DNA from: a virus
Taxonomy: Duplodnaviria > Heunggongvirae > Uroviricota > Caudoviricetes
Reading direction: 5' to 3' (one strand)
IMG/VR virus record: IMGVR_UViG_2778261316_000008
Length of the DNA: 34,102 nucleotides
Shown: piece after piece, positions 1 to 34,102 of the stretch
How the letters are laid out: each line of letters opens with the position of its first letter
How positions within the stretch are numbered: the stretch's first letter is position 1
Translations under genes and position numbers: made by a program
Notes under the pieces: generated by a model
What the model saw: the letters and a program-made list of their open reading frames with translations, nothing else
What the model was told of the DNA's origin: nothing
The model's database searches: none

Positions 1-330
1 TCAGTAACCAAACAACGCCCATTTTAGTAGTGCATCTGCATCATTCTTCAAACTTCCAAGGTCTTTTCCTGGTGAAATTGTTGCCGCTACACCAAGCGCA
101 TTAAGTCGAAGCTGTGCCTGATGGAATCGACTCTCTTGCTGTAGGCCCAGAATTTCATTTTTATTCGCGACAGCATAACGCTGAATGGCTGACTTCGATA
201 CGCTGTAACCTTTATCGGCTAACCAGAGCGAGAGCCATTCATAACTGGTGAAGTTTGTGCGCGATAATTCGCTATGAAGCTCGGCACGAACATCCTCTGG
301 CAGTTTATCAATATTGCTTGGTCTGGCCAT
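1..330 (-). CDS. DUF3486-like protein (short paralogue of the gp27-like ORF at 12611-13156)
   Basis: ATG at 330 preceded by AGGAGG; N-terminal ~55 aa (MARxSxIxKLPEDVR...GYxxSKSAIxRY) clearly alignable with the 181-aa ORF at 12611; stop codon at bases 1-3. Confidence 0.6.
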   Translation of the reverse strand: MARPSNIDKLPEDVRAELHSELSRTNFTSYEWLSLWLADKGYSVSKSAIQRYAVANKNEILGLQQESRFHQAQLRLNALGVAATISPGKDLGSLKNDADALLKWALFGY

Positions 331-349
331 CTGTCCTCCTATAAATAGC

Positions 350-739
350 TTAGCTATTTTCCACCTTCTCTGAATCAGAGTCACCATCAAACAGTTTGCC
401 CTGCATCCGATCCAATTCTTCTTTTCTGACCCGCTTCACCACGCTGTAAACCCACTGTAGTGAAACACCGAATTTGCGGGCCAGTTCGTGATGGTTGCGT
501 CCGTCAAACTCCAGGAAGATTTCCCGGTCGCGCTGACTGACCTTCCAGACCATGCCCATCGGAAAATAGACGTTTTGCCCACCCCAGACCTGCATCATGC
601 GGTTCGCGACGGCCTGACCAATCTGGTCGGCAACTGCGGGTTCGATATCAATAATCTCGCGGACGGTCTCAGAGGTATGCTGTGCCAGTTCTACCAACAG
701 TTCCGGCCCTTTACTACGAAACTGATTCAGGTCACTCAT
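350..739 (-). CDS. Mor/C-family transcriptional activator (middle/late gene activator)
   Basis: 129-aa ORF from ATG at 739 (MSDLNQ...); C-terminal region (ELARKFGVSLQWVYSVVKRVR) has the HTH pattern of Mor-family activators; position after GemA-like gene as in Mu. Confidence 0.75.
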   Translation of the reverse strand: MSDLNQFRSKGPELLVELAQHTSETVREIIDIEPAVADQIGQAVANRMMQVWGGQNVYFPMGMVWKVSQRDREIFLEFDGRNHHELARKFGVSLQWVYSVVKRVRKEELDRMQGKLFDGDSDSEKVENS

Positions 740-1164
740 TGCTTCACTCCCGCAGCTCTGCTCTGCCACTTCTTCAGTTTCTCAATCACGCTACTTGCCT
801 GCTCATTGCTGAGCCAGCGTAACGCGCTGATGCCTGTTTCCCGTTTAACCCACAGCGCCAGCGCCTGCTCTGAACTGTCTCGGACGATGCCTGCGGCAGC
901 CATTTCAAGCCATAGCGCACGGATTTTCTTTGACTGCGGATGACTATCCAGCGGTAAGCCGGACCTGGCTTTCCCGGCAGGCTTAATGCGAAAGCCTTTA
1001 TTTTTCATGGATTCCAGCACGCGGTTTAGCTGTGGGGTATCCATCCCTTTGGTTGAGGCTTTGCCGGTCAGCCCCTGTAGCATCTGGCGGTAGGTGTCCT
1101 CATCCATCTGGAGGTCGCTGCGGGCAATATGAATGAGTTGAATAAGACGCTGCTTAGTCATCAT
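736..1164 (-). CDS. GemA-like protein (Mu gp16 family)
   Basis: ATG at 1164 (MMTKQRLIQLIHIARSDL...); motif LIxLIHxA...DDTYR...LxxxTGK resembles Mu GemA/gp16; 4-nt overlap with downstream activator gene. Confidence 0.65.
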   Translation of the reverse strand: MMTKQRLIQLIHIARSDLQMDEDTYRQMLQGLTGKASTKGMDTPQLNRVLESMKNKGFRIKPAGKARSGLPLDSHPQSKKIRALWLEMAAAGIVRDSSEQALALWVKRETGISALRWLSNEQASSVIEKLKKWQSRAAGVKQ

Positions 1165-1369
1165 TGCCACTCCTTTTACCTGCGCCACCGATATAGTCGA
1201 CATATAAAGGAAGCGCAACAGGCCAGCACAGGAACATAACGGCCCAACTGATCCAGTGTCCGGCACCGCTGTAACGTGAGTAAAACCCTGAACGGCGGTG
1301 CAGTTCAGCAGTACACCACCCCACGAGACCATACCAGAACAGGGCACATACAATTGATTCAGCCATCAT
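1154..1369 (-). CDS. small membrane protein (two predicted TM helices)
   Basis: ATGATG start at 1369; hydrophobic segments IVCALFWYGLVGW and WISWAVMFLCWPVALPLYV; 11-nt overlaps with both neighbours suggest translational coupling. Confidence 0.4.
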   Translation of the reverse strand: MMAESIVCALFWYGLVGWCTAELHRRSGFYSRYSGAGHWISWAVMFLCWPVALPLYVDYIGGAGKRSGNDD

Positions 1370-1586
1370 AATGAATACCACCCCAGTTAATATGAATGTT
1401 ACGGGCTGTAGTAACCGGATCGTTATTCCACCATGCACCTGACATGTAATTTTTAACCTGTTCTCGTCCAGCGATAACGCCAATTTGAATGCCGGGCCTT
1501 ACGTTCTTAAAAAAGGCGCGTGCAAAAAGATATTTAGCAGCTGTACGGCAAGGGTTCGGTGCTTTCTTCTTACGCGATAACATCAT
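1359..1586 (-). CDS. hypothetical small basic protein
   Basis: 75-aa ORF with ATG at 1586 overlapping stop of upstream gene; no recognisable domain. Confidence 0.35.
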   Translation of the reverse strand: MMLSRKKKAPNPCRTAAKYLFARAFFKNVRPGIQIGVIAGREQVKNYMSGAWWNNDPVTTARNIHINWGGIHYDG

Positions 1587-2272
1587 CTTTCAGCCCTCAG
1601 TTTATGCTGCTCCTGCCCGCCAACGGGCTGATGCAGGCGGACGTTTTCCCCTTCTCTGTAACCGATGTGGCGGGACATGTCTGCGTCACGTGATTTCCCG
1701 GCCCCACGGCCCGTAGTTGTGCCTGAGTCAGGGTATTTTTGTTCAAGCCAGAGGCTTGCCAGCTCCCGTTCTTCGCGGGACATAGCAAATAAATGAACCT
1801 CGCTGCGCACGGCCAGAACCCAGCCTTCGGCAAATTTGTCACCACGGCTGGTCTTGGTCGTGTTTTTGATTCTTTTATTCTGCTGTCGAATATAGTTTTT
1901 ACGGGCCATGATTAATTGTCTGGCCAGTACCTCCCATGTATATGAGGCCAGTTCAACCCGGTCTTTATTACCGTAAAAGCCAACGCTGGGTTTAAAGCCG
2001 GAGTGAATAATAGACTTAACGCCAAATGCCACCTGGATAATGTCCAGCAGACCCAGCATGTAACGCGGCGGATTAACGCTACCTGCAGCCCAGTAGTTAC
2101 TGACGCTTTCATCAATATCACTGAGTGCGAGGTCAGCCTGGGTGATGTTATAGGCTTGCATCAGTTTCTGGGCGCGTTGCAGTGCCAGTGCCGCTTCATG
2201 GGGGTTATCGGATTTAGCCAGCGCAAGTAGCTTTTTTAACTTCTCCAGCAGCTTTTCATTATTCTGCGGCAT
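1583..2272 (-). CDS. DUF2786-like protein
   Basis: N-terminus KLLEKLKKLLALAKSDNPHEAALALQRAQKLM matches the pattern I associate with DUF2786 proteins; ATG at 2272. Confidence 0.55.
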   Translation of the reverse strand: MPQNNEKLLEKLKKLLALAKSDNPHEAALALQRAQKLMQAYNITQADLALSDIDESVSNYWAAGSVNPPRYMLGLLDIIQVAFGVKSIIHSGFKPSVGFYGNKDRVELASYTWEVLARQLIMARKNYIRQQNKRIKNTTKTSRGDKFAEGWVLAVRSEVHLFAMSREERELASLWLEQKYPDSGTTTGRGAGKSRDADMSRHIGYREGENVRLHQPVGGQEQHKLRAER

Positions 2273-2555
2273 AAGTCACCCCCAGGCGTTCGGCAAGGCG
2301 TTCCAGCTTTTTCTGCTTATGAAAATCAATCATCAGGCCCATTCCGTTGAGGCGGAACTGTTCAATCATGATTTCAACGTCAGCCAGTTCGCCAGCCAGA
2401 TCAACTTCACTTCCCAGTCCGTTCATGTTGCGGGCGGCAGCAGCGGCCAGCTCGGCGGCTTCTTCCATCAGCTTCAGCGCCTGTGCTTCAGGGCCAAAGG
2501 TTTTCAGGGCCAGATTGTATATAGTGGAGCGGTTATATAATTTCATGCCTTTCAT
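2259..2555 (-). CDS. hypothetical protein, possible MazG-like all-alpha NTP pyrophosphohydrolase
   Basis: ATG at 2555 (MKGMKLYN...), ATGA overlap with upstream Zn-ribbon gene; pattern EEAAELAAA...ELADVEIMIEQF...KQKKLERL resembles MazG-type motifs (recall, not searched). Confidence 0.45.
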   Translation of the reverse strand: MKGMKLYNRSTIYNLALKTFGPEAQALKLMEEAAELAAAAARNMNGLGSEVDLAGELADVEIMIEQFRLNGMGLMIDFHKQKKLERLAERLGVTYAAE

Positions 2556-2740
2556 TTTTTTGCCTCGCAGGGGATGAACTCCATGGCCGGAACTTCGGTG
2601 TAGTAATGCTGGCTGCAGTGAGGGCATACCAGCGTGATGAGGACGGCTGGCACATGGTATTTACCAGAGGTAATGACGCTGGCGTCGCTGAACTTCAGGG
2701 TGGTGATACCTTTCTTACAGTTGGAACATTTGATGGACAT
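2552..2740 (-). CDS. small zinc-ribbon protein
   Basis: 62 aa with CxxC (CSNC) and CxxC (CPHC) pairs spaced about 35 residues apart. Confidence 0.5.
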   Translation of the reverse strand: MSIKCSNCKKGITTLKFSDASVITSGKYHVPAVLITLVCPHCSQHYYTEVPAMEFIPCEAKK

Positions 2741-2818
2741 GATTTATTCCTCAATGCTGTTTTCGGCGTGCAGAAGCCCACGGAGCTGACGCCGAAATAA
2801 AAGGAAATTGAATTAAAA

Positions 2819-3430
2819 TTAAATGGCAGCGATATCTAACGGAATATTAATTAGCTTCCCGTGTTTATCTTTCTCCCGGAAATTAATATAGGTTTTGGAC
2901 ATTGCCACCTGCAGTGATTCCGATATGGCCTCCATTGCCCGGTTCCAGCGCTCGTCCTGAATCTTGACGCGGCGCAGGGAAAGAATACGTCCGGTATTAA
3001 GCTGGCCCTCTTTGTCCACCTGAAAAGCATCGCTGATGATGGCCCGCAGGTTGGCGTTCGCGCCTTCCGACCACTCGGTGACGCACTCGTCTATCAGGTC
3101 TTTGGCAATCTGCAGCTCTGGCCCGAAGGTCAGGGTTTCCTGCACGCGGATGGTGATCTGCTGAGCACCGTCGAAGCTGCTGAAGGTCACGTTGCCTTTG
3201 GCACCGCCACGCGTTCTGCCGTACTTCTCGGCCACAAGGTCAAGCCAGGCATAGCACTCGTCAAAGGCACGACGCTTGAAGTCACTGAGTTCATCGCGTT
3301 TAACCTTCGCGGCGACAACCTGTTCTTTAACGAAAGAGTCCATCGCAAGGTCATAGTCAGACACCTGGTCAACCGGCACCAGACGCCCCTTGCGGTCTTT
3401 CATGTAGTTTTCTTTATTTACTTCGCTCAT
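2819..3430 (-). CDS. DUF3164-like protein (common in Mu-like early regions)
   Basis: 203-aa ORF; sequence pattern recalled from Mu-like prophage early-region proteins; assignment from memory. Confidence 0.55.
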   Translation of the reverse strand: MSEVNKENYMKDRKGRLVPVDQVSDYDLAMDSFVKEQVVAAKVKRDELSDFKRRAFDECYAWLDLVAEKYGRTRGGAKGNVTFSSFDGAQQITIRVQETLTFGPELQIAKDLIDECVTEWSEGANANLRAIISDAFQVDKEGQLNTGRILSLRRVKIQDERWNRAMEAISESLQVAMSKTYINFREKDKHGKLINIPLDIAAI

Positions 3431-3447
3431 CTCTGTTCACCTTATGG

Positions 3448-3717
3448 TTAATGTAACGACTCTGACCAGGTAATACGGCAGCCATGCAACTCAAAGACAC
3501 CCTGACGGAAGCGCCCTGAGCCGTCATGGCCAACATGGGTATAACTCGCTTTGCCCTGCTCCAGCAGGCGGGCACAGTGCCCGTTGCGGGCGATACGGAT
3601 AACCGGCTTACTGCCAGCAATCATGACGCTCTGCACGGTAGTGTTCATGGCGTTGAGCGCCATAATGGCGGACTGCACCTTGTTCATCTGCTGGTTGATA
3701 TCGGCGATGGATTTCAT
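3448..3717 (-). CDS. hypothetical protein
   Basis: 89-aa ORF, ATG at 3717 preceded by AAGGAG, immediately downstream of the ATPase stop. Confidence 0.5.
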   Translation of the reverse strand: MKSIADINQQMNKVQSAIMALNAMNTTVQSVMIAGSKPVIRIARNGHCARLLEQGKASYTHVGHDGSGRFRQGVFELHGCRITWSESLH

Positions 3718-3719
3718 GA

Positions 3720-4886
3720 TTAAACTCCTTTGACGACGTCGGCGTTGACCTGCGGGACCCCGATTTCAGCAGCCAGATTCATGGCGGCTATCACCAGGTT
3801 ACTGACGGCCAGCGGATACAGCAGGCTGACCATGCTTTTACGGCTACTACCCAGATTGCTCAGACGGGCGCGGATGGCTTCCACTGCGCTGGCGTCCATG
3901 ATGTCGGCCAGCTGCTTACCGGCACGTTGCAGTTTGAACGTCAGAAACTCTTCGAGGCTGTTGTCCAGCGGCAGCAGTTCAACCACCTCGCAGCGCTGGA
4001 CGACCTCACGGACTTCCATGTTGCGTTCGGACAGTTTGTCCGCCAGTTCAGGCTGGCCAATCAGCACGATGGACAGCAGTTTTTTGAAGCCGGACTCCAG
4101 TTCGAAGAAGCGTTTAAGGTGCTTCAGCGTCGGAATGGGAAGGCTGTGGGCCTCCTCAATCACCAGAACGTGGCTGAAACCCGCCTGACTGCTGTCCTTC
4201 AGGACTCGGTGCAACTGGCGGAAGCGGGCGTCCTGGCTGCGCTTGATACTCTCCAGCGGCGCGATGGTGCTGATGATGGCCTCGGCGATAGCTGCCGCCT
4301 TCAGGGTTTTGCCCTTCACGTCGTTGTCTTCCATGGCGATGATGTATGGCTCGATTACAATCACCGGCGCGTTCTCGCGGTTGACGCGTTCAATCAGGTC
4401 GCGGCGCAGCGTGGATTTACCCGCACCGGACTCGCCGATAACCGCCAGAAAGCCACCATGGCGGGCGGTCTGGAACAGCGCCTCACGCACGTAGCGGATA
4501 TCCGGCGTGGTGAACACATCGTCCGCGCCCTGCATGGCTTCATCGGCGAACGGATCACGGAAAAGGCCAAACGCTTTTTTGGTTGCTGGAAATAACACCT
4601 GCTTTTTGAGTAACATGTTCTCTTCCTCACTGAGGTTGGTTTTATCGGTAGTACCCGCTGTACGGGGCGTGACAGCGCCCTGTGCAGCATCAAAACTTTT
4701 CGCTGTATCAATCCCCTTACTTTCCAGATACAACGCCAGACGCTGGCGTACCTCTTCGGGGCTGGTGCGTGGCCACTCGTTATGGTTCACAATCTGGGCC
4801 AGCGTGGCCTCGGAAACGGCGACGGCTCTTGCCACCACCGCCTGCGGGATGCGGGCCTCTTTCAGTTGTTGCTTCAGTACCAGCAT
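3720..4886 (-). CDS. AAA+ transposition ATPase (MuB/TniB/ExeA-like)
   Basis: Walker A GESGAGKST, Walker B-like hhhVIEEAH; N-terminal HTH-like region; directly downstream of DDE transposase; RBS GGAGGAAGG. Confidence 0.8.
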   Translation of the reverse strand: MLVLKQQLKEARIPQAVVARAVAVSEATLAQIVNHNEWPRTSPEEVRQRLALYLESKGIDTAKSFDAAQGAVTPRTAGTTDKTNLSEEENMLLKKQVLFPATKKAFGLFRDPFADEAMQGADDVFTTPDIRYVREALFQTARHGGFLAVIGESGAGKSTLRRDLIERVNRENAPVIVIEPYIIAMEDNDVKGKTLKAAAIAEAIISTIAPLESIKRSQDARFRQLHRVLKDSSQAGFSHVLVIEEAHSLPIPTLKHLKRFFELESGFKKLLSIVLIGQPELADKLSERNMEVREVVQRCEVVELLPLDNSLEEFLTFKLQRAGKQLADIMDASAVEAIRARLSNLGSSRKSMVSLLYPLAVSNLVIAAMNLAAEIGVPQVNADVVKGV

Positions 4887-4896
4887 GCCTTCCTCC

Positions 4897-6666
4897 TCAG
4901 TTACCGTTAACGATGCTGATAACGCTGTTGCGGGCCGGAGTGGTCAGGGTAACCATCACCTCATCCAGCGCGGCTTCAGGTACGCCATCCGGGTACTGCG
5001 CCGTTAACTGGCGGTAATGTTCCGGCGTCCAGATATGGCCGTTAGCGCCAAACTTCTCGCGCAGGGCTTTCGCCGCCTCCACATGGGTCAGCGGACGCTG
5101 CTCAATACGCGGCCCGCGCACGTCTGAAGCCTGACCGCGCTTCGGCATATAGGCCGGAAGCGTGGTGTCGTCGATATGTTTGTACGGGTCAAGTCGCCCG
5201 CCGAACGGCAGCGCCTTCGCCTTGCGTGCAGCAGCTGCATCGGTGGCGTTATCGGTGCCCGTAACCAGCTCTTCGATTTCTTTTGCCGCCGTCTGCGCCG
5301 GGGTCTCCGGCAGGGCTTTGTAGTTTTCGCCAAATACCGCCGCGCTTTCGGCAAAGCCGAACTCGTTCTTTCTGACCTCCTCGACCAGGAAGAACGTCTC
5401 GTGACCGTCCTCACCGGTCAGCACCACCTGCGCCACATCGCTGCGCCACGGGTTACGGGTAATCATCAGTTTTTCGCCGACCAGTACGCCCGGTACCGTC
5501 GAAACGTCAAACTCATTGCCCCGGAACGAGACGCGCAGTTTTGGTGTGACCTTACGGAGTTCCGGTGCGGCCACCGCCAGTTCGCGGCAAACCTCAACGG
5601 ATGGCGCTTTTTTCAGCTGGTCAGCAGTAATCTTCAGCCAGATATCCGTGCGGGTTTTACCGTGGCGGCTGTGGACCGCCGTGGCGTTAAAGTGGCTGCG
5701 CCATTTCACCGCCAGTGCGTTCAGTTCGTCCAGGCTATGAACCGGCTGGAATTTGAGACCCGGCTCCAGTTTACGTTCGATAATGTCACGGGCCTTTTCC
5801 ACCTGCCCGGTGGCGCGGGCGTTATGCGGCTTGTGCGCTATCAGATTGATGCCCAGCGAGCGGCACATGTTTTTCGTCATGCCAGCGGTGTTCGCCGAAC
5901 CGGGATCAAGGTAGAGTATTTTCGGCACGCCGTGCAGCACGTCCGCGCCGCCGCGCTCCTGCATGGCGTTGATAAGCACAGAACAGAGGTTCTCACCAGA
6001 TTCCGCACCCATCACGTACTCAACGTAAATCCAGCCGCTGGTATGGTCGGTAATCTCGTAACTCCACACGCGGTCACTGGCGATGCGGGCGATGTTGGCA
6101 GGCTTGTTCTTGTAGAACTTCGAGCTGTCCATCACCTGCAACCCTTTATGGCCGTTGCTCAGGTAGTAAAGCGTACAAAGTGAGGCATCAATCTCCCAGA
6201 CGTGATTGGGATGCAGGCTGGCCATCTCGGACGACGGGGCCGGTGCGTCAAGCTGTTCCGGGTGCAGACCATAGTTCCGCAGGGCGCGGCTGATGGTGTC
6301 CTCGGACAGCGGGAAAAACTCGCCTGTGGCCTCGTCCGTTCTGCCAGCAGTGATAAAGCCGTTTGACCGCAGGGTCTCCACCGCATCCGCGATGGAATAC
6401 AGGCGCTTACCGTTCTTACGGGTGGCCTCGCGCAGCGTGGCAGATATCAGCGCGGCTTCGTCGCGGCTCAGGGCACTGCGCCCGGCATCGGCGCGTTTTT
6501 TACGTTTGTCAGTCACTGATACCTCCTTCAGCTTGCGCAGCAGGGTGGCGCGGGAAATGCCCAGTTCGGCGCAGGCGGCATCATATATCGCACCACGCTT
6601 ACCATGCCCCGCGTCACGTGCCGCGCGGGCAACATAAACCAGTCGTTCAGTCAGGGCGGCACTCAT
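4897..6666 (-). CDS. DDE transposase (Mu A-like / rve integrase core)
   Basis: 589 aa; N-terminal HTH, integrase-core-like region (HPNHVWEIDAS...LYLDPGSANTA...) and C-terminal Mu-transposase-like region; RBS AGGAGG before ATG at 6666. Confidence 0.85.
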   Translation of the reverse strand: MSAALTERLVYVARAARDAGHGKRGAIYDAACAELGISRATLLRKLKEVSVTDKRKKRADAGRSALSRDEAALISATLREATRKNGKRLYSIADAVETLRSNGFITAGRTDEATGEFFPLSEDTISRALRNYGLHPEQLDAPAPSSEMASLHPNHVWEIDASLCTLYYLSNGHKGLQVMDSSKFYKNKPANIARIASDRVWSYEITDHTSGWIYVEYVMGAESGENLCSVLINAMQERGGADVLHGVPKILYLDPGSANTAGMTKNMCRSLGINLIAHKPHNARATGQVEKARDIIERKLEPGLKFQPVHSLDELNALAVKWRSHFNATAVHSRHGKTRTDIWLKITADQLKKAPSVEVCRELAVAAPELRKVTPKLRVSFRGNEFDVSTVPGVLVGEKLMITRNPWRSDVAQVVLTGEDGHETFFLVEEVRKNEFGFAESAAVFGENYKALPETPAQTAAKEIEELVTGTDNATDAAAARKAKALPFGGRLDPYKHIDDTTLPAYMPKRGQASDVRGPRIEQRPLTHVEAAKALREKFGANGHIWTPEHYRQLTAQYPDGVPEAALDEVMVTLTTPARNSVISIVNGN

Positions 6667-6669
6667 GGG

Positions 6670-7578
6670 TTATGCCTCCTGCCCGTTAATCTCTGGCGTC
6701 GGGTCAGTCAGCCATGAAGGGGCGGCGTTGCCTGTCGGCTCGTCCGGCAGGTCAAATGTGGAGCGCAGGCTACGCGCGGTGCTTTCCAACTGGCAGACCA
6801 GACCGGCCATAAAGTCTCTGGGGGTATCAATCATATTTTCAGCACAGTATGCGCACAGGGTCTCAAAGGCGCTGGACAGTCGAACGGCGATGGCAGATTC
6901 CGCCTCAACCGCTAACGCTGTAACTTCCGCACGCAGCTTCTTCACCTCTTCGTCAGGCTTGGGCGGCTGGATACGGGATTTCTTCTCCAGTTTTGTGGAG
7001 AGCGAGTCGATTTTTTCGTTTTTGTCGGCAAGCACGCGCTGTTGTGCTGCGTTGGTTTCACGCGCTTCGCGTAGGGCCGCTTTCAGTTCGCGGCTTGTCA
7101 TGCGATCAATATCATCGAGGCTCATACCAGCAATCGTGCCGCCATCGGCTAATTCGACGAGGTCTTCGTCATCTTCCGTCATCAACTCAAACAGCTTTGT
7201 TTTACCCAAAAGCGCAAGCGCTTGCGCTTTTGGTTCAAGCTTGGGAGACAAATATTTGAGGGATGCTTGCATCATCACCTGCGCGGTACGTTTGGATAGG
7301 GACAACTGAGACTCAACGATGTCGATGAAGTCACCATGTGGTTCATTTTCTTTGAGAATTACCAGTCGTTTACCCGCCTCCAGCATGGCTTCAGCACTCT
7401 GAGCCATATAAAAACGTGTTTCATGGACAATACGATCACGTTCATACGGCAGGCCATCACCAAACTGCTGCATGATTTCGAGGCGATGTTCGGACATAGC
7501 ATTAAGACTGACACTGAGACCATCGGTCAGCGGTGCATCTTCCACTAGTTCAACTGGTTGTGATTTTGTGCGTCCCAT
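6670..7578 (-). CDS. hypothetical coiled-coil protein
   Basis: 302-aa ORF between the wHTH gene and the transposase; charged/coiled-coil central region; no confident family. Confidence 0.55.
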   Translation of the reverse strand: MGRTKSQPVELVEDAPLTDGLSVSLNAMSEHRLEIMQQFGDGLPYERDRIVHETRFYMAQSAEAMLEAGKRLVILKENEPHGDFIDIVESQLSLSKRTAQVMMQASLKYLSPKLEPKAQALALLGKTKLFELMTEDDEDLVELADGGTIAGMSLDDIDRMTSRELKAALREARETNAAQQRVLADKNEKIDSLSTKLEKKSRIQPPKPDEEVKKLRAEVTALAVEAESAIAVRLSSAFETLCAYCAENMIDTPRDFMAGLVCQLESTARSLRSTFDLPDEPTGNAAPSWLTDPTPEINGQEA

Positions 7579-7587
7579 TTCAACTCC

Positions 7588-7893
7588 TTAGCGACTACCA
7601 GCCATAACACGCTGGTTAATTTCATTGATACGATCCTGCGCCCGCGCCATTTCGGTACTGTGCGCCATGGCGATTTGTAAGAGCTGGACTCCTGGGGCAA
7701 AACGCCCGTTATCCAGTTTCAGGGCCAGTCCTTCTTCGATAAGGGTATTGAGCGCCCGATTGATATTCGCCGGGGACTCGCCCAGAGCTGACGCCAGCTC
7801 GCCGTTAGAAACACCGTTCAGAGCGTGACCGCGTAAAGCCTTAAGGACACGCAAAATACGGGTACCTGAGCTTGATGTATTTGGTTTACTCAT
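7588..7893 (-). CDS. small winged-HTH DNA-binding protein (IclR-N-terminal-like)
   Basis: 101 aa; RILRVLKAL...VSNGELASALGESPANINRALNTLIEEGL resembles the IclR-type HTH. Confidence 0.5.
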   Translation of the reverse strand: MSKPNTSSSGTRILRVLKALRGHALNGVSNGELASALGESPANINRALNTLIEEGLALKLDNGRFAPGVQLLQIAMAHSTEMARAQDRINEINQRVMAGSR

Positions 7894-8114
7894 GACGCCT
7901 CCTTGAGGATGCCGGGGGTAACTTCTTTGCCTATTGCGACCGAAAGGTCTCGCAAAATCCGATAAGTCAAACGACCGCGTGGAAGTTCGCTTTTGCCTGC
8001 CCAGCGGCTGACAGCCTGGGTGACTGTTCGTGGCTCATAGCCCGCGTTAAGCGCGAACTGGCGCAAGCTACTGCCTCTTTCAACCAGCCGTGCCCGAACT
8101 TGTTGTTTGTTCAT
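7890..8114 (-). CDS. Ner-like DNA-binding protein (putative early/lytic regulator)
   Basis: 74 aa from ATG at 8114 (alternative GTG at 8120); LRQFALNAGYEPRTVTQAVSRW resembles Ner/Nlp family; first gene of the leftward arm, divergent from the repressor. Confidence 0.5.
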   Translation of the reverse strand: MNKQQVRARLVERGSSLRQFALNAGYEPRTVTQAVSRWAGKSELPRGRLTYRILRDLSVAIGKEVTPGILKEAS

Positions 8115-8202
8115 ATGCACCGTGTTCCTGTTGGGTTATGATGTACTCTATTGGGTCTATTGTACGCACCCGAACGGGTATGTCAAATTGAGATATGTTC
8201 AA
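8115..8202. promoter_or_regulatory. divergent promoter/operator region between Ner-like gene and repressor
   Basis: 88-bp gap between divergent start codons; two copies of CT(R)TTGGGT(Y)TA at 8129-8140 and 8149-8160 spaced 20 bp apart. Confidence 0.5.
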
Positions 8203-8613
8203 ATGAGTATAAAAGAGAGATTGCGCGAAGCGATGGATGCTAAGAGTCTGACAATTAAGGCATTGTCAGACTTGTCAAAAATTCCATATCGCTCACTTCA
8301 AAACTATCTGCGTGGAGAGAGAGAACCTAATGCAGAGGCTCTTGTTGCGCTAAGCACCCATTTGAACATATCAATAGATTGGCTACTTACTGGTAAAGGG
8401 GAAGCTGTTGGGGTAGAGAAAGCACAGCCAGCTAATCAGGAGCAGCATTTCAACCAGTCTGATCTGAAGTTATTGGAGCTGCTCAACCAACTGGAGCCAG
8501 AGGTGCGAAAAGAGTTGCTGCGAGGCGCTGAGGAAAAACAGCGAATGATTGATATGGAAAAACAGCTTAAGGAGCTGTCCGCAGCGTTCGAAAGATTAAA
8601 AAATACGGGTTAA
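8203..8613 (+). CDS. XRE-family HTH repressor (putative lysogeny repressor)
   Basis: ATG at 8203 (MSIKERLREAMD...); N-terminal Cro/C1-type HTH, C-terminal coiled coil; divergent from Ner-like gene; AT-rich. Confidence 0.7.
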   Translation: MSIKERLREAMDAKSLTIKALSDLSKIPYRSLQNYLRGEREPNAEALVALSTHLNISIDWLLTGKGEAVGVEKAQPANQEQHFNQSDLKLLELLNQLEPEVRKELLRGAEEKQRMIDMEKQLKELSAAFERLKNTG

Positions 8614-8648
8614 TCTGTTCCTATTAAGAACATTAGAGGTATAAGGAC

Positions 8649-9182
8649 ATGACTATGCGCAAATTATTTTTACCGTTGATATTTGTTTTATCTGGGTGTG
8701 GAGATAATACCGATCCTGCTGATACGTCCACCACAGCTAAGGAGCACGCGGTTTTTAGCGTTGAAACAGATAATCCGGTTGTAAATCGCGAATTACCGTT
8801 TATTCGCCAACAACTCCCCGGCCTGGATAAGTACGCGGACAGTTTTGAAAAAGTCGAAGTATCCGAGGATAGCGAACGTCCGGTGACAACGGTGCAGTTT
8901 CATATTAAAGACGAAAATAATATTCCAAGTGACTACATAGCCTCTGGTCATAATTGTTATTTGTTCATATCAAATAATGCCCACGAAGTGAAAATATCTA
9001 AATCAGCATGTCAGGCTGTTTTTTTCGATAAAACGGATGTTCCTGGTGGAGACCTGACCGTGAAACTTGATAAGGAAAAAGTTCCTATGACAGATGATGG
9101 TAAGACCCCGCGAGCAGGTTGTTTGAAAGCTTATTCACCAGAGCCAGATAATGATTATTGGACTTGTCCAAGGCAGGATTAA
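8649..9182 (+). CDS. lipoprotein (moron candidate)
   Basis: Signal peptide MRKLFLPLIFVLSGC with lipobox LSGC, Gly at +2; four further Cys; markedly AT-rich relative to late genes; 36 bp downstream of repressor with no intervening hairpin. Confidence 0.7.
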   Translation: MTMRKLFLPLIFVLSGCGDNTDPADTSTTAKEHAVFSVETDNPVVNRELPFIRQQLPGLDKYADSFEKVEVSEDSERPVTTVQFHIKDENNIPSDYIASGHNCYLFISNNAHEVKISKSACQAVFFDKTDVPGGDLTVKLDKEKVPMTDDGKTPRAGCLKAYSPEPDNDYWTCPRQD

Positions 9183-9189
9183 ATGTTTA

Positions 9190-9212
9190 GGTGGTGCTGC
9201 AGATGCACCACC
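9190..9212. terminator. GC-rich hairpin between convergent lipoprotein and methyltransferase genes
   Basis: GGTGGTGC-TGCAGAT-GCACCACC (8-bp stem, 7-nt loop) followed by ACCTTT; lies between two convergent stop codons. Confidence 0.45.
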
Positions 9213-9229
9213 ACCTTTAACTACCTCTT

Positions 9230-10000
9230 TCAAAAATTACAAATTACCAGCTCTTTCTTCGGGCTGGGTTTGCCTGTTACCTTAAGGTTGTAGCTGATAT
9301 CAACCGACTGCATGTTCAGACCGTTGAATACCTGCCGCATTTCCGGGATATCGTTCACTGATATAATCATCTTCCCTTTGATCCTTCGCGCTAAATCTGC
9401 CATGTGATCATAGTTTTCCAGCCCGAACTCCACACCATAGCCTTCCGTTCCCCAGTACGGTGGGTCACAGTAGAACAGCGTATGCGGGCGATCATATCGC
9501 TCTATGCACTGGTGCCAGTCCAGATGCTCTATCAGCGTTCTCGACAGGCGCAGGTGTGCCATCGACAGTTCTTCCTCAATACGCAGCAAATTGAAGCGCG
9601 GCGCACTGGTTGTAGAGGTACCGAATGTGTGATCGGCGACCTTGCCGCCAAATGCCTGTTTCTGCAGGTAGTAGAACCGGGCCGCCCGCTGAATGTCGGT
9701 GAGCGTTTCTTCCGGCGTATCCTGCAACCATTTGTAAATCTGACGGCTGACCAGCGCCCATTTGAACTGGCGAATAAATTCTTCCAGATGATGCTTGACC
9801 ACCCGATAGAGGTTCACCAGTTCCCCGTTGATATCGTTAATGACTTCGGTCTTGCTGGGAGTCTTTAGGAAATAGAGCGCAGCTGCCCCGCAGAACGGCT
9901 CCACATAGCAGGTATGGGCCGGAAACAATGGTAAAATATGCTTCGCCAGACGACGTTTACCGCCAATCCATGGGACGATGGGTAAAGATTGTTCTTTCAT
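9230..10000 (-). CDS. Dam-like N6-adenine DNA methyltransferase (D12 class)
   Basis: DPPY motif (LFYCDPPYWG), SAM-binding-like EPFCGAAALYF; ATG at 10000 (alternative TTG at 10024). Confidence 0.8.
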   Translation of the reverse strand: MKEQSLPIVPWIGGKRRLAKHILPLFPAHTCYVEPFCGAAALYFLKTPSKTEVINDINGELVNLYRVVKHHLEEFIRQFKWALVSRQIYKWLQDTPEETLTDIQRAARFYYLQKQAFGGKVADHTFGTSTTSAPRFNLLRIEEELSMAHLRLSRTLIEHLDWHQCIERYDRPHTLFYCDPPYWGTEGYGVEFGLENYDHMADLARRIKGKMIISVNDIPEMRQVFNGLNMQSVDISYNLKVTGKPSPKKELVICNF

Positions 10001-10247
10001 TATCCGTAAGCCTTTTGCAATCAATGAAAATATGGCAGGCTAGTCTGGTCTCGCGAGACTGACTGAACCCTGGTCGGCTCACAGTGCATACCTGTGGGTT
10101 GATGACCAGCCTGGTGTTACCGCACCGGGCTGGTCGTTCTTTCAAAGCCATCATGCGGTTCACGTCTGCATCCTCACTATTAACGCTGTTTAAAATCCCT
10201 TTCCCCGACCATTTGTGATGCTGTCTCCACTACACAAGGAGACGCTC

Positions 10248-10598
10248 ATGAAAAACCTGAAAAAATTCATTCCCCCTGTTAAAAAGCCACGTCTCAGCGG
10301 CTGGCTGCTGACCGCTGTGCTGCTGCTCGGCACCATCGGTCTGGTATCGCCCCAGCAGCTGCCGGTGGTTGTCTACAAGCTATCACTCATCACGCTGGCG
10401 GCAGTATTGGGCTACTGGCTTGACCGTTCGCTTTTCCCCAAAGCCCGTCCCGGTCAGTACCTGAAGCATGATGACAGGCTGATGGCTGATGGTCGCTTCC
10501 CTGTCCAGACTGGCCTTCACCTGGTCTTTTCTGCTGCGCTAATCCGCCGTGCGCTGATTGTTGCTGCAGTCTGTCTGGCCGTAGCGATGGGGCTTTAA
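10248..10598 (+). CDS. holin-like membrane protein
   Basis: ATG at 10248 with AAGGAGA RBS; three hydrophobic helices; immediately upstream of and overlapping the endolysin gene. Confidence 0.5.
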   Translation: MKNLKKFIPPVKKPRLSGWLLTAVLLLGTIGLVSPQQLPVVVYKLSLITLAAVLGYWLDRSLFPKARPGQYLKHDDRLMADGRFPVQTGLHLVFSAALIRRALIVAAVCLAVAMGL

Positions 10599-11335
10599 TG
10601 ATGACCCTCTATATGTACTGGCCTCAGGTTGTCTGGGCCGTGCTGGTACTGCTGGGGCTGGGCATCGAACTGGCCCGCTACGGGCAGGCCCGAACGGGTA
10701 AGCACAGTTTCTGGTGGCAGCTCTTTGGTTCAGTAACGGTAGCCTGGCTGCTCTGGTGTGGCGGCTTCTTCAGTCAGGCCCGCGCTGCCCAGCCACCGCA
10801 GACCGCGCTGCAGTATCGCGACGATGTGATCCGTAATGCCCGGCTTGAATGGGGAATGTCTGCGCCGGTGGCCGACTTCGCCGCGCAGCTGCATCAGGAA
10901 AGCGGCTGGCGACCTGATGCGGTCTCGCCGGTTGGCGCTCAGGGACTGGCGCAGTTTATGCCCACCACCGCTGACTGGATAAGTCAGCTGATGCCGGGGC
11001 TTAACAGCCGTGAACCGTTTAATCCGTCTTGGGCCATCCGGGCGCTGGTCAGCTATGACCGCTGGCTGTGGCAACGCGTCAGCGCCGTCAATGACTGCGA
11101 GCGTATGGCCATGACGCTGTCAGGCTATAACGGTGGTCTGGGCTGGGTACAGCGGGACAAACGGCTGGCCTCGCAGCAGGGGCTGGACAGCACCCGCTGG
11201 TTTGGTCATGTCGCCACGGTGAATGCCGGACGCAGCACTGCCAACTGGCGGGAGAACCGTCATTATCCGCAGCGCATCCTGCACGAACTGGCCCCGCGTT
11301 ATCTCACCTGGGGAGGCGGCAGCTGTGTGGACTAA
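10598..11335 (+). CDS. endolysin: lytic transglycosylase (SLT domain) with N-terminal membrane/SAR-like region
   Basis: SLT motif QESGWRPDAVSPVGAQGLAQFMPTTA; two N-terminal hydrophobic stretches. Confidence 0.75.
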   Translation: MMTLYMYWPQVVWAVLVLLGLGIELARYGQARTGKHSFWWQLFGSVTVAWLLWCGGFFSQARAAQPPQTALQYRDDVIRNARLEWGMSAPVADFAAQLHQESGWRPDAVSPVGAQGLAQFMPTTADWISQLMPGLNSREPFNPSWAIRALVSYDRWLWQRVSAVNDCERMAMTLSGYNGGLGWVQRDKRLASQQGLDSTRWFGHVATVNAGRSTANWRENRHYPQRILHELAPRYLTWGGGSCVD

Positions 11336-11978
11336 CCTGCTAAAAAATCTGCCGTGGCGCAGTCTGCTGCTGGCGGTGGTCATAAATGCTTTTCTGATTG
11401 GGCTTTATTACCTGGGCTACAAAAGCGGGCATGAAAACGCCACGCGCGACGGCGATAAGGCGGTCAGTGAGTTGCAGTCAGCATTCGACACGTACAAAAC
11501 GGAGCAGGCAACGCTTGAGAACGCTGCGTTGCGGGCTTGGGCGAAACGGTATCAGGAACAGGTAGCCGCCGGGCAGCAGGCTGAAGCCAGTTACCTTGAG
11601 CAGATTGCTCAGCTTGAGAGCCAGAACAAACAACTACAGGGGCAAATTAACGATGTCACACAGCGCTGGATTGATGAAAAAGGTAAGAGCCATCCCATTG
11701 AGTGCGTGTTTACTCGCGGTTTCGTGCGCCAGTACAACGCCGCGCTCGGATATGACAACGCATCCGTCGACGCCGGTCATTCAGACGCAACTGCCGCCGC
11801 TGGCACCGGCACTCGCGCAGCGTCCGGGCAACCTGCAGCCGCTGACGCCTGGCTACGCGACTCAGGCGTCTCCCAGCGTGACGTCCTCGCCAACATCATC
11901 GACAACGCGAAGCAGTGTCGCATCTGGCGCGGCCAGATAAACGGGCTGCTGGACGAACGGGAAGGATTACAGAAATGA
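11325..11978 (+). CDS. i-spanin (Rz-like)
   Basis: GTG at 11325 after GGGAGGCGG; N-terminal TM helix then long coiled-coil periplasmic region; follows endolysin. Confidence 0.6.
   Translation: MWTNLLKNLPWRSLLLAVVINAFLIGLYYLGYKSGHENATRDGDKAVSELQSAFDTYKTEQATLENAALRAWAKRYQEQVAAGQQAEASYLEQIAQLESQNKQLQGQINDVTQRWIDEKGKSHPIECVFTRGFVRQYNAALGYDNASVDAGHSDATAAAGTGTRAASGQPAAADAWLRDSGVSQRDVLANIIDNAKQCRIWRGQINGLLDEREGLQK
11674..11940 (+). CDS. o-spanin (Rz1-like lipoprotein) embedded in the +1 frame of the i-spanin gene
   Basis: MKKVRAIPLSACLLAVSCASTTP: signal peptide with lipobox AVSC, proline-rich mature region, wholly inside the Rz-like ORF. Confidence 0.55.
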   Translation: MKKVRAIPLSACLLAVSCASTTPRSDMTTHPSTPVIQTQLPPLAPALAQRPGNLQPLTPGYATQASPSVTSSPTSSTTRSSVASGAAR

Positions 11979-12307
11979 CGTTGCAGGTTGAATTCTGGAC
12001 GGTGGTGGGCTTTCTCATCACCTTCATGAGCTTTGTCGGCGGTATGGCCAAGTGGCTGTTCAGTAAAGCGGAGGAGCGTCAGGCGGCGCGGTTCGCCTCC
12101 CTTGAGCAGTCGCTGCAACAGTCCGCCTCCAACTGGGGCGAGCTGGAAAAAGAATTTATGCGGTTTAAGGCGGATTTACCGCTGAACTACGTCCGCCGCG
12201 AGGATTACATCCGTGGCCAGACGGTCATCGAGGCCAAGCTGGACGCACTCTACAACAAACTGGAAGTGGTACAGCAGTACCGTCATACAGGAGGTCACCA
12301 TGGTTGA
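11975..12307 (+). CDS. small membrane protein (Mu gp25-like position)
   Basis: ATG at 11975 overlapping spanin stop (ATGA); one TM helix then coiled coil. Confidence 0.5.
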   Translation: MTLQVEFWTVVGFLITFMSFVGGMAKWLFSKAEERQAARFASLEQSLQQSASNWGELEKEFMRFKADLPLNYVRREDYIRGQTVIEAKLDALYNKLEVVQQYRHTGGHHG

Positions 12308-12611
12308 TATCGCCCGCGTGCGCCGGGAATCCCTGCGCTGGAGTCTGCTGGTTGCTCTGAACAAAACCCGCCCGTATACCGCCAGCGAGACGCTGCTGCT
12401 GGATGTATCCCGCGCCATCTACCCGGACACCACGCCGCTGGAGCTGCGCCGTGAGCTGGATTATCTGGCCGACCGCAAGATGGTAGATCTGGAGAAAAAA
12501 CCCTCCGGCGACTGGTTTGCCGACCTGACCCGCCTCGGCGTCGACCTGGTGGAATACACCGTGGAATGCGGCCCCGGCATCGCCCGCCCGGAAAAGTACT
12601 GGAGTGAATAA
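12300..12611 (+). CDS. hypothetical protein (Mu gp26-like position)
   Basis: ATG at 12300 with CAGGAGG RBS; stop overlaps start of next gene (TAATG). Confidence 0.5.
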   Translation: MVDIARVRRESLRWSLLVALNKTRPYTASETLLLDVSRAIYPDTTPLELRRELDYLADRKMVDLEKKPSGDWFADLTRLGVDLVEYTVECGPGIARPEKYWSE

Positions 12612-13156
12612 TGGCCAGACGCAGCACGATAGAAAAGCTGCCGGAAGATGTGCGTCGCTGGCTTGAGCGGGCGCTGACTGAATCCGGCTTCAGCGGGTAT
12701 AACGAGCTGGAGTCCCTGCTGCGTGAGCAGGGTTACGTCATCAGCAAATCGGCTATCCATCGCTATGGACAGAAGATTGAGCGCCGCTATGGCGCTATCC
12801 GTGCGGCTACCGAAGCGGCCCGCATGCTGACCGAGGGAGCTGCTGACGATCAGGATGCGCGTTCGGAGGCGGTGATCGCCCTGATTCAGACCGAGCTGTT
12901 CGAGAGTATTGTCCAGCTGCAGGAAGCGGAAGAAGGCGAAGTCGACCCCAAAGAGCGCGTGGCGCTGCTGTCGAAGGTGGCGAAGAACGTGGCCACGCTG
13001 TCCCGCGCGTCCGTCAACCTCAAGAAGTTCCAGTCCGAAGTCCGGGCCAGAGCGCAGCAGGCAGCCAGCAACGCCGAGAAAATTGCCCGTAAGGGTGGAC
13101 TGTCAACCGATGCGGTGCAGGCACTGCGACGTGAAATTCTGGGGATTGCCACATGA
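12611..13156 (+). CDS. DUF3486 protein (Mu gp27-like, putative small terminase-like subunit)
   Basis: MARRSTIEKLPEDVRRWL... N-terminal domain; immediately upstream of and overlapping large terminase. Confidence 0.7.
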   Translation: MARRSTIEKLPEDVRRWLERALTESGFSGYNELESLLREQGYVISKSAIHRYGQKIERRYGAIRAATEAARMLTEGAADDQDARSEAVIALIQTELFESIVQLQEAEEGEVDPKERVALLSKVAKNVATLSRASVNLKKFQSEVRARAQQAASNAEKIARKGGLSTDAVQALRREILGIAT

Positions 13157-14676
13157 GCCAGCTTGCTCCCGTTTTGCCTGATACCTCGGCGCTGGATATC
13201 CCCGCCGTTCTGATGCCCTACCAGCAGCGCTGGGTGGCTGACACCTCTCCGCTTAAGGTGATTGAGAAGAGCCGCCGTACCGGTATCACCTGGGCTGAAG
13301 CGTCCGATGATGTGCTGACCGCAGCCTCTTCAGCACCTGCGGGCGGGATGAACGTGTATTACATCGCCTATAACCAGGACATGACCGTCGAATATATCCA
13401 GGCCTGTGCGATGTGGGCGCGGGCATTCAACTATGCTGCCAGTGAAATCGAAGAAGGTTTCTGGGAAGAGGACGAAGACGACAAGCACATCAAGACCTAT
13501 ACCATCAAGTTTCCCGACTCCGGTTTCCGCGTTGTCGCGCTCTCCAGTCGACCGTCGAACCTGCGTGGCCGTCAGGGCATCATCGTTATCGACGAAGCGG
13601 CGTTCCATGAGCAACTGGACGAGCTGCTGAAGGCGGCGCTGGCGATGCTTATCTGGGGTGGCAAGGTGCGCGTTATCTCCACCCATGACGGTGACGATAA
13701 CCCGTTCAATACGCTTATCGGTGATATTCGGGCCGGACGTCAGGGGGGTAGCGTACACCGCATTACTTTCCAGGAGGCCGTGGCGGAGGGACTGTTCCAC
13801 CGCGTCTGCCTGCGTACCGGGAAAGAATGGTCGCAAGCGTCCGAGCAGGCGTGGATGGCATCGGTGTACAAATTCTACGGTGCCGGTGCATCCGAGGAGC
13901 TTGACTGCGTTCCGGCCAACGGAGGCGGCGCCTGGCTGTCCCGCGCCCTGATTGAGTCCCGCATGTCACCCGATACGCCGGTGCTGCGCCTGACCTGCCC
14001 GGAGGGCTACGAGCTGAAGCCCGACGACGTCCGCTGGAGCGAGACGCAGGACTGGCTGGACGAACACCTCAAACCATTGCTGGAAGCTCTGCCTGCTGAC
14101 GCACGTTCTTTCCTGGGGCGCGACTTTGGCCGCAGCGGTGACCTGTCGGTGGACTATCCCCTGTTGCAGGAGAAGAACCTGGTACGTCGCGTACCGTTCG
14201 TGCTGGAGCTGCGCAACGTGCCGTTCAAACAGCAGGAGCAAATTGCGTGGTATCTGATGGACGGCCTGCCAAACCTGATGGGCGCGGCGCTCGATGCCCG
14301 TGGTAACGGCTCTTATCTCGCCGAATACGCCATGCAGCGCTACGGCTCCAGCCGGGTCAAGCAGGTGATGCCTACCGAAAACTGGTATCGCGAGCATATG
14401 CCGCCGGTCAAGGCTGCGCTGGAAGATGGCAACCTGGTGGATTTACCGAAGGATGAAGACACGCTGGACGACCTGCGGGCCGTTCAGGTGGTAAACGGCG
14501 TTCCCCGCGTGCCGGAACAGCGCTCAAAAGCGAAGTCTGACAGTGGCAAGCGTCACGGGGATTCAGCCATCGCACTGGCGCTGGCGTACTTCGCCAGCCG
14601 TGAAATTAACAAAGGGCCGGTGAAGGCAAGCTCACGCCGTCGTCGTCAGGCGGCCCGTATGCTGGAGGATTACTGA
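13153..14676 (+). CDS. terminase large subunit (Mu gp28-like)
   Basis: 507 aa; position between DUF3486 and portal; acidic/ATPase-like motifs (GIIVIDEAAF). Confidence 0.8.
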   Translation: MSQLAPVLPDTSALDIPAVLMPYQQRWVADTSPLKVIEKSRRTGITWAEASDDVLTAASSAPAGGMNVYYIAYNQDMTVEYIQACAMWARAFNYAASEIEEGFWEEDEDDKHIKTYTIKFPDSGFRVVALSSRPSNLRGRQGIIVIDEAAFHEQLDELLKAALAMLIWGGKVRVISTHDGDDNPFNTLIGDIRAGRQGGSVHRITFQEAVAEGLFHRVCLRTGKEWSQASEQAWMASVYKFYGAGASEELDCVPANGGGAWLSRALIESRMSPDTPVLRLTCPEGYELKPDDVRWSETQDWLDEHLKPLLEALPADARSFLGRDFGRSGDLSVDYPLLQEKNLVRRVPFVLELRNVPFKQQEQIAWYLMDGLPNLMGAALDARGNGSYLAEYAMQRYGSSRVKQVMPTENWYREHMPPVKAALEDGNLVDLPKDEDTLDDLRAVQVVNGVPRVPEQRSKAKSDSGKRHGDSAIALALAYFASREINKGPVKASSRRRRQAARMLEDY

Positions 14677-16172
14677 TGGCCCGTGGACTCTGGGTTTCAG
14701 CCAATGAGTTTGTCTCTTTTGCCGAACCCAATAAAACGCTGACGGAGCAGATCGCCTCGCGCAGCCGCTCCATCGACTTCTTCGGGCTGGGAATGTACCT
14801 GCCTAACCCTGACCCCATTCTGAAATCTCAGGGCCGGGATATCCGTATCTATCGTGAACTGCGTACCGACCCGCTGGTTGGTGGCTGCATCCGCAGGCGG
14901 AAGGCGGCGGTCAAGTCGCTGGAGCGTGGTCTTGAGCGCGGTCATGCCCCGGCGCGGGTATTCAGCTTCATCCGGGATATGCTCGACGATCTGGATTTGT
15001 CACGCATCATCGGCGAGATGACCGACGCCGTTCTCTACGGGTATCAGCCCTGTGAGATCATGTGGGGGCGTTCTGTTAAATCCTGGGCCATCGCCGATAT
15101 CGTGGGTAAGCCACCAGAGTGGTTCCAGTTTGACAATGACAACCTGCTGCGCTTTCGCGCCAAAGACGCCGGGCTGGAAGGCGAGCCGGTACCGCTGAAC
15201 AAGTTCGTGGTACCGCGTCAGGATGCGACCTACGACAACCCGTATGGCTTCCCTGACCTGTCTATGTGCTTCTGGCCCGTGACATTCAAAAAAGGCGGCA
15301 TGAAATTCTGGGTGCGCTTTGCCGAGAAGTACGGCTCACCGTGGGTTATCGGCAAGCATCCGCGCGGGACGGCCCAGGGTGAGATCGACCTGCTGCTGGA
15401 CTCCATGGAGGCAATGGTGGAAGACGCGGTGGCCGCTATCCCTGACGATTCCTCCATTGAAATTAAGGAGGCCGCAGGCAAGGCCGACAGCAGCGATATT
15501 TATCAGAACCTGATCACGCTTGCCCGCAGTGAAATCTCCATCGCTCTGCTGGGGCAGAACCAGACCACCGAGGCCAACAGTAACCGCGCCTCCGCGCAGG
15601 CCGGACTGGAGGTCACCGATGATATCCGTGACGCTGACGCTGATATCGTGGAAAGCGCGGTGAATCAGGCCATCAGGATGGCGGTATCGATGAACTTTGG
15701 CGATGTGGCCAGCCCCGTCTGGAAGATGTGGGAACAGGGAACGGTCGATGATACCCAGGCGACCCGTGACGAGAAACTCAGCCGCGCCGGTGTGGTCTTC
15801 ACCCCGCAATACTTTAAGCGTGAGTACCAGCTGCAGGACGGCGATATTGACGAGACACCACCGTCAGAGCGCCAGAAGAACGCGCTGCCGCTGTCGTTCG
15901 CCGAGGCGATTGATGCCGATATACAGGCCCAGCAGGACCTCGATGATTCGCTGGATATTCTGATGAACGGTGGCACCTTAAACGGCGTACTTGCGCCGGT
16001 GCTGGAGCCGCTCTTTAACCAGGTGAAAGATGGCGTTAACCCGTCTGAGCTACTGGGGGCGCTGGCTGAACTGTACCCGCAGATGAATGCGGATGACCTG
16101 CAGGAACGGCTGGCCCGTATCATGTTTGTTGCAACTGTCTGGGGGCGTCTGCATGAGCGTGACAACGGCTGA
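14676..16172 (+). CDS. portal protein (DUF935, Mu gp29-like)
   Basis: 498 aa, follows terminase with ATGA overlap. Confidence 0.8.
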   Translation: MARGLWVSANEFVSFAEPNKTLTEQIASRSRSIDFFGLGMYLPNPDPILKSQGRDIRIYRELRTDPLVGGCIRRRKAAVKSLERGLERGHAPARVFSFIRDMLDDLDLSRIIGEMTDAVLYGYQPCEIMWGRSVKSWAIADIVGKPPEWFQFDNDNLLRFRAKDAGLEGEPVPLNKFVVPRQDATYDNPYGFPDLSMCFWPVTFKKGGMKFWVRFAEKYGSPWVIGKHPRGTAQGEIDLLLDSMEAMVEDAVAAIPDDSSIEIKEAAGKADSSDIYQNLITLARSEISIALLGQNQTTEANSNRASAQAGLEVTDDIRDADADIVESAVNQAIRMAVSMNFGDVASPVWKMWEQGTVDDTQATRDEKLSRAGVVFTPQYFKREYQLQDGDIDETPPSERQKNALPLSFAEAIDADIQAQQDLDDSLDILMNGGTLNGVLAPVLEPLFNQVKDGVNPSELLGALAELYPQMNADDLQERLARIMFVATVWGRLHERDNG

Positions 16173-16974
16173 ACTGGCGTACTGCATGACGCTGCCCCCA
16201 AAACGGGCTATCAGTTACCTGAAGTCCAAAGGGTATAGCTTCACGTGGGACTGGGAGGAAATGTGGCAGGATGCCCATGCCCGCGCCTTTACCGTCGCCA
16301 AAGTGACCCGCCTTGATATCCTGGAAGATATCAGGAGCGCCCTGCAGCAGGCACTGGATGAGGGCAAGACTGACCGCTGGTTCCGCCAGCAGCTGGAGCC
16401 GGAGCTGCAGCGCAAGGGATGGTGGGGGCCACGTGACACCACAGACCCGGTAACGGGCGAGCCGGTCACCATCCAGCAGGGCAGCCCGTGGCGGCTCGAC
16501 ACCATCTTTCGTACCAATATGTCCGTACTCTACAGTGCCGGTCGCTGGGCGGAGCAGATGGAGAACGTCGACGACAGGCCGTACTGGATGTATACCGGCA
16601 TCAACGACAGCCATACCCGTAAGAGCCATCTGGCGCTGCATGGTCTGGTGCTACGCTATGATGACCCGTTCTGGCAGGCGTTCTACCCGCCGAACGGCTG
16701 GCGCTGCCGTTGTGGCGTCATAGCCCTGAGCGCGGCGGATGTGCGTGCCCGTGGCCTCAAGGTGTCAGATTCTGGCACAACCATGGGATGGGAGCTGAAG
16801 CTGGTCTCAGAGAAAACAGGCGAGATGCAGAACGTCGCCACCTTCAATACCGGCACCACGAAGGTGGCCACCGACGTCGGCTGGTCTTACGCGCCGGGGG
16901 CAGCATACCGTCCCGACCTTGCCCGCTATCAGGGTACGCTTCAGCCGCTGGCACAGCAGGAACTGAGAGGATAA
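16153..16974 (+). CDS. head morphogenesis protein (Mu F-like)
   Basis: ATG at 16153 overlapping portal 3' end; conserved position after portal. Confidence 0.75.
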   Translation: MSVTTAELAYCMTLPPKRAISYLKSKGYSFTWDWEEMWQDAHARAFTVAKVTRLDILEDIRSALQQALDEGKTDRWFRQQLEPELQRKGWWGPRDTTDPVTGEPVTIQQGSPWRLDTIFRTNMSVLYSAGRWAEQMENVDDRPYWMYTGINDSHTRKSHLALHGLVLRYDDPFWQAFYPPNGWRCRCGVIALSAADVRARGLKVSDSGTTMGWELKLVSEKTGEMQNVATFNTGTTKVATDVGWSYAPGAAYRPDLARYQGTLQPLAQQELRG

Positions 16975-16976
16975 CG

Positions 16977-17435
16977 ATGGCTTCCGATAACCTGGTCAAT
17001 ATCACCATTAACGATGAATCCCTGCGCCGGAGCCTCCGTGCGCTGGACCTGGCTGCCACAGACCTGGAACCCGCGATGCGTAAAATCGCCGGAACCCTGC
17101 TGGCGGAAACGCAGTTTAACTTTCTCGATGAGGGGCGTCCGGGGTGGACTCCCTCGCTGGCAGCGGAAAAGCGCGACGGGCAAACACTGCAGGATACCGG
17201 GCGTCTGATGGGGTCAGTATCAACCGACCATGACGACCGGCAGGCAGCAGTTGGCACTAATGTCGTTTATGGGCCAATTCACCAGTTCGGTGGTAAAACG
17301 GGGCGTAATGAGTCCGTCGAACTTCCGGCCCGTCCGTTCCTGCCGCTGACAGGGGACGGTGAGCTGCAGCCTGAAGTGGTTGTCCCCATCCTCGATACGA
17401 TTGTCCGCCATCTTGAAGCAGCGGCCCGTCGCTGA
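16977..17435 (+). CDS. virion morphogenesis protein (Mu G-like)
   Basis: ATG at 16977 with GAGAGGA RBS; 152 aa; position after F-like gene. Confidence 0.6.
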   Translation: MASDNLVNITINDESLRRSLRALDLAATDLEPAMRKIAGTLLAETQFNFLDEGRPGWTPSLAAEKRDGQTLQDTGRLMGSVSTDHDDRQAAVGTNVVYGPIHQFGGKTGRNESVELPARPFLPLTGDGELQPEVVVPILDTIVRHLEAAARR

Positions 17436-17479
17436 GTTTTGTCTCTACAGGCGGGTGATTTATCATTGCCAGCCGCTGA

Positions 17480-17515
17480 GGGGCTGTATTACCTTTATAA
17501 AGGCTTTACAGCCCC
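17480..17515. promoter_or_regulatory. nested dyad element in the G-I intergenic gap
   Basis: Perfect 12-bp palindrome CCTTTATAAAGG (17492-17503) flanked by 9-bp inverted repeat GGGGCTGTA / TACAGCCCC. Confidence 0.4.
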
Positions 17516-17649
17516 CGCTTTGCACCACTATTCGCCCGCAGCGTGACATTCCCCGTACTGATACCCCCGATTTTTTCTAAAGCAGATTAAAAGCGCTGCT
17601 GATGCTTTTTCCACAGACTGTCCCCGACAACGTAACGCGGGACAGCAAA

Positions 17650-18747
17650 ATGCCAGCCATTCACATTTTTAAAGCCGGTACTCATACCGATATGCACGGC
17701 ACGAAACTGCCGTTCACGCAAAGCGATCTTGCCGCCTGCGTGAAAGCCTATGACCCGTCCGTCCATGAAGCACCACTCGTTATTGGCCACCCCAAAACGG
17801 AAGACCCGGCGTGGGGCTGGGTGAAATCCCTGTCGCTCAAAGGCGGCGATCTGCTGGCAGAGCCTGACCAGCTCGACCCGCAGTTTGCCGAACTGGTGGG
17901 CAACGGACGCTTCAAGAAGGTCTCCGCCTCATTCTATCTCCCTGACTCACCGAACAACCCGAAGCCCGGCACGCTTTACCTGCGTCATGTCGGCTTTCTG
18001 GGGGCGCAGCCACCTTCCATTAAGGGGCTGAAGCAGGTCTCGTTTGGTGAGAAAGAAGAAGGCGTCGTGGAGTTTGCCGACTGGAGTGATATCACCAATG
18101 CCTCTTTATGGGGCCGTCTGCGCGATTTTCTGATCGCCCAGTTCGGGCTGGACGAGACCGACAAGGTGCTTCCTTCATGGCAGGTTGACTCCCTGCGCGA
18201 AGAGGCTTACCGCGACACCGGGAAGTCTGAACCGGACTTCAGTGAACACAATCCCAACCCTCAACAAGAGAACAGCACCATGACTGAAGAAGAAATCAAA
18301 GCGCTTCAGGCGGAAAACACGCGTCTGAAAGCGGAAGCCACCCAGCGGGCGGAACAGGAAGCAAAGACCAGGCAGGACAAGCTGCACGCGGACAACGTCT
18401 CCTTTGCCGAGAAGCTGGTCGGCGCGGGTCGCCTGACCCCGGCAGCAAAACCGGTTGTTGTTGCCATTCTTGACGCGGTCTCTGCAGGTGACAAGCCGGT
18501 TGAGTTTGCCGAAGGCGATACCCGCACCCCGCTGGCCACGGCGTTTAAGACGCTGCTGGACAGCACTGATCCGGTACTGAATTTCAGTGAGCATGCGACC
18601 AAAGACCGCGTGAGCACGGATATCAAAACGACGTCAGCGGAGTTTGCTGAAGCCGACCCGGAACGTCTGGCGCTGCATCAGAAAGCGCTGGAACTGTCGA
18701 AAAAAGAAGGCATCAGCTACGACGCTGCTGTCTCCCGCTGCCTGTAA
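17650..18747 (+). CDS. prohead protease/scaffold protein (Mu I-like)
   Basis: MPAIHIFKAGTHTD... N-terminus, C-terminal coiled-coil scaffold-like region; alternative upstream in-frame ATG at 17602. Confidence 0.7.
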   Translation: MPAIHIFKAGTHTDMHGTKLPFTQSDLAACVKAYDPSVHEAPLVIGHPKTEDPAWGWVKSLSLKGGDLLAEPDQLDPQFAELVGNGRFKKVSASFYLPDSPNNPKPGTLYLRHVGFLGAQPPSIKGLKQVSFGEKEEGVVEFADWSDITNASLWGRLRDFLIAQFGLDETDKVLPSWQVDSLREEAYRDTGKSEPDFSEHNPNPQQENSTMTEEEIKALQAENTRLKAEATQRAEQEAKTRQDKLHADNVSFAEKLVGAGRLTPAAKPVVVAILDAVSAGDKPVEFAEGDTRTPLATAFKTLLDSTDPVLNFSEHATKDRVSTDIKTTSAEFAEADPERLALHQKALELSKKEGISYDAAVSRCL

Positions 18748-18760
18748 TTAAGGAGAGAAC

Positions 18761-19714
18761 ATGTCTGACTATTTAAAGGGTAAGCGCGTCGTTGACCCGG
18801 TGCTGACCAGCATCGCACGCGGTTATAAAAATGCCGCGTTCATCGGCGAACGCATCTTCCCCATTGTCCTTACCGATAAGGAAGGTGTGACCGTGCCGAC
18901 CTTCGGTAAATCCGCTTTTGTGGAGTACGACACCGAGCGTGCCGTGGGGGCTGACAGTAACGTTCTGGTGCGCGAGAAAACCGGCAAGCTGGACCTGGTT
19001 CTCAACGAGCACGATCTGGCTGCGCCGGTGGACTATCGCGAGCAGGCGGAGTCGATGTTCAACGAAGAGGCCAAAGCCATTCGCCGTGTGACGAGCGGCG
19101 TCAACCTGAAGCGCGAACTGTATGCGGCCCGTCTGGCCCAGGACAAAAACGTCTATCGCGCGGCTAACGTCAAAGCGCTGGCTGCGGCTGACCGCTGGGG
19201 CGGTGGTAAGGGTGACCCGATTGGCGTCATTGAAGGCGGGATTGAGGCGGTACGTAACGCCACCGGCCTGCGTCCGAACCTGATGACCATGGGGGCAAGC
19301 GTCATGTCGCTGCTGAAGTTCCACCCGGCGATTCAGGCCGCGATTGGAGCCAACGAGCGCAAGCGTATCACCATCGAAATTCTGAAAGACCTTTTCCAGC
19401 TGGAAGATGTGGCGATCGGCGAGCCGGTCTCCATGGCCTCCATGAAAGACGCGCAGAACAAGGACAAAGTCCCGACCGATATCTGGGGTGACAACCTGAT
19501 GCTGCATTACGTCGGCAAACCCCAGCCAGGCACCGACAGCGCCGACGAAAACGAGCCGTCATTCGGTTACACCCTGCGCCGTAAAGGGATGCCGGTGGCG
19601 GATAAATACGACGGCGTCGGCGGCAAGGTGAAGTACTGCCGTTATACCGATATCTACAAAGTCGCCGTGGTCGGTGGCGATGCCGGGTATCTCATCACCA
19701 ACATTGTGAAATAA
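18761..19714 (+). CDS. major head (capsid) protein (Mu T-like)
   Basis: 317 aa, strong RBS AAGGAGAG, position after protease/scaffold. Confidence 0.75.
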   Translation: MSDYLKGKRVVDPVLTSIARGYKNAAFIGERIFPIVLTDKEGVTVPTFGKSAFVEYDTERAVGADSNVLVREKTGKLDLVLNEHDLAAPVDYREQAESMFNEEAKAIRRVTSGVNLKRELYAARLAQDKNVYRAANVKALAAADRWGGGKGDPIGVIEGGIEAVRNATGLRPNLMTMGASVMSLLKFHPAIQAAIGANERKRITIEILKDLFQLEDVAIGEPVSMASMKDAQNKDKVPTDIWGDNLMLHYVGKPQPGTDSADENEPSFGYTLRRKGMPVADKYDGVGGKVKYCRYTDIYKVAVVGGDAGYLITNIVK

Positions 19715-19724
19715 GGAGACGGTC

Positions 19725-20081
19725 ATGGGTACAACTCAACAGGTCATTCTGACCACCACTGTCGTCGCACTTGCGGCCCTCTCTCAGCAGCGTTTTGTGG
19801 GGGCCGATAACGCCCCCTGCAAGGCCGGAGCCGTGGCGCTCGGTGTGGCAGAGGTGGATGCTGCTGCCGGTGATGTAACGCCGGTCAACGTACTGGGTAT
19901 TGTTGCCGTCGAGGCTGGTGCTGCGATTGCTAAAGGGCAGAACGTCCAGTCGGATGAGAATGCCTGCGCCGTTCCCCAGACAGCCGCATCGGGCGAGACC
20001 CCGGCGGGCATTTCTGCCGGGATTGCGCTGGATGAGGCGCTGGCCGAAGGTGACGTTATCCGTATCCTGCGCGGGGTGTGA
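19725..20081 (+). CDS. hypothetical head-associated protein (Ala/Gly-rich)
   Basis: 118 aa, RBS AAGGAGA, conserved position after capsid gene. Confidence 0.5.
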   Translation: MGTTQQVILTTTVVALAALSQQRFVGADNAPCKAGAVALGVAEVDAAAGDVTPVNVLGIVAVEAGAAIAKGQNVQSDENACAVPQTAASGETPAGISAGIALDEALAEGDVIRILRGV

Positions 20082-20082
20082 T

Positions 20083-20529
20083 ATGTACTGCACCCTCGCG
20101 GATTTGCTTGAACAGGTTCCTGAGCGGACGCTAATCCAGCTCACCAATGAGGAGCTGGACTTCGACTCGCCCGCGACGGTGAAAACTGAGGTGGTGGACA
20201 GCTGTATTCGCTATGCCGATGAACTGATTGATGCCCATCTGCGCGGACGCTATACCCTGCCGCTGGCGGAGATACCGACCGTTCTGCGGGACATTGCCAT
20301 CACGCTGGTGCGTTACCGGCTCTACACCCGCCGCCCGGAAGGGGCTGTCCCGGATACCGTGAAGGATGACCACAAAGAGGCCCGGCGACAGCTGGAGGGG
20401 TTGCGTGACAACAAGCTGACGCTGGGGCTGCAGTCCACTCAAAAAGACGTGCCTGAGTCCGGTGAAATCCGGGCGCGGGCACGTCGCCCCACCTTTGCCG
20501 GGCGCGATGGCTTACTGGAGAAATACTGA
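20083..20529 (+). CDS. Mu gp36-like protein (DUF1320-like)
   Basis: ATG at 20083; position and size as in Mu-like head-tail joining region. Confidence 0.55.
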   Translation: MYCTLADLLEQVPERTLIQLTNEELDFDSPATVKTEVVDSCIRYADELIDAHLRGRYTLPLAEIPTVLRDIAITLVRYRLYTRRPEGAVPDTVKDDHKEARRQLEGLRDNKLTLGLQSTQKDVPESGEIRARARRPTFAGRDGLLEKY

Positions 20530-20993
20530 TGAACGTTCTGCCCGTCCTCGATGCAGTACTGACCCGGTTACGGGAGAAGCTGCCGCAGCTGCAGGTGGAG
20601 TACTTCCCGGAGAAACCGGCTGAGTATCGCCTGAATCATCCGGTTGGGGCGCTGCTGGTGAGCTATGCCGGGTCGCGCTTCGATAAGCCGAATGATATCG
20701 GTGCGGTGCTCCAGACTCAGACTATCCAGCTCTGCGTCACGGTAGTTTTCCGCCAGCTCAACGGTAAAAGAGGCGCGATTGACGTTCTGGATGCAGTCCG
20801 TCGCATCCTCGGTGGCTACACCCCGCCGAACTGCCGCCGTCGCATCTGGCTGACCCGCGAGGTGTTTATCGGTGAGGTCAAGGGGCTGTGGCAGTACGCC
20901 CTCGACTTTGCCACTGAAAGCGTCTTTATCGAAGACAGCGATTTACCGTCCGGCCCGCTGTTAACCGAAGTGAACTATGAGGAAAGCGAGTGA
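20529..20993 (+). CDS. Mu gp37-like protein (DUF1834-like)
   Basis: ATGA overlap with upstream gene; 154 aa. Confidence 0.55.
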   Translation: MNVLPVLDAVLTRLREKLPQLQVEYFPEKPAEYRLNHPVGALLVSYAGSRFDKPNDIGAVLQTQTIQLCVTVVFRQLNGKRGAIDVLDAVRRILGGYTPPNCRRRIWLTREVFIGEVKGLWQYALDFATESVFIEDSDLPSGPLLTEVNYEESE

Positions 20994-21244
20994 TGAAAGA
21001 ATACCGCTATTCCGGCCCGGCCAGCGGCGTCACGCTGTCGGACGGAACCGAAATCCTGCTCTGGCCGGGGAAGAATGTTTCCCTGCCGGAGGAGCATGAC
21101 TATGTGAAGGTACTGGTGGCGCTGAAGCATCTGACACCGGTATCTGAAGAGACTAAACCCGCCAGCACACCGGTTGTGCAGTCACCAAAGCGCAGGAACG
21201 CCGGCGACAACGATGTGAAAACGGAGGACTCCCATGGCAGCTAA
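20993..21244 (+). CDS. hypothetical protein
   Basis: 83 aa from ATG 20993 (GTG 20990 alternative); overlaps flanking genes. Confidence 0.45.
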   Translation: MKEYRYSGPASGVTLSDGTEILLWPGKNVSLPEEHDYVKVLVALKHLTPVSEETKPASTPVVQSPKRRNAGDNDVKTEDSHGS

Positions 21245-22661
21245 CTATCTGCATGGCGTCGAAACCATTGAGGTGGAAAACGGTGCCCGCCCGGTAAAAA
21301 CGGTGAAGTCTGCCGTCATTGGCCTGATTGGTACCGCCCCGATGGGGGACGTCAATACGCTGGTGCAGTGCCTGTCTGAGAAAGATGCAGCGGCGTTTGG
21401 CAGCCAGCTCACCGGTTTTACCATTCCGCAGGCGCTGGATGCGATCTACGACCATGGGGCAGGCACCGTTCTGGTCATTAACGTGCTTGATCCGGCTGTG
21501 CATAAAACCGCTGTGGCCGATGAAGATGTAACGTTCGACAAGGCGACGGGCAAGGCACAGCTGGCTAATCCGGTGGTCGCGCAGCTGGTACTGAAACCGG
21601 ACAGCGATGGCCAGCCTTATGTGGAAGGTCAGGACTACTCGCTTGATGCACAGACCGGAGTGATTACCAACCTTGGTAAGAGCATTGCCGCAGATGCAAC
21701 GGTGAAGGCCAGCTATAACTATGCTGATCCAACTAAAGTCACCCCGGCTGATATCATCGGTGCCGTTAACGCTGCGGGCAACCGTACCGGCATGAAGCTG
21801 CTTAACGACAGCTTCAACCTGTTTGGCTACTTCGCAAAAATACTGATTGCCCCGGTCTTCTGCACCCAGAACAGCGTCTCGGTTGAGCTTATCGCCATGG
21901 CTGAGAAGCTGGGCGCGGTGACCTACATCGACGCGCCGATTGGTACCACTTTTGCGCAGGCTCTGGCGGGGCGTGGCCCGGAAGGCACCATTAACTTCAA
22001 CACCAGCTCCGACCGCGTCCGTCTGTGCTACCCGCACGTCAAGGTGTACGACGCGGCCACCAACAGCGAACGGCTGGAGCCGCTGAGCCAGCGTGCTGCA
22101 GGTCTGCGTGCCAAAGTCGACCTGGACAAGGGCTACTGGTGGTCGTCCTCCAACCAGGAAATTCTGGGTATCACCGGCGTGGAGCGCCAGCTGTCGGCAA
22201 TGATTGACGACCCGCAGAGCGAGGTGAACCTGCTCAACGAACAGGGCATCACCACGGTCTTCAGCAGCTACGGCAGCGGCCTGCGTCTGTGGGGCAACCG
22301 TATGGCGGCATGGCCAACGGTCACCCATATGCGCAACTTTGAGAACGTTCGCCGTACCGGTGATGTGATCAACGAGTCCCTGCGTTACTTCAGCCAGCAG
22401 TACATCGACATGCCGATTACCCAAGCGCTGATTGATGCGCTGACGGAGTCGGTCAACGCCTACGGTCGCAAGCTGATTGGCGACGGTGCGCTGCTGGGCT
22501 TCAGCTGCTGGTTTGATCCGGCCCGCAACGAAGAGACGGAGCTTGCCGCCGGTCACCTGTTGCTGAGCTACAAATACACGCCACCACCACCGCTGGAGCG
22601 ACTGACGTTTGAGACCGAGATCACCTCGGAATATCTGTTAACCCTGAAGGGGAATAGCTGA
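21234..22661 (+). CDS. tail sheath protein (Mu L-like)
   Basis: 475 aa, MAANYLHGVETIEV... N-terminus typical of contractile sheath; GGAGGA RBS. Confidence 0.85.
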   Translation: MAANYLHGVETIEVENGARPVKTVKSAVIGLIGTAPMGDVNTLVQCLSEKDAAAFGSQLTGFTIPQALDAIYDHGAGTVLVINVLDPAVHKTAVADEDVTFDKATGKAQLANPVVAQLVLKPDSDGQPYVEGQDYSLDAQTGVITNLGKSIAADATVKASYNYADPTKVTPADIIGAVNAAGNRTGMKLLNDSFNLFGYFAKILIAPVFCTQNSVSVELIAMAEKLGAVTYIDAPIGTTFAQALAGRGPEGTINFNTSSDRVRLCYPHVKVYDAATNSERLEPLSQRAAGLRAKVDLDKGYWWSSSNQEILGITGVERQLSAMIDDPQSEVNLLNEQGITTVFSSYGSGLRLWGNRMAAWPTVTHMRNFENVRRTGDVINESLRYFSQQYIDMPITQALIDALTESVNAYGRKLIGDGALLGFSCWFDPARNEETELAAGHLLLSYKYTPPPPLERLTFETEITSEYLLTLKGNS

Positions 22662-23182
22662 TGGCAAAGATTGAGATCAACCGCATCACGAATGCCAACA
22701 TCTACCTGGATGGCGCTAACCTGCTGGGCCGGGCCGAGGAGGTCAAACTCCCGGACGTCTCCATGACCATGCAGGAGCATAAGGCGCTGGGGATGGTGGG
22801 CAAAGTGGAACTCCCGGCAGGCTTCGACAAGCTGGAGGGTGAGATCAAGTGGAACAGCTTTTACCGCGACGCGATGCTGTCTGCTGCGAACCCGTATAAG
22901 TCGCTGGCGCTGCAGTGCCGTTCCAGCGTCCAGCGCTACAGTTCGCAGGGGCTGATTGACGAAATCCCGCTGGTCACATTCCTGACGATCATGTTCAAGA
23001 AGAACCCGCTGGGGACGTTCAAACAGCACGAGAACGCCGAGTTCTCTAGCAGCTTCACCTGCACGTACATCAAGCAGGTACTGGATGGTGAAGAGCTGCT
23101 GGAGCTGGACTATCTGGCCAACATCTTCCGAGTCGGCGGCGTTGACCAGTTGACTGACTACCGCATCAATATCGGGGGCTGA
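22661..23182 (+). CDS. tail tube protein (Mu M-like)
   Basis: 173 aa directly after sheath with ATGA overlap. Confidence 0.8.
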   Translation: MAKIEINRITNANIYLDGANLLGRAEEVKLPDVSMTMQEHKALGMVGKVELPAGFDKLEGEIKWNSFYRDAMLSAANPYKSLALQCRSSVQRYSSQGLIDEIPLVTFLTIMFKKNPLGTFKQHENAEFSSSFTCTYIKQVLDGEELLELDYLANIFRVGGVDQLTDYRINIGG

Positions 23183-23184
23183 CG

Positions 23185-23466
23185 GTGACCGTCGAGATTG
23201 AAGATAAAGGCGGGAACTGTGGTTCGATTGGCATGGGAAATGGTACGTGGTTTACCATCCTTGATATTCCGGGGGTGGAAAACCTTTTTAATACCCAGAA
23301 AACCAATGACCCGATTGACTGCACCCGCTCTAAAGCACGGAAGCTCGCTGACCTGATTGAGGCATGGGAGCCACCTGACCACTGGTTCACCGGCATCGGC
23401 AAATCTGAAGGAAAGGCGCTTCTTATCGCCTTCCTGCGTAACTGCAAAGGCTTTCGCACTCACTGA
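23185..23466 (+). CDS. hypothetical protein (possible moron)
   Basis: 93 aa from GTG at 23185; AT-richer than neighbours; followed by terminator hairpin. Confidence 0.35.
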   Translation: MTVEIEDKGGNCGSIGMGNGTWFTILDIPGVENLFNTQKTNDPIDCTRSKARKLADLIEAWEPPDHWFTGIGKSEGKALLIAFLRNCKGFRTH

Positions 23467-23473
23467 TATCACA

Positions 23474-23496
23474 GGGGCTTCGGCCCCTTTCTTCTT
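23474..23496 (+). terminator. rho-independent terminator
   Basis: GGGGC-TTCG-GCCCC stem-loop followed by TTTCTTCTT. Confidence 0.6.
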
Positions 23497-23501
23497 AATC
23501 C

Positions 23502-23539
23502 CCTTTAATATCCGTCACGTCCACCTCCAGACATACTGC
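23502..23539 (+). promoter_or_regulatory. candidate activator-dependent late promoter element (copy 1)
   Basis: CCTTTAATATCCG-N18-ATACTGC; same bipartite block with identical spacing recurs at 29318-29355. Confidence 0.45.
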
Positions 23540-23564
23540 TCTGAACTTACACAGGAGCACGATC

Positions 23565-23879
23565 ATGTCACAGACCCAATCCGATACTTTTAAGCTGTCT
23601 TACCCCTTCACCACCGCAGCAGGCACCAGAGTTGAGCAGGTTGAACTGAAACGCCTGACGGTCAAAGACCTGAAGCAGGTGCGCAAAATCAGTAAAGACC
23701 CGGCTGACTGGGACGAACCGCTCATTGCCCGTAGCACCGGTATTCTCCCCGAAGACCTCGATAACATGGATCTTACCGATTACATGGAGCTGCAGAAACG
23801 ATTTCAGCAAGTCACTGGGCTGGGCAAGAGCGACGAAAACGCTGATGCAGGCGCAGGGGCTGCTGGCGAGGTGGTTTAG
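23565..23879 (+). CDS. tail assembly chaperone
   Basis: 104 aa, upstream of tape measure; acidic C-terminus; overlapping +1-frame ORF follows. Confidence 0.6.
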   Translation: MSQTQSDTFKLSYPFTTAAGTRVEQVELKRLTVKDLKQVRKISKDPADWDEPLIARSTGILPEDLDNMDLTDYMELQKRFQQVTGLGKSDENADAGAGAAGEVV

Positions 23880-23982
23880 ATTTCAGCCGGGGGAGATTGA
23901 TGCCCTCGATACTGACGATCTGGAGATGTGGCTGGAGCAGGCTGAAGAGCAAATCAAAAGCGAGTTCGGCGACAATCAGTAA
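23725..23982 (+). CDS. putative frameshift-extension ORF of tail assembly chaperone
   Basis: ORF in the +1 frame overlapping the 3' end of the chaperone and ending 90 bp before the tape measure; conserved chaperone/tape-measure arrangement. Confidence 0.35.
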   Translation: MPVAPVFSPKTSITWILPITWSCRNDFSKSLGWARATKTLMQAQGLLARWFRFQPGEIDALDTDDLEMWLEQAEEQIKSEFGDNQ

Positions 23983-24074
23983 CGACTCATCACTTAACAG
24001 CCGCCCCTCGCGGCTGTTCTGCATGGCTCTCAGACATTTTCCTTCCGTTTTTCCGCTTTCAGAGGATAACAACC

Positions 24075-26540
24075 GTGGCCAGTGAATTTTCAGTCGGCGT
24101 CATTATTGGCGGCATTGTCGGGAGCAGCTTCCGCTCAGCCGTCAGTGGCACCCGACGCGCCCTAGATTCCCTGGGCGATACATCGCGCCGCCTGCAGGAA
24201 CGCCAGAATGCCTTAACTCGTGCAACTGAACGTTATGGCCAGTTAGGCTCTTCCCGGATGCAGCGCCTCAACAGCGAACTGCTGCGGGTAAGCCGCACAA
24301 TGGAGCAAATTGAACGCCAGCAGCGCCGTCTGTCAGCAGTATCAGCCACCAGTGACGCGCTGAAAGCTAACCGCATGGCGCTCTATGGCCAGGGAGCAGA
24401 GACTTATGGTATCGCCCGAACGCTGGGCGCACCGGTCATGGCCTCTGTCAAACAATATTCATCGTTTGAATCCCAGCTACGCGATATCAGTGTCACCGGT
24501 GATCTGGATTCAAGGCAGGAACAGGCCATCGGTACTGCCATTCGTCGGGCATCCCTGCAGGTCAATCAGCTCCAGGAATCTCTGTTGAGCGGCGTTGGTC
24601 AACTGGTTGCCGATGGCATGAATCCGCAGCAGGCAGCGACCTTTGCCGGGATGCTCGGTAAAGCGGCCACGGCCACCAAAGCAGATATGACTGACCTCGC
24701 AAAAATGACCTACGCCTTTAGCGATGCGCTGAAAATTACCGATGCCAAAGAGCTGGAGCAGGCGTTTGGGATTGCGGCAACCGGGGCCAAGCTAGGCTCG
24801 TTTGAGCTGAAGGATATGGCGAAAGCGTTACCCGGTATGGCCAAAGCCTTCGCTGCACGTGGTATTTACGGCAAAGACGCCATAACCCAGATCGTAGCCA
24901 GTCTGGAAGTGGGTAAAGGCAGCGGCTCAGCGGAAGAGGCCGTCACTAATATGTCAAACTGGCTGGCGGCAATGGGACGCGGAGATACCACGCAGAAATA
25001 CGCTAAGGCTGGCGTGGATTACCAGGGATCAATGCAAAATTATGTAGCCCAGGGGTTCTCTCAATATGAAGCCTCCCTGATGATTGCCAACCGGTTTATC
25101 GACGGTAAAGGCAAGGCATTTGTGCAGCAATGGAAGGCGGCAGGCTCAAGAGGCGATCAGGAAGGCCAGCAGAAGCTGATGGAGTCCTTCGGACTGGCGG
25201 AAGTCTTTACCGATATCCAGACCGTGAACCATCTACTGTCTATGCGTCAGGGCTGGGATAAGTACCAATCTAACAAGCAGGAAATGAACACTCCCTCTGC
25301 AATGTCTACGCTGGACAAGGATGCAGCGAAACAAAATGATACGCTCGAAGGACGTTGGCGCAGAACGCAGATTGGGTTTAACGACTCGGCCATTAGCATC
25401 GGAGAATCATTACGTCCGGCGTTGATCCAGCTGGGGGAAACATTCATCCCCTTAATGAACAGCGTTGGAAAATGGATTGCGGCTAATCCGCAACTCGTGA
25501 GCGGCACAATTCAAGTGATTGGCGCATTACTTGCGTTCAAGATGGCAACCATCGGCCTCAAGCTCGGGCTGAATCTCCTTATTTCACCTTTCGTCAACGT
25601 CTGGAAAAATGCCGTGCTCCTGCGGGCCAACTGGCTTCGCCTGACACTCGCGCTGGGTGAAGGCGGCAAACTTCGCTGGCTGGTGACCGGCTTCAGCTCC
25701 GTCGCCAGAGGAGCCAGAACACTGGGTGGTGTGCTGTCAGGTGGGCTGGTTCGCGGCATTATGATCGCCGGGCGTGCCGTTCTCTGGATTGGGCGGGCAT
25801 TGCTGATGAATCCCATTGGTCTTGCTATCACCGCCGTCGCGGCGGCGGCTTATCTTATTTATCGTAACTGGGGGGCTGTCAGCAGTTGGTTCAAACAGCG
25901 CTGGGCTGACATTAAAGAGGCTTTTAACGGCGGTATCGTGGGGATTGGTAAGCTGCTGATTAACTGGTCGCCGGTTGGTCTGCTCTATAAAGCCTTTGCG
26001 GCTGCGCTGAAATATCTCGGCGTTGATCTGCCCGCGAAGTTCACTGACTTCGGTGGCCATCTTATCGACGGGCTGATAAACGGCATCAAAAACAAATGGG
26101 AGTCGCTCAAAACCACCGTCACAGATATGGGTGACAGTGTCGGCGGCTGGTTCAAGGAAAAGCTGGGTATCCATTCGCCGAGCCGCGTGTTTATGGGCTT
26201 TGGTGACAACATCGCGCAGGGTGCCGCTATCGGCCTGCAGCGTACCACACCACTGGCAGCGCTCGCCGGACAACGCCTGGCAACAGAGATGACTCCCGAT
26301 GTTCCCCGTATCCCGTCGCCGGAAATCATGGCAGCGGGATATTCAGGTCGTGGCGCAGTTGCAACTGGCGGCGGAACATCTGGCGGTATCCAGGTCAGCT
26401 TTAATCCTCAGTTTTTCCTCAATGGCAAAGAAACCGCAGCGCCTGCCGGACTGACCGGCGCACTGAATATGAGCCTGCATGAACTGGAGAAAATGCTGGA
26501 GCGTCTGCTGGCTCAGAAACAACGTCGGGGGTACGAATAA
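24075..26540 (+). CDS. tail tape measure protein
   Basis: 821 aa, GTG start after AGAGGA, coiled-coil N-terminus, hydrophobic segments mid-protein. Confidence 0.85.
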   Translation: MASEFSVGVIIGGIVGSSFRSAVSGTRRALDSLGDTSRRLQERQNALTRATERYGQLGSSRMQRLNSELLRVSRTMEQIERQQRRLSAVSATSDALKANRMALYGQGAETYGIARTLGAPVMASVKQYSSFESQLRDISVTGDLDSRQEQAIGTAIRRASLQVNQLQESLLSGVGQLVADGMNPQQAATFAGMLGKAATATKADMTDLAKMTYAFSDALKITDAKELEQAFGIAATGAKLGSFELKDMAKALPGMAKAFAARGIYGKDAITQIVASLEVGKGSGSAEEAVTNMSNWLAAMGRGDTTQKYAKAGVDYQGSMQNYVAQGFSQYEASLMIANRFIDGKGKAFVQQWKAAGSRGDQEGQQKLMESFGLAEVFTDIQTVNHLLSMRQGWDKYQSNKQEMNTPSAMSTLDKDAAKQNDTLEGRWRRTQIGFNDSAISIGESLRPALIQLGETFIPLMNSVGKWIAANPQLVSGTIQVIGALLAFKMATIGLKLGLNLLISPFVNVWKNAVLLRANWLRLTLALGEGGKLRWLVTGFSSVARGARTLGGVLSGGLVRGIMIAGRAVLWIGRALLMNPIGLAITAVAAAAYLIYRNWGAVSSWFKQRWADIKEAFNGGIVGIGKLLINWSPVGLLYKAFAAALKYLGVDLPAKFTDFGGHLIDGLINGIKNKWESLKTTVTDMGDSVGGWFKEKLGIHSPSRVFMGFGDNIAQGAAIGLQRTTPLAALAGQRLATEMTPDVPRIPSPEIMAAGYSGRGAVATGGGTSGGIQVSFNPQFFLNGKETAAPAGLTGALNMSLHELEKMLERLLAQKQRRGYE

Positions 26541-27424
26541 TGTTTGCGGTACTGGGTGATATTGAGTTTGAACTGATTACCTACTGGGACGGCTTTGAGG
26601 CCACTTTCGGTGTCGATTATGCGGAACATGCCCGCATAGAGGGTAAGCCCGGCCTGCAGTTCGTCGGCGACAAGCTGGACGAAATCCAGATAAGCCTGGT
26701 CTTCCATCAGCATTATTGTGTGCCCGACGTGGAGCTGGCGAGACTGAGAACGGCCATGAAAGCCCATCAGGCGCTGGCACTGGTTTTCGGCAACGGTGAC
26801 TATCGCGGCTGGTTTGTGATTACCGACGTGACCGCGACCAGCGAGCAGACCGACAGCACAGGCAACGTGCTGGCCGTCAATGCCACCGCATCTCTCCGGG
26901 AGTACATCGGCGACCCGAAGAACCCGCTACAGCCTCCTGCGATACGCACGCAGGTTCCCGGCGTCGGGGCGGTCTCCGGTGCCGTACCTTCTCCCTCCGG
27001 GGTGGCGCAGTACGTTCGCGACGGCGTCAACTATGCCAAACAGGCGCAGTCTGTTCTCCAGACCACCATCAGCGCCGTTCGGGTGGCGCAGAAAATGAAG
27101 GATAACCCCGCCGTCGCGCTGACCCGCGTGCCGGGGCTGATGAGCGGACTGGGCAACGTGTCCGGGGCGTTAGGCCAGAGCGTTCCGGCATTCAATGCGC
27201 TCTCTGAATCCATGCCTGATGCCATCAGTCTGGCCAGAGCCACCAGCGATGCGGCCACGTATGTACAACAGGCACAGTCTTCGCTGAGCGGCGTGGACGG
27301 CAGCAATATCGCGGCAGCGCTGGATGCCGTTTCCGGGCAGCTTAACTCCGCCAGCACCACCTTCACTCGTATGTCGCCGGGGTTAAGCACCATGGCAGCT
27401 AAAATTCTGGCGAGGAGTGTGTGA
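26540..27424 (+). CDS. DNA circularisation protein (Mu N-like)
   Basis: 294 aa immediately after tape measure (TAATG overlap). Confidence 0.65.
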   Translation: MFAVLGDIEFELITYWDGFEATFGVDYAEHARIEGKPGLQFVGDKLDEIQISLVFHQHYCVPDVELARLRTAMKAHQALALVFGNGDYRGWFVITDVTATSEQTDSTGNVLAVNATASLREYIGDPKNPLQPPAIRTQVPGVGAVSGAVPSPSGVAQYVRDGVNYAKQAQSVLQTTISAVRVAQKMKDNPAVALTRVPGLMSGLGNVSGALGQSVPAFNALSESMPDAISLARATSDAATYVQQAQSSLSGVDGSNIAAALDAVSGQLNSASTTFTRMSPGLSTMAAKILARSV

Positions 27425-27636
27425 TGTTTCTTGAACATGTTACCCGTGACGGAGAGCGCTGGGACTCTCTGGCATGGCAGTACTACGGCGACCCACTGGG
27501 CTATCCCCGGATAATTGCCGCCAATCCGCACGTGGCCATTACGCCGGTGCTGCCCTCCGGGCTGTTGTTACTGATCCCGGTTATCGAGGCTGAAGAAGCC
27601 ACCACAGAAGAGGATATTGCCCCATGGCTGAGATAA
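27424..27636 (+). CDS. tail protein X-like (gpX family)
   Basis: 70 aa, WDSLAWQYYGDP motif typical of P2 gpX-like proteins. Confidence 0.6.
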   Translation: MFLEHVTRDGERWDSLAWQYYGDPLGYPRIIAANPHVAITPVLPSGLLLLIPVIEAEEATTEEDIAPWLR

Positions 27637-28793
27637 ACAGCACTGCACAGGTCGCATCAGCGTTAACCGGCGTCAGCGATGTTCTGAGTCCGGTGTTCAC
27701 GCTGTGGTATCTGCAGAAGAACATCACCACCGATATCGCCCCCTATGTCACCCGCGTAACCTACAGCGATAACATCAAAAGCGAGTCCGATACCATTGAG
27801 GTGGAGCTGGACGACACCGATGGCCGCTGGCTGGATAAGTGGTATCCGGGCAAGGGTGACACGCTGACGCTGAAAATGGGTTATCAGGGCGAGAAGCTGC
27901 TGTCCTGTGGTACGTTCTCGATAGACGAGATCGAGGTGAGTTCGCCCGCGTCCGTTGTCGCTATCCGGGGCGTGGCCACGTCGGTCAACAACGCCCTGCG
28001 GACAAAATCCAGTCGTGGTTTCGAGAGCACCACGCTGGCGGCTATAGCCGGACGGATTGCCAAAAAGCATCAGCTGAAGCTGGTTGGCAGTATTGAGTCC
28101 ATCAAAATTGACCGGGTGACCCAGTATGCTGAAACGGACGTGGGCTTCCTGCGTCGACTGGCCAGCGAGTATGGTTATGCCGTGAAAGTGGTCAGCGACC
28201 AGCTGATTTTCTCTCATCTGGCCACGCTGCGCGATCAGGAGCCGGTAAAACAGTTGAAGCCACAGGATGTGGCCAGCTTTTCCCTGCGTGACACCATCAA
28301 CCGCGTCTACAAATCCGCAAAGGTAAAACACCAGAAGAGCAGCGATAAAAAGCTGATCGTCTACGAAGCTGATGGCGGTACCAGCGAAAGCGACAAACAA
28401 ACCAAAGGCGGTAAGGTCACCAGTGCCGACTCACTGAAGGTCAACAGCCGCGTCAGTGATCCGGACAGCGCCCGGATTAAAGCAGATTCGGCGCTGGCCA
28501 GGCATAACGAATACCAGCAGAACGGCTCGCTGTCGCTGATGGGGACGCCTCAGTTGACTGCAGGCAACAAAATTGAACTGGTGGGTTTTGGTCAGTTATC
28601 CGGGCCATGGCTGATAACTACTGCCCGCCATGCGTTTGACCGTAACAGCGGCTACATCACCGAACTGGAAGTGGCACGAGGGCCGGTTACGCAGGGCAAA
28701 GCGAAGAAAGGTAAAAAGACCGGAAAAACCCAGACGCTGACCGTCTATAAACCGGACGGCAGCACGTCCACGGTAATAAAGGAGAAAAAATAA
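27624..28793 (+). CDS. tail/baseplate hub protein (Mu P-like, late control D family)
   Basis: 389 aa; position between gpX-like and spike. Confidence 0.75.
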   Translation: MAEINSTAQVASALTGVSDVLSPVFTLWYLQKNITTDIAPYVTRVTYSDNIKSESDTIEVELDDTDGRWLDKWYPGKGDTLTLKMGYQGEKLLSCGTFSIDEIEVSSPASVVAIRGVATSVNNALRTKSSRGFESTTLAAIAGRIAKKHQLKLVGSIESIKIDRVTQYAETDVGFLRRLASEYGYAVKVVSDQLIFSHLATLRDQEPVKQLKPQDVASFSLRDTINRVYKSAKVKHQKSSDKKLIVYEADGGTSESDKQTKGGKVTSADSLKVNSRVSDPDSARIKADSALARHNEYQQNGSLSLMGTPQLTAGNKIELVGFGQLSGPWLITTARHAFDRNSGYITELEVARGPVTQGKAKKGKKTGKTQTLTVYKPDGSTSTVIKEKK

Positions 28794-29305
28794 TGGCAGG
28801 CGTCACCCGTCAGGTCGGTACGGTCAGCGCCGTCGATGCCGACAAGGTTCAGGCCCGCGTTCGTCTGCCTGAGTGCGATAACCTGCGCACTAACTGGCTT
28901 AACGTACTGCAGCGCAACACCCAGGATAACAAGGATTACTGGCTACCTGACGTGGGGGAGCAGGTTGAGGTGCTGCTCGATGCCAACGGCGAGGATGGTG
29001 TCATTCTGGGCGCGGTGTATTCAGACGTCGATAAGCCACCGTTCAGCGACAAAAACGTCCGGGGCACGAAATACGCGGATGGCGCAGAGTTCAGCTATAA
29101 CCGCGCGACCCATACGCTGACGGTCAAAGGTGGTATCGAGCGCGTAGTAATCGAGGTTGCGGTAGGTATCAGCCTGAAGGGGAAAACCATTGATTTGACC
29201 GCTGACACCACCACGGTGAACGGCAACCTTGAAATCAACGGCAATGCCCACTCCACAGGCAGCATGCTCTCTGACGGCCAGAACTCCAATCATCACTCCC
29301 ACTGA
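28793..29305 (+). CDS. baseplate spike protein (gpV-like)
   Basis: 170 aa, AAGGAG RBS, position. Confidence 0.7.
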   Translation: MAGVTRQVGTVSAVDADKVQARVRLPECDNLRTNWLNVLQRNTQDNKDYWLPDVGEQVEVLLDANGEDGVILGAVYSDVDKPPFSDKNVRGTKYADGAEFSYNRATHTLTVKGGIERVVIEVAVGISLKGKTIDLTADTTTVNGNLEINGNAHSTGSMLSDGQNSNHHSH

Positions 29306-29317
29306 CCTTCTTAAACG

Positions 29318-29355
29318 CCTTTAATATCGGCGTTCCCGCACAGGGGCAATACTGC
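29318..29355 (+). promoter_or_regulatory. candidate activator-dependent late promoter element (copy 2)
   Basis: CCTTTAATATCGG-N18-ATACTGC, matching the block at 23502-23539. Confidence 0.45.
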
Positions 29356-29359
29356 CCCC

Positions 29360-29707
29360 ATGAAAACAACTTCCGTATTCTGGCAACCGGCCCTGCAGGC
29401 CCCTGGCGAAATCGTCCGGGGGCTGGATGATATCTGGCAGGCCATTCAAATCATCCTGCGAACTCCTCGCGGCAGCGACCCGCATCGCCCGGAGTTCGGC
29501 AGCAACCTGCATCTTTATATCGACTGGCCCATCGACCGGGCTATCCCACATGTGGTGCGCGAGTCCGTTGATGCCATCCGGCGCTGGGAGCCTCGCTGCC
29601 AGCTTATGTCGGTTAAACCCGCCGTCGACGGTGAACATCTTACGCTCCGGGTGAGCTGGAAAGGCTCTGACGGACAGCCCCGGACTCAGGAGCTTTTATG
29701 GTGCTGA
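29360..29707 (+). CDS. baseplate wedge protein (GPW/gp25-like)
   Basis: 115 aa; IWQAIQIILRTPRGSDPHRPEFGSNLHLYI pattern typical of GPW/gp25 family. Confidence 0.75.
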   Translation: MKTTSVFWQPALQAPGEIVRGLDDIWQAIQIILRTPRGSDPHRPEFGSNLHLYIDWPIDRAIPHVVRESVDAIRRWEPRCQLMSVKPAVDGEHLTLRVSWKGSDGQPRTQELLWC

Positions 29708-30801
29708 CAGAACCCGATTTTATTGAACGCGATGCCGACAAAATCACGGCTGAAATGATTGCTCAGTACGAAGCCGCAACCGGCAAGACGCTGTACCCCG
29801 CCCAGGCTGAGCGCCTGTTGATTGACCTGTGGGCATACCGCGAAATGCTGGTCAGGGTAGCGGCGCAGGAAGCGGCCAAACAGAATCTGGTCGCCTTTGC
29901 CCGTGAGCCGATGATTGATTACCTCGGTGAACTGGTCGGTGTTTACCGCCTTGCCGCGCAGCCTGCCACCACCACTCTCCAGTTCTCCGTGGATGAGGCA
30001 CTGGCCATTGATGTGCTGATTCCGGCAGGCACCCGCGTCAGCGCTTCCGACAGCATTATTTTTGCCACCGATACGGACGTGGTGCTGAAAGCCGGATTGC
30101 TTCTGGTCAATGCCACGGCCACCTGTACCGAACCGGGAGCCGCTGGCAATGGCTGGCAACCTGCGCAGGTCAGTCAGTTGCTCGATGAGATTGATAACGT
30201 CGACCTGCAGGTGACCAATCTGATGGCAAGTTCTGGCGGTTCAGAGCAGGAAGACAATGACAGGCTCCGCGAGCGTATCAAACTGGCCCCGGAGTCATTC
30301 ACCAACGCCGGAAGCCGTATGGCATACCGCTTTCATGCCATGCAGGCCCATCCCAACATCGTCGACGTCGCTGTGCTCTCCCCGGTTCCCGGCACCGTAG
30401 AACTGTATCCGCTGCTCAGTACCGGCCTGCCGGAGGACAGCATCCTTACGCTGGTAGAGAGTTTCTGCTTGGACGAAAAAGTCAGGCCGCTCACTGACAC
30501 CGTGCGGGCTAAAACACCTGTGCAGGTGGATTACGCCATTGAAGCCAACATCACTATCTATCGTGATCAGGATGCCAACTCGATAAAGGACAACGCCAAC
30601 AGCGCCATACAGAACTGGGTGGCGTCCCGTACCGCCACGCTGGGGCGCGATATTGTCCCCAGTCAGATTATCAGCGTGCTGTCCGTTGCCGGAGTGTATC
30701 AGGTCGAACTGGTGACACCAGTGCTGAAGGTAGTGGCAGAAAACGAATGGGCAAACTGTACGGCGATCACTCTTAACATGACCGGGGTGTCCGATGGCTG
30801 A
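29698..30801 (+). CDS. baseplate J-like protein
   Basis: 367 aa following GPW-like gene with overlap. Confidence 0.8.
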   Translation: MVLTEPDFIERDADKITAEMIAQYEAATGKTLYPAQAERLLIDLWAYREMLVRVAAQEAAKQNLVAFAREPMIDYLGELVGVYRLAAQPATTTLQFSVDEALAIDVLIPAGTRVSASDSIIFATDTDVVLKAGLLLVNATATCTEPGAAGNGWQPAQVSQLLDEIDNVDLQVTNLMASSGGSEQEDNDRLRERIKLAPESFTNAGSRMAYRFHAMQAHPNIVDVAVLSPVPGTVELYPLLSTGLPEDSILTLVESFCLDEKVRPLTDTVRAKTPVQVDYAIEANITIYRDQDANSIKDNANSAIQNWVASRTATLGRDIVPSQIISVLSVAGVYQVELVTPVLKVVAENEWANCTAITLNMTGVSDG

Positions 30802-31372
30802 GCCGCTACAACTCCCGCCACCGCTTGAGGGTGATATCAGTCTCAGAACGCTGGGAAGACTCGCCGGGCGGCTGGATAACATCGACCTGAGCGTACTGAT
30901 GGTCTATCTCGTCGATATTGTCGACAGTTCCGCGCTGCCATGGCTGGGCGAGCAGTTCTCACTGTTCGGCGATGGCTGGGAGCTGGCGGAATCTGACGAT
31001 GTACGCCGCATGCTTATCAAATCCGCTATCGAGCTGCACCGCTACAAAGGGACGCCGTGGTCAATCAGGGAAATTATCCGCCGTTTCGGCTTCGGCGAAG
31101 TGGATCTGATTGAAGGCACTGGCCAGATTGGCTACGACGGCAAACACACTTACAACGGGCTTTTCGTTCATGGCGATGCGGAAGCCTGGGCGGTATATCG
31201 CGTCATCCTTCAACAGCCCATCACTAACGATCAGGCGGCGCTGTTACGCCAGACGCTCGCTGCTTTTGCTCCGGCCCGCTGCCATCTGGCAAGCCTGGAG
31301 TATCAGTCTGTCGCCATTCGCTACAACAACACCGTCAACTATGACGGCAGCTATAACCACGGGAGCAGTTAA
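30794..31372 (+). CDS. tail protein (P2 gpI-like / Mu gp48-like)
   Basis: 192 aa, position between baseplate J and tail fibre. Confidence 0.65.
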   Translation: MAEPLQLPPPLEGDISLRTLGRLAGRLDNIDLSVLMVYLVDIVDSSALPWLGEQFSLFGDGWELAESDDVRRMLIKSAIELHRYKGTPWSIREIIRRFGFGEVDLIEGTGQIGYDGKHTYNGLFVHGDAEAWAVYRVILQQPITNDQAALLRQTLAAFAPARCHLASLEYQSVAIRYNNTVNYDGSYNHGSS

Positions 31373-31374
31373 TT

Positions 31375-32208
31375 ATGGCAAACCTACCTGAAACCCCGCA
31401 GTGGGAAGAAGGCATCTACCAGATTGAGGTCTCTGACCCCGTTCTGGGTGGGCCTGACGGAATCTCTAACCGTCAGGGTAAACAACTGGCCAGCCGCACG
31501 CTGTACCTGAAGCAACAGGTTGAAAAAGGCGGTTCTGAACTTGCGAAACACATCGCGGCAGCAGACCCGCATACCCAGTACGCACCGAAAGCCAGCCCGA
31601 CATTCACCGGCACGCCAACAGCGCCTACGCCTGCAAATAGTGATAACAGCAAGAAGCTGGCGACGACAGAGTTTGTGGCCAAAGCACTTGCGGCGCTTGC
31701 TGGCAGCGCTCCTGAGACGCTGGATACGCTCAAAGAGCTGGCTGATGCCCTCGGCAACGATCCGAATTTTGCGACCACGGTGTTGAACAAGCTGGCGGAA
31801 AAGCTGGCCAAAGACCAGCACGGCGCAGATATTCCTGACCCGGCGCTCTTTGTCAAAAACCTTGGTTTGGGAGAATCGAAGTATGTAATTAAACGGGGAA
31901 CAAATGCTAATGGCGCCTGGATTATCTGGTCAGATGGAGCAGTCGAAGTTTTTGGTTCTGCCGTAACAATTGTTGATGGACTTGCGACAGTAACGTTTCC
32001 AGTGCAGCTTCCTGCTGTGACGAGAAATATTTCTATTGCAGAACGCATATCGCAAGACCCTGGAGTATCACCAGCATCAAACCCGATGCACGTATCAATA
32101 GTAATTGATAACACCGTCACTACGACTGGCTTTAAGGCCCGTTGTGTTATGGCGTCGGGCATGGCTTCATCGAATGGTTTTTCCTGGAGGGTATATGCGC
32201 CTGTTTAA
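31375..32208 (+). CDS. tail fibre protein S (constant N-terminus + variable C-terminus, current orientation)
   Basis: 277 aa; gix-like crossover site lies inside codons for KNLGLG (aa ~160); C-terminal ~115 aa encoded in AT-richer invertible DNA. Confidence 0.75.
   Translation: MANLPETPQWEEGIYQIEVSDPVLGGPDGISNRQGKQLASRTLYLKQQVEKGGSELAKHIAAADPHTQYAPKASPTFTGTPTAPTPANSDNSKKLATTEFVAKALAALAGSAPETLDTLKELADALGNDPNFATTVLNKLAEKLAKDQHGADIPDPALFVKNLGLGESKYVIKRGTNANGAWIIWSDGAVEVFGSAVTIVDGLATVTFPVQLPAVTRNISIAERISQDPGVSPASNPMHVSIVIDNTVTTTGFKARCVMASGMASSNGFSWRVYAPV
31853..31870. repeat. hix/gix-like recombination site (left inverted repeat)
   Basis: TCAAAAACCTTGGTTTGG; 14-bp core AAAAACCTTGGTTT is the perfect reverse complement of 33441-33454. 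Confidence 0.7.
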
Positions 32209-32380
32209 TCCGAAAATGTTAACTGAGGTTATTCCTGGATTTCATGACACCACTGATGCAATTGAATTGCCGGATGACAACTGGTTTTTCACAACAACTG
32301 AAATACCTGAAGGGAAAATACTCGCCGCAAATGAACGCGGCGAGCCCGTTCTGATTGATATTACTGTCCCGGAGGAGTAG
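32195..32380 (+). CDS. small ORF downstream of S (possible short or truncated tail fibre assembly protein)
   Basis: 61 aa from ATG 32195 with GGAGGG RBS, 14-nt overlap with S; no clear Tfa C-terminal domain. Confidence 0.35.
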   Translation: MRLFNPKMLTEVIPGFHDTTDAIELPDDNWFFTTTEIPEGKILAANERGEPVLIDITVPEE

Positions 32381-32957
32381 GCCAAATAATAACCGGTGCG
32401 CTGGCGGTGTCAACGCCCTCCAGCGCATCCAGATAATCAAGCCAGGCATTATATTGTTCTTTTTCTGCGTCCTTCAGGCGACCCATTGCTGCTTTACCAG
32501 GCCATTGCTTACCATTCATAAAGTCATTGGCCTGGCTAATCAGCGCCTGTAGTTTTGTTGCCGCCACAGAAATATCATATGCGCGCTGAGCTTCGGGATC
32601 GGCAACCCATTTATTACCATCCCATTTATCAAACTTTGTAGTTGGTGCTTCAAAAGTAAAGCCTTCACGCAACGGTCCAATATATTCGATAGTCACCGGC
32701 TTCCCGTTACTGGTGGTGTATGCTGTTTCTCCACGATGGTCTTCTTTAAGCACCCACTCAGATCCAGAAAAAATAAATACCTTCCCTCCTGCTTCGGCCC
32801 CTGGTTCTATCGCCGTAGAGCATCCGGGCATACTGACACCGATGTTAATAAACTCGTCAGACCATCCCATATATTCAGAAGTCACAGCGTCGTAGTAATA
32901 ACAGCGGATTTCACCCGGTTCTGTTGCCAGTCCGTTTACATCGAAAACAGGTTTCAT
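32361..32957 (-). CDS. tail fibre assembly protein (Tfa/U'-like)
   Basis: 198 aa; EDHRGETAY...GPLREGFT...KWDGNKWVADPEA matches conserved Tfa region. Confidence 0.75.
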   Translation of the reverse strand: MKPVFDVNGLATEPGEIRCYYYDAVTSEYMGWSDEFINIGVSMPGCSTAIEPGAEAGGKVFIFSGSEWVLKEDHRGETAYTTSNGKPVTIEYIGPLREGFTFEAPTTKFDKWDGNKWVADPEAQRAYDISVAATKLQALISQANDFMNGKQWPGKAAMGRLKDAEKEQYNAWLDYLDALEGVDTASAPVIIWPTPPGQ

Positions 32958-33472
32958 TATTTAGCCCTTACAAGAAAGTTGAATGCAATATTTCTTGGGC
33001 GGCTTTCCGTGGATGTTCTGGCAACCCTCGATAAATCAAAATTGAATGTAGAAGTTGATACGGTTCCGCCTGGTGCCGGGGGGGCCAGATTGCCCTGAAC
33101 AACGCTGCGAGAAAATACCCCCAACGCATCTGTATTTACCCCTGTATAAAGATCAACGAGATAACCAGTAACATTCTGAATGGCGTCTCCCTGCGGTGAA
33201 AGCAGGGTTCGCCCATTATCTATCCCACGTCCATCATCCCAGACACGCAGAAACTCTCCTCGCAGATCTGGCAATTTCAGGCCCGGCCAAACAAGGGCCA
33301 ATTTTGGGTAAGTGGTAGGGGAAAATGTTGAGTCGTTAAACTTAAGGAACACCATGTCGGCCCATTCCGGCATCACGGTATTTGGCATGGCAGAAGACGG
33401 CCAAAAAAATGGAACTCCTATCGGTGGTGCACCTGCTCCTAAACCAAGGTTTTTGGAAAAGCAGTTACACAT
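32957..33472 (-). CDS. alternative tail fibre C-terminal segment (S'v)
   Basis: Begins ...FSKNLGLG at the right gix-like site (same KNLGLG as in S); C-terminus ...TESRPRNIAFNFLVRAK matches P2 H / Mu S-type fibre tips. Confidence 0.7.
   Translation of the reverse strand: MCNCFSKNLGLGAGAPPIGVPFFWPSSAMPNTVMPEWADMVFLKFNDSTFSPTTYPKLALVWPGLKLPDLRGEFLRVWDDGRGIDNGRTLLSPQGDAIQNVTGYLVDLYTGVNTDALGVFSRSVVQGNLAPPAPGGTVSTSTFNFDLSRVARTSTESRPRNIAFNFLVRAK
33439..33456. repeat. hix/gix-like recombination site (right inverted repeat)
   Basis: CTAAACCAAGGTTTTTGG; core AAACCAAGGTTTTTG is identical to the core of hixL as I recall it (TTCTTGAAAACCAAGGTTTTTGATAA). Confidence 0.7.
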
Positions 33473-33520
33473 AGAGAAATCTGCAAAAATCCTCCCACTA
33501 TGATGTGAAGGAGGAAATTG

Positions 33521-34102
33521 ATGGCCGTTATTGGTTATATCCGCGTATCAACAATCGACCAGAACAGCGATTTGCAGCGTAATGCACTCACAAGCGCAAA
33601 CTGTGACCGCATTTTTGAAGACCGTATGAGTGGAAAAGTTGCCAGTCGCCCTGGTCTTAAAGGCGCTTTAAAGTGCATTAATAGCGGAGACACCCTGGTA
33701 GTGTGGAAACTGGACAGGCTGGGACGTAGCGTTAAGAACCTGATTGCACTCATATCAGAGTTACATGAACGTGGTGCCCACTTCCGCTCTTTAACAGACA
33801 GTATTGATACCAGCACTGCCATGGGGCGCTTCTTTTTCCATGTAATGTCGGCATTGGCGGAGATGGAGCGCGAGCTAATTGTCGAACGGACACTGGCCGG
33901 GCTGGCAGCAGCCAGAGCACAGGGACGCGTAGGTGGAAGGCCCAACGCATTAAAAACCCATGAGCGAGAGCAGATTGGGCGGCTATTGACGAAGGGGCAC
34001 ACCCGCCAGCAGCTGGCAATTATCTACGGTGTAGGGTTATCGACGCTTTACCGATACTTTCCGGTGGATGGTCATAGGAAGGATAACGCAGCAGGAATGT
34101 AA
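33521..34102 (+). CDS. gin: Gin/Hin/Pin-family serine DNA invertase
   Basis: 193 aa; GYIRVSTIDQN with catalytic Ser, VWKLDRLGRS, C-terminal HTH (GRPNALKTHEREQIGRLL...LSTLYRY); GGAGGA RBS; stop is the last codon of the window. Confidence 0.9.
   Translation: MAVIGYIRVSTIDQNSDLQRNALTSANCDRIFEDRMSGKVASRPGLKGALKCINSGDTLVVWKLDRLGRSVKNLIALISELHERGAHFRSLTDSIDTSTAMGRFFFHVMSALAEMERELIVERTLAGLAAARAQGRVGGRPNALKTHEREQIGRLLTKGHTRQQLAIIYGVGLSTLYRYFPVDGHRKDNAAGM

Follow-up and report, generated by a model that had tools for sequence, protein, structure and literature searches.

BcepMu, whose genes have the same two-cluster organisation as those described below (Lavigne et al. 2009, PMC2771037), combines a transposase unlike MuA with a P2-like tail, TG/CA ends and host DNA on the virion ends (PMC2771037; PMC2628397), and SalMu, PhotoMu and ChromoMu have been named as relatives (PMC3417384). 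In the BcepMu record the bottom strand carries genes 1–16 (Mor, GemA ... ATPase, transposase ... HTH) and the top strand genes 17–52. The Mu record shows c diverging, plus gp15 and the G(–) genes, in agreement with the sequence-only reading that in Mu only the repressor diverges.

We analysed a stretch of 34,102 nucleotides (the window), which we take, with a probability of about 94%, to contain every gene of one transposable E. coli myovirus prophage of the BcepMu type. By tblastn, 38 of the 51 BcepMu proteins match it, collinearly, on the same strands and at 27–79% identity, among them the sheath (79%), the transposase (68%) and the ATPase (60%). The two-arm layout of BcepMu/SalMu type given in the sequence-only reading is thus supported by the BcepMu record, by collinearity and by the literature (PMC2771037), from which the two-cluster layout itself is already known. 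Nucleotide matches to BcepMu cover only 6% of the query, at 75% identity, and by a nucleotide-identity criterion the two phages would therefore not belong to the same genus; a phage isolate filed under Bcepmuvirus is 85% identical to the window.

The leftward arm and the control region

The proposed early arm on the minus strand from about 8114 and late arm on the plus strand from 8203 are both recovered from the open reading frames, Pfam and PHROGs. Fifteen genes form an unbroken minus-strand block from 8114 to 1, with intergenic gaps of at most 78 bp, and the plus strand from 8203 carries CI-type repressor, lysis, head, tail and invertase genes. Cumulative GC skew drops to a minimum at 7–8 kb and rises afterwards, which fits the strand switch. 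The leftward arm and the genes at the junction are as follows.

1–330, minus: small ORF of 109 aa (Pfam Phage_Mu_Gp27 3.6e-14, profile positions 1–53 only; phrog_426)
350–739, minus: Mor/C-family transcription activator (Pfam Mor 1e-42; 53% identity to BcepMu gp01)
736–1164, minus: GemA (Mu gp16) homologue (Pfam GemA 6.4e-41; 47% BcepMu gp02, 37% Mu GemA)
1154–2740, minus: accessory early genes (Pfam; PHROGs 6436, 3681, 2245, 3401), the next four lines
1154–1369 and 1359–1586, minus: small early proteins
1583–2272, minus: DUF2786/DUF7168 protein
2259–2555, minus: MazG-like protein
2552–2740, minus: small Cys-rich protein
2819–3430, minus: DUF3164 protein, BcepMu gp05 homologue (Pfam DUF3164 7.4e-80; 44% identity)
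3448–3717, minus: small early protein (phrog_2041 3e-33)
3720–4886, minus: predicted transposition ATPase, functional analogue of MuB (Pfam AAA_22 3.3e-20; 60% BcepMu gp08)
4897–6666, minus: DDE transposase of BcepMu/rve type (68% BcepMu gp09; Pfam rve 31.4 bits)
6670–7578, minus: DUF3102 protein, BcepMu gp10 homologue (Pfam DUF3102; phrog_1748 4.5e-133; 40% identity)
7588–7893, minus: winged-helix regulator, BcepMu gp12 homologue (Pfam HTH_IclR 1.2e-6; 35% identity)
7890–8114, minus: opening gene of the leftward operon, a small HTH protein placed like Ner/Cro (weak HTH_35; phrog_8503; phrog_769 'transcriptional repressor')
8115–8202: divergent control region, 88 bp (sequence and promoter scan)
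8203–8613, plus: repressor of CI/Cro type, opening the rightward arm (Pfam HTH_3 5.8e-11, Phage_CI_repr)
8649–9182, plus: predicted lipoprotein (LSGC lipobox) 3' of the repressor (translation; phrog_10002)
9230–10000, minus: DNA adenine methylase, Dam (Pfam MethyltransfD12 1.1e-27)

In the control region the promoter scan finds a minus-strand site that resembles an early promoter (–35 TTGACA at 8186–8181, –10 TACAAT at 8164–8159; score 11/12). The repressor is 37% identical to BcepMu gp17 over 49 aa, and since its identity varies from 34 to 99% among relatives that are otherwise 96–100% identical, immunity is mosaic. In an identical E. coli copy the gene at 9230–10000 is named 'DNA adenine methylase' in RefSeq; BcepMu lacks both this gene and the Gin cassette.

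The transposase residues D160, D254 and E290, spaced D-D-35-E, do not vary across 21 homologues, and Pfam finds no Mu-specific domains in the protein. Its homology to MuA is ambiguous on sequence comparison: BLASTP gives E=3.1 and hhalign a probability of 0.2%, while both proteins fall in phrog_310, where the match of the window protein starts at profile position 129. The ATPase belongs to phrog_296 ('DNA transposition protein'), a PHROG common to MuB. Mu Mor and Mu C both match solely 350–739, the only Mor/C gene of the window. The last gene of the arm (1–330) is a variable accessory, missing in Ecol_542-type copies; its first 52 aa are 52% identical to residues 1–52 of the window's TerS, and judged by this similarity its N-terminus is a paralogue of the N-terminal HTH of TerS (Mu Gp27).

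The rightward arm, its candidate promoters and the tail-fibre cassette

The plus arm runs from the HTH_3/CI repressor and the lipoprotein through holin, SLT endolysin, Mu Gp27 TerS, TerL and Portal_Mu to Mu F, G, protease and capsid, continues with P2-type sheath/tube/TMP/U/X/D/V/W/J/I, and closes with the tail fibre and a resolvase-type invertase. The exceptions to its strand are the methylase and the alternative tail-fibre/assembly genes at 32361–33472 in the invertible segment, both on the minus strand.

10180–10222, plus: candidate late promoter 1, lysis (box TTAACGCTGTTTAAAATC, 19 nt, GATGCT)
10248–11978, plus: lysis cassette (54%, 60% and 27% identity to BcepMu gp21–23), the next three lines
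10248–10598, plus: holin (Pfam Holin_2-3 1.5e-41)
10598–11335, plus: SLT endolysin (Pfam SLT)
11325–11978, plus: Rz-like/lipoprotein (BcepMu gp21–23 comparison)
11975–12611, plus: two small conserved proteins, BcepMu gp25/gp26 homologues (48% and 58%)
12611–13156, plus: Mu-type TerS, Gp27 (Pfam Phage_Mu_Gp27 2.9e-56; 67% BcepMu gp27)
13153–14676, plus: Mu-type TerL (62% BcepMu gp28; 48% Mu gp28)
14676–16172, plus: portal (Pfam Portal_Mu 1.7e-91)
16153–16974, plus: Mu F-like protein (Pfam Phage_Mu_F)
16977–17435, plus: Mu G-like protein (Pfam Phage_tail_S)
17577–17619, plus: candidate late promoter 2, head (box CTAAAGCAGATTAAAAGC, 19 nt, CAGACT; orthologous BcepMu site 18812)
17650–21244, plus: head module (45–52% identity to BcepMu gp32–gp38; RefSeq names), the next three lines
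17650–18747, plus: protease/scaffold
18761–19714, plus: major capsid
after the capsid up to 21244, plus: DUF2190, gp36-, gp37- and gp38-like proteins
21234–22661, plus: tail sheath (Pfam Phage_sheath_1 and 1C; 79% BcepMu gp39)
22658–23182, plus: tail tube (Pfam Phage_tube 1.1e-54; 68% BcepMu gp40)
23185–23466, plus: small protein after the tube
23495–23537, plus: candidate late promoter 3, tail (box TTAATCCCCTTTAATATC, 19 nt, CATACT)
23565–29305, plus: P2-type tail genes (29–57% identity to BcepMu gp41–gp48), the next six lines
23565–23982, plus: assembly chaperone E/E' (Pfam Phage_TAC_7)
24075–26540, plus: tape measure (Pfam PhageMin_Tail)
26540–27424, plus: gpU (Pfam Phage_P2_GpU)
27424–27636, plus: gpX (P2-type tail block)
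27624–28793, plus: gpD (Pfam Phage_GPD)
28793–29305, plus: gpV (Pfam Phage_base_V)
29311–29353, plus: candidate late promoter 4, baseplate (box TTAAACGCCTTTAATATC, 19 nt, AATACT; BcepMu site 30774, V–W gap)
29360–31372, plus: baseplate genes (54–64% identity to BcepMu gp49–51), the next three lines
29360–29707, plus: gpW (Pfam GPW_gp25)
29698–30801, plus: gpJ (Pfam Baseplate_J 4.2e-68)
30794–31372, plus: gpI (Pfam Tail_P2_I)
31375–32208, plus: tail fibre gene in its current orientation (55% BcepMu gp52 over 143 aa)
31848–33461: invertible tail-fibre segment, like the Mu G segment (inverted repeat, 88% complementary)
32195–32380, plus: short tfa, ORF inside the invertible segment
32361–32957, minus: Tfa', ORF inside the invertible segment
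32957–33472, minus: alternative fibre C-terminus, ORF inside the invertible segment
33521–34102, plus: Gin/Hin-family serine DNA invertase (Pfam Resolvase 4.4e-46, HTH_7; 69% Mu Gin)

The late-box pattern has four exact matches in the window, all intergenic and on the plus strand (0.77 expected at ≤2 mismatches), and as it was built from these very sites, independent support comes only from its recurrence in BcepMu and relatives. Matches in BcepMu fall in orthologous gaps (0.15 expected); three of the four candidate promoters are kept there. The lysis box (orthologous BcepMu site 11485) is also kept upstream of the holin in diverged relatives whose flanks have diverged, and a terminator-like hairpin (23472–23494) stands directly 5' of candidate promoter 3.

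The Gin inversion cassette resembles that of Mu. Its 26-nt crossover sites (31848–31873 and 33436–33461) are inverted, and the core CAAAAACCTTGGTTT is in inverted orientation in all seven relatives compared, among which the contents of the cassette vary and one inner fragment occurs in both orientations. The constant N-terminal part of the fibre ends at the crossover site near 31860, and the homology of relatives stops at 31875–31878.

Element ends, insertion sites and rival readings

The ends had been placed outside the window, and this is where they were found. E. coli contig NMEQ01000029.1 is 100% identical to the window over 1–6330 and 21375–34102, the 19 kb available for comparison, and there the tips of the element (TG...CA, TGATTAGACG...GGCGCATCA) lie 139 bp to the left and 78 bp to the right. 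The full element thus measures 34,319 bp. Completeness, which the sequence-only reading held could not be judged, can be judged after all because the window misses only 217 bp of non-coding termini. Of the predicted TG...CA termini with 5-bp duplications the former were found in the flanks, whereas the duplication is 6 bp (ACCAAC around this copy). The copy interrupts ynjE, and the rebuilt empty site gives intact ynjE at 100%. Six further E. coli copies were found, all at loci different from this one and from each other, and in every case a separate 6-bp duplication encloses the two arms; at all seven independent sites one duplication brackets the two arms jointly, and in five the halves of a split host gene flank the entire two-arm unit. 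Each TG...CA end carries paired G(A/C)GATAWWT repeats at nucleotides 12–20 and 35–43, a geometry equal to that of BcepMu.

Related copies are present in 640–649 of 5,426 complete E. coli genomes. Across gamma- and betaproteobacteria, early markers lie on the transposase strand in 294 of 294 cases in relatives' loci, and of the 49 loci that were informative, 48 have divergent late genes.

That the window holds a defective, immobile remnant instead of a functional prophage is unlikely. One tail-fibre assembly gene, in plus orientation, is truncated (61 aa versus 146 aa in a close relative) and deletion derivatives of the same element occur elsewhere (L076, L077), but none of the 38 conserved BcepMu-type genes is shortened, and very similar sequences are filed as phage records (KP12_2, Phi06_2974 B, PhiKM). 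Near-identical copies (up to 99.6–99.9%) sit at many different sites, which implies recent transposition.

It is very improbable that the window represents a genuine Mu (Muvirus) relative in which the early region became inverted recently or through misassembly. About nine Mu proteins match by tblastn (GemA, Mor/C, TerL, portal, F, G, Gin and two marginal ones), but MuA, MuB, c, Ner and all Mu tail proteins have no significant match in the window, the target duplication is 6 bp and not the 5 bp of Mu, and the same layout recurs in many independent complete genomes and distant taxa. In Mu, too, the repressor and the early operon point apart; what differs is the orientation of the immunity-plus-early block as a whole, which is reversed relative to the ends and late genes, so that in the window the early operon reads to the left end and the repressor to the late genes.

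Hardly any weight is left for two mobile elements joined head to head, an early/transposition unit and a P2-like or Mu-like late-gene prophage, in an accidental layout. The P2-type tail beside Mu-type head and packaging genes (Pfam) and the GC dip to 44–49% at the junction (8–10 kb) would suit such a fusion, but it is refuted by the single 6-bp duplication and single TG...CA pair that enclose both arms at independent sites. A second transposase, repressor or Mor and internal copies of the termini were sought in the window and are absent, as are P2 integrase, cos and capsid genes, and the joint layout is shared with the BcepMu genome record and the 48 loci above; the reading as one element survives. 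Equally remote is a programmed inversion of the early block with co-linear and divergent forms coexisting in the population: the element does encode a DNA invertase, which inverts its own tail-fibre cassette, but the sole pair of crossover sites flanks 31848–33461, more than 160 near-full-length E. coli matches all run on one strand across the junction, and 48 of 48 divergent loci share the relative orientation.

Proposed mode of action

For the single BcepMu-type prophage we propose the following cycle. In the lysogen the CI-type repressor (8203–8613) would shut the leftward early promoter in the 88-bp region. Upon induction the tightly packed early genes may be read as a single ~8-kb leftward transcript, in the order Ner-like and winged-helix regulators, DUF3102 protein, DD35E transposase, AAA+ partner and accessory genes, with GemA and Mor last. 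By analogy with BcepMu the transposase would bind the paired end repeats and transpose the element replicatively; insertion at more or less random targets, with cuts staggered by 6 bp, is consistent with the duplications at the seven sites. Mor, the sole Mor/C homologue and made last, could then activate the four candidate rightward promoters, which stand ahead of the operons for lysis, head, tail and baseplate and each combine a dyad-like box with an nAnnCT hexamer 19 nt further on. The Mu-type TerS/TerL would package integrated copies by headful, and the Gin-type invertase, given its sites and the orientation polymorphism, would flip the 1.6-kb tail-fibre cassette and so switch host range. 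A BcepMu-type two-arm prophage such as this one is of an ordinary kind, described before and common in E. coli.

Gene content and transposition proteins

The window stems from one BcepMu-type transposable prophage, apparently complete, that has inserted into ynjE of E. coli. Gene calls combining six-frame ORFs with Pfam and PHROGs bear out, within a few bases, the divergent arms seen by the sequence-only reading, with minus-strand genes left of ~8114 and plus-strand genes from 8203. The minus-strand block is packed tightly from 8114 down to 1, with a largest gap of 78 bp, and cumulative GC skew turns at 7–8 kb.

Features of the two arms (window positions, strand, description)
7890–8114, minus: HTH protein in the Ner position
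7588–7893, minus: winged-helix regulator
6670–7578, minus: DUF3102 protein
4897–6666, minus: rve-type transposase (Pfam)
3720–4886, minus: AAA_22 ATPase (Pfam)
between ATPase and GemA, minus: DUF3164, DUF2786 and several small proteins
736–1164, minus: GemA
350–739, minus: Mor
1–330, minus: 109-aa Gp27-N ORF, a paralogue of the TerS (Mu Gp27) N-terminus
between the arms, 88 bp: control region with a leftward sigma-70-like site
8203–8613, plus: CI-type repressor
8649–9182, plus: lipoprotein with LSGC lipobox, directly 3' of the repressor
9230–10000, minus: Dam methylase, a strand exception in the right arm
after the lipoprotein, plus: holin, SLT endolysin, Rz-like protein
after the lysis genes, plus: Mu Gp27-type TerS, TerL, Mu-type portal, F, G, protease/scaffold, capsid
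after the capsid, plus: P2-type sheath, tube, chaperone, tape measure, U, X, D, V, W, J, I
right end, plus: tail fibre, then serine invertase (33521–34102)

Besides the Dam methylase, only the alternative genes within the invertible fibre cassette depart from the strand of the right arm. Packaging and head genes are Mu-type (Pfam Phage_Mu_Gp27, Portal_Mu, Phage_Mu_F) and the tail cassette is P2-type (Phage_tube, Phage_P2_GpU, Phage_GPD, Baseplate_J, Tail_P2_I). A promoter scan of the control region found a strong leftward sigma-70-like site (TTGACA, 16 nt, TACAAT; 8186–8159) and no convincing plus-strand promoter for the repressor, while a search of these 88 bp for operator repeats gave a single weak 21-nt direct repeat. 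The lipoprotein gene lies in a low-GC (44%) part; its position would allow expression in a lysogen, and it could be an exclusion or moron gene. No tRNA genes were found in the window by a tRNA scan, which is consistent with a transposable rather than a site-specific phage and uninformative alone.

The transposase is homologous to BcepMu gp09 (68% identity), is of the rve type (Tn552/IS1604-like) and is paired with a gp08-type ATPase (60%). Among 21 aligned homologues D160, D254 and E290 do not vary, and the D–E distance of 36 residues corresponds to the DD35E pattern of the rve superfamily; MuA is a DD55E enzyme whose catalytic residues D269, D336 and E392 are spaced differently. Comparison with MuA gave a BLASTP E value of 3.1 and an hhalign probability of 0.2%, and no Mu-specific Pfam domain was found in the transposase. 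A PDB sequence search with transposase and ATPase found none of MuA, MuB, TnsB and TnsC; it returned weak retroviral-integrase core matches for the former and generic P-loop matches for the latter. PHROGs places transposase and MuA together in phrog_310, and ATPase and MuB in phrog_296. The phrog_310 match begins at profile position 129 for the window enzyme versus 6 for MuA, whose first 61 residues (3–61) also match a repressor PHROG. The profile suggests that the transposase lacks the enhancer/operator-binding N-terminal domain of MuA. We read the relation between the two enzymes as one of analogy, with remote homology at most.

Ends, target sites and unity of the two arms

Contig NMEQ01000029.1 (GCA_002542525.1) equals the window at 100% over the retrieved parts, 1–6330 and 21375–34102, in collinear coordinates. 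On this contig the left tip of the element, TGATTAGACG, lies 139 bp left of the window and the right tip, GGCGCATCA, 78 bp right of it; the left-end sequence reads TGATTAGAC. The full element measures 34,319 bp and is flanked by a 6-bp direct repeat, ACCAAC. When the flanks are joined with a single ACCAAC, the resulting 300 nt are uninterrupted ynjE at 100%, and this rebuilt empty site has a one-piece match in 5,424 of 5,426 E. coli genomes. Six further E. coli copies, in a yihT-like aldolase gene, at the napH/napB junction, in adiA, in the yjfY–ulaF interval, in csgC and in barA, have the same TG...CA tips and duplications of their own (GCGCAT, TCATGA, GTAGCT, GTTTCG, GACAAT, ATTCAT), so that the duplication is 6 bp in all seven copies, at seven unrelated sites. 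The sequence-only reading was right that the ends lie outside the window and that TG...CA inverted ends should be found; the duplication is not of the 5 bp it suggested, and its view that completeness could not be judged no longer holds, since the window lacks only the non-coding tips.

The motif G(A/C)GATA(A/T)(A/T)T occurs at nt 12–20 and 35–43 from each tip, inverted between the ends, with a single mismatch in one of the four copies. BcepMu ends carry the same motif at the same four positions and also start with TGA, and these repeats are candidate transposase binding sites. BcepMu is reported to transpose replicatively and to have random host DNA on both ends of its virion DNA (PMC2771037).

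The arms could in principle belong to two elements joined head to head, the outcome named beforehand as speaking against a single prophage. No second transposase, repressor or Mor was found within the window, and no terminus-like sequence occurs inside it even at 5 mismatches in 20. The junction of two elements is ruled out by the 6-bp duplications flanking both arms at seven sites together with the lack of internal termini. Because single tips and one duplication surround both arms, with no internal termini or second regulators, the arms move as one unit.

Relatives and the place of the element among transposable phages

Megablast with the window recovered the KP12_2 contig (97.9%), Phi06_2974 B (96%) and phage PhiKM (85%) over nearly the whole length, and E. 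coli chromosomes at up to 99.6–99.9% identity. Related copies are present in 649 of 5,426 complete E. coli genomes (∼12%), the transposase–ATPase region in 640 of them; in some E. coli genomes the early region matches in up to 3 places and the tail region in up to 8. Many ST131 (O25b:H4) genomes have a ∼89%-identical transposase–ATPase pair, with just 59% of the early-region query covered.

These enterobacterial BcepMu-like elements (PhiKM, Phi06_2974 B, KP12_2 and RefSeq prophages of the type of the E. coli copy Ecol_542) share gene order and strands with the window at 85–99.9% over most of their length. They differ from it in mosaic fashion, in the repressor allele, in whether the Gp27-N ORF and a 217-bp small gene are present, in the tail-fibre cassettes, and in DUF2441 or other inserts ahead of holin; the Dam–holin interval is variable, with a DUF2441 gene in CFSAN051542, for example. 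Repressor identity ranges from 34% to 99% among prophages (loci L006–L052 of those fetched) whose neighbouring early genes are 96–100% identical; judged from these values, immunity is mosaic among the relatives. KP12_2 (OM835952.1; fetched as L003) is a BcepMu-type genome with ∼43 and ∼55 bp of its tips missing. Its record presents it as belonging to a Klebsiella Vequintavirinae phage, but it is probably an induced prophage that was co-purified, and hence mis-filed. Two independent samples (L076, GCA_036619395.1; L077, SRR33441988) contain a deletion derivative of the element in which position 2627 of the window is joined to 28597; it keeps the left tip and has lost transposase, ATPase, repressor, lysis and head genes and most of the tail.

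The likeness to BcepMu and SalMu put forward by the sequence-only reading is confirmed for BcepMu, whose record contains both arms: 38 of 51 BcepMu proteins match the window (tblastn), with gene order and strand fully preserved. In BcepMu (NC_005882; Summer et al. 2004, as cited in PMC2771037) genes 1–13 occupy the bottom and 17–52 the top strand; its transposase does not resemble MuA, its tail is P2-like and it has terminal CA (Lavigne et al. 2009; PMC2771037). SalMu (S. Typhi), PhotoMu and ChromoMu have been named as related prophages (PMC3417384). In both BcepMu and the window a leftward series (Mor–GemA–...–DUF3164–...–ATPase–transposase–gp10–gp12) faces a rightward one (repressor–lysis–TerS–TerL–portal–F–G–head–P2-type tail). 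However, protein identity is only 27–79% (TerL 62%, portal 61%, sheath 79%) and nucleotide similarity almost absent. BcepMu, whose host is Burkholderia, lacks Gin with the invertible fibre cassette and Dam, and has acyltransferase, HU and SSB-like genes instead.

Mu (NC_000929) and the window are both transposable myoviruses with TG...CA ends and share GemA, Mor/C, a Mu-type terminase, portal, F, G, a G-segment-like inversion with a Gin homologue (69%) and a central G–I intergenic gap, which in Mu holds the central strong gyrase site. The corresponding G-to-protease gap (17436–17649), in which late box 2 lies, stands at 51% of the element length, the same relative position as in Mu. When 53 Mu proteins were searched against the window (tblastn), only GemA, Mor/C, TerL, portal, F, G, Gin and two marginal proteins matched, and MuA, MuB, c, Ner, the Mu tail and Mom did not. 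The Mu early operon runs in the same direction as the late genes, with only c divergent, whereas in the window the early block is reversed. Mu has separate Mor and C, a Mu-type tail and mom, while the window has a single Mor/C, a P2-type tail, no mom and a CI-type repressor. MuA, whose enhancer-binding N-terminus also occurs in the c repressor, and MuB stand against a DD35E transposase without significant pairwise similarity, and the target duplication is 5 bp in Mu versus 6 bp here. MuA/MuB, a co-linear early operon and a 5-bp duplication, the marks of Muvirus, are all missing from the element; the Muvirus trait that it does have is the invertible G-type segment with Gin.

Of the broad BcepMu-like traits, the element shows divergent clusters, a gp09-type transposase paired with a gp08-type ATPase, TG...CA ends with repeated motifs, many insertion sites with a short duplication, and a P2-type tail joined to Mu-type packaging and head genes. 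ICTV practice places the genus threshold at ∼70% nucleotide identity over full length. The window falls short of this strict Bcepmuvirus criterion, as megablast against BcepMu or phiE255 aligned 6% of its first 25 kb (the query) at 74–75%; GenBank files the 85%-identical PhiKM (PQ738613) under Bcepmuvirus regardless.

A transposase scan limited to one genome per species gave 60 loci with identity down to 35%, from Enterobacterales, Burkholderiales, Neisseriales, Rhodocyclales, Nitrosomonadales, Pseudomonas, Rheinheimera, Lysobacterales and others. With 18 window proteins as queries (tblastn), all 294 early-marker matches shared the strand of the transposase; of the 49 loci that extend to the late markers, 48 have these upstream and on the other strand. 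The exception, L055 (Methylophilaceae MAG, 1–21704; transposase 50% identical), has holin and endolysin after GemA, co-linear with the early genes; its protease, capsid and Mu-type sheath run the other way from the control region. Homologues of Mu Gam and HU are encoded there as well. KS10, also a transposable phage whose modules are split between the strands about the immunity switch, has a third arrangement: its lysis, terminase and portal genes lie with the repressor, and its early, head and tail genes occupy the opposite side (PMC2628397). The window layout matches neither. Taken together, L055 and KS10 show that the orientation of modules about this switch can change in the evolution of transposable phages.

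An optional gene is found at the left tip, 3' of Mor. Over residues 1–52 the Gp27-N ORF shares 52% identity with the N-terminal HTH of TerS from the same phage; the remainder is unrelated. The exact protein occurs on 12 contigs and is missing from Ecol_542-type copies that are otherwise 99.6% identical; an Iodobacter prophage (L034, ∼16729) has a 38%-identical counterpart, also after Mor. It may be a packaging-site or exclusion factor; a role of this paralogue as regulator or decoy for packaging-site recognition seems rather unlikely.

Candidate late promoters, the fibre switch and proposed regulatory wiring

Each of the four largest operon-preceding intergenic gaps of the plus arm contains an 18-nt box fitting YTAANSSNSWTTAAWAKC, with an nAnnCT hexamer exactly 19 nt downstream.

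Candidate late promoters (position, hexamer, following genes)
Box 1: 10180, GATGCT, then holin (lysis)
Box 2: 17577, CAGACT, then protease/scaffold (head)
Box 3: 23495, CATACT, then tail chaperone and tape measure
Box 4: 29311, AATACT, then gpW (baseplate)

A first, narrower pattern gave two sites, with ∼1 expected by chance for its short version; the motif was retained only once a longer pattern had recurred in orthologous BcepMu gaps. The longer pattern, derived from the window's own four sites, yields at ≤2 mismatches one extra match, within the invertase gene (0.77 expected by chance). Three observations are independent of this derivation. In BcepMu the longer pattern matches in the orthologous holin, protease and V–W gaps (0.15 expected), ahead of the lysis, head and baseplate operons. 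The narrower form recurs 5' of holin in many fetched loci, and the box is conserved amid otherwise diverged upstream sequences. The extra match (33668–33685, one mismatch) was rejected as a promoter, being located inside the invertase gene. The 5' part of this gene also has an 18-nt inverted repeat (33580–33597/33663–33680); in Gin/Hin systems the Fis-dependent recombinational enhancer is located in this part of the gene.

The boxes lie at about –35 to –52 from the likely start, which is about where Mor and C act in Mu, and since their position resembles the Mor/C site we propose a shortened cascade that would lead from the early operon through Mor to four putatively Mor-dependent late operons. 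The leftward operon carries the only Mor/C-family gene at its distal end; placed that far along an 8-kb operon, one Mor would time the four late promoters directly. Because the repressor is CI-type, and with part of the transposase profile missing, transposition may not be tied to a left-end operator/enhancer. That the reversed early block is more than a neutral rearrangement and goes with a control logic different from that of Mu seems to us rather unlikely.

Inverted 26-nt sites (31848–31873 and 33436–33461) flank a 1.6-kb cassette. It contains the currently used fibre C-terminus with a short assembly gene and, on the opposite strand, an assembly gene with an alternative fibre C-terminus. 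The invertase beside it, 69% identical to Mu Gin, has Resolvase and HTH_7 domains (Pfam). In relatives (six E. coli and KP12) homology to the window ends exactly at the crossover sites, with the core CAAAAACCTTGGTTT retained in inverted orientation; the inner cassettes differ between relatives, and one inner fragment occurs in either orientation. By these features the cassette fits an inversion system of the Gin/Hin/Cin/Pin type. The plus-orientation assembly gene (32195–32380) encodes 61 aa versus 146 aa in Ecol_542, and the minus-orientation gene (32361–32957) is full length; the lambdoid phages mEp213 and mEp043 have a tail-fibre assembly/fibre region with 98.9% identity to its DNA. This shows exchange of fibre cassettes between unrelated phage types. 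The enterobacterial lineage thus combines a BcepMu backbone with a Mu/P1-type host-range switch.

As a discovery the result carries little weight: layout and lineage are already known, the former having been published with the genome papers on BcepMu, RefSeq annotates prophages almost identical to this one, and the same sequence can be found in public databases. What goes a little further than standard annotation is the 6-bp duplication, the conserved end-repeat geometry, the four late boxes shared with BcepMu and the optional TerS-N paralogue. Its use is in annotation, as an intact-looking BcepMu-type prophage with exact ends, a 6-bp duplication, a Gin-type switch and four candidate Mor-dependent late promoters. 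The term 'Mu-like' in automatic annotation masks a lineage that differs from Mu in transposition proteins, target duplication, tail and regulatory wiring.

What the first reader, a model, noticed from the sequence alone, without database searches (positions are those of the whole stretch)
1..330. Second, shortened DUF3486 paralogue at the distal end of the early arm
The 109-aa minus-strand ORF shares its first ~55 residues with the 181-aa gp27-like protein at 12611-13156 but has an unrelated, shorter C-terminus. Two DUF3486 proteins on opposite arms of one prophage is unexpected. It could be a remnant of recombination between Mu-like elements, or a regulatory paralogue. Its stop codon sits exactly at the window edge, so its context is unknown.
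Basis: seen in the sequence. Interest (0 to 1): 0.4.

Follow-up and report, generated by a model that had tools for sequence, protein, structure and literature searches.

The report
Short terminase-like DNA-binding gene at prophage end
The 109-residue gene at the window edge is a real, conserved small protein that pairs the DNA-binding head of the Mu-type small terminase with its own short helical tail and sits as the last gene before the end of BcepMu-like transposable prophages; it is a previously undescribed accessory family of unknown function, not recombination debris.

Summary
Window 1-330 (minus strand) encodes a complete 109-aa protein with a strong ribosome-binding site. Its first ~55-60 residues are homologous to the 181-aa gp27/DUF3486 small-terminase candidate at 12611-13156 (27/52 identical, E 1e-15). 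The rest does not match.

It is not a recombination remnant and not part of a second prophage. In near-identical E. coli prophages the element terminus lies 139 bp beyond window base 1, followed by host DNA.

The protein belongs to a diverse, apparently undescribed family of 102-120 aa. About 55 of the best 150 clusters (50% identity) in a 1.84-billion-protein search match it full length. The family has its own conserved C-terminal helical hairpin, evolves under purifying selection (dN/dS about 0.2), and forms a clade separate from full-length gp27.

In 11 diverged Beta- and Gammaproteobacterial lineages the order is GemA-Mor-short gene-hairpin-element end. The gene is accessory: most close E. 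coli relatives, and BcepMu itself, lack it. Its alleles are shuffled relative to neighbouring genes. A transposase-less mini-element also keeps it as its terminal gene.

Function is untested. My best inference is a small, probably dimeric, DNA-binding protein made with Mor that acts at terminase-type (pac or end) sites. A plain transcription regulator is nearly as likely.

The parts
1..330 (-). Short gp27-like gene (109 aa). Residues 1-60 are a DUF3486/gp27 N-terminal three-helix HTH. Residues 63-107 are a family-specific helical hairpin. It is the terminal, outward-reading gene of the early arm.
   Evidence: ORF and translation. BLASTP to the long gp27. Pfam N-terminal match only. Family alignment A4. 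AF2 model with mean pLDDT 83 and helices 12-24, 30-39, 46-55, 63-85, 91-107. PGAP annotates the 99.7% identical E. coli copy as WP_023304082.1 'phage protein Gp27 family protein'.
335..340 (-). Shine-Dalgarno sequence AGGAGG, 4 nt upstream of the ATG at 330. Only 19 nt separate the mor stop from this ATG.
   Evidence: Read directly from the sequence. No sigma-70-like promoter was found on this strand inside mor.
350..739 (-). Mor-family transcription activator, immediately upstream and probably co-transcribed.
   Evidence: Pfam PF08765, E 1e-42, full length. PGAP annotation of the homologous E. coli copy.
736..1164 (-). GemA (Mu gp16-like), upstream of mor. It forms part of the conserved GemA-Mor-short gene block.
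   Evidence: Pfam PF06252, E 5e-41. Synteny table.
3720..6666 (-). Transposition genes: MuB-like AAA/ExeA protein (3720-4886) and DDE transposase (4897-6666). They identify the element as a BcepMu-like transposable prophage with the early arm on the minus strand.
   Evidence: PGAP and KP12 annotations of near-identical copies. 68% and 60% identity to BcepMu gp09 and gp08.
12611..13156 (+). Full-length gp27/DUF3486 protein (181 aa), the presumed small terminase subunit. It is the paralogue named in the finding.
   Evidence: Pfam PF11985 over 1-173/173, E 2.9e-56. Its stop overlaps the start of the large terminase gene. AF2 model shows an HTH followed by long helices 46-76, 80-105 and 113-161.
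13153..14676 (+). Large terminase subunit (Mu gp28-like), directly downstream of the long gp27. No such gene lies next to the short one.
   Evidence: Annotated 'terminase large subunit' in Klebsiella phage KP12. phmmer matches across loci.

Best explanation
What it is (shown). The gene is a member of a distinct, ancient, accessory family of ~105-115-aa proteins carried by BcepMu-like transposable prophages. The family combines the N-terminal homeodomain/Myb-like HTH of the Mu gp27 (DUF3486) small-terminase candidate with a family-specific two-helix C-terminal hairpin. It lacks the ~120-residue long-helix region that makes up the rest of gp27. The gene is the last cistron of the early arm and is followed by a terminator-like hairpin. 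The element terminus, with its repeated TTATCTCA-type motifs, lies 105-140 bp beyond the stop codon.

How it most likely works (inferred).
1. It is transcribed with mor at the end of the early/middle operon and translated from its own strong ribosome-binding site.
2. The hairpin mediates self-association, probably dimerisation.
3. The HTH binds DNA in the same way as the terminase small subunit's DNA-binding domain, because the putative recognition helix SKSAxHRY is conserved in both families.
4. Without the terminase oligomerisation and large-subunit-binding regions it cannot build a packaging motor.
5. It would therefore occupy or mark gp27-type sites (pac or element-end DNA) and so modulate when, or on which DNA, packaging starts. 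It would act as a decoy or as an adaptor.

The gene is dispensable for the basic lytic cycle, because many relatives lack it.
For: Homology is confined to residues 1-60.

Family breadth: about 55 of the best 150 clusters (50% identity) are 100-125 aa and match the profile end to end. The conserved C-terminal motif is RLRCLEvA...A(D/E)xLLxW; the window protein has LRLNALGVA...ADALLKW.

On the N-domain alone all 35 short sequences separate from all 55 long ones.

dN/dS is 0.20-0.21 overall and 0.11-0.25 for the C-terminal half. For window versus Serratia, dN is 0.26 and dS is saturated.

The order GemA-Mor-short gene-end is seen in E. coli/Klebsiella KP12, Serratia, K. pneumoniae (27-28% identical allele), Thauera (start overlaps the upstream stop), Iodobacter, Dechloromonas and five metagenomic lineages.

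The exact terminus is fixed by several copies with different host flanks after ...TCTAATCA. A terminator-like hairpin lies 6 nt after the stop, and no promoter was found inside mor.

A transposase-less, terminase-less mini-element keeps the gene as its terminal, outward-facing gene at three or more insertion sites.
Against: No DNA-binding, oligomerisation or packaging data exist for this family or for gp27 itself. The small-terminase role of gp27 rests on gene position. No paper was found and no solved structure.

The end sequences are the same in elements with different alleles and in elements without the gene. There is therefore no allele-specific site next to it.

Its identity to its own gp27 N-domain (52%) equals its identity to gp27 of other BcepMu-like phages, so there is no sign of co-evolution with its own terminase.

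In the mini-element the gene is not downstream of mor and may be expressed differently.

The near-invariance of the 'recognition helix' across phages of very different hosts could mean that these residues are structural rather than base-specific.
Confidence: 0.4

Rival explanations
1. It is an ordinary small transcription regulator. It would be a dimeric HTH protein made at the end of the early operon that switches particular phage promoters on or off: a late-gene co-activator standing where Mu has C after mor, or a feedback repressor. The resemblance to the terminase DNA-binding domain would reflect ancestry only.
For: It occupies the position downstream of mor that C holds in phage Mu (own knowledge of the Mu map; synteny). 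HTH plus a short helical dimerisation module is the commonest architecture of phage regulators. No allele-specific end sequence was found. In the mini-element it lies on the strand of the HicB-like putative repressor operon.
Against: It has no Mor/C-family match. BcepMu and most E. coli relatives complete their cycle without it, so it cannot be the essential late activator. Alleles only 27-28% identical sit in elements with 91-95% identical Mor and transposase, which is odd for a regulator tuned to conserved promoters. The end-adjacent position is kept even where the operon context changes.
Confidence: 0.3
2. It is an inter-element competition factor. It would be a terminase-small-subunit mimic that binds pac or end DNA, or the small subunit, of other Mu-like elements in the same cell. 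It would block or divert their packaging, in the manner of satellite-encoded packaging interference and redirection proteins.
For: The gene is accessory, patchily distributed and has very divergent alleles shuffled relative to neighbouring genes, a pattern common for conflict genes. A non-autonomous mini-element that must rely on a helper retains it. E. coli AW1.7 carries both such a mini-element and a full-size BcepMu-like prophage lacking the gene.
Against: In the full-length element it sits in the lytic early operon rather than under a lysogenic promoter. There is no evidence for interaction with any terminase. Co-occurrence with other Mu-like elements was not measured.
Confidence: 0.15
3. 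It is a non-functional remnant: the 5' part of a gp27 gene left by recombination between Mu-like elements and fused to random sequence.
For: Homology stops abruptly near residue 60. Frameshifted copies exist in one metagenomic contig and in Erwinia tracheiphila. Most relatives lack the gene.
Against: The C-terminal half is conserved across dozens of clusters below 50% identity and is under purifying selection. Length is constant at 102-120 aa. The gene has a strong ribosome-binding site and its own terminator. The family forms a monophyletic group apart from gp27. DNA-level divergence from its own gp27 gene is far too deep for a recent event, since the proteins are only 52% identical over the shared part.
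Confidence: 0.03
4. It belongs to a second, adjacent prophage whose packaging module lies beyond base 1.
For: None found. The idea was raised only because the window stops at the gene's stop codon.
Against: In copies 98-99.7% identical to the window, the 139 bp beyond the stop are a hairpin plus the transposon terminus. Host DNA that differs from copy to copy follows: napH in E. coli CFSAN051542, other flanks in three viral-contig copies, and four different flanks in Serratia. A 6-bp target duplication, TCATGA, brackets the whole element.
Confidence: 0.01

Closest known systems
Bacteriophage Mu gp27 / DUF3486 (Pfam PF11985; PHROG 426 'terminase small subunit')
   Same: The N-terminal ~60 residues match, with LP, WL, G and SKSAxHRY conserved. 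The score exceeds the Pfam gathering threshold. The same element also carries a bona fide full-length gp27.
   Different: It lacks profile positions 54-173, the long-helix region. It has an unrelated, family-specific C-terminal hairpin. It is not next to a large terminase gene. It lies at the far end of the opposite arm. It is accessory rather than universal.
PHROG 15000 (109-position profile, function unknown)
   Same: All 35 family members match it, and the profile length is similar.
   Different: The match covers only positions ~5-58, the shared HTH, for every member tested. It is therefore another short derivative of the same HTH, not this family.
Mu C protein / Mor-C family (late transcription activator encoded just after mor in Mu)
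   Same: Same relative position (the gene after mor), small size and an HTH.
   Different: There is no sequence match to PF08765. The HTH is N-terminal rather than C-terminal. The gene is absent from many viable relatives, including BcepMu.
Satellite-encoded terminase-subunit mimics and packaging interference or redirection proteins (SaPI TerS and Ppi, PICI Rpp). Analogy recalled from own knowledge, not tested.
   Same: A second small-terminase-related protein is encoded by a mobile element. A helper-dependent mini-element retains it.
   Different: There is no sequence relationship. Here the protein keeps only the DNA-binding domain, and autonomous phages that have their own complete small subunit also carry it.

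Membership tests
Mu gp27 / DUF3486 small-terminase family (PF11985) | N-terminal HTH domain (profile positions 1-55) | tested here: met
   hmmscan E 3.6e-14, 53.9 bits against a cutoff of 28, residues 7-58 on profile 1-53. hhalign probability 99.8% over residues 1-60.
Mu gp27 / DUF3486 small-terminase family (PF11985) | C-terminal ~120 residues of long helices (profile positions 54-173) | tested here: not met
   Pfam and hhalign give no alignment beyond residue 60. Second-domain hits have independent E of 30-800. The protein is only 109 aa. The AF2 models differ in this region.
Mu gp27 / DUF3486 small-terminase family (PF11985) | Encoded immediately upstream of the large terminase gene (gp28) | tested here: not met
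   The neighbours are Mor on one side and the element end on the other. The long paralogue at 12611-13156 does meet this criterion.
Short gp27-like family defined here (alignment A4) | Length of 100-125 aa with an end-to-end match to the family profile | tested here: met
   109 aa. The family HMM matches positions 1-107 with E 2.7e-38 in the identical E. coli and KP12 copies. This member was part of the seed alignment, so the supporting evidence is that independent members found by the profile (P0007 to P0065) align over its full length.
Short gp27-like family defined here (alignment A4) | C-terminal motif (R/K)L(R)CLE(V/I)A ... A(D/E)xLLxW | tested here: inconclusive
   The window protein has LRLNALGVA ... 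ADALLKW. The hydrophobic pattern, A98, L102 and W104 are kept. The Cys and Glu of the commoner motif are replaced by Ala and Gly, as in its closest relatives.
Short gp27-like family defined here (alignment A4) | Outermost, outward-reading gene at the Mor-proximal end of a BcepMu-like element, 105-140 bp from the terminus | tested here: met
   Shown for copies 98-99.7% identical to the window and for 11 diverged lineages plus the mini-element. The window's own flank is not available.
Mor/C transcription activator family (PF08765) | Sequence match to the Mor/C profile | tested here: not met
   No PF08765 hit at E up to 0.01 for the short protein. The upstream gene matches at 1e-42.
Functional small terminase subunit (any family) | Forms a ring oligomer, binds pac DNA and stimulates the large subunit | not testable with these tools
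   This needs biochemistry. Only monomer models were possible.

The most novel reading that the evidence does not exclude
The short gp27-like proteins would be a new class of packaging-specificity factors built from the terminase small subunit's DNA-binding domain alone. By occupying pac or end DNA, or by pairing with gp27, they would decide which of several co-resident transposable elements gets packaged: full-size BcepMu-like phages or the 7.6-7.8-kb helper-dependent mini-elements that also carry the gene. That would reveal a satellite-helper conflict system in transposable phages, where none has been described to my knowledge.
Probability: 0.12. Interest if true: 0.65.

Novelty: new variant of a known kind. 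Interest (0 to 1): 0.4.

Why it matters
Genome annotation pipelines label these proteins 'Gp27 family protein' or 'DUF3486'. That label hides the fact that they are a separate family with a different architecture and a fixed, end-adjacent position. No Pfam, NCBIfam or PHROG model covers them full length, and no paper or solved structure was found.

How Mu-like phages recognise their DNA for packaging is poorly understood, and even the small-terminase role of gp27 is inferred from gene position. A natural 'DNA-binding domain only' paralogue is a convenient handle for finding the gp27 binding site.

If the protein turns out to modulate or divert packaging, it would add a regulatory layer to transposable-phage biology. 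It would also affect how these prophages, common in E. coli, Klebsiella and Serratia, move host DNA. If it is only another small regulator, the result is modest.

Tried and rejected
1. Homology of the short C-terminus to the C-terminus of gp27 (an internal-deletion model). hmmsearch gave recurrent second-domain alignments to gp27 residues ~125-170, but all were insignificant (independent E 30-800), and hhalign did not report them. Rejected.

2. tblastn suggested that the FP_Mushu small terminase aligns to residues 5-90. Family-level profiles did not support this.

4. PHROG 15000 looked like the same family because of its 109-position length, but it matches only the HTH.

5. A profile of the C-terminal half alone found only fragments and no other domain architecture.

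6. The conserved ~25-bp dyad-containing motif next to the gene was examined as a possible specific binding site. It is present at both ends and also in elements without the gene. It is not over-represented in the window.

7. Rfam found no RNA family in the window or the mini-element.

8. A co-variation test between each element's short and long N-domains could not be done. Loci are limited to 10-kb flanks and the two genes are 12.3 kb apart.

9. The genome-collection scan needed a narrower alignment and returned only 7 loci. Prevalence outside E. coli was therefore not quantified.

10. A LexA-box reading of the end motif was rejected because the spacing is off by one. This was checked by eye on the sequence.

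Full report
**1. Checking the observation**

Window 1-330 on the minus strand is a complete ORF of 109 codons, with ATG at 330 and TGA at 3-1. AGGAGG sits 4 nt before the ATG. Only 19 nt separate this ATG from the stop codon of the upstream gene (sequence).

BLASTP against the 181-aa protein encoded at 12611-13156 gives 27 identities in 52 ungapped positions, residues 1-52 of both, E 1e-15.

Pfam PF11985 (Phage_Mu_Gp27, formerly DUF3486) matches the short protein only on profile positions 1-53 of 173 (E 3.6e-14). It matches the long protein on all 173 positions (E 2.9e-56).

**2. What lies beyond the window edge**

The window is a BcepMu-like transposable prophage.
- The minus-strand arm runs from a Ner-like HTH gene through DUF3102, a DDE transposase, a MuB-like ATPase, DUF3164, DUF2786 and GemA to Mor at 350-739.
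- The plus-strand arm carries lysis genes, gp27, the large terminase, the portal, head and tail genes, and a DNA invertase.

The first 2.3 kb are 98.2% identical to a prophage in E. coli CFSAN051542 and others. The ORF itself is 99.4-99.7% identical in six E. coli genomes and 99.1% identical at protein level in Klebsiella phage KP12.

In CFSAN051542 the ORF stop is followed after 6 nt by a terminator-like hairpin (GGGGGGCATCGTCCCCC plus a T-rich tail). Then come about 110 bp with repeated ATTTATCT(C/T)AC motifs, then the terminus ...TCTAATCA, then the host gene napH. The other end of the same prophage abuts napB, and a 6-bp duplication TCATGA flanks the element.

Three viral-contig copies, and four Serratia copies of a related element, have different host DNA directly after ...TCTAATCA. 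This fixes the terminus at 139 bp beyond window base 1. There is no second packaging module and no second prophage.

**3. It is a family, not a fragment**

A profile of the five closest homologues was searched against 1.84 billion representative proteins. It gave 692 hits at E up to 0.001. Among the best 150, about 55 clusters (each below 50% identity to the others) are 100-125 aa long and align to the profile from residue 1 to about 105. The remaining strong hits are 165-200-aa gp27 proteins that align only to residues 1-60/70.

An alignment of 35 short members (A4, 27-41% identical to the window protein outside its own subgroup) shows two conserved parts:
- The N-terminal HTH: LP, F27, W36-L37, G41 and SKSAxHRYA.
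- A conserved C-terminal pattern, (R/K)LRCLE(V/I)A ... A(D/E)xLLxW. The window protein's version is LRLNALGVA ... ADALLKW.

Profile-profile comparison with the 55 long gp27 sequences aligns residues 1-60 only. Weak second-domain matches to the gp27 C-terminus are not significant.

On the N-domain alone, a neighbour-joining tree places all 35 short sequences on one side of a single branch and all 55 long ones on the other. The short family therefore arose once and long ago.

Pairwise dN/dS is 0.20-0.21 where dS is measurable, and 0.11-0.25 for the C-terminal half. For window versus Serratia, dS is saturated and dN is 0.26.

No Pfam, NCBIfam or PHROG model covers the family full length. PHROG 15000, which has a similar length, matches only the HTH. 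No solved structure and no paper mentioning the family were found.

**4. Structure**

The AlphaFold2 model (mean pLDDT 83) has a three-helix HTH (helices 12-24, 30-39, 46-55). A lower-confidence linker around residues 61-70 follows, and then two helices (63-85 and 91-107).

The model of the 181-aa gp27 has the same HTH, followed by long helices 46-76, 80-105 and 113-161. This is the layout expected of an oligomerising small terminase. That expectation comes from general knowledge of small terminases, not from a test here. The short protein lacks all of that region.

**5. Conserved position, patchy presence, shuffled alleles**

The order GemA-Mor-short gene-element end was found in each of the following:
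- The window, E. coli and KP12 group.
- Serratia marcescens (69% identical protein).
- K. pneumoniae (27-28% identical allele).
- Thauera butanivorans, where the gene's start overlaps the upstream stop.
- Iodobacter and Dechloromonas.
- Five further metagenomic lineages.

 Wherever downstream sequence is available, the terminus lies 105-140 bp beyond the stop.

Yet BcepMu itself and most close E. coli relatives end with Mor. An alignment shows the ORF plus hairpin as a clean insertion between mor and the shared ~100-bp end.

Among 5426 complete E. coli genomes, 172 carry the neighbouring Mor-GemA-DUF2786 region. Only 6 carry this allele, 9 carry a second allele and none carry the K. pneumoniae allele. 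Among 50,697 deposited phage genomes only KP12 has a short-family member.

Allele phylogeny disagrees with that of the neighbouring genes:
- One element with Mor 91% and transposase 95% identical to the window's has a short protein only 28% identical.
- The Serratia element has Mor 34% identical but a short protein 69% identical.

Frameshifted copies occur in one metagenomic contig and in Erwinia tracheiphila. The gene is thus accessory and exchangeable, but maintained where present.

**6. A mini-element that keeps the gene**

The second E. coli allele (114 aa) lies in a 7.6-7.8-kb element bounded by the same kind of ends and a 6-bp target duplication. It is inserted in ynbC in strain AW1.7, between dacD and sbmC in strain CX21 and five others, inside a PTS gene in a third lineage, and next to an HK97-like prophage in a viral contig.

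It encodes:
- a full-length homologue of the window's tape-measure protein (47% identity);
- Mor;
- a HicB-like protein;
- five hypothetical proteins;
- the short gp27-like protein.

It has no transposase and no terminase. The short gene is again the outermost gene, reads outward and is followed by a hairpin. Here, however, it is not downstream of mor, and about 1.1 kb of non-coding DNA precedes it.

Strain AW1.7 also has a full-size BcepMu-like prophage that lacks the gene. Retention in such a reduced element suggests that the protein matters for propagation rather than for the host, but this is inference.

**7. How it probably works**

Shown:
- The protein has a terminase-type HTH plus a private helical module.
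- The gene has a strong ribosome-binding site, a 19-nt gap after mor, no promoter-like site inside mor and a terminator-like hairpin after it.
- It sits next to the element end and is dispensable.

Inferred:
- It is made with Mor late in the early phase.
- It self-associates through the hairpin.
- It binds DNA in the way the gp27 N-domain does.
- Because it cannot assemble a terminase, it occupies or marks gp27-type sites and so modulates the initiation or specificity of packaging.

I give this 0.4. A plain transcription regulator, standing where Mu has C, is nearly as likely (0.3). A role in competition between co-resident Mu-like elements is a further possibility (0.15). A remnant (0.03) or a second prophage (0.01) are effectively excluded.

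Against the packaging-site idea:
- End sequences do not differ between elements with different alleles or with none.
- The protein is no closer to its own gp27 than to gp27 of other phages.

**8. Comparison with known families**

By score the protein is a PF11985 match. However, it fails two of the three features that define the gp27 small-terminase family: the C-terminal two-thirds, and adjacency to the large terminase gene. It should be described as a distinct short family sharing the gp27 N-domain. It is not a Mor/C protein. The resemblance to satellite-encoded terminase mimics is an analogy from memory and was not tested.

**9. Verdict**

The finding is real and its context is now resolved. 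It is a new variant of a known kind: an undescribed accessory family derived from the small-terminase DNA-binding domain, with a strikingly fixed position at the end of BcepMu-like transposable prophages. Its function is open. Interest is moderate at 0.4. It would rise if the protein proves to control or divert DNA packaging.

Noticed in passing
L102 1676-9487 (E. coli AW1.7), L110 (CX21), L111 (LR536431), L068, L105: A 7.6-7.8-kb non-autonomous BcepMu-like mini-element. It has both transposon ends and a 6-bp target duplication. It carries a full-length tape-measure homologue (47% identical to window 24075-26540), Mor, a HicB-like protein, five hypothetical proteins and the short gp27-like gene, but no transposase or terminase. 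It occurs at three or more different E. coli insertion sites, so it is probably mobilised in trans and may be a satellite of transposable phages.
   Followed up: partly
L102 7890-9000: About 1.1 kb without ORFs upstream of the short gene in the mini-element. It is dense in GC-rich hairpins and terminator-like structures. No Rfam family matched.
   Followed up: partly
Just outside the window: L001 about 5950-5975 (left end) and L005 2553-2567 (right end): A dyad TGyAA-N5-TTrCA (for example TGTAAATGAATTACA) lies about 100-115 bp inside both ends of the element. It is conserved in relatives with any allele of the short gene or with none. It may be a binding site for an unidentified dimeric protein.
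   Followed up: partly
window 1 and 34102: The window starts exactly at one gene's stop codon and ends exactly at the stop of the invertase-like ORF (33518-34102). It therefore looks like a provirus call trimmed at gene boundaries. It lacks about 139 bp of the left end and about 80 bp of the right end of the element.
   Followed up: yes
L002 (GenBank OM835952, 'Klebsiella phage KP12 clone KP12_2'): The record is filed under Vequintavirinae. The sequence is nevertheless a BcepMu-like transposable phage almost identical to the window, presumably an induced prophage co-assembled with the lytic phage.
   Followed up: no
window 31375-34102: Tail-fibre and tail-fibre-assembly ORFs lie on opposite strands next to a DNA invertase gene. 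This resembles the invertible host-range segment of Mu (G segment and gin).
   Followed up: no
window 9230-10024 (minus strand): The ORF corresponds to the gene annotated as a DNA adenine methylase in KP12. It lies between the two arms of the element.
   Followed up: no
L017 8001-8331; P0006 (Erwinia tracheiphila): Frameshifted or N-terminally disrupted copies of the short gene. These show that it decays in some lineages.
   Followed up: no
L055 and L026 (metagenomic viral contigs): The short gene lies 110-280 bp from the contig end but follows terminase and portal genes, or transposition and portal-like genes, rather than Mor. These may be deletion derivatives or assembly artefacts.
   Followed up: no

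Follow-up and report, generated by a model that had tools for sequence, protein, structure and literature searches.

The window, a stretch of 34,102 nucleotides from a Caudoviricetes record (IMGVR_UViG_2778261316_000008), carries a BcepMu-type transposable (Mu-like) prophage, an element common in Enterobacterales, with near-identical copies in 23 complete E. coli genomes, Klebsiella phage KP12 and Escherichia phage Phi06_2974 B. Evaluating its early arm, we confirmed seven minus-strand open reading frames at 1154-3717, termed g1 to g7, between a MuB-like ATPase gene (B) and gemA (Table 1). All seven start with ATG, and a Shine-Dalgarno-like sequence precedes most of them (less clear for g4 and g7), with PGAP calling the identical seven coding sequences in an E. 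coli prophage of 97.6% identity. Every one of the seven is under purifying selection (median dN/dS 0.075-0.16, beside 0.067 for B and 0.073 for mor).

Table 1. Genes and features of the early region, in window coordinates and in the order in which they are read
Feature	Position	Strand	Description
MuB-type transposition ATPase (B), upstream boundary	3720..4886	-	AAA_22 E 3e-20; phrog_296 'DNA transposition protein' E 2.5e-89
g1	3717..3448	-	89 aa, basic, pI 9.9; PGAP name 'HI_1482 family'; dN/dS 0.11
g2	3430..2819	-	203 aa; DUF3164 (PF11363), E 7e-80
Conserved hairpin, 78-nt g2-g3 spacer	2747..2806	-	inner stem-loop about 2761-2797
g3	2740..2552	-	62 aa; CxxC...CxxC zinc ribbon; phrog_3401 E 5e-32; dN/dS 0.10
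g4	2555..2259	-	98 aa; MazG-like, predicted all-alpha NTP pyrophosphohydrolase; dN/dS 0.12
g5	2272..1583	-	229 aa, basic, pI 9.7; N-terminal DUF2786 helical hairpin and DUF7168 core
g6	1586..1359	-	75 aa, very basic, pI 10.5; phrog_3681 E 1e-46; dN/dS 0.15
g7	1369..1154	-	71 aa, two hydrophobic segments; phrog_6436 E 1e-13; dN/dS 0.16
GemA, downstream boundary	736..1164	-	PF06252 E 1.6e-40
Mor, after GemA	350-739		PF08765 E 1.3e-42

These assignments bear out much of an initial annotation of this DNA, which had placed seven genes between a transposition ATPase and a GemA-like gene, as the PGAP calls and the AAA_22/phrog_296 and PF06252 flanks confirm, and had named a DUF3164-like protein, a zinc ribbon, a MazG-like enzyme, a DUF2786-like protein and a basic 75-aa protein, all of which agree with the Pfam and PHROG matches, the CxxC pairs and the pI of g6. 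The 'two-TM 72-aa protein' of that annotation does have two hydrophobic segments, its length being 71 aa. That all genes are translationally coupled held in part: five junctions in the series from B to gemA overlap by 4-14 nt, whereas gaps lie between B and g1 (2 nt), g1 and g2 (17 nt) and g2 and g3 (78 nt). Given these five overlaps, and with no promoter or terminator detected on the minus strand within 600-4200, we read the series as a single early operon, in which the seven genes would be transcribed together with the transposase genes A and B.

The spacer between g2 and g3 harbors a conserved hairpin with a predicted folding energy of -20.4 kcal/mol (z = -2.65), in whose outer stem a U-rich stretch is predicted to pair with the Shine-Dalgarno sequence of g3; an Rfam search of 1-10500 returned no match. 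Its 29-nt core has a single copy in the window (chance expectation 0) and exact matches in 57 fetched loci, each time immediately 3' of a DUF3164 or Gam gene. Between clades the stem shows a double change from U-A to C-G, and the core is retained in one relative (L084) although its g3 is only 31% identical.

Kil, MazG-like enzyme and the counter-defence question

We assessed all seven proteins against family, structure and defence-system collections. An existing PHROG family was found for each, NCBIfam held no family for any, and the PDB gave nothing below E of about 0.03 for the seven by sequence search or for the g2, g4 and g5 alignments by profile search, with no match for g4 (either way) or g6. 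Comparing g2-g7 by hhalign with all Mu semi-essential (SE) proteins and BcepMu gp03, gp04 and gp06, only g3 against Mu gp6 was notable. The biochemical functions that we give below are, for every one of the seven genes, ones that we infer.

Mu Kil is a small basic host-killing protein, and profile comparison identifies g1 as its distant homologue at the Kil position. The g1 family aligns with the Mu Kil family over about 70 of 74 columns (hhalign probability 94.6-96.1%, E 6.5e-8 to 3e-9), and g1, a member of phrog_2041 (E 3e-33), also has a weak match to phrog_6381 (E 0.005), the Kil family that Mu Kil itself matches at E 1e-9. Pairwise BLASTP of g1 against Mu Kil gave no match; the two share a C-terminal GCxIxW motif (LHGCRITW in g1, LNGCQIIW in Mu Kil), and the start of g1 just past the B stop has its parallel in Mu, where kil likewise directly follows B. 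In Mu, deletion of the SE region restores host viability after infection by B-defective (replication-defective) phage (PMC3325207). The initial annotation had recognized neither Gam nor Kil here: Gam is indeed absent from the window by tblastn, its slot holding DUF3164, whereas Kil is present in diverged form, and the two 'missing' genes are thus accounted for.

Turning to g4, its family alignment and motifs describe an active-looking MazG-type nucleotide pyrophosphohydrolase whose activity is putative. It matches phrog_2245 'nucleoside triphosphate pyrophosphohydrolase' (E 7e-31), with an identical PGAP name, and reaches 18.7 bits against Pfam PRA-PH, under the 21.3 cut-off. Acidic metal-binding motifs of the ExxE...ExxD type are intact and conserved family-wide (EEAAEL at 31-36, ELADVE at 56-61), with E31, E61 and E65 invariant. 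The enzyme would probably trim a nucleotide pool or an alarmone during early lytic growth. One relative (L022) carries a PF04447 dATP/dGTP pyrophosphohydrolase in its stead, and in BcepMu the corresponding region encodes a further pyrophosphatase, gp06.

Because it occupies the SE position and is mosaic among relatives, the region is a plausible home for host-directed functions. Relatives of our prophage variously possess or lack g4, g5 and g6 and have other cassettes inserted, while g7 alleles range from 39% to 100% identity across prophages whose gemA genes are at least 75% identical, such that the seven genes would form a mosaic whose cassettes are exchangeable and whose membership is not fixed.

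The cluster might mainly be an anti-defence or host-takeover island, with several undescribed proteins that counter restriction, abortive infection or nucleotide signalling. This we regard as rather doubtful, even though near-identical prophages differ by the gain, loss and replacement of cassettes, relatives have genes for small acidic or membrane proteins inserted here, the g7 alleles are highly divergent, and Gam-like end protection is itself a counter-nuclease function. A precedent exists in Atd1, a MazG-like phage enzyme reported to weaken TIR-based defence via (p)ppGpp degradation (bioRxiv 10.1101/2022.06.09.495361), but g4 has no detectable relatives in sequenced phages outside its own group, and likening it to Atd1 would be an analogy. 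Against such an island also stand the PADLOC defence models, which gave 0 matches to the seven proteins at E 0.01 or better, and the searches of Pfam, NCBIfam, PHROGs and the PDB, which returned no characterized anti-defence relative for any of them. DUF3164 and g1 have kept their association with the transposition module across phyla, which fits a core replication or lifecycle role better, and dN/dS values are as low as those of core genes. Apart from the Atd1 precedent, the counter-defence idea is unsupported.

The initial annotation had ranked the cluster as the likeliest site in the window for undescribed host-interaction or counter-defence activities. As sequence nothing here is new, the region sharing 97-98% identity with annotated prophages of E. 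coli and with Klebsiella phage KP12 and every protein having its PHROG family; profile searches of each protein, which that annotation had proposed, gave PHROG families for all seven and no PADLOC match. As for the ranking within the window, an orphan D12 (Dam-like) methyltransferase gene at 9230-10024, outside the region, is a more obvious candidate for counter-restriction. We interpret the cluster as, quite likely, the SE segment of a BcepMu-type early operon, with g1 and g2 as counterparts of Mu kil and gam within a mosaic of exchangeable cassettes; taken as a whole, it is an unremarkable set of early accessory genes in a widespread Mu-like prophage. The equivalence to the Mu SE region, which the initial annotation had proposed, agrees with the location of the cluster, which follows B and precedes gemA/mor within a single early operon.

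Strict alternation of DUF3164 and Gam in one slot

Mu Gam (PF07352) is a Ku-like DNA-end-binding protein, annotated as 'host nuclease inhibitor'. In our prophage its slot is occupied by g2, which matches PF11363 at 267.6 bits (cut-off 23.7) over 193 of 194 profile positions. Evaluating 77 related loci, we found this one slot filled by DUF3164 in 37 and by Gam in 40, with both in 0 and neither in 0, a split that represents only a handful of independent exchanges because the loci are phylogenetically clustered. Reciprocal locus sets likewise revealed no co-occurrence (0/80 and 0/80).

The exchange is clean in these loci, the cassette ends coinciding with gene ends, and it recurs in at least four phage lineages. 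The Pseudomonas Casadabanvirus pair Ab30 and JBD30 have flanks of 97% identity, between which DUF3164 takes the exact place of Gam and a 68-aa open reading frame. A looser alternation is seen in B3-like phages (H71 and H72), at equivalent positions inside a larger non-homologous block, and, as a looser either/or, in a sister enterobacterial lineage (L304-L315), with possibly the same pattern between Rhodobacter phages RC1 (DUF3164) and RcapMu (scored for Gam alone). As intact phages lacking both genes, the only B-anchored candidates were rejected, one lying at a contig end (L265) and the other being a deleted remnant (L303).

Across its wider family (1,437 clusters at 50% identity, from Proteobacteria, Desulfobacterota, Spirochaetes and Bacteroidetes), DUF3164 stands alone as a domain, the longest proteins among the best 150 representatives holding PF11363 only. 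GemA accompanies it in 66/80 species loci and HU in 22/80. No homology to Gam was detectable: hhalign of the two families gave 0.3% probability, the Gam HMM scored DUF3164 open reading frames at E 0.15 or worse, and no fold likeness to Gam/Ku was detected, a negative result weakened by the merely moderate confidence of the predicted DUF3164 structure (pLDDT 77, pTM 0.49). Since neither sequence nor fold is detectably shared, position and mutual exclusion are what carry the analogy.

On these grounds we tentatively propose that DUF3164 is a structurally novel, non-homologous Gam analogue, an unrecognized second class of proteins that protect DNA ends or antagonize RecBCD, and with the same reserve that a large share of transposable phages may use it. 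Though showing no detectable relation to Gam, g2 would do Gam's job in the Gam slot, shielding from host exonuclease (RecBCD) the ends of transposition intermediates or of the linear phage DNA that enters the cell, whether it binds those ends itself or blocks the nuclease. In describing roseophage genomes with DUF3164, the authors had remarked on the absence of Gam in those phages (PMC5488378); of the 4 papers in which DUF3164 appears, those consulted report no function. One DUF3164-bearing relative (L084) also encodes a protein matching phrog_1518 'host nuclease inhibitor', and DUF3164 therefore need not be the sole nuclease countermeasure.

DUF3164 could instead be a transposition or replication accessory factor (e.g., in target capture or transpososome remodelling), functionally unrelated to Gam, with the alternation reflecting a recombination hot spot for optional cargo. 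Such a role would suit a protein that even in prophages of Bacteroidetes comes after DDE transposase/ATPase pairs (PMC7761591), co-occurs with HU and has no detected similarity to Gam/Ku. The conserved hairpin coincides with the 3' boundary of the cassette and might mark a junction of recombination. However, optional cargo would predict loci with both genes and loci with neither, no intact locus showed either state, and the exchange recurs across lineages, such that we consider an accessory factor unlikely. For the Gam-analogue proposal, the strict either/or gives a large family of unknown function a concrete and cheaply testable hypothesis. Should DUF3164 protect ends or block RecBCD via a new fold, this would shed light on how Gam-less transposable phages survive host exonucleases and would offer a new tool beside Mu Gam, which is already in use for double-strand break labelling and in base editors.

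The remaining small proteins

Among the other products, g3 retains both of its CxxC pairs (C5/C8 and C39/C42) in relatives down to 31% identity and occurs beside DUF3164 or Gam alike, with every match to Pfam zinc-ribbon models under threshold. It is possibly related to Mu gp6, given an hhalign probability of 75% (E 2.5e-5) over 38 columns that may be cysteine-driven. The larger g5, basic and perhaps nucleic-acid-binding, matches PF10979 over residues 7-45 (50.4 bits, cut-off 23.9) and PF23771 over residues 47-187 (86.1 bits, cut-off 25.5); DUF2786 is mentioned in 5 papers, and we found no mention of DUF7168 in the literature. Considered as a KH-domain protein (KH fold with GXXG loop), g5 was rejected, its core being only weakly KH-like.

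The g6 family is an orphan, with only 42 clusters among 5.8 billion proteins, the named ones all from Enterobacterales or an unclassified phage, all 'hypothetical' and without a Pfam domain. As for g7, Kyte-Doolittle means over 19 residues reach maxima of about 1.45-1.5 around residues 1-20 and 37-60, suggesting a putative membrane protein of small size, whose alleles diverge strongly. That g3, g6 and g7 are annotation noise or decaying, functionless remnants is highly improbable, short (62-75 aa) and without Pfam families as they are and with g6 missing from many relatives, given dN/dS of 0.10-0.16 from many orthologue pairs at dS 0.4-1.0, strong PHROG matches (E 1e-13 to 1e-46), the kept CxxC pairs, starts that overlap neighbors in the operon and PGAP calls for all three.

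Comparison with known systems

The genome layout matches that of the Burkholderia phage BcepMu (NC_005882; early region gp07-gp03) and its enterobacterial relatives (SalMu and others), in which A, B, DUF3164, a pyrophosphatase, GemA and Mor lie on one strand and the late genes on the other. BcepMu gp05 is a DUF3164 protein of 44% identity, GemA and Mor are 47-53% identical, and gp07 is related to g1 (hhalign 86%; gp07 against phrog_2041, E 0.008). In contrast, BcepMu carries HU (gp04) and gp03 where our prophage has the zinc ribbon, the DUF2786/DUF7168 protein, g6 and g7, and its pyrophosphatase belongs to another PHROG and precedes DUF3164.

Coliphage Mu encodes kil, gp6-gp9, gam and gp11-gp15 in its SE early region, followed by gemA/mor. 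Both regions lie after B and before gemA/mor in the same early operon and are dispensable-looking and mosaic, a member of the Kil family being the first gene past B (hhalign 96%), and they possibly share a gp6-like zinc ribbon (75%). However, homologues in Mu are limited to one or two of the seven genes; our prophage lacks Gam, whereas Mu lacks DUF3164, the MazG-like enzyme, the DUF2786/DUF7168 protein, g6 and g7.

Set beside Mu Gam, DUF3164 shares the slot, the operon and a similar size (203 aa vs about 174 aa) as a strict alternative, but shows no detected sequence, profile or fold similarity and is somewhat more acidic (median pI 5.6 vs 6.8). With phage MazG-like enzymes (Atd1 of Pectobacterium phage PcCB7V; PF04447), g4 shares small size, a predicted all-alpha fold and acidic motifs, whereas it scores under the cut-offs of Pfam and sequence searches of the PDB gave no match for it; any link to Atd1 would be putative.

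Genomic setting and coding content

The prophage in the window shares its divergent gene layout and protein similarities (44% identity for DUF3164, 47% for GemA and 53% for Mor) with Burkholderia phage BcepMu, and the seven genes considered here, which we call g1 to g7, lie in its early arm between the MuB-type ATPase gene (B) and gemA. Comparisons revealed that this 2.7-kb region is 97–98% identical to prophages of 23 complete E. coli genomes and 96–97% identical to Klebsiella phage KP12 and Escherichia phage Phi06_2974 B, with close homologues of its proteins in Salmonella, Citrobacter, Yersinia, Klebsiella and Serratia, and it therefore belongs to a common, previously sequenced element. One of the E. 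coli copies, in strain AF22 (L001, NZ_OZ547223.1), lies directly against a lambdoid gene for ‘minor tail protein L’ that is truncated (2463–2762), the transposable phage apparently having inserted in the tail module of another prophage.

All seven ORFs proposed by the initial annotation at 1154–3717 were found, each with an ATG start and most with a Shine-Dalgarno-like sequence upstream, and PGAP annotates exactly the same seven CDSs in AF22. Their median dN/dS values (0.075–0.16, Nei-Gojobori, against orthologues of related loci) sit beside those of the flanking core genes by the same method (B 0.067, gemA 0.11, mor 0.073), and g1 to g7 are real genes under selection. The family guesses were likewise borne out (DUF3164 at E 7e-80, DUF2786, CxxC...CxxC, MazG-like, the basic 75-aa protein and the protein with two hydrophobic segments), with DUF7168 found beside DUF2786 in g5; the supposed 72-aa two-TM protein, g7, does have its two hydrophobic segments but is 71 aa long. 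Translational coupling had been claimed for the whole set and fits five junctions that overlap by 4–14 nt, but not B/g1, g1/g2 and g2/g3, where gaps of 2, 17 and 78 nt intervene. A scan of the minus strand from 600 to 4200 turned up neither a sigma-70-like promoter nor an intrinsic terminator, a result consistent with a single operon.

Elsewhere in the window, the orphan methyltransferase adjoins the immunity region and is a counter-restriction candidate more conventional than any gene of the g1–g7 cluster. At 32361–34102, a low-GC stretch, the invertase and tail-fibre assembly genes adjoin each other, and the arrangement resembles an invertible host-range switch of the Mu G-segment type.

Coordinates of the features discussed, in window positions
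Feature	Position	Strand	Remarks
Early genes	~7,900 down to 1	minus	HTH regulator, DUF3102 protein, DDE transposase, MuB-type ATPase, g1–g7, GemA, Mor, Gp27-like
DDE transposase	4897–6666	minus	
MuB-type ATPase	3720–4886	minus	
g1	3448–3717	minus	
g2	2819–3430	minus	DUF3164
Conserved hairpin	2747–2806	minus	29-nt core 2765–2793; immediately 3′ of the DUF3164/Gam cassette
g3	2552–2740	minus	CxxC...CxxC
g4	2259–2555	minus	MazG-like
g5	1583–2272	minus	DUF2786/DUF7168
g6	1359–1586	minus	basic, 75 aa
g7	1154–1369	minus	two hydrophobic segments
Repressor, lysis and morphogenesis genes	~8,100 to 33,500	plus	
D12-class (Dam-like) N6-adenine DNA methyltransferase, orphan	9230–10024	minus	PF02086, E 1e-27
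Tail-fibre assembly genes	32361–33472	minus	opposite orientation to invertase
Gin-like serine invertase	33518–34102	plus	Resolvase + HTH_7

Alternation of DUF3164 and Gam

Gam had gone unrecognized in the initial annotation and is indeed absent from the window, but its slot is not empty, as DUF3164 stands there. To compare this slot, the position between g1 and g3, we fetched 78 viral contigs encoding a g1 relative. Among the 77 with a complete slot, DUF3164 occupied 37 and a clear Mu Gam homologue (54–64% identity to Mu Gam) occupied 40, with both in none and neither in none, these loci being phylogenetically clustered and representing only a handful of independent exchanges. Against Gam-type relatives, DNA homology to the window ends at 3461–3476, near the end of g1, and restarts at 2802–2807, just past the DUF3164 stop; as the breaks fall at gene ends, the swapped unit is the gene itself.

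The same alternation was seen in other groups of phages. Pseudomonas Casadabanvirus phages Ab30 and JBD30 are ~97% identical on both sides of a segment that consists of precisely DUF3164 (ORF13) in Ab30 and of Gam (gp13) together with a 68-aa ORF in JBD30. B3-like phages carry DUF3164 (H71) or Gam (H72) at equivalent positions inside a larger non-homologous block, and a sister enterobacterial lineage (B ~82% identical) has Gam in 3 loci and DUF3164 in 7. For Rhodobacter phages, the comparison covered only the presence of DUF3164 in RC1 and of Gam in RcapMu, which would fit the pattern. More broadly, no Gam HMM match at E ≤1e-3 lay within ±10 kb of DUF3164 in 80 loci spanning 80 species, and 80 Gam loci contained no DUF3164 HMM match; neither gene was present in only two cases, one locus at a contig end and one reduced by deletion. 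In the latter, a remnant of a related prophage (L303:8152–9044), B leads directly into a zinc ribbon resembling that of g3, after which come a GemA truncated to 81 aa and Mor; g1, Gam and DUF3164 are all missing, and host genes including a ferritin adjoin it.

We tentatively read DUF3164, at somewhat below an even chance, as a non-homologous stand-in for Gam that would protect DNA ends or antagonize RecBCD. The main rival is that DUF3164 is a transposition accessory protein unrelated to Gam that happens to be sited at a recombination hot spot. GemA accompanies DUF3164 in 66 of the 80 loci, and DDE transposase/ATPase pairs do so even in Bacteroidetes (PMC7761591). DUF3164 itself is a stand-alone domain of ~200 aa, and its 1,437 clusters at 50% identity yielded no informative domain fusions. 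A caveat for the stand-in reading is that one DUF3164-bearing prophage also encodes a 161-aa zinc-ribbon protein (L084:8080–8565) matching phrog_1518 ‘host nuclease inhibitor’ (E 4e-17). The Mu N protein acts on incoming DNA ends at injection, and DUF3164, if truly packaged, could do likewise. Mass spectrometry recovered DUF3164 protein (2 peptides) from virion preparations of roseophages vB_ThpS-P1 and vB_PeaS-P1, and the absence of Gam from DUF3164-carrying roseophages was independently remarked on by the same authors (PMC5488378). We regard the strict alternation as the one result worth following, given that it provides a large DUF family with a testable hypothesis.

The conserved hairpin lies where homology restarts on the far side of the swapped cassette. 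Exact copies of its core occur in 57 of the fetched loci, even in some whose g3 protein is only 31% identical; clades differ in its stem by a double change from U-A to C-G, and its outer stem pairs with the Shine-Dalgarno sequence of g3. It could serve in mRNA 3′ end protection, in occlusion of g3 translation, or as a recombination junction.

Remaining genes and inserted cassettes

Searches of g1 to g7 against PADLOC, NCBIfam and PDB matched none of the seven. The zinc ribbon g3 is retained beside DUF3164 as well as Gam and is possibly a relative of Mu gp6 (hhalign probability 75%, a match that the cysteines could drive). Two distant DUF2786/DUF7168 homologues of g5 (P0194 and P0196) carry an SprT-like metalloprotease domain (PF10263), fusions that may be a sign that the family works in association with DNA. 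The orphan g6 is confined to Enterobacterales (42 clusters), and in one relative it is split by a ~1.26 kb insertion (L071, ~8,700–9,950; B-to-gemA distance 4293 nt versus 3032 nt), while alleles of the small g7 are very divergent (39–100% identity). One close relative carries, between g1 and DUF3164, an inserted ORF whose 87-aa product is strongly acidic (L008:6295–6558); this product had no Pfam or PHROG match, and in composition it recalls DNA-mimic anti-restriction proteins.

The 98-aa g4 matches phrog_2245 ‘NTP pyrophosphohydrolase’ (E 7e-31) with conserved EEAAEL and ELADVE motifs; it scores under the Pfam PRA-PH cut-off, and no relatives were found among sequenced phages outside this group. 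Nine relatives lack g4, one of which has a PF04447 dATP/dGTP pyrophosphohydrolase in its place (L022:7387–7878), and BcepMu encodes yet another pyrophosphatase in the same region; given this variety of enzymes in one region, nucleotide pyrophosphohydrolase activity seems, from gene content, to be favoured there. Among phage MazG-like enzymes there is an anti-defence precedent in Atd1, reported to degrade (p)ppGpp (bioRxiv 10.1101/2022.06.09.495361).

Kil and the Mu semi-essential region

The initial annotation recognized no Kil homologue, a view overturned by g1. BLASTP of g1 against Mu proteins gave no matches; g1 weakly matches Kil-annotated phrog_6381 (E 0.005), which Mu Kil matches at E 1e-9, and its own family, phrog_2041, is also matched by BcepMu gp07, likewise the gene after B. 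Using family alignments made from the fetched loci, hhalign aligned g1 to ~70 of the 74 Mu Kil residues (probability 94.6–96.1%, E 6.5e-8 to 3e-9) and to BcepMu gp07 (86%). Like g1, Mu Kil is small and basic, lies directly after B, and ends in a C-terminal L-x-G-C-x-I-x-W. Judged by these profile links, motif and position, g1 is a Mu Kil homologue. Host killing after infection by B-defective (replication-defective) Mu is due to the semi-essential region, kil included (PMC3325207), and by analogy we infer a Kil-like, host-directed toxic role for g1.

The proposal that the cluster is both the counterpart of that region and the likeliest site of undescribed host-interaction or counter-defence functions was partly supported, counter-defence being at most a putative role: this prophage segment is common and annotated before, with its proteins all in existing families, and 1154–3717 is the equivalent, in mosaic form, of the Mu semi-essential region.

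Follow-up and report, generated by a model that had tools for sequence, protein, structure and literature searches.

A MazG-like nucleoside triphosphate pyrophosphohydrolase gene in the early region of a BcepMu-like phage

The leftward early region and the gene at 2259..2555

The stretch of DNA analysed here (IMG/VR record IMGVR_UViG_2778261316_000008; 34,102 nucleotides, hereafter referred to as the window) corresponds to an essentially complete BcepMu-like transposable phage (about 34 kb). Over the first 8 kb it shares 97–99% identity with Escherichia phage Phi06_2974 B and Klebsiella phage KP12 clone 2, and 85% identity with the Bcepmuvirus Escherichia phage PhiKM. The early genes are read leftward, on the minus strand, in the order of a Ner-like gene (7588..7893), transposase A (4897..6666), a MuB-like ATPase (3720..4886), small accessory genes and, near the left end, GemA-like and Mor-like genes. 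A sigma70-like sequence (TTGACA-16-TACAAT; 8159..8186, minus strand) heads the leftward early operon, upstream of the Ner-like gene; it agrees with the consensus at 11 of 12 positions and, by this consensus match only, is likely to be the early promoter. A 168-aa open reading frame (ORF) on the opposite strand (8107..8613) could encode a repressor.

Among the accessory genes, a minus-strand ORF at 2259..2555 (stop codon included) encodes a 98-aa, single-domain, MazG-like protein. Its translation is MKGMKLYNRSTIYNLALKTFGPEAQALKLMEEAAELAAAAARNMNGLGSEVDLAGELADVEIMIEQFRLNGMGLMIDFHKQKKLERLAERLGVTYAAE, in which we found both strings, EEAAELAAA and ELADVEIMIEQF, that the preliminary description had singled out as reminiscent of MazG-type enzymes. 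The ORF as defined mechanically is longer (122 aa; 2259..2627, minus strand), with the 98-aa form beginning at 2555. The start at 2555 is supported because its ATG overlaps the TGA of a 62-aa upstream ORF (ATGA), because a GAGG ribosome-binding site lies 7 nt 5′ of it, and because the same methionine is the first residue in the homologues. We rejected the start at 2627 because the longer form overlaps the upstream gene and the homologues have M1 of the 98-aa form as their first residue.

Comparison with the PhiKM homologue (74% amino acid identity) gave a dN/dS of 0.15, with 50 of the 87 nucleotide differences falling at third codon positions. As judged from this comparison, the 98-aa frame is under purifying selection and reflects more than chance; this low ratio, the ribosome-binding site and the start/stop overlap, taken together, establish the gene as real.

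The upstream neighbour with the overlapping stop codon is a CxxC...CxxC zinc-ribbon gene (2552..2740, minus strand; PHROG 3401), beyond which lies a DUF3164 gene, and the downstream neighbour is a DUF2786/DUF7168 gene. Because the same-strand ORFs are tightly packed and no terminator-like site was found on the minus strand downstream of the 8186..8159 promoter, the 98-aa gene would belong to the operon read from this promoter, so that its placement in an early arm of the phage, as originally proposed, is reasonable. The downstream gene encodes 229 aa in the window (1583..2272), whereas KP12 has a coding sequence of 387 nt (about 128 aa; 1586..1972 of its record) in its place, so that the early region is mosaic here. 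In some Escherichia coli prophages an extra gene for a 90-aa hypothetical protein lies between the zinc-ribbon and MazG-like genes and breaks the ATGA coupling; in E. coli 730V1 (locus L010) it occupies 672..944, equivalent to a site between 2555 and 2552 of the window. The prophage segment is present in 24 of 5,426 complete E. coli genomes. The KP12 record (OM835952.1, clone KP12_2; locus L001) is filed under Vequintavirinae and contains a 34.9-kb BcepMu-like sequence that matches the window at 97% identity; a misfiled, co-isolated prophage is the probable explanation.

Assignment to the MazG superfamily

The 98-aa protein matched PHROG 2245, annotated as "nucleoside triphosphate pyrophosphohydrolase", at E=6e-31 over residues 4–96, and three further NTP-PPase/MazG PHROGs more weakly. 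The PHROG 2245 profile has 218 positions, of which the 98-aa protein covers 116–210 only, implying that some members carry N-terminal extensions. With the single sequence as query, the sole Pfam matches were PRA-PH (E=0.0019) and MazG (E=0.13), both of the expected clan and both short of the gathering score (19 versus 21.3 bits for PRA-PH, PF01503; 13 versus 22 bits for MazG, PF03819). An NCBIfam search of the protein gave no match above any cut-off, TIGR03188 scoring 15.6 against a required 42.7. A HisE/PRA-PH identity (PF01503, TIGR03188) was rejected on these sub-threshold scores and on the phage early context; HisE (for example 1yvw) differs in that the 98-aa gene lacks a histidine-biosynthesis setting and has phage early genes as its neighbours.

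A direct search collected 85 homologues, and an exhaustive profile search returned 15,869 clusters at 50% identity (E≤0.001), 7,772 of them at E≤1e-10; family alignments were built from each of the two sets. Pfam MazG was matched at E<0.01 by 22 of 69 family members, and PRA-PH by four; a long member of the family matched Pfam MazG at 4.2e-8. When the family profile was compared with PDB sequences, matches were obtained to Bacillus MazG (5ie9, E=0.0026), iMazG (2q73 and 2q5z, 0.015 and 0.019), YpjD (2gta, 0.034), a PRA-PH protein (1yvw, 0.084) and a further MazG (1vmg, 0.11), and MazG/PRA-PH was the only natural family that recurred among the matches. The top-ranking matches were de novo designed coiled coils, which we rejected as low-complexity Ala/Glu artefacts. 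A search of the PDB with the single sequence yielded just a designed repeat protein and an unrelated hydrolase.

For a profile–profile comparison we collected the family of YpjD, using the sequence of PDB 2gta, whose identity was confirmed. Alignment of the two families with hhalign gave a probability of 87% (E=3.7e-6), with the EExxE and ExxD motifs in register over 45 columns that span the two central helices only; with the YpjD sequence alone in place of its family, the value was 80%. Thus, of the profile matches by which the MazG reading could be checked, those to PHROG 2245 and to the YpjD/MazG family proved significant, whereas that to Pfam MazG remained below threshold. On these profile scores, the 98-aa protein is a divergent member of the superfamily, lying outside the curated Pfam MazG model.

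The metal-binding signature that defines the superfamily is E-x2-E-x(12–28)-E-x2-D, carried on two adjacent helices. In the 98-aa protein, the first acidic motif (EExxE, E31-E32-A-A-E35) is encoded at 2451..2465 on the minus strand, with E31 at 2465..2463 and E32-A-A-E35 at 2462..2451, and lies on helix 2. The second (ExxD, E56-L-A-D59; 2379..2390, minus strand, read from 2390 to 2379) lies on helix 3, and 20 residues separate E32-x2-E35 from E56-x2-D59. Read from the translated sequence, the signature is therefore present and the catalytic motif intact. In alignments, the EExxE motif coincides with EELGE of YpjD and EEMGE of 5ie9, and the ExxD motif with EEIGD of YpjD.

Conservation was evaluated in 148 domain copies from 143 proteins (142 representatives and the window protein) of no more than 50% mutual identity. 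E31 and D59 were each kept in 147 of the 148 copies, and E32, E35 and E56 in 144 each. The putative metal-binding residues, loss of which on alignment would have spoken against the assignment, are thus retained, all five at 97% or more. The last helix contributes K83-L-E-R86-L-A-E-R90 (2286..2309, minus strand), whose basic residues are also conserved (K83 in 146, R86 in 139 and R90 in 126 of 148). Nearly invariant besides these acidic residues were G21, Q25, A58, I62, M63, Q66, K83, R86 and L87, and the family as a whole is marked by the signatures ADVEIMxEQ and KLxRLxxR.

An AlphaFold2 monomer model built with the family alignment was all-helical and of high confidence, with a mean pLDDT of 93.3 and a pTM of 0.79. 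The predicted model accords with the all-alpha helical-bundle fold of the superfamily (about 90–110 residues per domain). In a Foldseek search of the PDB, MazG proteins headed the list, though with weak scores (E≥0.13, TM about 0.45–0.5), nothing falling below E=0.1; the helix packing of the monomer model may differ from that of the solved oligomers. The top matches in BFVD, with TM scores of 0.7–0.8, were viral entries named 'nucleoside triphosphate pyrophosphohydrolase'.

The closest database entry, WP_032438819.1 of RefSeq, is 100% identical over the 98 residues, occurs in E. coli AF22 with the same gene arrangement around it, and already bears the name "nucleoside triphosphate pyrophosphohydrolase family protein". 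A few homologues bear similar names at JGI and NCBI, while older annotations, including those of phages KP12 and PhiKM, and most prophage and relative records read 'hypothetical protein'. Both the RefSeq name and that of PHROG 2245 are computational only, and our search for an experimentally characterised member of this subfamily found none. The assignment to the all-alpha MazG-type NTP pyrophosphohydrolases, which had first been made from sequence motifs, is now supported by the profile matches, the conserved acidic residues, the predicted fold and this identical named protein. The identity is correct but was already known, and the protein is a common, ordinary phage accessory enzyme; with the name already in PHROGs and in the newest RefSeq, the window has little significance beyond correct annotation.

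Proposed activity and alternative readings

We consider it highly probable that the gene encodes a single-domain MazG-type NTP pyrophosphohydrolase of the early leftward operon of a BcepMu-like enterobacterial phage, with a putative role in sanitising the nucleotide pool. By analogy with solved MazG, iMazG and YpjD structures, the helical unit of about 90 residues would form dimers or tetramers, in which Mg2+ would be held by E31, E32 and E35 of one helix and by E56 and D59 of the next, and the phosphates would be contacted by K83, R86 and R90 of the last helix. A (d)NTP would then be cut between its alpha and beta phosphates to give a (d)NMP and pyrophosphate. Expressed early, the enzyme would most likely sanitise or reshape the nucleotide pool for phage replication, and this role could consist of the removal of non-canonical or unwanted (d)NTPs. 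Distant members of the family occur in unrelated tailed phages, flanked on one side by genes for replication or recombination (DnaB, PolA, VRR-NUC, Dam, RusA) and on the other by terminase; this is the usual site of phage nucleotide-metabolism accessory genes.

The small single-domain MazG proteins of known structure, namely iMazG from an integron cassette of Vibrio DAT722 (2q5z, 2q73), SSO3215 of Sulfolobus (1vmg), YpjD (2gta) and the Bacillus protein 5ie9, share only 18–26% identity with the 98-aa protein, and their substrate preferences are not transferable to it. YpjD, moreover, lacks the ADVEIMxEQ and KLxRLxxR signatures of the phage family, and its C-terminal half does not align. E. coli MazG (3cra, 3crc) consists of about 263 aa with two MazG domains in tandem, whereas the window protein has one in 98 aa and, unlike E. 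coli MazG, is encoded by a gene not linked to relA-mazEF. The MazG of cyanophage S-PM2 and Atd1 of Pectobacterium phage PcCB7V are likewise phage MazG-type pyrophosphohydrolases thought to act during infection; by tblastn of phage records we detected no close sequence relationship between either of them and the 98-aa protein. Candidate roles include dNTP sanitation or pool shaping, removal of (p)ppGpp, and anti-defence. The earlier suggestion of host takeover through manipulation of nucleotide pools or alarmones by the 98-aa protein is speculation.

The S-PM2 and PcCB7V enzymes bear on the alarmone part of that suggestion, in which the 98-aa protein, as an Atd1-like hydrolase, would remove (p)ppGpp early in infection and thereby block the stringent response and toxin-mediated abortive infection. 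Atd1, which has a MazG-like single catalytic domain, hydrolyses ppGpp (Km about 50 µM) but not rNTPs, gave protection from the toxicity of TIR-STING and retron-TIR, and dampens abortive infection mediated by TIR (bioRxiv 10.1101/2022.06.09.495361); the window gene is of the same fold class and lies in an early operon of an enterobacterial phage. However, a tblastn search of 50,697 phage records (E≤1e-3) returned four BcepMu-like records only; PcCB7V was not among them, and this search thus gave no sign of a close relationship between the 98-aa protein and Atd1. Moreover, cyanophage MazG, for which the same action on (p)ppGpp had been predicted for years, neither binds nor hydrolyses (p)ppGpp and instead hydrolyses dGTP and dCTP (PMC6850273), and the 98-aa sequence contains no feature indicating a pocket for a guanosine 3′-diphosphate. 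We regard this alarmone-directed activity as unlikely. Since the characterised phage MazG proteins differ in activity, the substrate of the 98-aa protein cannot be read from its family membership.

It is similarly improbable, in our estimation, that the protein is a counter-defence enzyme that destroys a host immune nucleotide rather than a general sanitiser of the pool; its conceivable targets would be the ddhNTPs made by viperin, dUTP or dITP arising from defensive deaminases, or a signalling nucleotide. In its favour are the position of the gene among small accessory genes of the semi-essential early region, an N-terminal domain of two distant relatives (P0082 and P0084) that resembles the restriction-alleviation protein Lar (Pfam E=1.1e-4, below threshold) and an Apyc1-like metallo-beta-lactamase gene near one distant locus. 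Yet the Lar-like fusion is rare as well as sub-threshold, the zinc-ribbon protein of the window is dissimilar to the Lar-like domain, PADLOC gave no matches, and the replication-gene neighbours typical of the family fit ordinary nucleotide metabolism equally well. That counter-defence might be the dedicated function of the whole subfamily marked by ADVEIMxEQ and KLxRLxxR (about 15,900 clusters at 50% identity) is a tentative idea to which we attach little weight; if true, its members would destroy antiviral ddhNTPs, deaminase-derived dUTP or dITP, an alarmone or a signalling nucleotide, as opposed to performing generic house-cleaning. A further reading dispenses with catalysis and takes the protein for a small helical regulator or a protein-binding adaptor, its acidic motifs being a relic or due to chance. 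dUTPases that act as SaPI derepressors are a comparable case, Ala/Glu-rich helices do draw spurious matches, as the designed coiled coils at the top of the PDB profile search illustrate, and the single sequence scored below the Pfam thresholds; we judge this reading very improbable. The pool-sanitising pyrophosphohydrolase is the reading that we prefer. The biochemical question is what this widespread small phage MazG subfamily hydrolyses, and whether it does so for replication or against host defence, a question on which the window adds no special handle.

Architectural variants among the relatives

The N-terminal extensions within the family are heterogeneous. A Pfam scan of 67 longer relatives revealed no consistent fused partner, the only matches being singletons (HTH, PIN, HAD), and at least two CxxC-like motifs were present in just 7 of 36 N-terminal extensions. 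In P0082 and P0084 (loci L003–L006, from non-Mu phages), the Lar-like domain is Cys-rich and is fused to the N-terminus of the MazG-like domain, the fusion genes lying between replication genes and terminase. These fusions had prompted the idea that the zinc-ribbon and MazG-like genes of the window are functionally linked, with a possible connection to restriction alleviation; we dropped it because the zinc-ribbon protein is not similar to the Lar-like domain, because the Lar match is below threshold, and because the two genes are separated by the inserted gene in some prophages.

At the distant locus L007, the metallo-beta-lactamase-fold gene (1..686) has a weak Pfam match to Anti-Pycsar Apyc1 and is located some 5 kb upstream of the MazG-like gene; Dam and a HicAB pair are also present at this locus. 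Only a few relatives (P0089, P0096, P0129 and P0201) have the domain in two or three tandem copies, recalling the two-domain MazG of E. coli. The close relatives P0022, P0025 and P0026 (81–88% identical) have 169 aa with an added C-terminal segment of about 71 aa (…KKLPRRELLEDWCGAVP…) that gave no Pfam match; in P0022 a repeated LGVTY…AAE flanks this extension on both sides, which gives the impression that the 3′ end of the gene has received an in-frame module. Finally, P0074 (94 aa, from an ENA contig) is identical to the window protein over residues 1–37 and HisE-like (PF01503) over the remainder; the junction falls exactly at EEAAELA, so that this shared motif probably seeded a chimera during assembly.

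Follow-up and report, generated by a model that had tools for sequence, protein, structure and literature searches.

The Locus and Its Element

The stretch of DNA analyzed here by computational means, hereafter called the window, covers 34,102 bp and is a BcepMu-like transposable (Mu-like) prophage, with a DDE transposase and a B-like ATPase homologous to those of BcepMu and encoded in a leftward early operon. The transposase showed 67.8% identity to that of BcepMu (over 98% of the length), 69% to that of phiE255 and 57% to that of B3; in the PHROG search, the B-like ATPase matched phrog_296, and phrog_310 was also matched in the early operon. This DNA occurs with 100% identity in E. coli Ecol_542 and with 99.8% identity in the phage records Phi06_2974 B and Klebsiella phage KP12. 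A search of 5426 complete E. coli genomes placed the element in 69, of which 39 carry 80% or more of the region, and it was also detected in Klebsiella, Citrobacter, Enterobacter, Salmonella, Pantoea and Yersinia. For the comparative analysis, 52 loci were collected from E. coli genomes, one-per-species genomes and viral contigs, and 14 lineages were aligned; these lineages are kin to one another, and conservation counts across the loci are thus interdependent. A scan of genome contigs gave 15 loci, many of which were relatives by the N-terminal domain only, placed in other contexts and lacking motif matches.

An earlier note on this DNA had described an 88-bp gap between a Ner-like gene and a repressor gene and had read it as a divergent control region. 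Both observations were reproduced: the gap, 8115-8202, lies between the ner-like ATG at 8114 on the (-) strand and the repressor ATG at 8203, and it separates the repressor gene from the gene that heads the early (transposase) operon. The ATG at 8114 is the start given in RefSeq-style annotation, and an in-frame GTG at 8120 is an alternative, located 5 nt from AGGA, with better Shine-Dalgarno spacing and matching the ATG of the related loci L033 and L034. If the GTG is used, the gap is 82 bp. The features of the locus are collected in Table 1.

Table 1. Genes, promoter elements, predicted operators and repeats at the locus; positions are those of the window.
Feature	Position	Strand	Description
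AAA "DNA transposition protein" gene	3720-4886	-	Early operon, fifth in order
rve/DDE transposase gene	4897-6666	-	Early operon, fourth in order
DUF3102 protein gene	6670-7578	-	Early operon, third in order
IclR-type HTH protein gene	7588-7893	-	Leftward early operon, second in order
ner-like gene	7890-8114	-	First of the early operon; small HTH protein, 74 aa, in the Ner/Cro position
First 12-mer	8128-8139		CTGTTGGGTTAT
Putative Pc -10	8137-8142	+	TATGAT; faces Pe; inferred start near 8149
O2 (predicted)	8141-8158	+	ATGTACTCTATTGGGTCT; core ACTC-TATT-GGGT, 8145-8156; between the -10 boxes, spanning both inferred starts
Second 12-mer	8148-8159		CTATTGGGTCTA
Pe -10	8159-8164	-	TACAAT; 16-nt spacer; inferred start near 8152
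O1 (predicted)	8164-8181	+	ACGCACCCGAACGGGTAT; core ACCC-GAAC-GGGT, 8168-8179; in the Pe spacer
Pe -35	8181-8186	-	TTGACA; from the promoter scan; 5-6 of 6 bases in 13 of 14 aligned lineages
O3 (predicted)	8193-8212		ATATGTTCAAATGAGTATAA; core GTTC-AAAT-GAGT, 8197-8208; contains the repressor ATG
Repressor gene	8203-8613	+	136 aa; XRE/HTH_3 at residues 1-63, disordered linker, long C-terminal helices
O4 (predicted)	8352-8369	+	AAGCACCCATTTGAACAT; core ACCC-ATTT-GAAC, 8356-8367; in repressor codons 51-56

The genes just 3' of the repressor vary among relatives (window, 8649-10024; L002, 2626-4079; L003, 3187-4477). In the window, a lipoprotein-like ORF and a Dam-type D12 methyltransferase are found there on the opposite strand; in L002, a nucleoid-associated protein; and in L003, other hypothetical proteins followed by a methylase. 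This region looks like a cargo (moron) hot spot.

The Two Proteins Flanking the Gap

The repressor scored 42.7 bits against the Pfam family HTH_3 (PF01381; cut-off 23) and 26.5 bits against Phage_CI_repr, also above the cut-off of that family. In the PHROG search it fell into "transcriptional repressor" families, and XRE-type HTH families were the only matches. The PDB matches indicated that its N-terminal domain resembles those of ImmR, DdrO and P22 C2, and the AlphaFold2 model (pLDDT 72) displayed an HTH domain at residues 1-63, a linker, and helices at 85-95 and 99-135. No Peptidase_S24 domain was detected, either by the Pfam search or in the model, where the linker and helices are found, and therefore the protein is not a strict cI/LexA-type repressor. 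Similarly, the DNA-binding domain of the Mu-type c repressor was not found with Pfam or PHROG, and the tblastn search with the repressor matched no BcepMu, phiE255 or B3 record. The recognition-helix segment IPYRSLQNYLRGEREP was invariant among the repressor homologues down to 43% overall identity, and similar operator specificity is therefore expected among them.

A perfect 11-bp inverted repeat is present within the repressor gene (8245-8255, AGTCTGACAAT, and 8262-8272, ATTGTCAGACT, separated by a 6-nt loop; RNA hairpin of -15.6 kcal/mol). It was considered as a regulatory hairpin or site and set aside, with complementarity of 6-8 out of 11 in close relatives and 2-5 out of 11 in distant ones; judging by these alignments, it is probably lineage-specific and without function.

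The Ner-like protein matched phrog_8503, a family with no assigned function (E 5e-35), and 47-74 of its 74 residues were identical across the related loci. The name that it had received in the earlier note is borne out by the position of the gene and not by homology: against HTH_35 the score was 16.7 bits, below the cut-off of 25, and the comparison with solved structures, with E values up to 10, gave no convincing match, the best being an unrelated lysozyme (E 0.021). "Ner-like" is thus a label by position only. The start regions of the ner-like and repressor genes are alike, with 71% identity between 8097-8117 and 8185-8205 (TGTTCAtATG and TGTTCAaATG, respectively).

Promoter Pe and Putative Promoter Pc

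Pe was the sole strong sigma-70 promoter found by the scan, matching 11 of the 12 consensus bases, and it was kept in 13 of the 14 aligned lineages. Facing it, the putative promoter Pc has a weak -35 element (TATGCA, 8114-8119; 2-4 of 6 consensus bases across lineages) and a better conserved -10 region. The hexamer of the window aligned with TAnnnT in all 14 lineages, with T8137 and T8142 invariant and A8138 nearly so; the -10 hexamers matched 4-5 of 6 bases in 13 of the 14, and G8135, at position -14 of the putative promoter, was nearly invariant over the 14 lineages. Both -10 boxes flank the 12-bp core of O2 symmetrically, with 2 bp on each side, and therefore Pe and Pc would face each other with start sites that nearly coincide. 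On this pattern of conservation, Pc probably drives the repressor gene rightward. In B3, overlapping pE/pC2 promoters have been described in the lysis-lysogeny region, and such an arrangement is reported to be widespread among related phages (PMC9936078).

A leaderless repressor mRNA, transcribed from a -10 element just 5' of the ATG, was also considered. It fits L036 and L038, where TAATAT is followed by 6 nt and the ATG, but is disfavored by the window, which has AGATAT, and by most lineages, which lack T1/A2; the conserved AT.T is better read as a flank of O3.

A Family of Predicted Operators

The predicted repressor operator is an imperfect palindrome, ACyC-N4-GrGT, with an A/T-rich N4 and with flanks. 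The block in the Pe spacer reads ACGCACCCGAACGGGTAT in the window, ACACACCCGAATGAGTGT in L001 and ACGTACTCAAACGAGTAG in L008, and that between the -10 boxes ATGTACTCTATTGGGTCT in the window, ATGTACTCAATTGGGTTT in L036 and GTGTACTCATATGGGCAA in L044. An 18-mer matrix was trained on O1 and O2 from seven distant loci only, with the window and its close relatives excluded, and was applied to both strands of the full 34,102 bp (about 68,000 positions); O3 and O4 were outside the training set. The four best distinct sites in the whole window were O2 (17.9 bits), O3 (17.5 bits on the (-) strand and 16.0 on the (+) strand), O4 (15.1-17.0 bits) and O1 (12.8-14.6 bits), the window's own O1 being weak at 12.8 bits. 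Four hits of at least 15 bits were observed, against 0.16 expected in random 34-kb sequence, and all of them lay within 8141-8369. The matrix is symmetric, with ACyC (positions 5-8) mirroring GrGT (positions 13-16), and this fits the dimeric ImmR, DdrO and P22 C2-like domains that the repressor matched. HTH_3 repressors of solved structure bind dyads.

When leave-one-out scans were performed across the lineages, sites were found at -53, -30, 0 and +159 from the repressor ATG: O2 (-53) and O1 (-30) in all lineages, O3 (0) in many, and O4 (+159) in nearly all. In the window, O1 is 23 bp from O2 and 29 bp from O3. The left half of O2 was 92% conserved in the distant lineages, and the changes of O1 in L001 and L002 preserve the dyad (ACACACCC..GAGTGTGT). 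In L010, the spacing between O2 and O1 is 34 bp, i.e., 23 + 11, which is one helical turn more and keeps the helical phase. This locus (1430-1500, Conservatibacter flavescens) shares only the N-terminal domain; its O1 lies in a TTGACA-17-TATTAT spacer, and there is no Ner-like gene upstream. When the O2 14-mer of each locus was used as a Hamming query on that locus, the top four matches included +159 and/or -29 in 7 of 10 lineages, and the O2 of the window used alone in this way did not recover the window's O1, O3 and O4. Counts of exact 4-N-4 dyads were tried as an unbiased motif finder and were too stringent, with ACCC and ACTC at the top for gap 4 in two lineages each.

Elsewhere in the window, a weak motif-like sequence, TTTTACCCAAAAGCGCAA, was observed at 7200-7217 within the DUF3102 gene (10.2 bits with a matrix built on O1 only), with a good left half and a poor right half. 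L033 contains its equivalent at about -1005 from the repressor ATG, which could be homology or a stray half-site.

Heteroimmune Variants

Two loci, L003 (2540-3070, E. coli EE72d) and L004, are heteroimmune E. coli prophages whose Ner-like protein is identical to that of the window at 73 of 74 residues. Their repressor aligns with that of the window from residue 56 on only (62% identity), the N-terminal HTH being different and of the PF07022 type, and their DNA remains homologous to the window only as far as about 8148. The break in homology therefore delimits a swapped module, which begins immediately to the right of the start sites and extends across the portion of the repressor gene that encodes the HTH. 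The scan with the window-type matrix found no window-type sites in these two loci. A different motif, CAAWATGAATAA, stands at these four operator positions instead, with 8 hits where 1.14 were expected: it was found in L003 at 2593, the O2 position; at 2616 (+23), in the Pe spacer; and at 2644 (+51), over the ATG, with an intragenic palindrome, TTATGCAATTTGCATAA, at 2785-2801 (about +145). A further motif of this type lies over the ner-like start codon. That site (2552-2563), along with the 71% similarity of the two start regions in the window, suggested a window-type site at the window's ner-like start codon; this candidate was discarded, as 8085-8130 nowhere reaches 5 bits. Thus, in the sequences compared, the predicted motif changes along with the DNA-binding domain and the layout is constant, as operators should behave.

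The Segment Next to the ner-Like Gene

The segment 8121-8148, which includes the first 12-mer, stays with the ner-like gene in these variants. It may be a site at which the Ner-like protein, once induction has occurred, would turn off Pc and reduce the activity of Pe, in the manner of Ner in Mu. In favor of such a role, the segment has stayed with the 99% identical ner-like gene through the immunity swap, it contains the putative Pc -10, and it shows moderate conservation in all those loci that keep the Ner-like HTH. Against it, no segment-specific repeat or dyad motif was found in it, L044 retains TTGG-TAAGT without a Ner-like gene, and the protein is not demonstrably a Ner homologue. Moreover, the ribosome-binding site and the -10 element can by themselves explain the conservation. 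The first 12-mer overlaps both the complement of the ner-like Shine-Dalgarno sequence (TCCT, 8126-8129) and the -14G and -10 of the putative Pc, and its moderate conservation is attributed to this overlap: in the distant lineages, identity to the window was 57% for the 12-mer, 67% for the Shine-Dalgarno complement and 64% for the Pc -10, against 23% for the most neutral-looking stretch (8187-8194). We regard a Ner-like protein site in this segment as a doubtful reading; the first 12-mer may have some function, possibly the binding of that protein.

Synonymous Constraint at O3 and O4

Both O3 and O4 overlap conserved coding sequence, and part of their conservation is for this reason protein-driven. 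It could then be argued that neither is an operator, that conserved codons (MSI..., THLGIS) resemble the motif by chance, and that only O1 and O2 are functional; in agreement with this, both sites fall in the most conserved segments of the protein, and the reading frame sets their separation, which makes their constant position uninformative. The codon-usage comparison, which covered 25 distinct repressor genes, argues against it, since synonymous positions are frozen where the motif needs them. Within O4, Leu54 was encoded by TTG in all 25 genes, with a background TTG share of 21%; His53 was CAT in 19 of 19, Gly55 was GGT in 12 of 13, Thr52 was ACC or ACT in 21 of 21, and Ile56 kept the rare ATA in 19 of 20. 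The other fully conserved leucines (7, 47, 61 and 62) use 3-6 codons each, and the codons flanking O4 vary freely. Furthermore, where the amino acid itself changed from histidine to arginine or glutamine, the motif was left intact (T-R-L-G, ACTCGTTTGGGT; T-Q-L-G, ACTCAATTGGGT). At O3, codons 2-4 of the repressor (AGT ATA AAA) showed almost no synonymous variation, which is consistent with a site there, and the heteroimmune type has its own motif over the ATG and a palindrome at about +145. These data indicate that the predicted O4 is held by synonymous-codon constraint, and a chance resemblance of codons to the motif at the two sites is unlikely.

The Paired 12-mers

The earlier note had proposed two similar 12-mers, with TTGGGT cores 20 bp apart on one helical face, as candidate operators. 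The two copies are indeed present, with a start-to-start distance of exactly 20 bp; they are identical at 9 of 12 positions, and at 8 of 9 over CTRTTGGGT, which has no further occurrence elsewhere in the 34-kb window. The pair is, nevertheless, not more than chance would give: when the 88 bp were shuffled 5000 times with the dinucleotides preserved, 20% of the shuffles contained a 9-mer pair matching at 8 or more of 9 positions, and 41.5% a 12-mer pair matching at 9 or more of 12. A pair at helical-phase spacing appeared in 3.9% of the shuffles, by a criterion picked post hoc, and two window-wide matches to CTRTTGGGT were reached in 12 of 100 shuffles.

The two copies differ in their relation to the predicted operators. 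The second takes in the last left-arm base of O2, its center and its right arm, with TTGGGT (8151-8156) as that arm, and also includes the first base of the Pe -10. The first ranked 880th in the window with the family matrix, at -1.4 bits. As the right half of a fifth operator it was rejected, with 4.5 bits for the right half, a value found once per 167 positions, and -6.1 for the left half. Among relatives, the first copy reads CTGTTAGGT in L002 and L029-L032 and CTCTGAGCT in L036 and L008, where the 12-mer is also given as CTCTGAGC; the second copy reads ATACGGCG or ATATGACG in L039 and L040. In L002 and L029-L032, the core of the first copy is TTAGGT, having lost the G found at position 13 of every training site, despite an identical recognition helix. 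Co-conservation of both copies as one recognition motif was not observed in the orthologous loci. They are retained together in the closest relatives and in L033-L035, but the pair is missing from L036, L008 and L038, where both proteins persist. In L003 and L004, the second copy has been replaced despite the 99% identical Ner-like protein, and the first is retained beside a foreign HTH domain. By all the tests of this analysis, the first 12-mer is no predicted operator.

Even with both copies in place at the exact spacing and the first conserved above the neutral baseline, it is highly improbable, given these results and the preference of HTH_3 repressors for dyads, that the 12-mers are direct-repeat operators bound on one helical face by the repressor, the Ner-like protein or both. 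The suggestion that the gap holds candidate operators was right in that predicted operators lie in it and the second 12-mer falls within O2; the TTGGGT direct repeat is not the recognized unit, and O1, O3 and the intragenic O4 had gone unmentioned. The short direct repeat spotted by eye was thus half right for the wrong reason, and stands as a caution.

Proposed Switch

We consider it likely, from the arrangement of motifs, promoters and genes, that the gap is an immunity switch in which Pe and Pc face each other and an XRE-type repressor acts on the dyads O1-O4, with O3 and O4 auxiliary. What the sequences themselves show are the motifs with their positions and conservation, their joint change with the HTH domain, and the synonymous constraint; binding of the repressor, the start sites, Pc and looping are predictions drawn from these. 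Pe would fire leftward into the ner-like, IclR-type HTH, DUF3102, transposase and B-like ATPase genes, and the weak Pc would probably fire rightward into the repressor gene. The repressor would bind the ACyC-N4-GrGT palindromes, presumably as a dimer, and dimers on O1, in the Pe spacer, and on O2, at the start sites, would block RNA polymerase at Pe and keep the transposase operon silent. O2, plus O3 at about +45 to +62 of the Pc transcript, would limit Pc, giving negative autoregulation. O3 and O4 would probably be auxiliary, through cooperative binding or looping via the C-terminal helical domain. After induction, by a route other than S24 cleavage, Pe would fire, and the Ner-like protein would presumably shut Pc.

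The center-to-center distances are 52 bp between O2 and O3, 159 bp between O3 and O4, and 211 bp between O2 and O4, close to 5, 15 and 20 helical turns, respectively. A more specific proposal, which we put forward tentatively and to which we give somewhat less than an even chance, is that the repressor's own gene contains two operators to which its product binds, one around the start codon and one in codons 51-56 kept there by synonymous-site selection; with O1 and O2, they would form a phased four-site array, looped by the C-terminal helices, that sets the repressor level and sharpens the switch. Under the phased-array proposal, it would be the layout and not the sequence that is conserved, the L003-type HTH having another motif at the same four positions.

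Relation to Known Systems

The predicted switch of the window would work in a lambdoid/ImmR-like manner, set in a Mu-like phage gene order. The N-terminal HTH_3 domain is common to the window repressor and to P22 C2, 434 cI, lambda cI and ICEBs1 ImmR. Lambdoid/XRE repressors act at several imperfect dyads over the lytic promoter and their own, a layout that the predicted sites resemble, and heteroimmunity arises among them by a swap of DNA-binding domain and operators, as in L003 and L004. Unlike lambda cI and P22 C2, the window repressor lacks S24 and has a linker and long helices instead; and, in contrast to the lambdoid arrangement, the predicted operators are 23 and 29 bp apart, with one over the start codon and one intragenic, in a transposable prophage. 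These last two predicted sites are the only features that we find unusual, and mildly so.

The window shares with Mu and D108 its gene order: the repressor gene, a divergent small HTH gene occupying the Ner position, and the genes for transposase A and the B ATPase. In Mu and D108 the repressor controls Pe, and that of the window would do so too. However, the window repressor is an HTH_3 protein and not a winged-helix c repressor, the gap is just 88 bp, and the Ner-like protein falls below the HTH_35 cut-off. Both proteins fail the family tests, and the window switch therefore stands outside the Mu c/Ner family. In Mu, the O1-O3 sites differ in sequence and are accompanied by an IHF site.

In the B3/Fc02/BcepMu group, the transposases are 57-69% identical to that of the window, and B3 has overlapping pE/pC promoters (PMC9936078). 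No repressor homologue was detectable in the records of BcepMu, phiE255 and B3, and the immunity module of the window differs from theirs. In the literature on BcepMu, Bcepmuvirus and transposable phages, we found no description of the window switch or its operators.

The gal OI, lac O2 and TP901-1 OD sites are auxiliary intragenic operators that work with looping. The predicted O4 is similar to them in being a conserved site within coding sequence, separated from the promoter-proximal sites by some 160-210 bp and by near-integral turns; the difference is that it lies in the repressor's own gene, where any looping is a proposal.

The analysis yields a predicted operator map of four sites with named bases, which is open to direct and cheap experiments. 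For the family, it suggests that heteroimmune variants arise by exchanging the HTH domain together with the predicted operators, while the ner-like gene and the oligomerization domain are retained.

What the first reader, a model, noticed from the sequence alone, without database searches (positions are those of the whole stretch)
8649..9182. Low-GC lipoprotein moron apparently co-transcribed with the repressor
A 177-aa lipoprotein (lipobox LSGC, Gly at +2 suggesting outer-membrane sorting, four Cys in the mature part) starts 36 bp after the repressor stop with no intervening hairpin, and is followed by a GC-rich hairpin. By eye both the repressor and this gene are much more AT-rich (roughly 40-45% G+C) than the late genes (roughly 55-60%), consistent with separate acquisition. 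A repressor-linked envelope protein is a classic position for a superinfection-exclusion or receptor-masking factor expressed in the lysogen. I could not assign it to a known family.
Basis: partly seen in the sequence, partly recalled or inferred. Interest (0 to 1): 0.6.

Follow-up and report, generated by a model that had tools for sequence, protein, structure and literature searches.

The report
Repressor-linked lipoprotein of Mu-like prophage
The gene is a real, selectively maintained lipoprotein gene sitting just after the repressor of a Mu-like (BcepMu-type) prophage; it belongs to an undescribed periplasmic protein family that fills this slot in about half of related phages, and it most likely protects the lysogen from further phage infection, though that is untested.

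Summary
ORF 8649-9182 (+) encodes a 177-aa protein (more likely 175 aa from ATG 8655) with a conserved lipobox LSG|C17 and four further Cys. It starts 35 nt after the repressor stop, with no stable hairpin or promoter between them, and ends at a strong hairpin (9189-9217). GC is 41.6%, against 56-63% for late genes.

The element is a BcepMu-like transposable prophage, 100% identical to an E. coli Ecol_542 prophage over the tested 1.2 kb. The protein has no Pfam, NCBIfam or PADLOC match and no fold match in PDB or BFVD. Its core domain (residues ~36-146) matches only the C-terminal part of PHROG 10002 (unknown function). It defines a family of at least 187 clusters at 50% identity.

In every Mu-like locus examined the family gene lies downstream of the repressor. 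Of 71 unbiased BcepMu-like loci, 33 carry it, as a short lipoprotein, a long lipoprotein or a fusion to a transmembrane protein.

It is under purifying selection (dN/dS about 0.15). Its mature domain occurs as anciently diverged alleles swapped into near-identical backbones. Low GC is a property of this genome arm in all 13 loci tested, not evidence of recent acquisition.

Superinfection exclusion is the best-supported function. One relative is fused to the Ltp exclusion domain. The function remains inferred.

The parts
8114..8142 (+). Weak candidate promoter for the repressor operon: TATGCA, 17-nt spacer, TATGAT
   Evidence: It is one of two overlapping 8/12 hexamer pairs (8114 and 8116) that share the -10 TATGAT and are the only + strand sigma-70-like sites between 7950 and 8660. 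Inferred, not shown.
8159..8186 (-). Strong early promoter (TTGACA, 16-nt spacer, TACAAT) driving the Ner-like/transposase operon, back to back with the repressor promoter
   Evidence: 11/12 match. It sets the divergent switch geometry.
8203..8613 (+). Prophage repressor, 136 aa, HTH_3 / Phage_CI_repr
   Evidence: Pfam HTH_3 E=5.8e-11 and Phage_CI_repr E=8.3e-6. PHROG transcriptional repressor families match. PGAP annotates it as an HTH protein.
8616..8632 (+). Conserved palindrome TGTTCCTATTAAGAACA in the repressor-lipoprotein spacer
   Evidence: The core GTTC-N7-GAAC is conserved in 6 of 7 aligned loci, including a diverged one. It is unique in the window. A copy also precedes the NA37 cargo gene in L006. 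Function unknown.
8649..9182 (+). Lipoprotein gene (177-aa ORF; probable start ATG 8655, 175 aa)
   Evidence: dN/dS is 0.15.
8649..8699 (+). Signal peptide with lipobox LSG|C; the Cys17 codon is 8697-8699
   Evidence: Cys17 is invariant and the lipobox is conserved in 22 homologues.
8700..8753 (+). Flexible tether (residues 18-35)
   Evidence: AlphaFold pLDDT is below 50 for residues 1-32. The DNA stays 83-92% conserved up to about 8720, where the allele breakpoint lies.
8754..9086 (+). Core alpha/beta domain (residues ~36-146), the family-defining part, with Cys103 and Cys121
   Evidence: pLDDT is 90-96. phrog_10002 matches residues 27-134 at E=5e-14. 187 representative clusters match. G58, C103 and C121 are invariant.
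9087..9179 (+). C-terminal Cys158...Cys172 beta-hairpin tail (LP.T.D.KPPR.GCL...W.CP)
   Evidence: It is conserved in long forms and absent in 143-147-aa forms. pLDDT is 80-88.
9189..9217 (.). GC-rich stem-loop shared by the convergent lipoprotein and dam genes; probable end of the repressor-lipoprotein transcript
   Evidence: Stem-loops of unrelated sequence sit at the same place in L003, L006, L010 and L042, and a near-identical one in L048.
9230..10000 (-). Dam-type DNA adenine methylase, convergent; one of several alternative cargoes in this slot
   Evidence: Pfam MethyltransfD12 E=1.2e-27. Alternative cargoes appear.

Best explanation
The gene is the second cistron of the lysogeny (repressor) operon of a BcepMu-like transposable prophage.

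Proposed mechanism:
- Its product is exported and lipid-modified at Cys17.
- It hangs in the periplasm on a disordered tether of about 18 residues.
- It folds into a disulfide-stabilised alpha/beta domain of an undescribed family, followed by a C-terminal Cys-clamped hairpin.
- It is made in the lysogen together with the repressor.
- It most likely acts as an envelope-level superinfection-exclusion factor. It would bind a component that an incoming phage exposes in the periplasm, such as the tape measure, the tail tip or a cell-wall-piercing activity, and so block genome entry. Masking a surface receptor is less likely.

Shown here: the gene, the lipobox, the family, its fixed slot after the repressor, purifying selection, swapping of old alleles, and the stem-loop boundary.

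Inferred: co-transcription, expression in the lysogen, membrane location, and the anti-phage function and its target.
For: - Gene anatomy and lipobox conservation.
- No promoter or terminator between repressor and gene, and a stem-loop after it here and in most relatives checked.
- The same position, downstream of the repressor directly or after one gene, in Morganella, Yersinia, E. fergusonii, Serratia/Klebsiella, Photorhabdus, Pseudocitrobacter and Pseudomonas-type Mu-like phages. This holds even at 24-30% protein identity.
- Facultative presence, 33 of 71 unbiased BcepMu-like loci, as expected of an accessory protective gene and not of a core function.
- dN/dS of 0.15, so the protein is functional.
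- The mature domain is the most divergent segment of the region. It is 43-48% identical where flanking genes are 83-96% identical. A breakpoint lies just after the signal peptide and dS is saturated, so old specificity alleles are exchanged between backbones, independently of the repressor DNA-binding domain.
- The domain occurs fused to two Ltp domains (PF07553; PHROGs annotated as superinfection exclusion) in a protein next to the regulatory switch of an integrated element. It also shares with Ltp proteins the zinc-ribbon plus transmembrane anchoring architecture.
- Ltp is a prophage-expressed lipoprotein of the lysogeny module that blocks DNA injection (PMC3952083).
- Relatives with Asp+2 or a transmembrane anchor point to a periplasm-side target and not an outer-membrane one.
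Against: - There is no experimental or homology link to any characterised exclusion protein. Pfam, NCBIfam and PADLOC give nothing.
- The Ltp fusion is rare (2 clusters), and Ltp domains are combined with many partners.
- Distant family members exist outside recognisable phage contexts (L033).
- Expression in the lysogen is inferred from layout only.
- The repressor promoter candidate is weak.
- Allele swapping is also compatible with adaptation to host envelope differences.
Confidence: 0.45

Rival explanations
1. Lysogenic-conversion lipoprotein that benefits the host for reasons unrelated to phages, in the manner of lambda Bor or plasmid TraT. Examples would be serum or antimicrobial resistance, envelope robustness or adhesion.
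For: It is a prophage-borne, accessory, envelope-located protein probably expressed in the lysogen. Carriers include clinical, bovine and food isolates. Distant relatives exist in non-phage contexts.
Against: There is no similarity to Bor, TraT or any virulence family. The family is tied to the repressor arm of one phage type across hosts with very different lifestyles: Photorhabdus, Pseudomonas-type and environmental metagenomes. Ancient allele swapping and the fusion to Ltp fit a phage-directed role better.
Confidence: 0.2
2. Llp/Cor-type receptor blocker. An outer-membrane lipoprotein binds the periplasmic face of the outer-membrane protein used as receptor and allosterically closes its surface loops.
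For: Gly at +2 predicts Lol-dependent export to the outer membrane under the Asp+2 rule (PMC11005994). Llp works exactly this way on FhuA and also carries an internal disulfide (PMC9586334).
Against: Family members at the same slot carry Asp+2 (L069, L076, L077, P0025) or are anchored by an inner-membrane helix after a cytoplasmic domain. The protein is 2-3 times larger than Llp or Cor and unrelated in sequence. From general knowledge, contractile-tailed Mu-like phages usually use LPS and not a TonB-dependent transporter; this was not tested here.
Confidence: 0.12
3. A component of the phage's own control circuitry. It could be a periplasmic sensor working with the neighbouring or fused 'GDVG' transmembrane protein to modulate lysogeny. 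Alternatively it could be a periplasmic restraint on the phage's membrane-tethered SLT endolysin.
For: In many relatives the domain is fused to, or adjacent to, a cytoplasmic domain plus transmembrane helix (phrog_5825 / phrog_10002). That is a trans-membrane signalling architecture. The slot borders the holin-SLT lysis cassette and in some phages adjoins it directly.
Against: More than half of closely related phages lack any family member (38 of 71; PhiKM), so it is not needed for lysogeny or lysis. This window has no GDVG partner. The lipoprotein allele does not track the SLT: L010 has a 99% identical SLT but a 52% identical lipoprotein. A convergent dam gene and a stem-loop separate it from the lysis genes here.
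Confidence: 0.12
4. A recently and separately acquired foreign low-GC moron with its own expression signals and no integrated role.
For: GC is 41.6% against about 58% for the backbone. A stem-loop follows the gene. The gene is absent from some relatives.
Against: The GC depression is shared with the repressor and recurs in 13 of 13 loci from different hosts. The gene sits at a fixed slot across deep divergence. No promoter of its own was found. Strong purifying selection acts on it.
Confidence: 0.05

Closest known systems
Ltp of Streptococcus thermophilus phage TP-J34 (Pfam PF07553, Lipoprotein_Ltp)
   Same: Both are lipoproteins encoded in the lysogeny module of a temperate phage and tethered outside the cytoplasmic membrane. 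[quoted passage not shown] The domain studied here is fused to two Ltp domains in P0048 and P0199. It also uses the same alternative anchors: a lipobox, or a zinc ribbon plus transmembrane helix.
   Different: The window protein shows no sequence similarity to PF07553. It has a different predicted fold, alpha/beta with disulfides. It comes from a Gram-negative transposable phage. Its function is untested.
Llp (T5) and Cor (T1, phi80, N15) exclusion lipoproteins
   Same: All are small phage lipoproteins with an internal disulfide that act from the periplasmic side to stop infection (PMC9586334).
   Different: Llp and Cor are about 60-80 residues and target FhuA. They are linked to the receptor-binding protein gene or are early genes, not to the repressor. 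No homology was detected. Family members studied here can be inner-membrane anchored.
Repressor-linked exclusion genes such as lambda rexAB and P22 sieA
   Same: The logic is the same: protective genes expressed in the lysogen alongside the immunity repressor. P22 SieA is a prophage-expressed membrane protein that excludes superinfecting phages (PMC10883804).
   Different: Those are cytoplasmic or integral inner-membrane proteins, not lipoproteins, and there is no sequence relationship. The rexAB comparison rests on general knowledge.
PHROG phrog_10002 (unknown function)
   Same: Residues 27-134 match profile positions 215-321 of 328 at E=5e-14. Full-length members (324-328 aa) occupy the same slot in related phages.
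   Different: phrog_10002 proteins have an N-terminal cytoplasmic 'GDVG'/Flk-like region and a transmembrane helix in place of a lipobox. The window protein corresponds to their periplasmic domain only, plus an extra C-terminal Cys hairpin.

Membership tests
Bacterial lipoprotein (signal peptidase II substrate) | Positively charged n-region, hydrophobic h-region, lipobox [LVI][ASTVI][GAS]C within about the first 25 residues | tested here: met
   The sequence is M-T-M-R-K, LFLPLIFV, L-S-G-C17. Cys17 is invariant and the lipobox is kept in 22 homologues. About half of 81 wider family members also have one.
Bacterial lipoprotein (signal peptidase II substrate) | Actual lipid modification and cleavage (globomycin sensitivity, palmitate labelling) | not testable with these tools
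   This needs an experiment.
Outer-membrane lipoprotein (Lol substrate) | No Asp at +2 (Lol avoidance signal) | tested here: inconclusive
   The window protein has Gly+2 and Asp+3, and Asp+2 is the retention signal (PMC11005994). From memory, Gly+2 has been reported to retain a model lipoprotein in the inner membrane. Relatives have Asp+2 or a transmembrane anchor.
Ltp family (PF07553) | Match to the Lipoprotein_Ltp repeat domain | tested here: not met
   The window protein has no Pfam hit at E<=0.1. Only the fused relatives P0048 and P0199 carry PF07553.
Cor / Llp exclusion lipoproteins | Lipoprotein of about 60-80 aa homologous to Cor or Llp, with a FhuA-using phage | tested here: not met
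   The protein is 175-177 aa. PHROG and Pfam scans give no such family. Receptor use was not testable.
PHROG phrog_10002 | Full-length match to the 328-position profile (cytoplasmic N-domain, transmembrane helix, periplasmic domain) | tested here: not met
   Only profile positions 215-321 match. This is domain-level kinship, not full membership.
Moron (Hendrix/Juhala sense) | Variable presence among related phages | tested here: met
   33 of 71 related loci have a family member. PhiKM has none.
Moron (Hendrix/Juhala sense) | Own promoter and own terminator flanking the gene | tested here: inconclusive
   A stem-loop lies downstream. No promoter-like site lies upstream within 8143-8660. The layout looks like an operon with the repressor.
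Known anti-phage defence systems (PADLOC-DB 2.0) | Match to any defence protein model | tested here: not met
   No hits for the lipoprotein.
BcepMu-like transposable phage (Bcepmuvirus-type genome) | MuA-like DDE transposase, MuB/ExeA-like ATPase, Mor, Mu Gp27 and portal, with the early operon divergent from the repressor and the late genes following the repressor arm | tested here: met
   PGAP annotation of the identical E. coli prophage, inserted in an aldolase gene. Pfam Mor, Gp27, SLT and holin hits. Relative PhiKM is classified as Bcepmuvirus.

The most novel reading that the evidence does not exclude
The domain is a new periplasmic fold that defines a widespread, previously unrecognised exclusion module of transposable (BcepMu-type) phages. 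It is deployed in three anchoring formats: a lipoprotein, a long lipoprotein, and a fusion to a cytoplasmic 'GDVG' domain through a membrane helix. Its ancient, exchangeable alleles would set exclusion specificity independently of repressor immunity specificity. That would amount to a second, envelope-level immunity type system in these phages.
Probability: 0.25. Interest if true: 0.65.

Novelty: new variant of a known kind. Interest (0 to 1): 0.42.

Why it matters
Repressor-linked envelope proteins are a known way for prophages to protect their hosts. The characterised Gram-negative examples are few (Cor, Llp, SieA, Imm/Sp, gp15) and none comes from transposable phages.

This family has at least 187 clusters at 50% identity, no Pfam model, no structural analogue and a fixed genomic address. 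It is a well-defined and cheap target: one gene on a plasmid plus a phage panel would settle whether it is an exclusion factor.

The allele system offers a natural experiment for mapping its target. It may also matter for phage therapy, because the carrying prophages occur in clinical E. coli, Klebsiella, Salmonella, Serratia and Morganella.

Tried and rejected
- **Family searches on the lipoprotein.** Pfam, NCBIfam and PADLOC gave no hits.
- **Profile search against PDB sequences.** Only a chance hit at E=0.38.
- **Literature.** Nothing on this protein, its RefSeq accession, or lipoproteins of BcepMu-like phages.
- **tblastn against isolated phage genomes.** The family was found only in Phi06_2974 B and KP12.
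- **The search for related loci with the 81-sequence alignment.** It failed because no stretch was conserved enough. I replaced it with degenerate DNA patterns.
- **Positive selection as the cause of divergence.** Rejected: dN/dS is 0.14-0.15 (0.54 on only 12 substitutions), and dS is saturated between allele types.
- **Lysis-cassette membership.** Rejected: the gene is facultative, it is separated from the cassette by a stem-loop and a convergent dam gene, and it does not co-vary with the SLT.
- **The spacer palindrome as a repeated operator.** It is unique in the window.
- **Co-variation of allele type with tail or tape-measure genes.** Not attempted, because the flanks available were too short.

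Full report
**1. What is in the sequence**

The window is a Mu-like transposable prophage of the BcepMu type. The tested stretch 8100-9300 is 100% identical to a prophage in the E. coli Ecol_542 chromosome, where the element interrupts an aldolase gene. Stretch 7500-10100 is 99.9% identical to 'Escherichia phage Phi06_2974 B' and 98.5% identical to Klebsiella phage KP12.

The layout is as follows:
- The early operon runs leftward: Ner-like 7890-8120, IclR-type HTH 7588-7893, DUF3102 6670-7578, MuA-like transposase 4897-6666, MuB/ExeA-like 3720-4886, and on to Mor.
- A 136-aa HTH_3/CI-type repressor runs rightward at 8203-8613.
- The target ORF follows at 8649-9182.
- A Dam methylase lies convergent at 9230-10000.
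- Then come holin, membrane-tethered SLT transglycosylase, and the late genes.

**2. Check of the observation**

- *ORF and start.* The ORF is 177 aa from ATG 8649. PGAP uses the ATG at 8655 (175 aa). The TAAGGA at 8641-8646 is better spaced for that start.
- *Lipobox.* The lipobox is LSG|C17 with Gly+2. It is conserved in 22 homologues, and Cys17 is invariant.
- *Cysteines.* Four more Cys lie in the mature part. Cys103 and Cys121 are invariant across 81 family members. Cys158 and Cys172 belong to a C-terminal tail that shorter relatives lack.
- *Spacer.* The 35-nt spacer after the repressor stop does not fold better than shuffles (z +0.45). No sigma-70-like site of at least 8/12 lies on the + strand between 8143 and 8660.
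- *Candidate promoters.* The only + strand candidate is a weak one at 8114-8142, upstream of the repressor. It sits back to back with a strong early promoter at 8186-8159 on the other strand.
- *Downstream hairpin.* The hairpin at 9189-9217 is real: -19 to -21 kcal/mol, z -3.6 to -3.9. It lacks a clean T-run and is shared with the convergent dam gene.
- *Hairpins in relatives.* GC-rich stem-loops of different sequence follow the gene in Morganella, Serratia, Yersinia and Pseudocitrobacter loci, and a near-identical one in a second E. coli locus (L048). This supports a transcript boundary there.
- *Composition.* GC is 44.5% for the repressor and 41.6% (GC3 34.8%) for the lipoprotein. Late genes are 56-63% (GC3 60-72%).

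**3. The gene is functional and belongs to an undescribed family**

The protein matches nothing in Pfam, NCBIfam or PADLOC. Its only library match is to the C-terminal third of phrog_10002, of unknown function (E=5e-14).

Close homologues are all annotated as hypothetical. They occur in E. coli, Salmonella, Citrobacter, Klebsiella, Yersinia, Morganella and Serratia.

A profile search of 1.84 billion representative proteins found 187 clusters at E<=1e-3. They share residues ~40-140, with the signature CPGLDKY ... IP..Y.A.GH.C ... K..C.S.CLD. About half carry a lipobox. Others have an N-terminal membrane helix or longer N-terminal regions.

dN/dS against an allele that is 91% identical is 0.15, so the protein is under purifying selection.

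**4. Genomic address**

In four look-ups of diverged homologues, the gene lies 36-41 bp after the 136-aa repressor of a BcepMu-like prophage.

A degenerate DNA pattern for CPGLDKYA retrieved 15 viral contigs and 19 genome contigs. Of these, 14 and 7 respectively hold true family members. All but one member-bearing locus (L033, a betaproteobacterial MAG, in a non-phage context) and two fragmentary viral contigs whose neighbouring genes gave no recognisable context (L015, L024) are Mu-like immunity regions, from Photorhabdus, Pseudocitrobacter, Serratia and Pseudomonas.

A second pattern for the distant 'WPK' subfamily gave six more viral contigs. Where the genes could be read, the layout was the same: repressor, zero or one gene, family gene, lysis genes.

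For an unbiased frequency I collected 80 viral loci through the neighbouring DUF3102 protein. Of the 71 with enough upstream DNA, 33 carry a family member in the repressor-to-holin interval. Across all 80 loci the members take three formats:
- short lipoproteins of 146-178 aa (17 genes);
- long lipoproteins of 312-320 aa with an insert before the C-terminal hairpin (8 genes);
- proteins of 327-328 aa in which a cytoplasmic 'GDVG' domain and a membrane helix replace the lipobox (11 genes).

Phage PhiKM, a Bcepmuvirus, has an unannotated 118-aa repressor and no family gene.

The gene is therefore a frequent but facultative module at a fixed slot.

**5. Composition and evolution**

The low GC is not peculiar to this phage. 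In 13 of 13 loci, with locus GC from 43% to 63%, the family gene is 6-17 points below its surroundings. The repressor is lower in all 13, though only marginally in L019. The AT-richness is a property of the immunity arm and not a mark of recent acquisition here.

Against Morganella and Yersinia prophages whose flanking genes are 83-96% identical, the lipoprotein is only 43-48% identical.

The breakpoint lies at about nt 8720, just after the signal peptide. Between these alleles dS is saturated while the repressor dS is 0.29-0.43. These are old alleles moved by recombination, not products of rapid positive selection.

In the Serratia-type locus the repressor DNA-binding half and the lipoprotein mature domain are both replaced, while the junction between them stays 82-92% identical. 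The two modules therefore assort independently.

That junction contains a conserved palindrome, TGTTC-N7-GAACA (8616-8632). A copy of the junction, including the palindrome, also precedes the NA37 cargo gene in the Yersinia locus.

**6. Function**

Nothing links the protein by homology to a characterised function. The circumstantial case for superinfection exclusion rests on four points:
- It is placed in the lysogeny operon, as for Ltp of TP-J34 (PMC3952083).
- It is exposed in the periplasm on a flexible tether.
- It is facultative, and its alleles are exchangeable.
- Two clusters fuse the domain to tandem Ltp exclusion domains. One of these sits beside the HTH switch of an integrated element that carries a Prim-Pol primase.

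The family also shares with Ltp proteins the alternative anchoring by a zinc ribbon plus membrane helix.

Relatives at the same slot carry Asp+2 or an inner-membrane helix. The common denominator is therefore exposure to the periplasm, not outer-membrane residence. This favours a target met in the periplasm, such as the tape measure, the tail tip or a cell-wall-piercing activity. An Llp-style grip on an outer-membrane receptor (PMC9586334) is less likely.

Rival readings remain open:
- A host-benefit conversion factor.
- A role in the phage's own signalling or lysis control, suggested by the fusions to the GDVG/Flk-like transmembrane protein and by proximity to the lysis cassette.

The facultative distribution, and the lack of co-variation with the SLT, argue against a core phage function.

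**7. Verdict**

Separate acquisition inferred from GC content is not supported, and outer-membrane sorting is uncertain.

The object is a new, uncharacterised family filling a known functional niche. It is moderately interesting and directly testable.

Noticed in passing
window 8616-8632: The palindrome TGTTCCTATTAAGAACA lies in the repressor-lipoprotein spacer. Its core is conserved in 6 of 7 loci, even where the flanks diverge. In Yersinia locus L006, a copy with a remnant of the repressor 3' end also precedes the NA37 cargo gene. It could be a regulatory site or a recombination joint for cassette exchange.
   Followed up: partly
window 8192-8208 and 8356-8372; 8245-8272: A 17-nt inverted repeat (94% complementary) pairs the repressor ribosome-binding site and ATG with a segment 150 nt inside the gene. 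A perfect 11-bp hairpin with a 6-nt loop lies inside the repressor coding sequence. Either could be autoregulatory.
   Followed up: no
window 9183-10247 and the same slot in L006-L008, L013, L014, L017, L025, L042, L047-L049: The interval between the lipoprotein and the holin is a cargo hot-spot. Alternatives seen are: dam alone; an NA37 nucleoid-associated protein plus a 402-aa multi-helix membrane protein; a DUF2441 protein; 145-aa or 242-aa proteins. None matches PADLOC. The NA37 pair could be an undescribed defence system.
   Followed up: partly
L018 3055-3645, L027 786-1265, L016 3853-4827 (related loci): Proteins starting MSQDFHGDVGQ..GDINN (phrog_5825; weak similarity to the flagellar regulator Flk) end in a membrane helix. 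They sit between the repressor and the family lipoprotein, or are fused to its domain (phrog_10002). Repressors of L018 and L016 end with a similar HG.VGQ..GN motif.
   Followed up: partly
L047 3975-4331 (phage PhiKM, PQ738613): An unannotated 118-aa HTH ORF occupies the repressor position. This Bcepmuvirus lacks the lipoprotein altogether.
   Followed up: yes
window 32361-34102: A serine recombinase (Resolvase plus HTH_7, 33518-34102, running off the window) lies next to oppositely oriented tail-fibre assembly genes (32361-33472, - strand). This resembles the Gin/G-segment invertible host-range switch of Mu.
   Followed up: no
window 1-390 (-): A second, diverged Gp27-family ORF, 52% identical over 52 residues to the terminase-associated Gp27 at 12611-13156, lies beyond Mor at the left end. 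It is present in some E. coli copies of the prophage and absent in others, including Ecol_542.
   Followed up: partly
E. coli JCH8249 record NZ_CP132021.1 (40,540 bp): The phage left end matches a 40.5-kb stand-alone replicon record and not a chromosome. This could be an extrachromosomal or separately assembled copy of the phage.
   Followed up: no

Follow-up and report, generated by a model that had tools for sequence, protein, structure and literature searches.

A prophage-borne orphan D12 adenine methyltransferase and the structured RNA element lying upstream of it on the opposite strand

The closest described relative of the methylase reported here is M.EcoMIV (EC958_1101), an 84% identical protein of prophage Phi2 of E. 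coli ST131, which has been described as a prophage-borne orphan D12 methylase with no motif assigned (Forde et al. 2015, PMC4659465). Its equation with EC958_1101 relies on the published qPCR primers, the positions of which fall in the 84%-identical gene. Transcription of M.EcoMIV in the lysogen, in mid-log LB cultures, lies far below that of dam, and no homologue more than 65% identical to M.EcoMIV had a known site in 2015 (PMC4659465); that study is the only one that we found to mention the specificity of M.EcoMIV. Another relative is ORF48 ('Dam') of the transposable Pseudomonas phage B3, 64.5% identical, the activity of which had yet to be tested when PMC3299994 appeared. The GATC-specific alpha-class enzymes E. 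coli Dam, T4 Dam and DpnM belong to the same Pfam family, display the same motif order (FxGxG, recognition domain, DPPY) and share the conserved AdoMet-binding and catalytic residues with our methylase, but the overall similarity is distant (phmmer E about 1e-14 to 1e-16). Hia5, Hin1523, Nma1821 and the mom/com pair of Mu are analogous in the way they work, as adenine-modifying genes of transposable phages expected to act late and to protect phage DNA, and relatives of our methylase are found at the mom position (PMC3299994). However, Hia5 belongs to a different subfamily (B3 ORF48 is not retrieved with it), Mom is an acyltransferase-fold enzyme, and our methylase, which has no Com, lies neither at the genome end nor downstream of com but between the immunity and lysis modules. 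On the RNA side, the nearest described systems are the plasmid counter-transcript RNAs of the ctRNA_pGA1 type (RF00236), small two-hairpin RNAs with a U-tail that lie opposite the leader of the gene they control.

The stretch of DNA analysed here (34,102 nt, referred to as the window) places the methylase in an E. coli prophage that is transposable and resembles BcepMu. A stretch of E. coli AW1.7 is 100% identical over window positions 8000-11500, and its RefSeq annotation was used for context. The prophage comprises a leftward early arm (DDE transposase of the Tn552 type, ExeA-like ATPase and Mor), a divergent repressor, and a rightward arm with holin, SLT endolysin and spanin genes followed by head and P2-like tail genes. 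This layout agrees with the BcepMu record and its description (PMC2771037), and the related phage PhiKM is classed as Bcepmuvirus. The features surrounding the methylase are as follows.

8203-8613, plus strand: repressor gene, immunity module.
8649-9182, plus strand: lipoprotein-like ORF (177 aa), left neighbour of the methylase.
9189-9216, no strand assigned: 13-nt inverted repeat, 92% complementary, in the 47-bp spacer between the convergent lipoprotein and methylase genes.
9230-10000, minus strand: orphan alpha-class (D12) N6-adenine DNA methyltransferase gene (256 aa).
10248-10598, plus strand: holin gene (PF13272, E 1e-41), right neighbour of the methylase.

As stated in the initial annotation, the methylase is opposite in strand to its flanking genes, the lipoprotein-like ORF and the holin gene both being on the plus strand. 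It is not, as also proposed there, inserted in the rightward arm: it occupies an accessory slot between the immunity genes and the lysis cassette, where it shares the orientation of the early arm and converges on the repressor operon. This slot is a variable cargo slot, which houses gp18-20 in BcepMu, an additional DUF2441 gene in KP12 and three small genes in ST131 Phi2 and PhiKM. The M.EcoMIV gene lies in the same slot, between repressor and holin, of the same BcepMu-like prophage type and is likewise preceded by the RNA element described below (79.3 bits), which the published M.EcoMIV work does not note (PMC4659465); unlike in the window, the three extra small genes separate element and holin there. 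The inverted repeat at 9189-9216 could form a hairpin on either strand and has no clear U-tract; the terminator scan called no terminator at this position.

Judged from its sequence, the minus-strand frame at 9230-10000 encodes an intact, functional-looking D12 adenine methyltransferase, a phage-borne orphan. The ORF starts with ATG at 10000, with an alternative in-frame TTG at 10024. Residues 11-232 span the PF02086 (MethyltransfD12) profile end to end (profile positions 1-246 of 253; E 1.1e-27, 97.9 bits for a cutoff of 22). Motif I (EPFCGAAALYF, residues 34-44) and motif IV (DPPY, residues 179-182) stand opposite EPFVGAGSV and DPPY of E. coli Dam and DpnM in the HMMER alignments, follow the alpha order (motif I, recognition region, motif IV) and are unchanged across six members of the methylase family. 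The D12 class first proposed from the FCGAAALYF and DPPY motifs is therefore upheld by both motifs and by the Pfam and TIGRFAM matches, and the catalytic motifs, disruption of which had been envisaged, prove intact when aligned with EcoDam and DpnM. The best PADLOC model is MTase_II PDLC03253 (E 8.6e-114), and sequence matches in the PDB include DpnM (5.8e-16) and EcoDam (1.1e-14).

The methylase itself is not new: it is an ordinary protein, already annotated in RefSeq (WP_000664222.1, 'DNA adenine methylase'), with M.EcoMIV as a published relative. The identical protein is encoded on more than 1000 contigs of Enterobacterales, which rules out a chance ORF, and about 10% of the E. coli genomes that are complete, the pandemic ST131 lineage among them, have the methylase or a close variant. 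Its family, which is phage-specific, comprises B3 ORF48, phiE125 gp27, the VP882 and MuM16-1 methylases and M.EcoMIV, and has invariant recognition-region residues of its own; identity with the methylases of B3, phiE125, VP882, MuM16-1, TJ1 and others is 64-68%. These phage relatives often lie at the right, mom-like end of transposable phages. The MuM16-1 methylase is among the proteins common to Mu-like phages (PMC8541194); the methylase tested in that study was KASIA_p114, not MuM16-1 p50. A non-specific methylase of the M.EcoGII type was discarded, M.EcoGII and M.EcoGI being beta-class (PMC5778455) and the window protein alpha-class.

About 110 nt of the 10001-10247 interval upstream of the methylase are predicted to form a structured RNA element (10035-10145), encoded on the plus strand, opposite the methylase. 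The features of this region are listed below.

10004-10012, minus strand: ribosome-binding region of the methylase mRNA, which reads GGCUUACGG.
10029-10037 (10037-10029), minus strand: candidate methylase promoter, extended -10 TGcCATATT, from a relaxed promoter scan.
10033-10041, plus strand: extended -10-like element of the RNA gene, TGGCAGGCT (family consensus TGnTAnnCT).
10035-10153, plus strand: whole covariance-model match of the RNA element, with H1, long-range P1, H2, H3 and a pyrimidine/U-rich tail.
10048-10059, plus strand: H1, perfect palindrome GTCTCGCGAGAC, core of the 5' hairpin.
10061-10068, plus strand: 5' strand of P1, GACUGAAC, which pairs with 10136-10143 and closes a three-way junction around H2 and H3.
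10073-10103, plus strand: H2, made of GGCUCACAG, a hypervariable loop of 6-7 nt and CUGUGGGUU (3' arm, 10092-10100).
10104-10135, plus strand: H3, GC-rich 13-bp hairpin (inverted repeat I2).
10136-10146, plus strand: 3' strand of P1 and U-rich tail, GUUCUUUCAAA, resembling an intrinsic terminator.

Model R1 gives a single match on the window (89.5 bits, E 1.4e-20), and the element has a minimum free energy of -58.5 kcal/mol (z = -7.24). In H1, all six pairs show compensatory changes in our two alignments, A4 and A5; in other phages the sequence of H1 is different but nearly always palindromic through its centre. P1 covaries at six of its eight pairs across the family (e.g. GAAGC/GCUUC, GUAGGC/GCCUAC and CAGGGC/GCCCUG), and six of the eight positions are paired in the window copy. 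The H2 stem is rich in G.U pairs and almost invariant in sequence, an invariance that is partly an ascertainment effect of a second IMG/VR scan anchored on H2. H3, on the other hand, varies in sequence while its pairing is kept, with compensatory changes both within the enterobacterial set and family-wide. The segment at 10136-10146 is the probable 3' end of the RNA; other members of the family display clear U-runs such as UUCUUUUUUU and, in related prophages, cargo genes are inserted directly past this segment. In these prophages the distance between the methylase start and the element is fixed (48-49 nt), whereas that between the element and the holin ranges from 199 to 1612 nt. The methylase and RNA genes travel as a cassette of about 0.92 kb (9230-10146).

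The RNA element accompanies the methylase family in B3, phiE125, VP882, MuM16-1 and about 70 metagenomic phages. On the four phages kept outside its training, R1 finds one match each (VP882, 78.6 bits; MuM16-1, 77.3; phiE125, 68.7; B3, 60.5), antisense to the methylase and upstream of it, and it finds none on BcepMu, which has no such methylase. Out of 77 matches, 68 lie beside a D12 homologue (54-100% identity) and two beside an unrelated beta-class methylase (PF01555), while four assessable elements have no adjoining methylase. Pairing is maintained in 94.4% of the cells of A4, with 247 compensatory changes against 80 in shuffled alignments (a value reached in 0 of 500 shuffles), and in 95.5% of those of A5, with 354 against 101, figures that are inflated by the relatedness of the sequences. 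G.U cells outnumber A.C cells 483 to 34, which fixes the plus strand as that of the RNA; consensus folding energies are -43 to -51 on this strand and -23 to -30 on the other. With this excess and the weaker minus-strand folding, the idea that the element is a structured 5' leader of the methylase mRNA is disfavoured. No Rfam 15 family matches the element. In some members of the family, H2 and H3 can be aligned with the complete ctRNA_pGA1 model, but the scores of 29-38 bits (29.5-38.4) fall short of its gathering score of 45; the window copy gives no match to it at E<=5, and membership of this known family was discarded. Moreover, the element differs from ctRNA_pGA1 by its extra helices H1 and P1, by being phage-borne and by lying beside a methylase rather than rep genes.

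B3 carries the same element on the strand opposite its methylase but, unlike the window, inserts between the two, in its late region, a gene for a Com-like zinc-finger translational regulator (ORF47). No Com-like ORF or Pfam match was found upstream of the methylase in the window. The 68-aa ORF at 9957-10163 (minus strand) was considered and dismissed, as it lacks CxxC pairs and matches nothing in Pfam; more generally, the loops of H2 and H3 differ between homologous copies by indels of 1-5 nt, which break every reading frame there.

The initial annotation placed a promoter for the methylase within 10001-10247. A stricter consensus scan of the minus strand returned no sigma-70 promoter for the methylase, and most of the interval is taken up by the plus-strand RNA, but the relaxed scan picked up TGcCATATT, and the stretch AAAATATGGCAG at this place is invariant in 38 distinct enterobacterial copies. 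This part of the proposal may stand, with 10029-10037 as the best candidate for the methylase's own promoter. Its -10 overlaps, on the opposite strand, the extended -10-like element of the RNA gene. In the 69 distinct copies of the latter that have a letter in the columns concerned, T is found at -12 in 64, A at -11 in all and T at -7 in 68; TG occupies -15/-14 in 53/66. At -12 of this proposed promoter, T is replaced by C in the enterobacterial clade, which also shows a -35-like hexamer (TTTGCA/TTTACA, 10014-10019) 16 nt upstream. A candidate antisense promoter within the methylase (TGGTAAAAT, 9929-9937, plus strand), promising in the window copy, was rejected, as it is not conserved and reads CGGCAGAAT in most copies; synonymous sites around 9929-9937 show no excess conservation.

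The ribosome-binding region of the methylase mRNA, GGCUUACGG, nearly repeats the 5' arm of H2, GGCUCACAG, which makes it complementary to the 3' arm, CUGUGGGUU. Of 45 distinct homologous leaders, 29 have the motif GGC[UC][CU][AG]C at no more than 25 nt from the AUG, for 0.22 expected from shuffles, and the duplexes predicted with CUGUGGGUU average -8.4 kcal/mol, compared to -6.2 for shuffled leaders. Note that the 3' arm of H2 is buried in a stable hairpin and that the leader duplexes, at about -8 to -9 kcal/mol, are short and G.U-rich. These features suggest that the RNA may control when the methylase is made. We propose that the methylase is off in the lysogen and produced during lytic growth, when it would modify adenines of the phage DNA during replication and thereby protect the packaged genomes from restriction in the host infected next; mom and Hia5-type methylases play the same protective role in other Mu-like phages. 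The RNA module would probably govern this expression in two ways: its promoter, which overlaps the only candidate methylase promoter, would compete for RNA polymerase, and the invariant CUGUGGGUU arm would pair with the conserved GGCU(C/U)AC near the methylase ribosome-binding site, as an antisense-type translational regulator. Taken as a whole, this account, namely a cassette of an orphan methylase and a controlling RNA, off in the lysogen and serving anti-restriction in lytic growth, is in our opinion probably right. More tentatively, at somewhat below even confidence, the element might represent a family of phage small RNAs, not described before, that serve to control DNA methyltransferase genes, transcribed from its own promoter divergently from the methylase, gating both transcription and translation and silencing a potentially harmful methylase in lysogens. 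With equal reserve, we would include in that reading the recruitment of the same RNA by two structurally unrelated classes, alpha D12 and beta N6_N4 methylases. Carriers of the element are phages of Enterobacterales, Pseudomonas, Burkholderia, Vibrio and Shewanella, as well as many uncultured phages.

On its own, the methylase adds little, being one more annotated, if common, prophage orphan. Its coupling with the RNA, which is tight and widespread, suggests a general mechanism that keeps methylases silent in lysogens and turns them on in lytic growth. Such RNA-based silencing of temperate-phage methylases appears to be undescribed so far and, if true, would be an RNA-based equivalent of the circuit by which Com controls mom in phage Mu.

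The upstream element might alternatively not be a functional RNA but combine a DNA-level operator and the methylase promoter with an ordinary insulating terminator. The palindromy of H1 through its centre in nearly all variants would fit a dimeric protein-binding site, and insulation would make sense in the window, where the repressor operon is directed, across the methylase, toward the element and where late genes begin just beyond; besides, the element ends an upstream operon in B3, phiE125, VP882 and MuM16-1. Yet four helices covary, including the long-range one that closes the junction, which neither a terminator nor an operator requires, and the 14:1 ratio of G.U over A.C is the signature of an RNA made from one strand. 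The conserved extended -10 at a fixed distance upstream of H1 and the presence of the element beside an unrelated class of methylase also point to an RNA gene, so that we regard the DNA-level explanation as unlikely. As to the enzyme, it could be the methylase half of a restriction-modification system with a nuclease nearby, as the 'Type II methyltransferase' label of the best PADLOC model and the names of a few near-identical entries ('restriction endonuclease subunit M' or 'DpnIIA') might suggest. However, as the initial annotation had it, no restriction endonuclease is adjacent: the neighbours are the lipoprotein-like ORF, the repressor and the holin, and no match to a nuclease or defence family was found among them or nearby ORFs. 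The search of the flanks for a cognate nuclease went the same way, RefSeq annotating none in the AW1.7 prophage or its left flank. At each of the 68 loci that carry the methylase, what directly adjoins it upstream is the RNA element rather than a nuclease gene. In addition, the prophage transposes: related prophages sit at different chromosomal sites (inside a decarboxylase gene beside melR in AW1.7, next to ycaL in EC958), and a cognate enzyme just outside the prophage is therefore not a sensible expectation. A restriction-modification pair is thus extremely improbable.

A more serious contender is a true Dam, methylating GATC to keep fast-replicating phage DNA fully methylated rather than to evade restriction, with avoidance of MutH nicking or support of Dam-dependent regulation as the benefit; with GATC as its site, the enzyme would only duplicate host Dam, which would weaken the anti-restriction reading. 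The methylase does pass the cutoff of the TIGR00571 'Dam family' model, though narrowly (117.2 bits for 114.85), and the two nearest proteins of solved structure, DpnM and EcoDam, act on GATC. Against this, it scores 69.8 with the Dam equivalog NF008152, the cutoff of which is 441, and the invariant recognition-region residues are peculiar to the phage family. In EcoDam, K9 and the beta-hairpin residues L122, R124 and P134 are reportedly the GATC contacts; in the HMMER alignment K9 faces P and the hairpin YNGLCR faces FGGKVA, R124 being replaced by A. Many carriers of the methylase live in Pseudomonas and Burkholderia, which are not known to have Dam. A weak argument is the depletion of GATC, with an observed/expected ratio of 0.41 in the prophage compared to 0.81 in the host flank, the bearing of which rests on the general phage literature. 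Published data cut both ways: all m6A motifs detected in EC958 are explained by other enzymes, which fits a silent or GATC-specific M.EcoMIV, but M.EcoMIV is tentatively type IIA, that is, of asymmetric site in REBASE (PMC4659465); the rationale for a phage Dam has been summarised for T4 and T2 Dam (PMC8541194), but the phiE125 gp27 annotation reads similar to M.AlwI. Altogether, we consider a GATC enzyme somewhat unlikely. The earlier 'Dam-like' label holds for D12 kinship to Dam, while GATC specificity, with its contacts replaced and NF008152 failed, is unproven; it should not be assumed from automatic labels such as 'Dam' or 'DNA adenine methylase', and the sequence lends such an assumption no support. 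If the residues said to read GATC are missing, the enzyme might instead methylate adenines with relaxed specificity or with none, in the manner of Hia5, Hin1523 and Nma1821, providing broad protection as mom does in Mu. Its alpha class is that of Hia5, and silence in lysogens would suit a toxic enzyme. The setting is also the same, a transposable phage without mom, with relatives of the methylase at the mom position (PMC3299994) and the B3 one even behind a Com homologue. But B3 ORF48 falls outside the 1000 proteins most similar to Hia5 (PMC3299994), and our methylase is far closer to canonical Dam (phmmer 1e-14) than Hia5 reportedly is (15% identity, at the third PSI-BLAST iteration). Strong conservation of the recognition region throughout the family also hints at a defined site, and we hold this option to be very unlikely. 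The real site of M.EcoMIV and its relatives would complete published E. coli methylome inventories, where these enzymes stand as unassigned.

Finally, a late-promoter-like sequence, CTATTAAYGCnnTTTAAA, was considered as the driver of the methylase and set aside, because near the gene it occurs on the plus strand only, at 10178-10198, upstream of the holin gene. A second copy of this sequence lies on the minus strand near position 33681.

The window carries an intact D12-class N6-adenine methyltransferase gene on the strand opposite to that of its neighbours; this observation of the initial annotation is confirmed as correct, and its classification as largely correct. The features involved are as follows.

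Features around the methylase gene and at the left end of the window
1-390 (-): 129-aa ORF, at whose stop codon the window starts; its size and location agree with those of Mor
8203-8613 (+): repressor, immunity gene
8649-9182 (+): 177-aa ORF with a lipoprotein signal (LSGC)
9230-10000 (-): methylase ORF, uninterrupted, 256 codons, ATG at 10000; alternative in-frame start TTG upstream at 10024
10035-10153 (+): RNA element, the sole match in the 34-kb window of R1, a covariance model described below
10248-10598 (+): holin (PF13272, E 1e-41)

The methylase matches the whole of the Pfam PF02086 profile (E 1.1e-27, 97.9 bits for a cutoff of 22). Both motifs named in the initial annotation are present and unbroken: EPFCGAAALYF (residues 34-44) corresponds in the alignment to EPFVGAGSV, the AdoMet-binding motif in EcoDam, and DPPY (residues 179-182) to the catalytic DPPY of EcoDam and DpnM, which are also the nearest solved structures (E 1e-14 and 6e-16, respectively). 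The order motif I, recognition region, motif IV is that of the alpha class, and PADLOC assigns the protein to its MTase_II model PDLC03253 (E 8.6e-114). The gene is also an orphan, as had been claimed: no ORF next to the methylase, in the window or in its variants, matches a nuclease or PADLOC defence family, and the RefSeq annotation of the E. coli AW1.7 prophage and of 12 kb of its left flank contains no restriction enzyme. This prophage interrupts an Orn/Lys/Arg decarboxylase gene beside melR and the related prophage of EC958 lies beside ycaL and cmk; since the prophage transposes, no fixed chromosomal partner is expected outside it.

The methylase gene is already known and annotated. The identical protein, WP_000664222.1 ('DNA adenine methylase'), occurs on more than 1000 contigs across Enterobacterales, and the gene with its upstream element is found in 555 of 5426 complete E. 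coli genomes, most of which, ST131 included, carry a variant at 80-90% nucleotide identity. The EC958 variant, WP_000783854.1 (84% protein identity), is M.EcoMIV (EC958_1101), as judged from the gene length of 765 bp and from the published qPCR primers, which map to it and give the stated 190-bp amplicon. M.EcoMIV has been described as a prophage-borne orphan D12 methylase, tentatively classed as type IIA in REBASE, whose transcription in mid-log LB cultures is significantly lower than that of dam; no methylation motif could be assigned to it, and none of its homologues above 65% identity had a known site at the time (Forde et al., PMC4659465). The methylase of the window is thus an ordinary, widespread prophage orphan with a published ST131 relative.

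Over positions 8000-11500, the identity of the window is 100% to the prophage of AW1.7 and several further strains, and 99.9% to 'Escherichia phage Phi06_2974 B'. According to RefSeq, the AW1.7 prophage comprises a leftward early arm (Ner-like, IclR-type HTH, DUF3102, DDE transposase, ExeA-type ATPase, DUF2786, gp16, Mor), then a divergent HTH repressor, and a rightward arm (holin, SLT endolysin, spanin, terminase, portal, head genes, P2-like tail genes). The same organisation has been described for BcepMu-like transposable phages (PMC2771037) and agrees with the BcepMu record; PhiKM, a related phage, is classified as Bcepmuvirus. Note that the early arm loses collinearity with AW1.7 in its left part (window 1-2700 vs L001 12280-14741, with offsets differing by ~288 bp and different ORF sets) though the methylase region is 100% identical, so that the window derives from a mosaic relative rather than from AW1.7. 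Because the BcepMu-like layout places the immunity genes (repressor and lipoprotein, both +) on one side of the methylase and the lysis cassette on the other, the gene is not embedded in the rightward arm, where the initial annotation had put it: it occupies a variable cargo slot, is oriented like the early arm and converges with the repressor operon. This slot contains gp18-gp20 and no methylase in BcepMu, the methylase and a DUF2441 gene in KP12, and the methylase and three small genes in ST131 Phi2 and PhiKM. In the common ST131 variant (L059 6903-8225, L062 6271-7596, L004 2488-3810), the three genes lie between the RNA element and the holin and encode proteins of 71, 134 and 242 aa, the second from the opposite strand and the third containing a P-loop-like GPVGSGKS; no family match was found for them apart from a weak one to AAA_30.

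Other signals were noticed around the slot. A near-consensus sigma-70 promoter (8159-8186, -; TTGACA, 16-nt spacer, TACAAT) points toward the early operon, and just within the start of the repressor ORF, at 8245-8272, there is a perfect 11-nt inverted repeat (AGTCTGACAAT / ATTGTCAGACT); they are probably the early promoter and operator. The 177-aa ORF has no Pfam or PADLOC family match, its C-terminal half resembling by eye the C-terminal end of a 328-aa protein that takes its place in another locus (L042 1609-2595, -). It could be a moron linked to the repressor, perhaps with a role in superinfection exclusion. Finally, the motif CTATTAAYGCnnTTTAAA at 10178-10198 (+) recurs at ~33681 (-) and is doubled in KP12 and PhiKM (L002 and L004), flanking the inserted cargo on both sides; this motif is a possible late (Mor-dependent) promoter element.

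By tblastn, homologues of the methylase were found in 597 of 50,697 phage records. Those at 62-68% identity include Curvibacter TJ1, Pseudomonas Bise, UMP151 and B3, Ralstonia YO374_1, Shewanella MuM16-1, Acidovorax Aval, the Burkholderia phiE125/phi1026b group, and Vibrio VP882 with Halomonas phiHAP-1. Many transposable phages have the homologue within 1-2.7 kb of a genome end, where mom lies in Mu, and in B3 it follows a Com homologue; the MuM16-1 methylase is among the proteins common to sipho- and myovirus Mu-like phages (PMC8541194). The natural reading is that the methylase would be expressed late and would protect DNA by modifying it, as an analogue of mom.

As to its target, the label 'Dam-like' holds in the family sense only, and GATC specificity is unsupported. 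The protein scores narrowly above the cutoff of NCBIfam TIGR00571, a Dam-family subfamily model (117.2 vs 114.85), and far below that of the Dam equivalog NF008152 (69.8 vs 441); in the alignment EcoDam K9 faces a proline and the EcoDam beta-hairpin YNGLCR, which contains R124, faces FGGKVA. K9 and the R124-hairpin residues are reportedly those that read GATC in EcoDam (Horton et al. 2006). Furthermore, GATC is more than two-fold depleted in the prophage (64 observed vs 155 expected, ratio 0.41, compared to 0.81 in the adjacent AW1.7 host DNA), which counts weakly against a phage-encoded GATC methylase. We regard GATC specificity as rather unlikely, and a promiscuous enzyme as less probable still: Hia5 and Hin1523, the non-specific enzymes of Mu-like prophages, are alpha-class too, but B3 ORF48, which is 64.5% identical to the methylase, is stated not to have been retrieved in the 1000 proteins nearest to Hia5 (PMC3299994). 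The recognition-region residues proper to the family are strongly conserved among enterobacterial, Pseudomonas, Burkholderia, Vibrio and Shewanella phages, which argues for a defined specificity common to the family. Most likely, the methylase recognizes a defined site other than GATC. Note that the annotation of phiE125 gp27 mentions a similarity to M.AlwI. M.EcoGII-type enzymes, also considered, are beta-class and unrelated, and this identity was rejected. The GATC ratio is 0.35 in the early arm (280-8120) and 0.41 in the late arm (10248-34102), with four of the 64 sites within the methylase gene and none in 10001-10247; GATC under-representation has also been reported for EC958 prophages (Forde et al., PMC4659465).

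The interval 10001-10247 had been proposed to contain a promoter for the methylase. A consensus scan of the methylase strand of this interval found no sigma-70 promoter and a relaxed scan a single candidate extended -10 (TGcCATATT, 10037-10029, -), which may be the methylase promoter. Most of the interval is taken up by a conserved RNA element encoded on the opposite strand. The 140 nt beside the methylase start are conserved as much as the coding sequence or more, and are kept in KP12, PhiKM and 54 IMG/VR contigs. The element always lies 48-49 nt from the methylase ATG, and its distance to the holin varies (199-1612 nt) because cargo genes are inserted just past it.

The + strand of the element folds into three hairpins (-58.5 kcal/mol, z = -7.24 vs shuffles). 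In enterobacterial copies, the stem mismatches are nearly all G.U on this strand (258 vs 10 A.C cells), and compensatory changes are seen in H3. A second IMG/VR scan, anchored on hairpin H2 alone, yielded at least about 65 new loci with the same architecture, beside methylase homologues 54-81% identical. The resulting alignment of 52 sequences (A4) supports four helices.

Helices of the RNA element
10048-10059 (+): H1, GC-rich hairpin, palindromic through its centre
P1: long-range helix that closes a three-way junction
H2: GGCUCACAG, loop, CUGUGGGUU; stem almost invariant
H3: variable hairpin

In A4, 94.4% of the cells are paired, both sides change in 23 of 37 pairs, and compensatory cells number 247 vs 80 in shuffles (0/500 reach 247) and 36-64 in slid controls, values which, like the other statistics on the element and on the methylase leaders, come from related sequences and are inflated by kinship. 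R1, built from A4, gave one hit in each of four phages outside training: VP882 (78.6 bits; L065 1333-1451, -), MuM16-1 (77.3; L066 1340-1462, -), phiE125 (68.7; L064 1345-1466, -) and B3 (60.5; L003 2189-2308, -). All four lie directly upstream of the methylase on the opposite strand, in B3 upstream of com-dam; BcepMu, without methylase, gave no hit. Across 96 loci, R1 gave 77 hits (L004-L165), and the model-based alignment A5 shows 95.5% pairing, 354 compensatory cells vs 101 in shuffles, and 483 G.U vs 34 A.C cells.

A D12 homologue is divergently adjacent to 68 of these 77 elements (median gap 27 nt), three are cut off by the locus end and four have no methylase neighbour. The remaining two instead adjoin a beta-class methylase (PF01555 N6_N4, E 1.5e-45).

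Elements beside a beta-class methylase
L120 3795-3907 (-)
L165 880-993 (+)

The element is therefore linked to methylase genes generally, not to one protein family. Besides B3, phiE125, VP882 and MuM16-1, about 70 IMG/VR contigs carry it. Supported by covariation, coupled to methylases of two classes and present in many phage lineages, it is the interesting part of this region.

Several features suggest how it might act. Directly 5' of H1 stands TGnTAnnCT (T at -12 in 64/69, A at -11 in 69/69, T at -7 in 68/69; TG at -15/-14 in 53/66 copies), a predicted extended -10 promoter whose start would fall at the base of H1; in the window it reads TGGCAGGCT, with C at -12 and a -35-like hexamer TTTGCA 16 nt upstream. 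After the P1 3' strand comes a pyrimidine/U-rich tail, in which many members show clear U-runs; the RNA would thus be terminated and ~105-125 nt long. In the window, the RNA extended -10 (10033-10041, +) overlaps the candidate methylase extended -10 (10037-10029, -), reminiscent of the opposed promoters momP1 and momP2 of Mu. Furthermore, a copy of the H2 5' arm, GGC(U/C)(C/U)(A/G)C, is present in the methylase ribosome-binding region of 29 of 45 distinct leaders (0.2 expected from shuffles), so that the invariant H2 3' arm can pair with this region; the predicted duplexes average -8.4 vs -6.2 kcal/mol and reach -8 or below in 59% vs 20%. The ribosome-binding region of the beta-class loci, GGAGGUUCAC-AUG, is similar. 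Promoter overlap and H2 arm complementarity suggest that an RNA transcribed from the extended -10, starting at the H1 base and terminated at the U-rich tail, would exert antisense-type translational control by pairing of its H2 3' arm with the ribosome-binding region, that the overlapping promoters would compete, or both.

The window copy has no match among the 4227 families of Rfam 15 at E<=5. The element is thus absent from Rfam 15, but may be described elsewhere. H2 and H3 of some relatives score 29.5-38.4 bits against ctRNA_pGA1 (RF00236), below the gathering score of 45; the likeness to this counter-transcript, two hairpins and a U-tail, is one of analogy, not membership.

Nearly all variants have a self-complementary H1 centre (TCGA, ACGT, GTAC, TGCA, CGCG, CCGG, GATC, CTAG; window and L067-L165), so that the DNA forms a near-perfect palindrome instead of a stem around an arbitrary loop; H1 may also be a protein-binding site. 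Finally, one IMG/VR prophage (L042 671-861) retains the element, but its methylase gene breaks off after about 100 nt, the remainder being replaced by unrelated genes; it therefore looks like a cassette deletion derivative.
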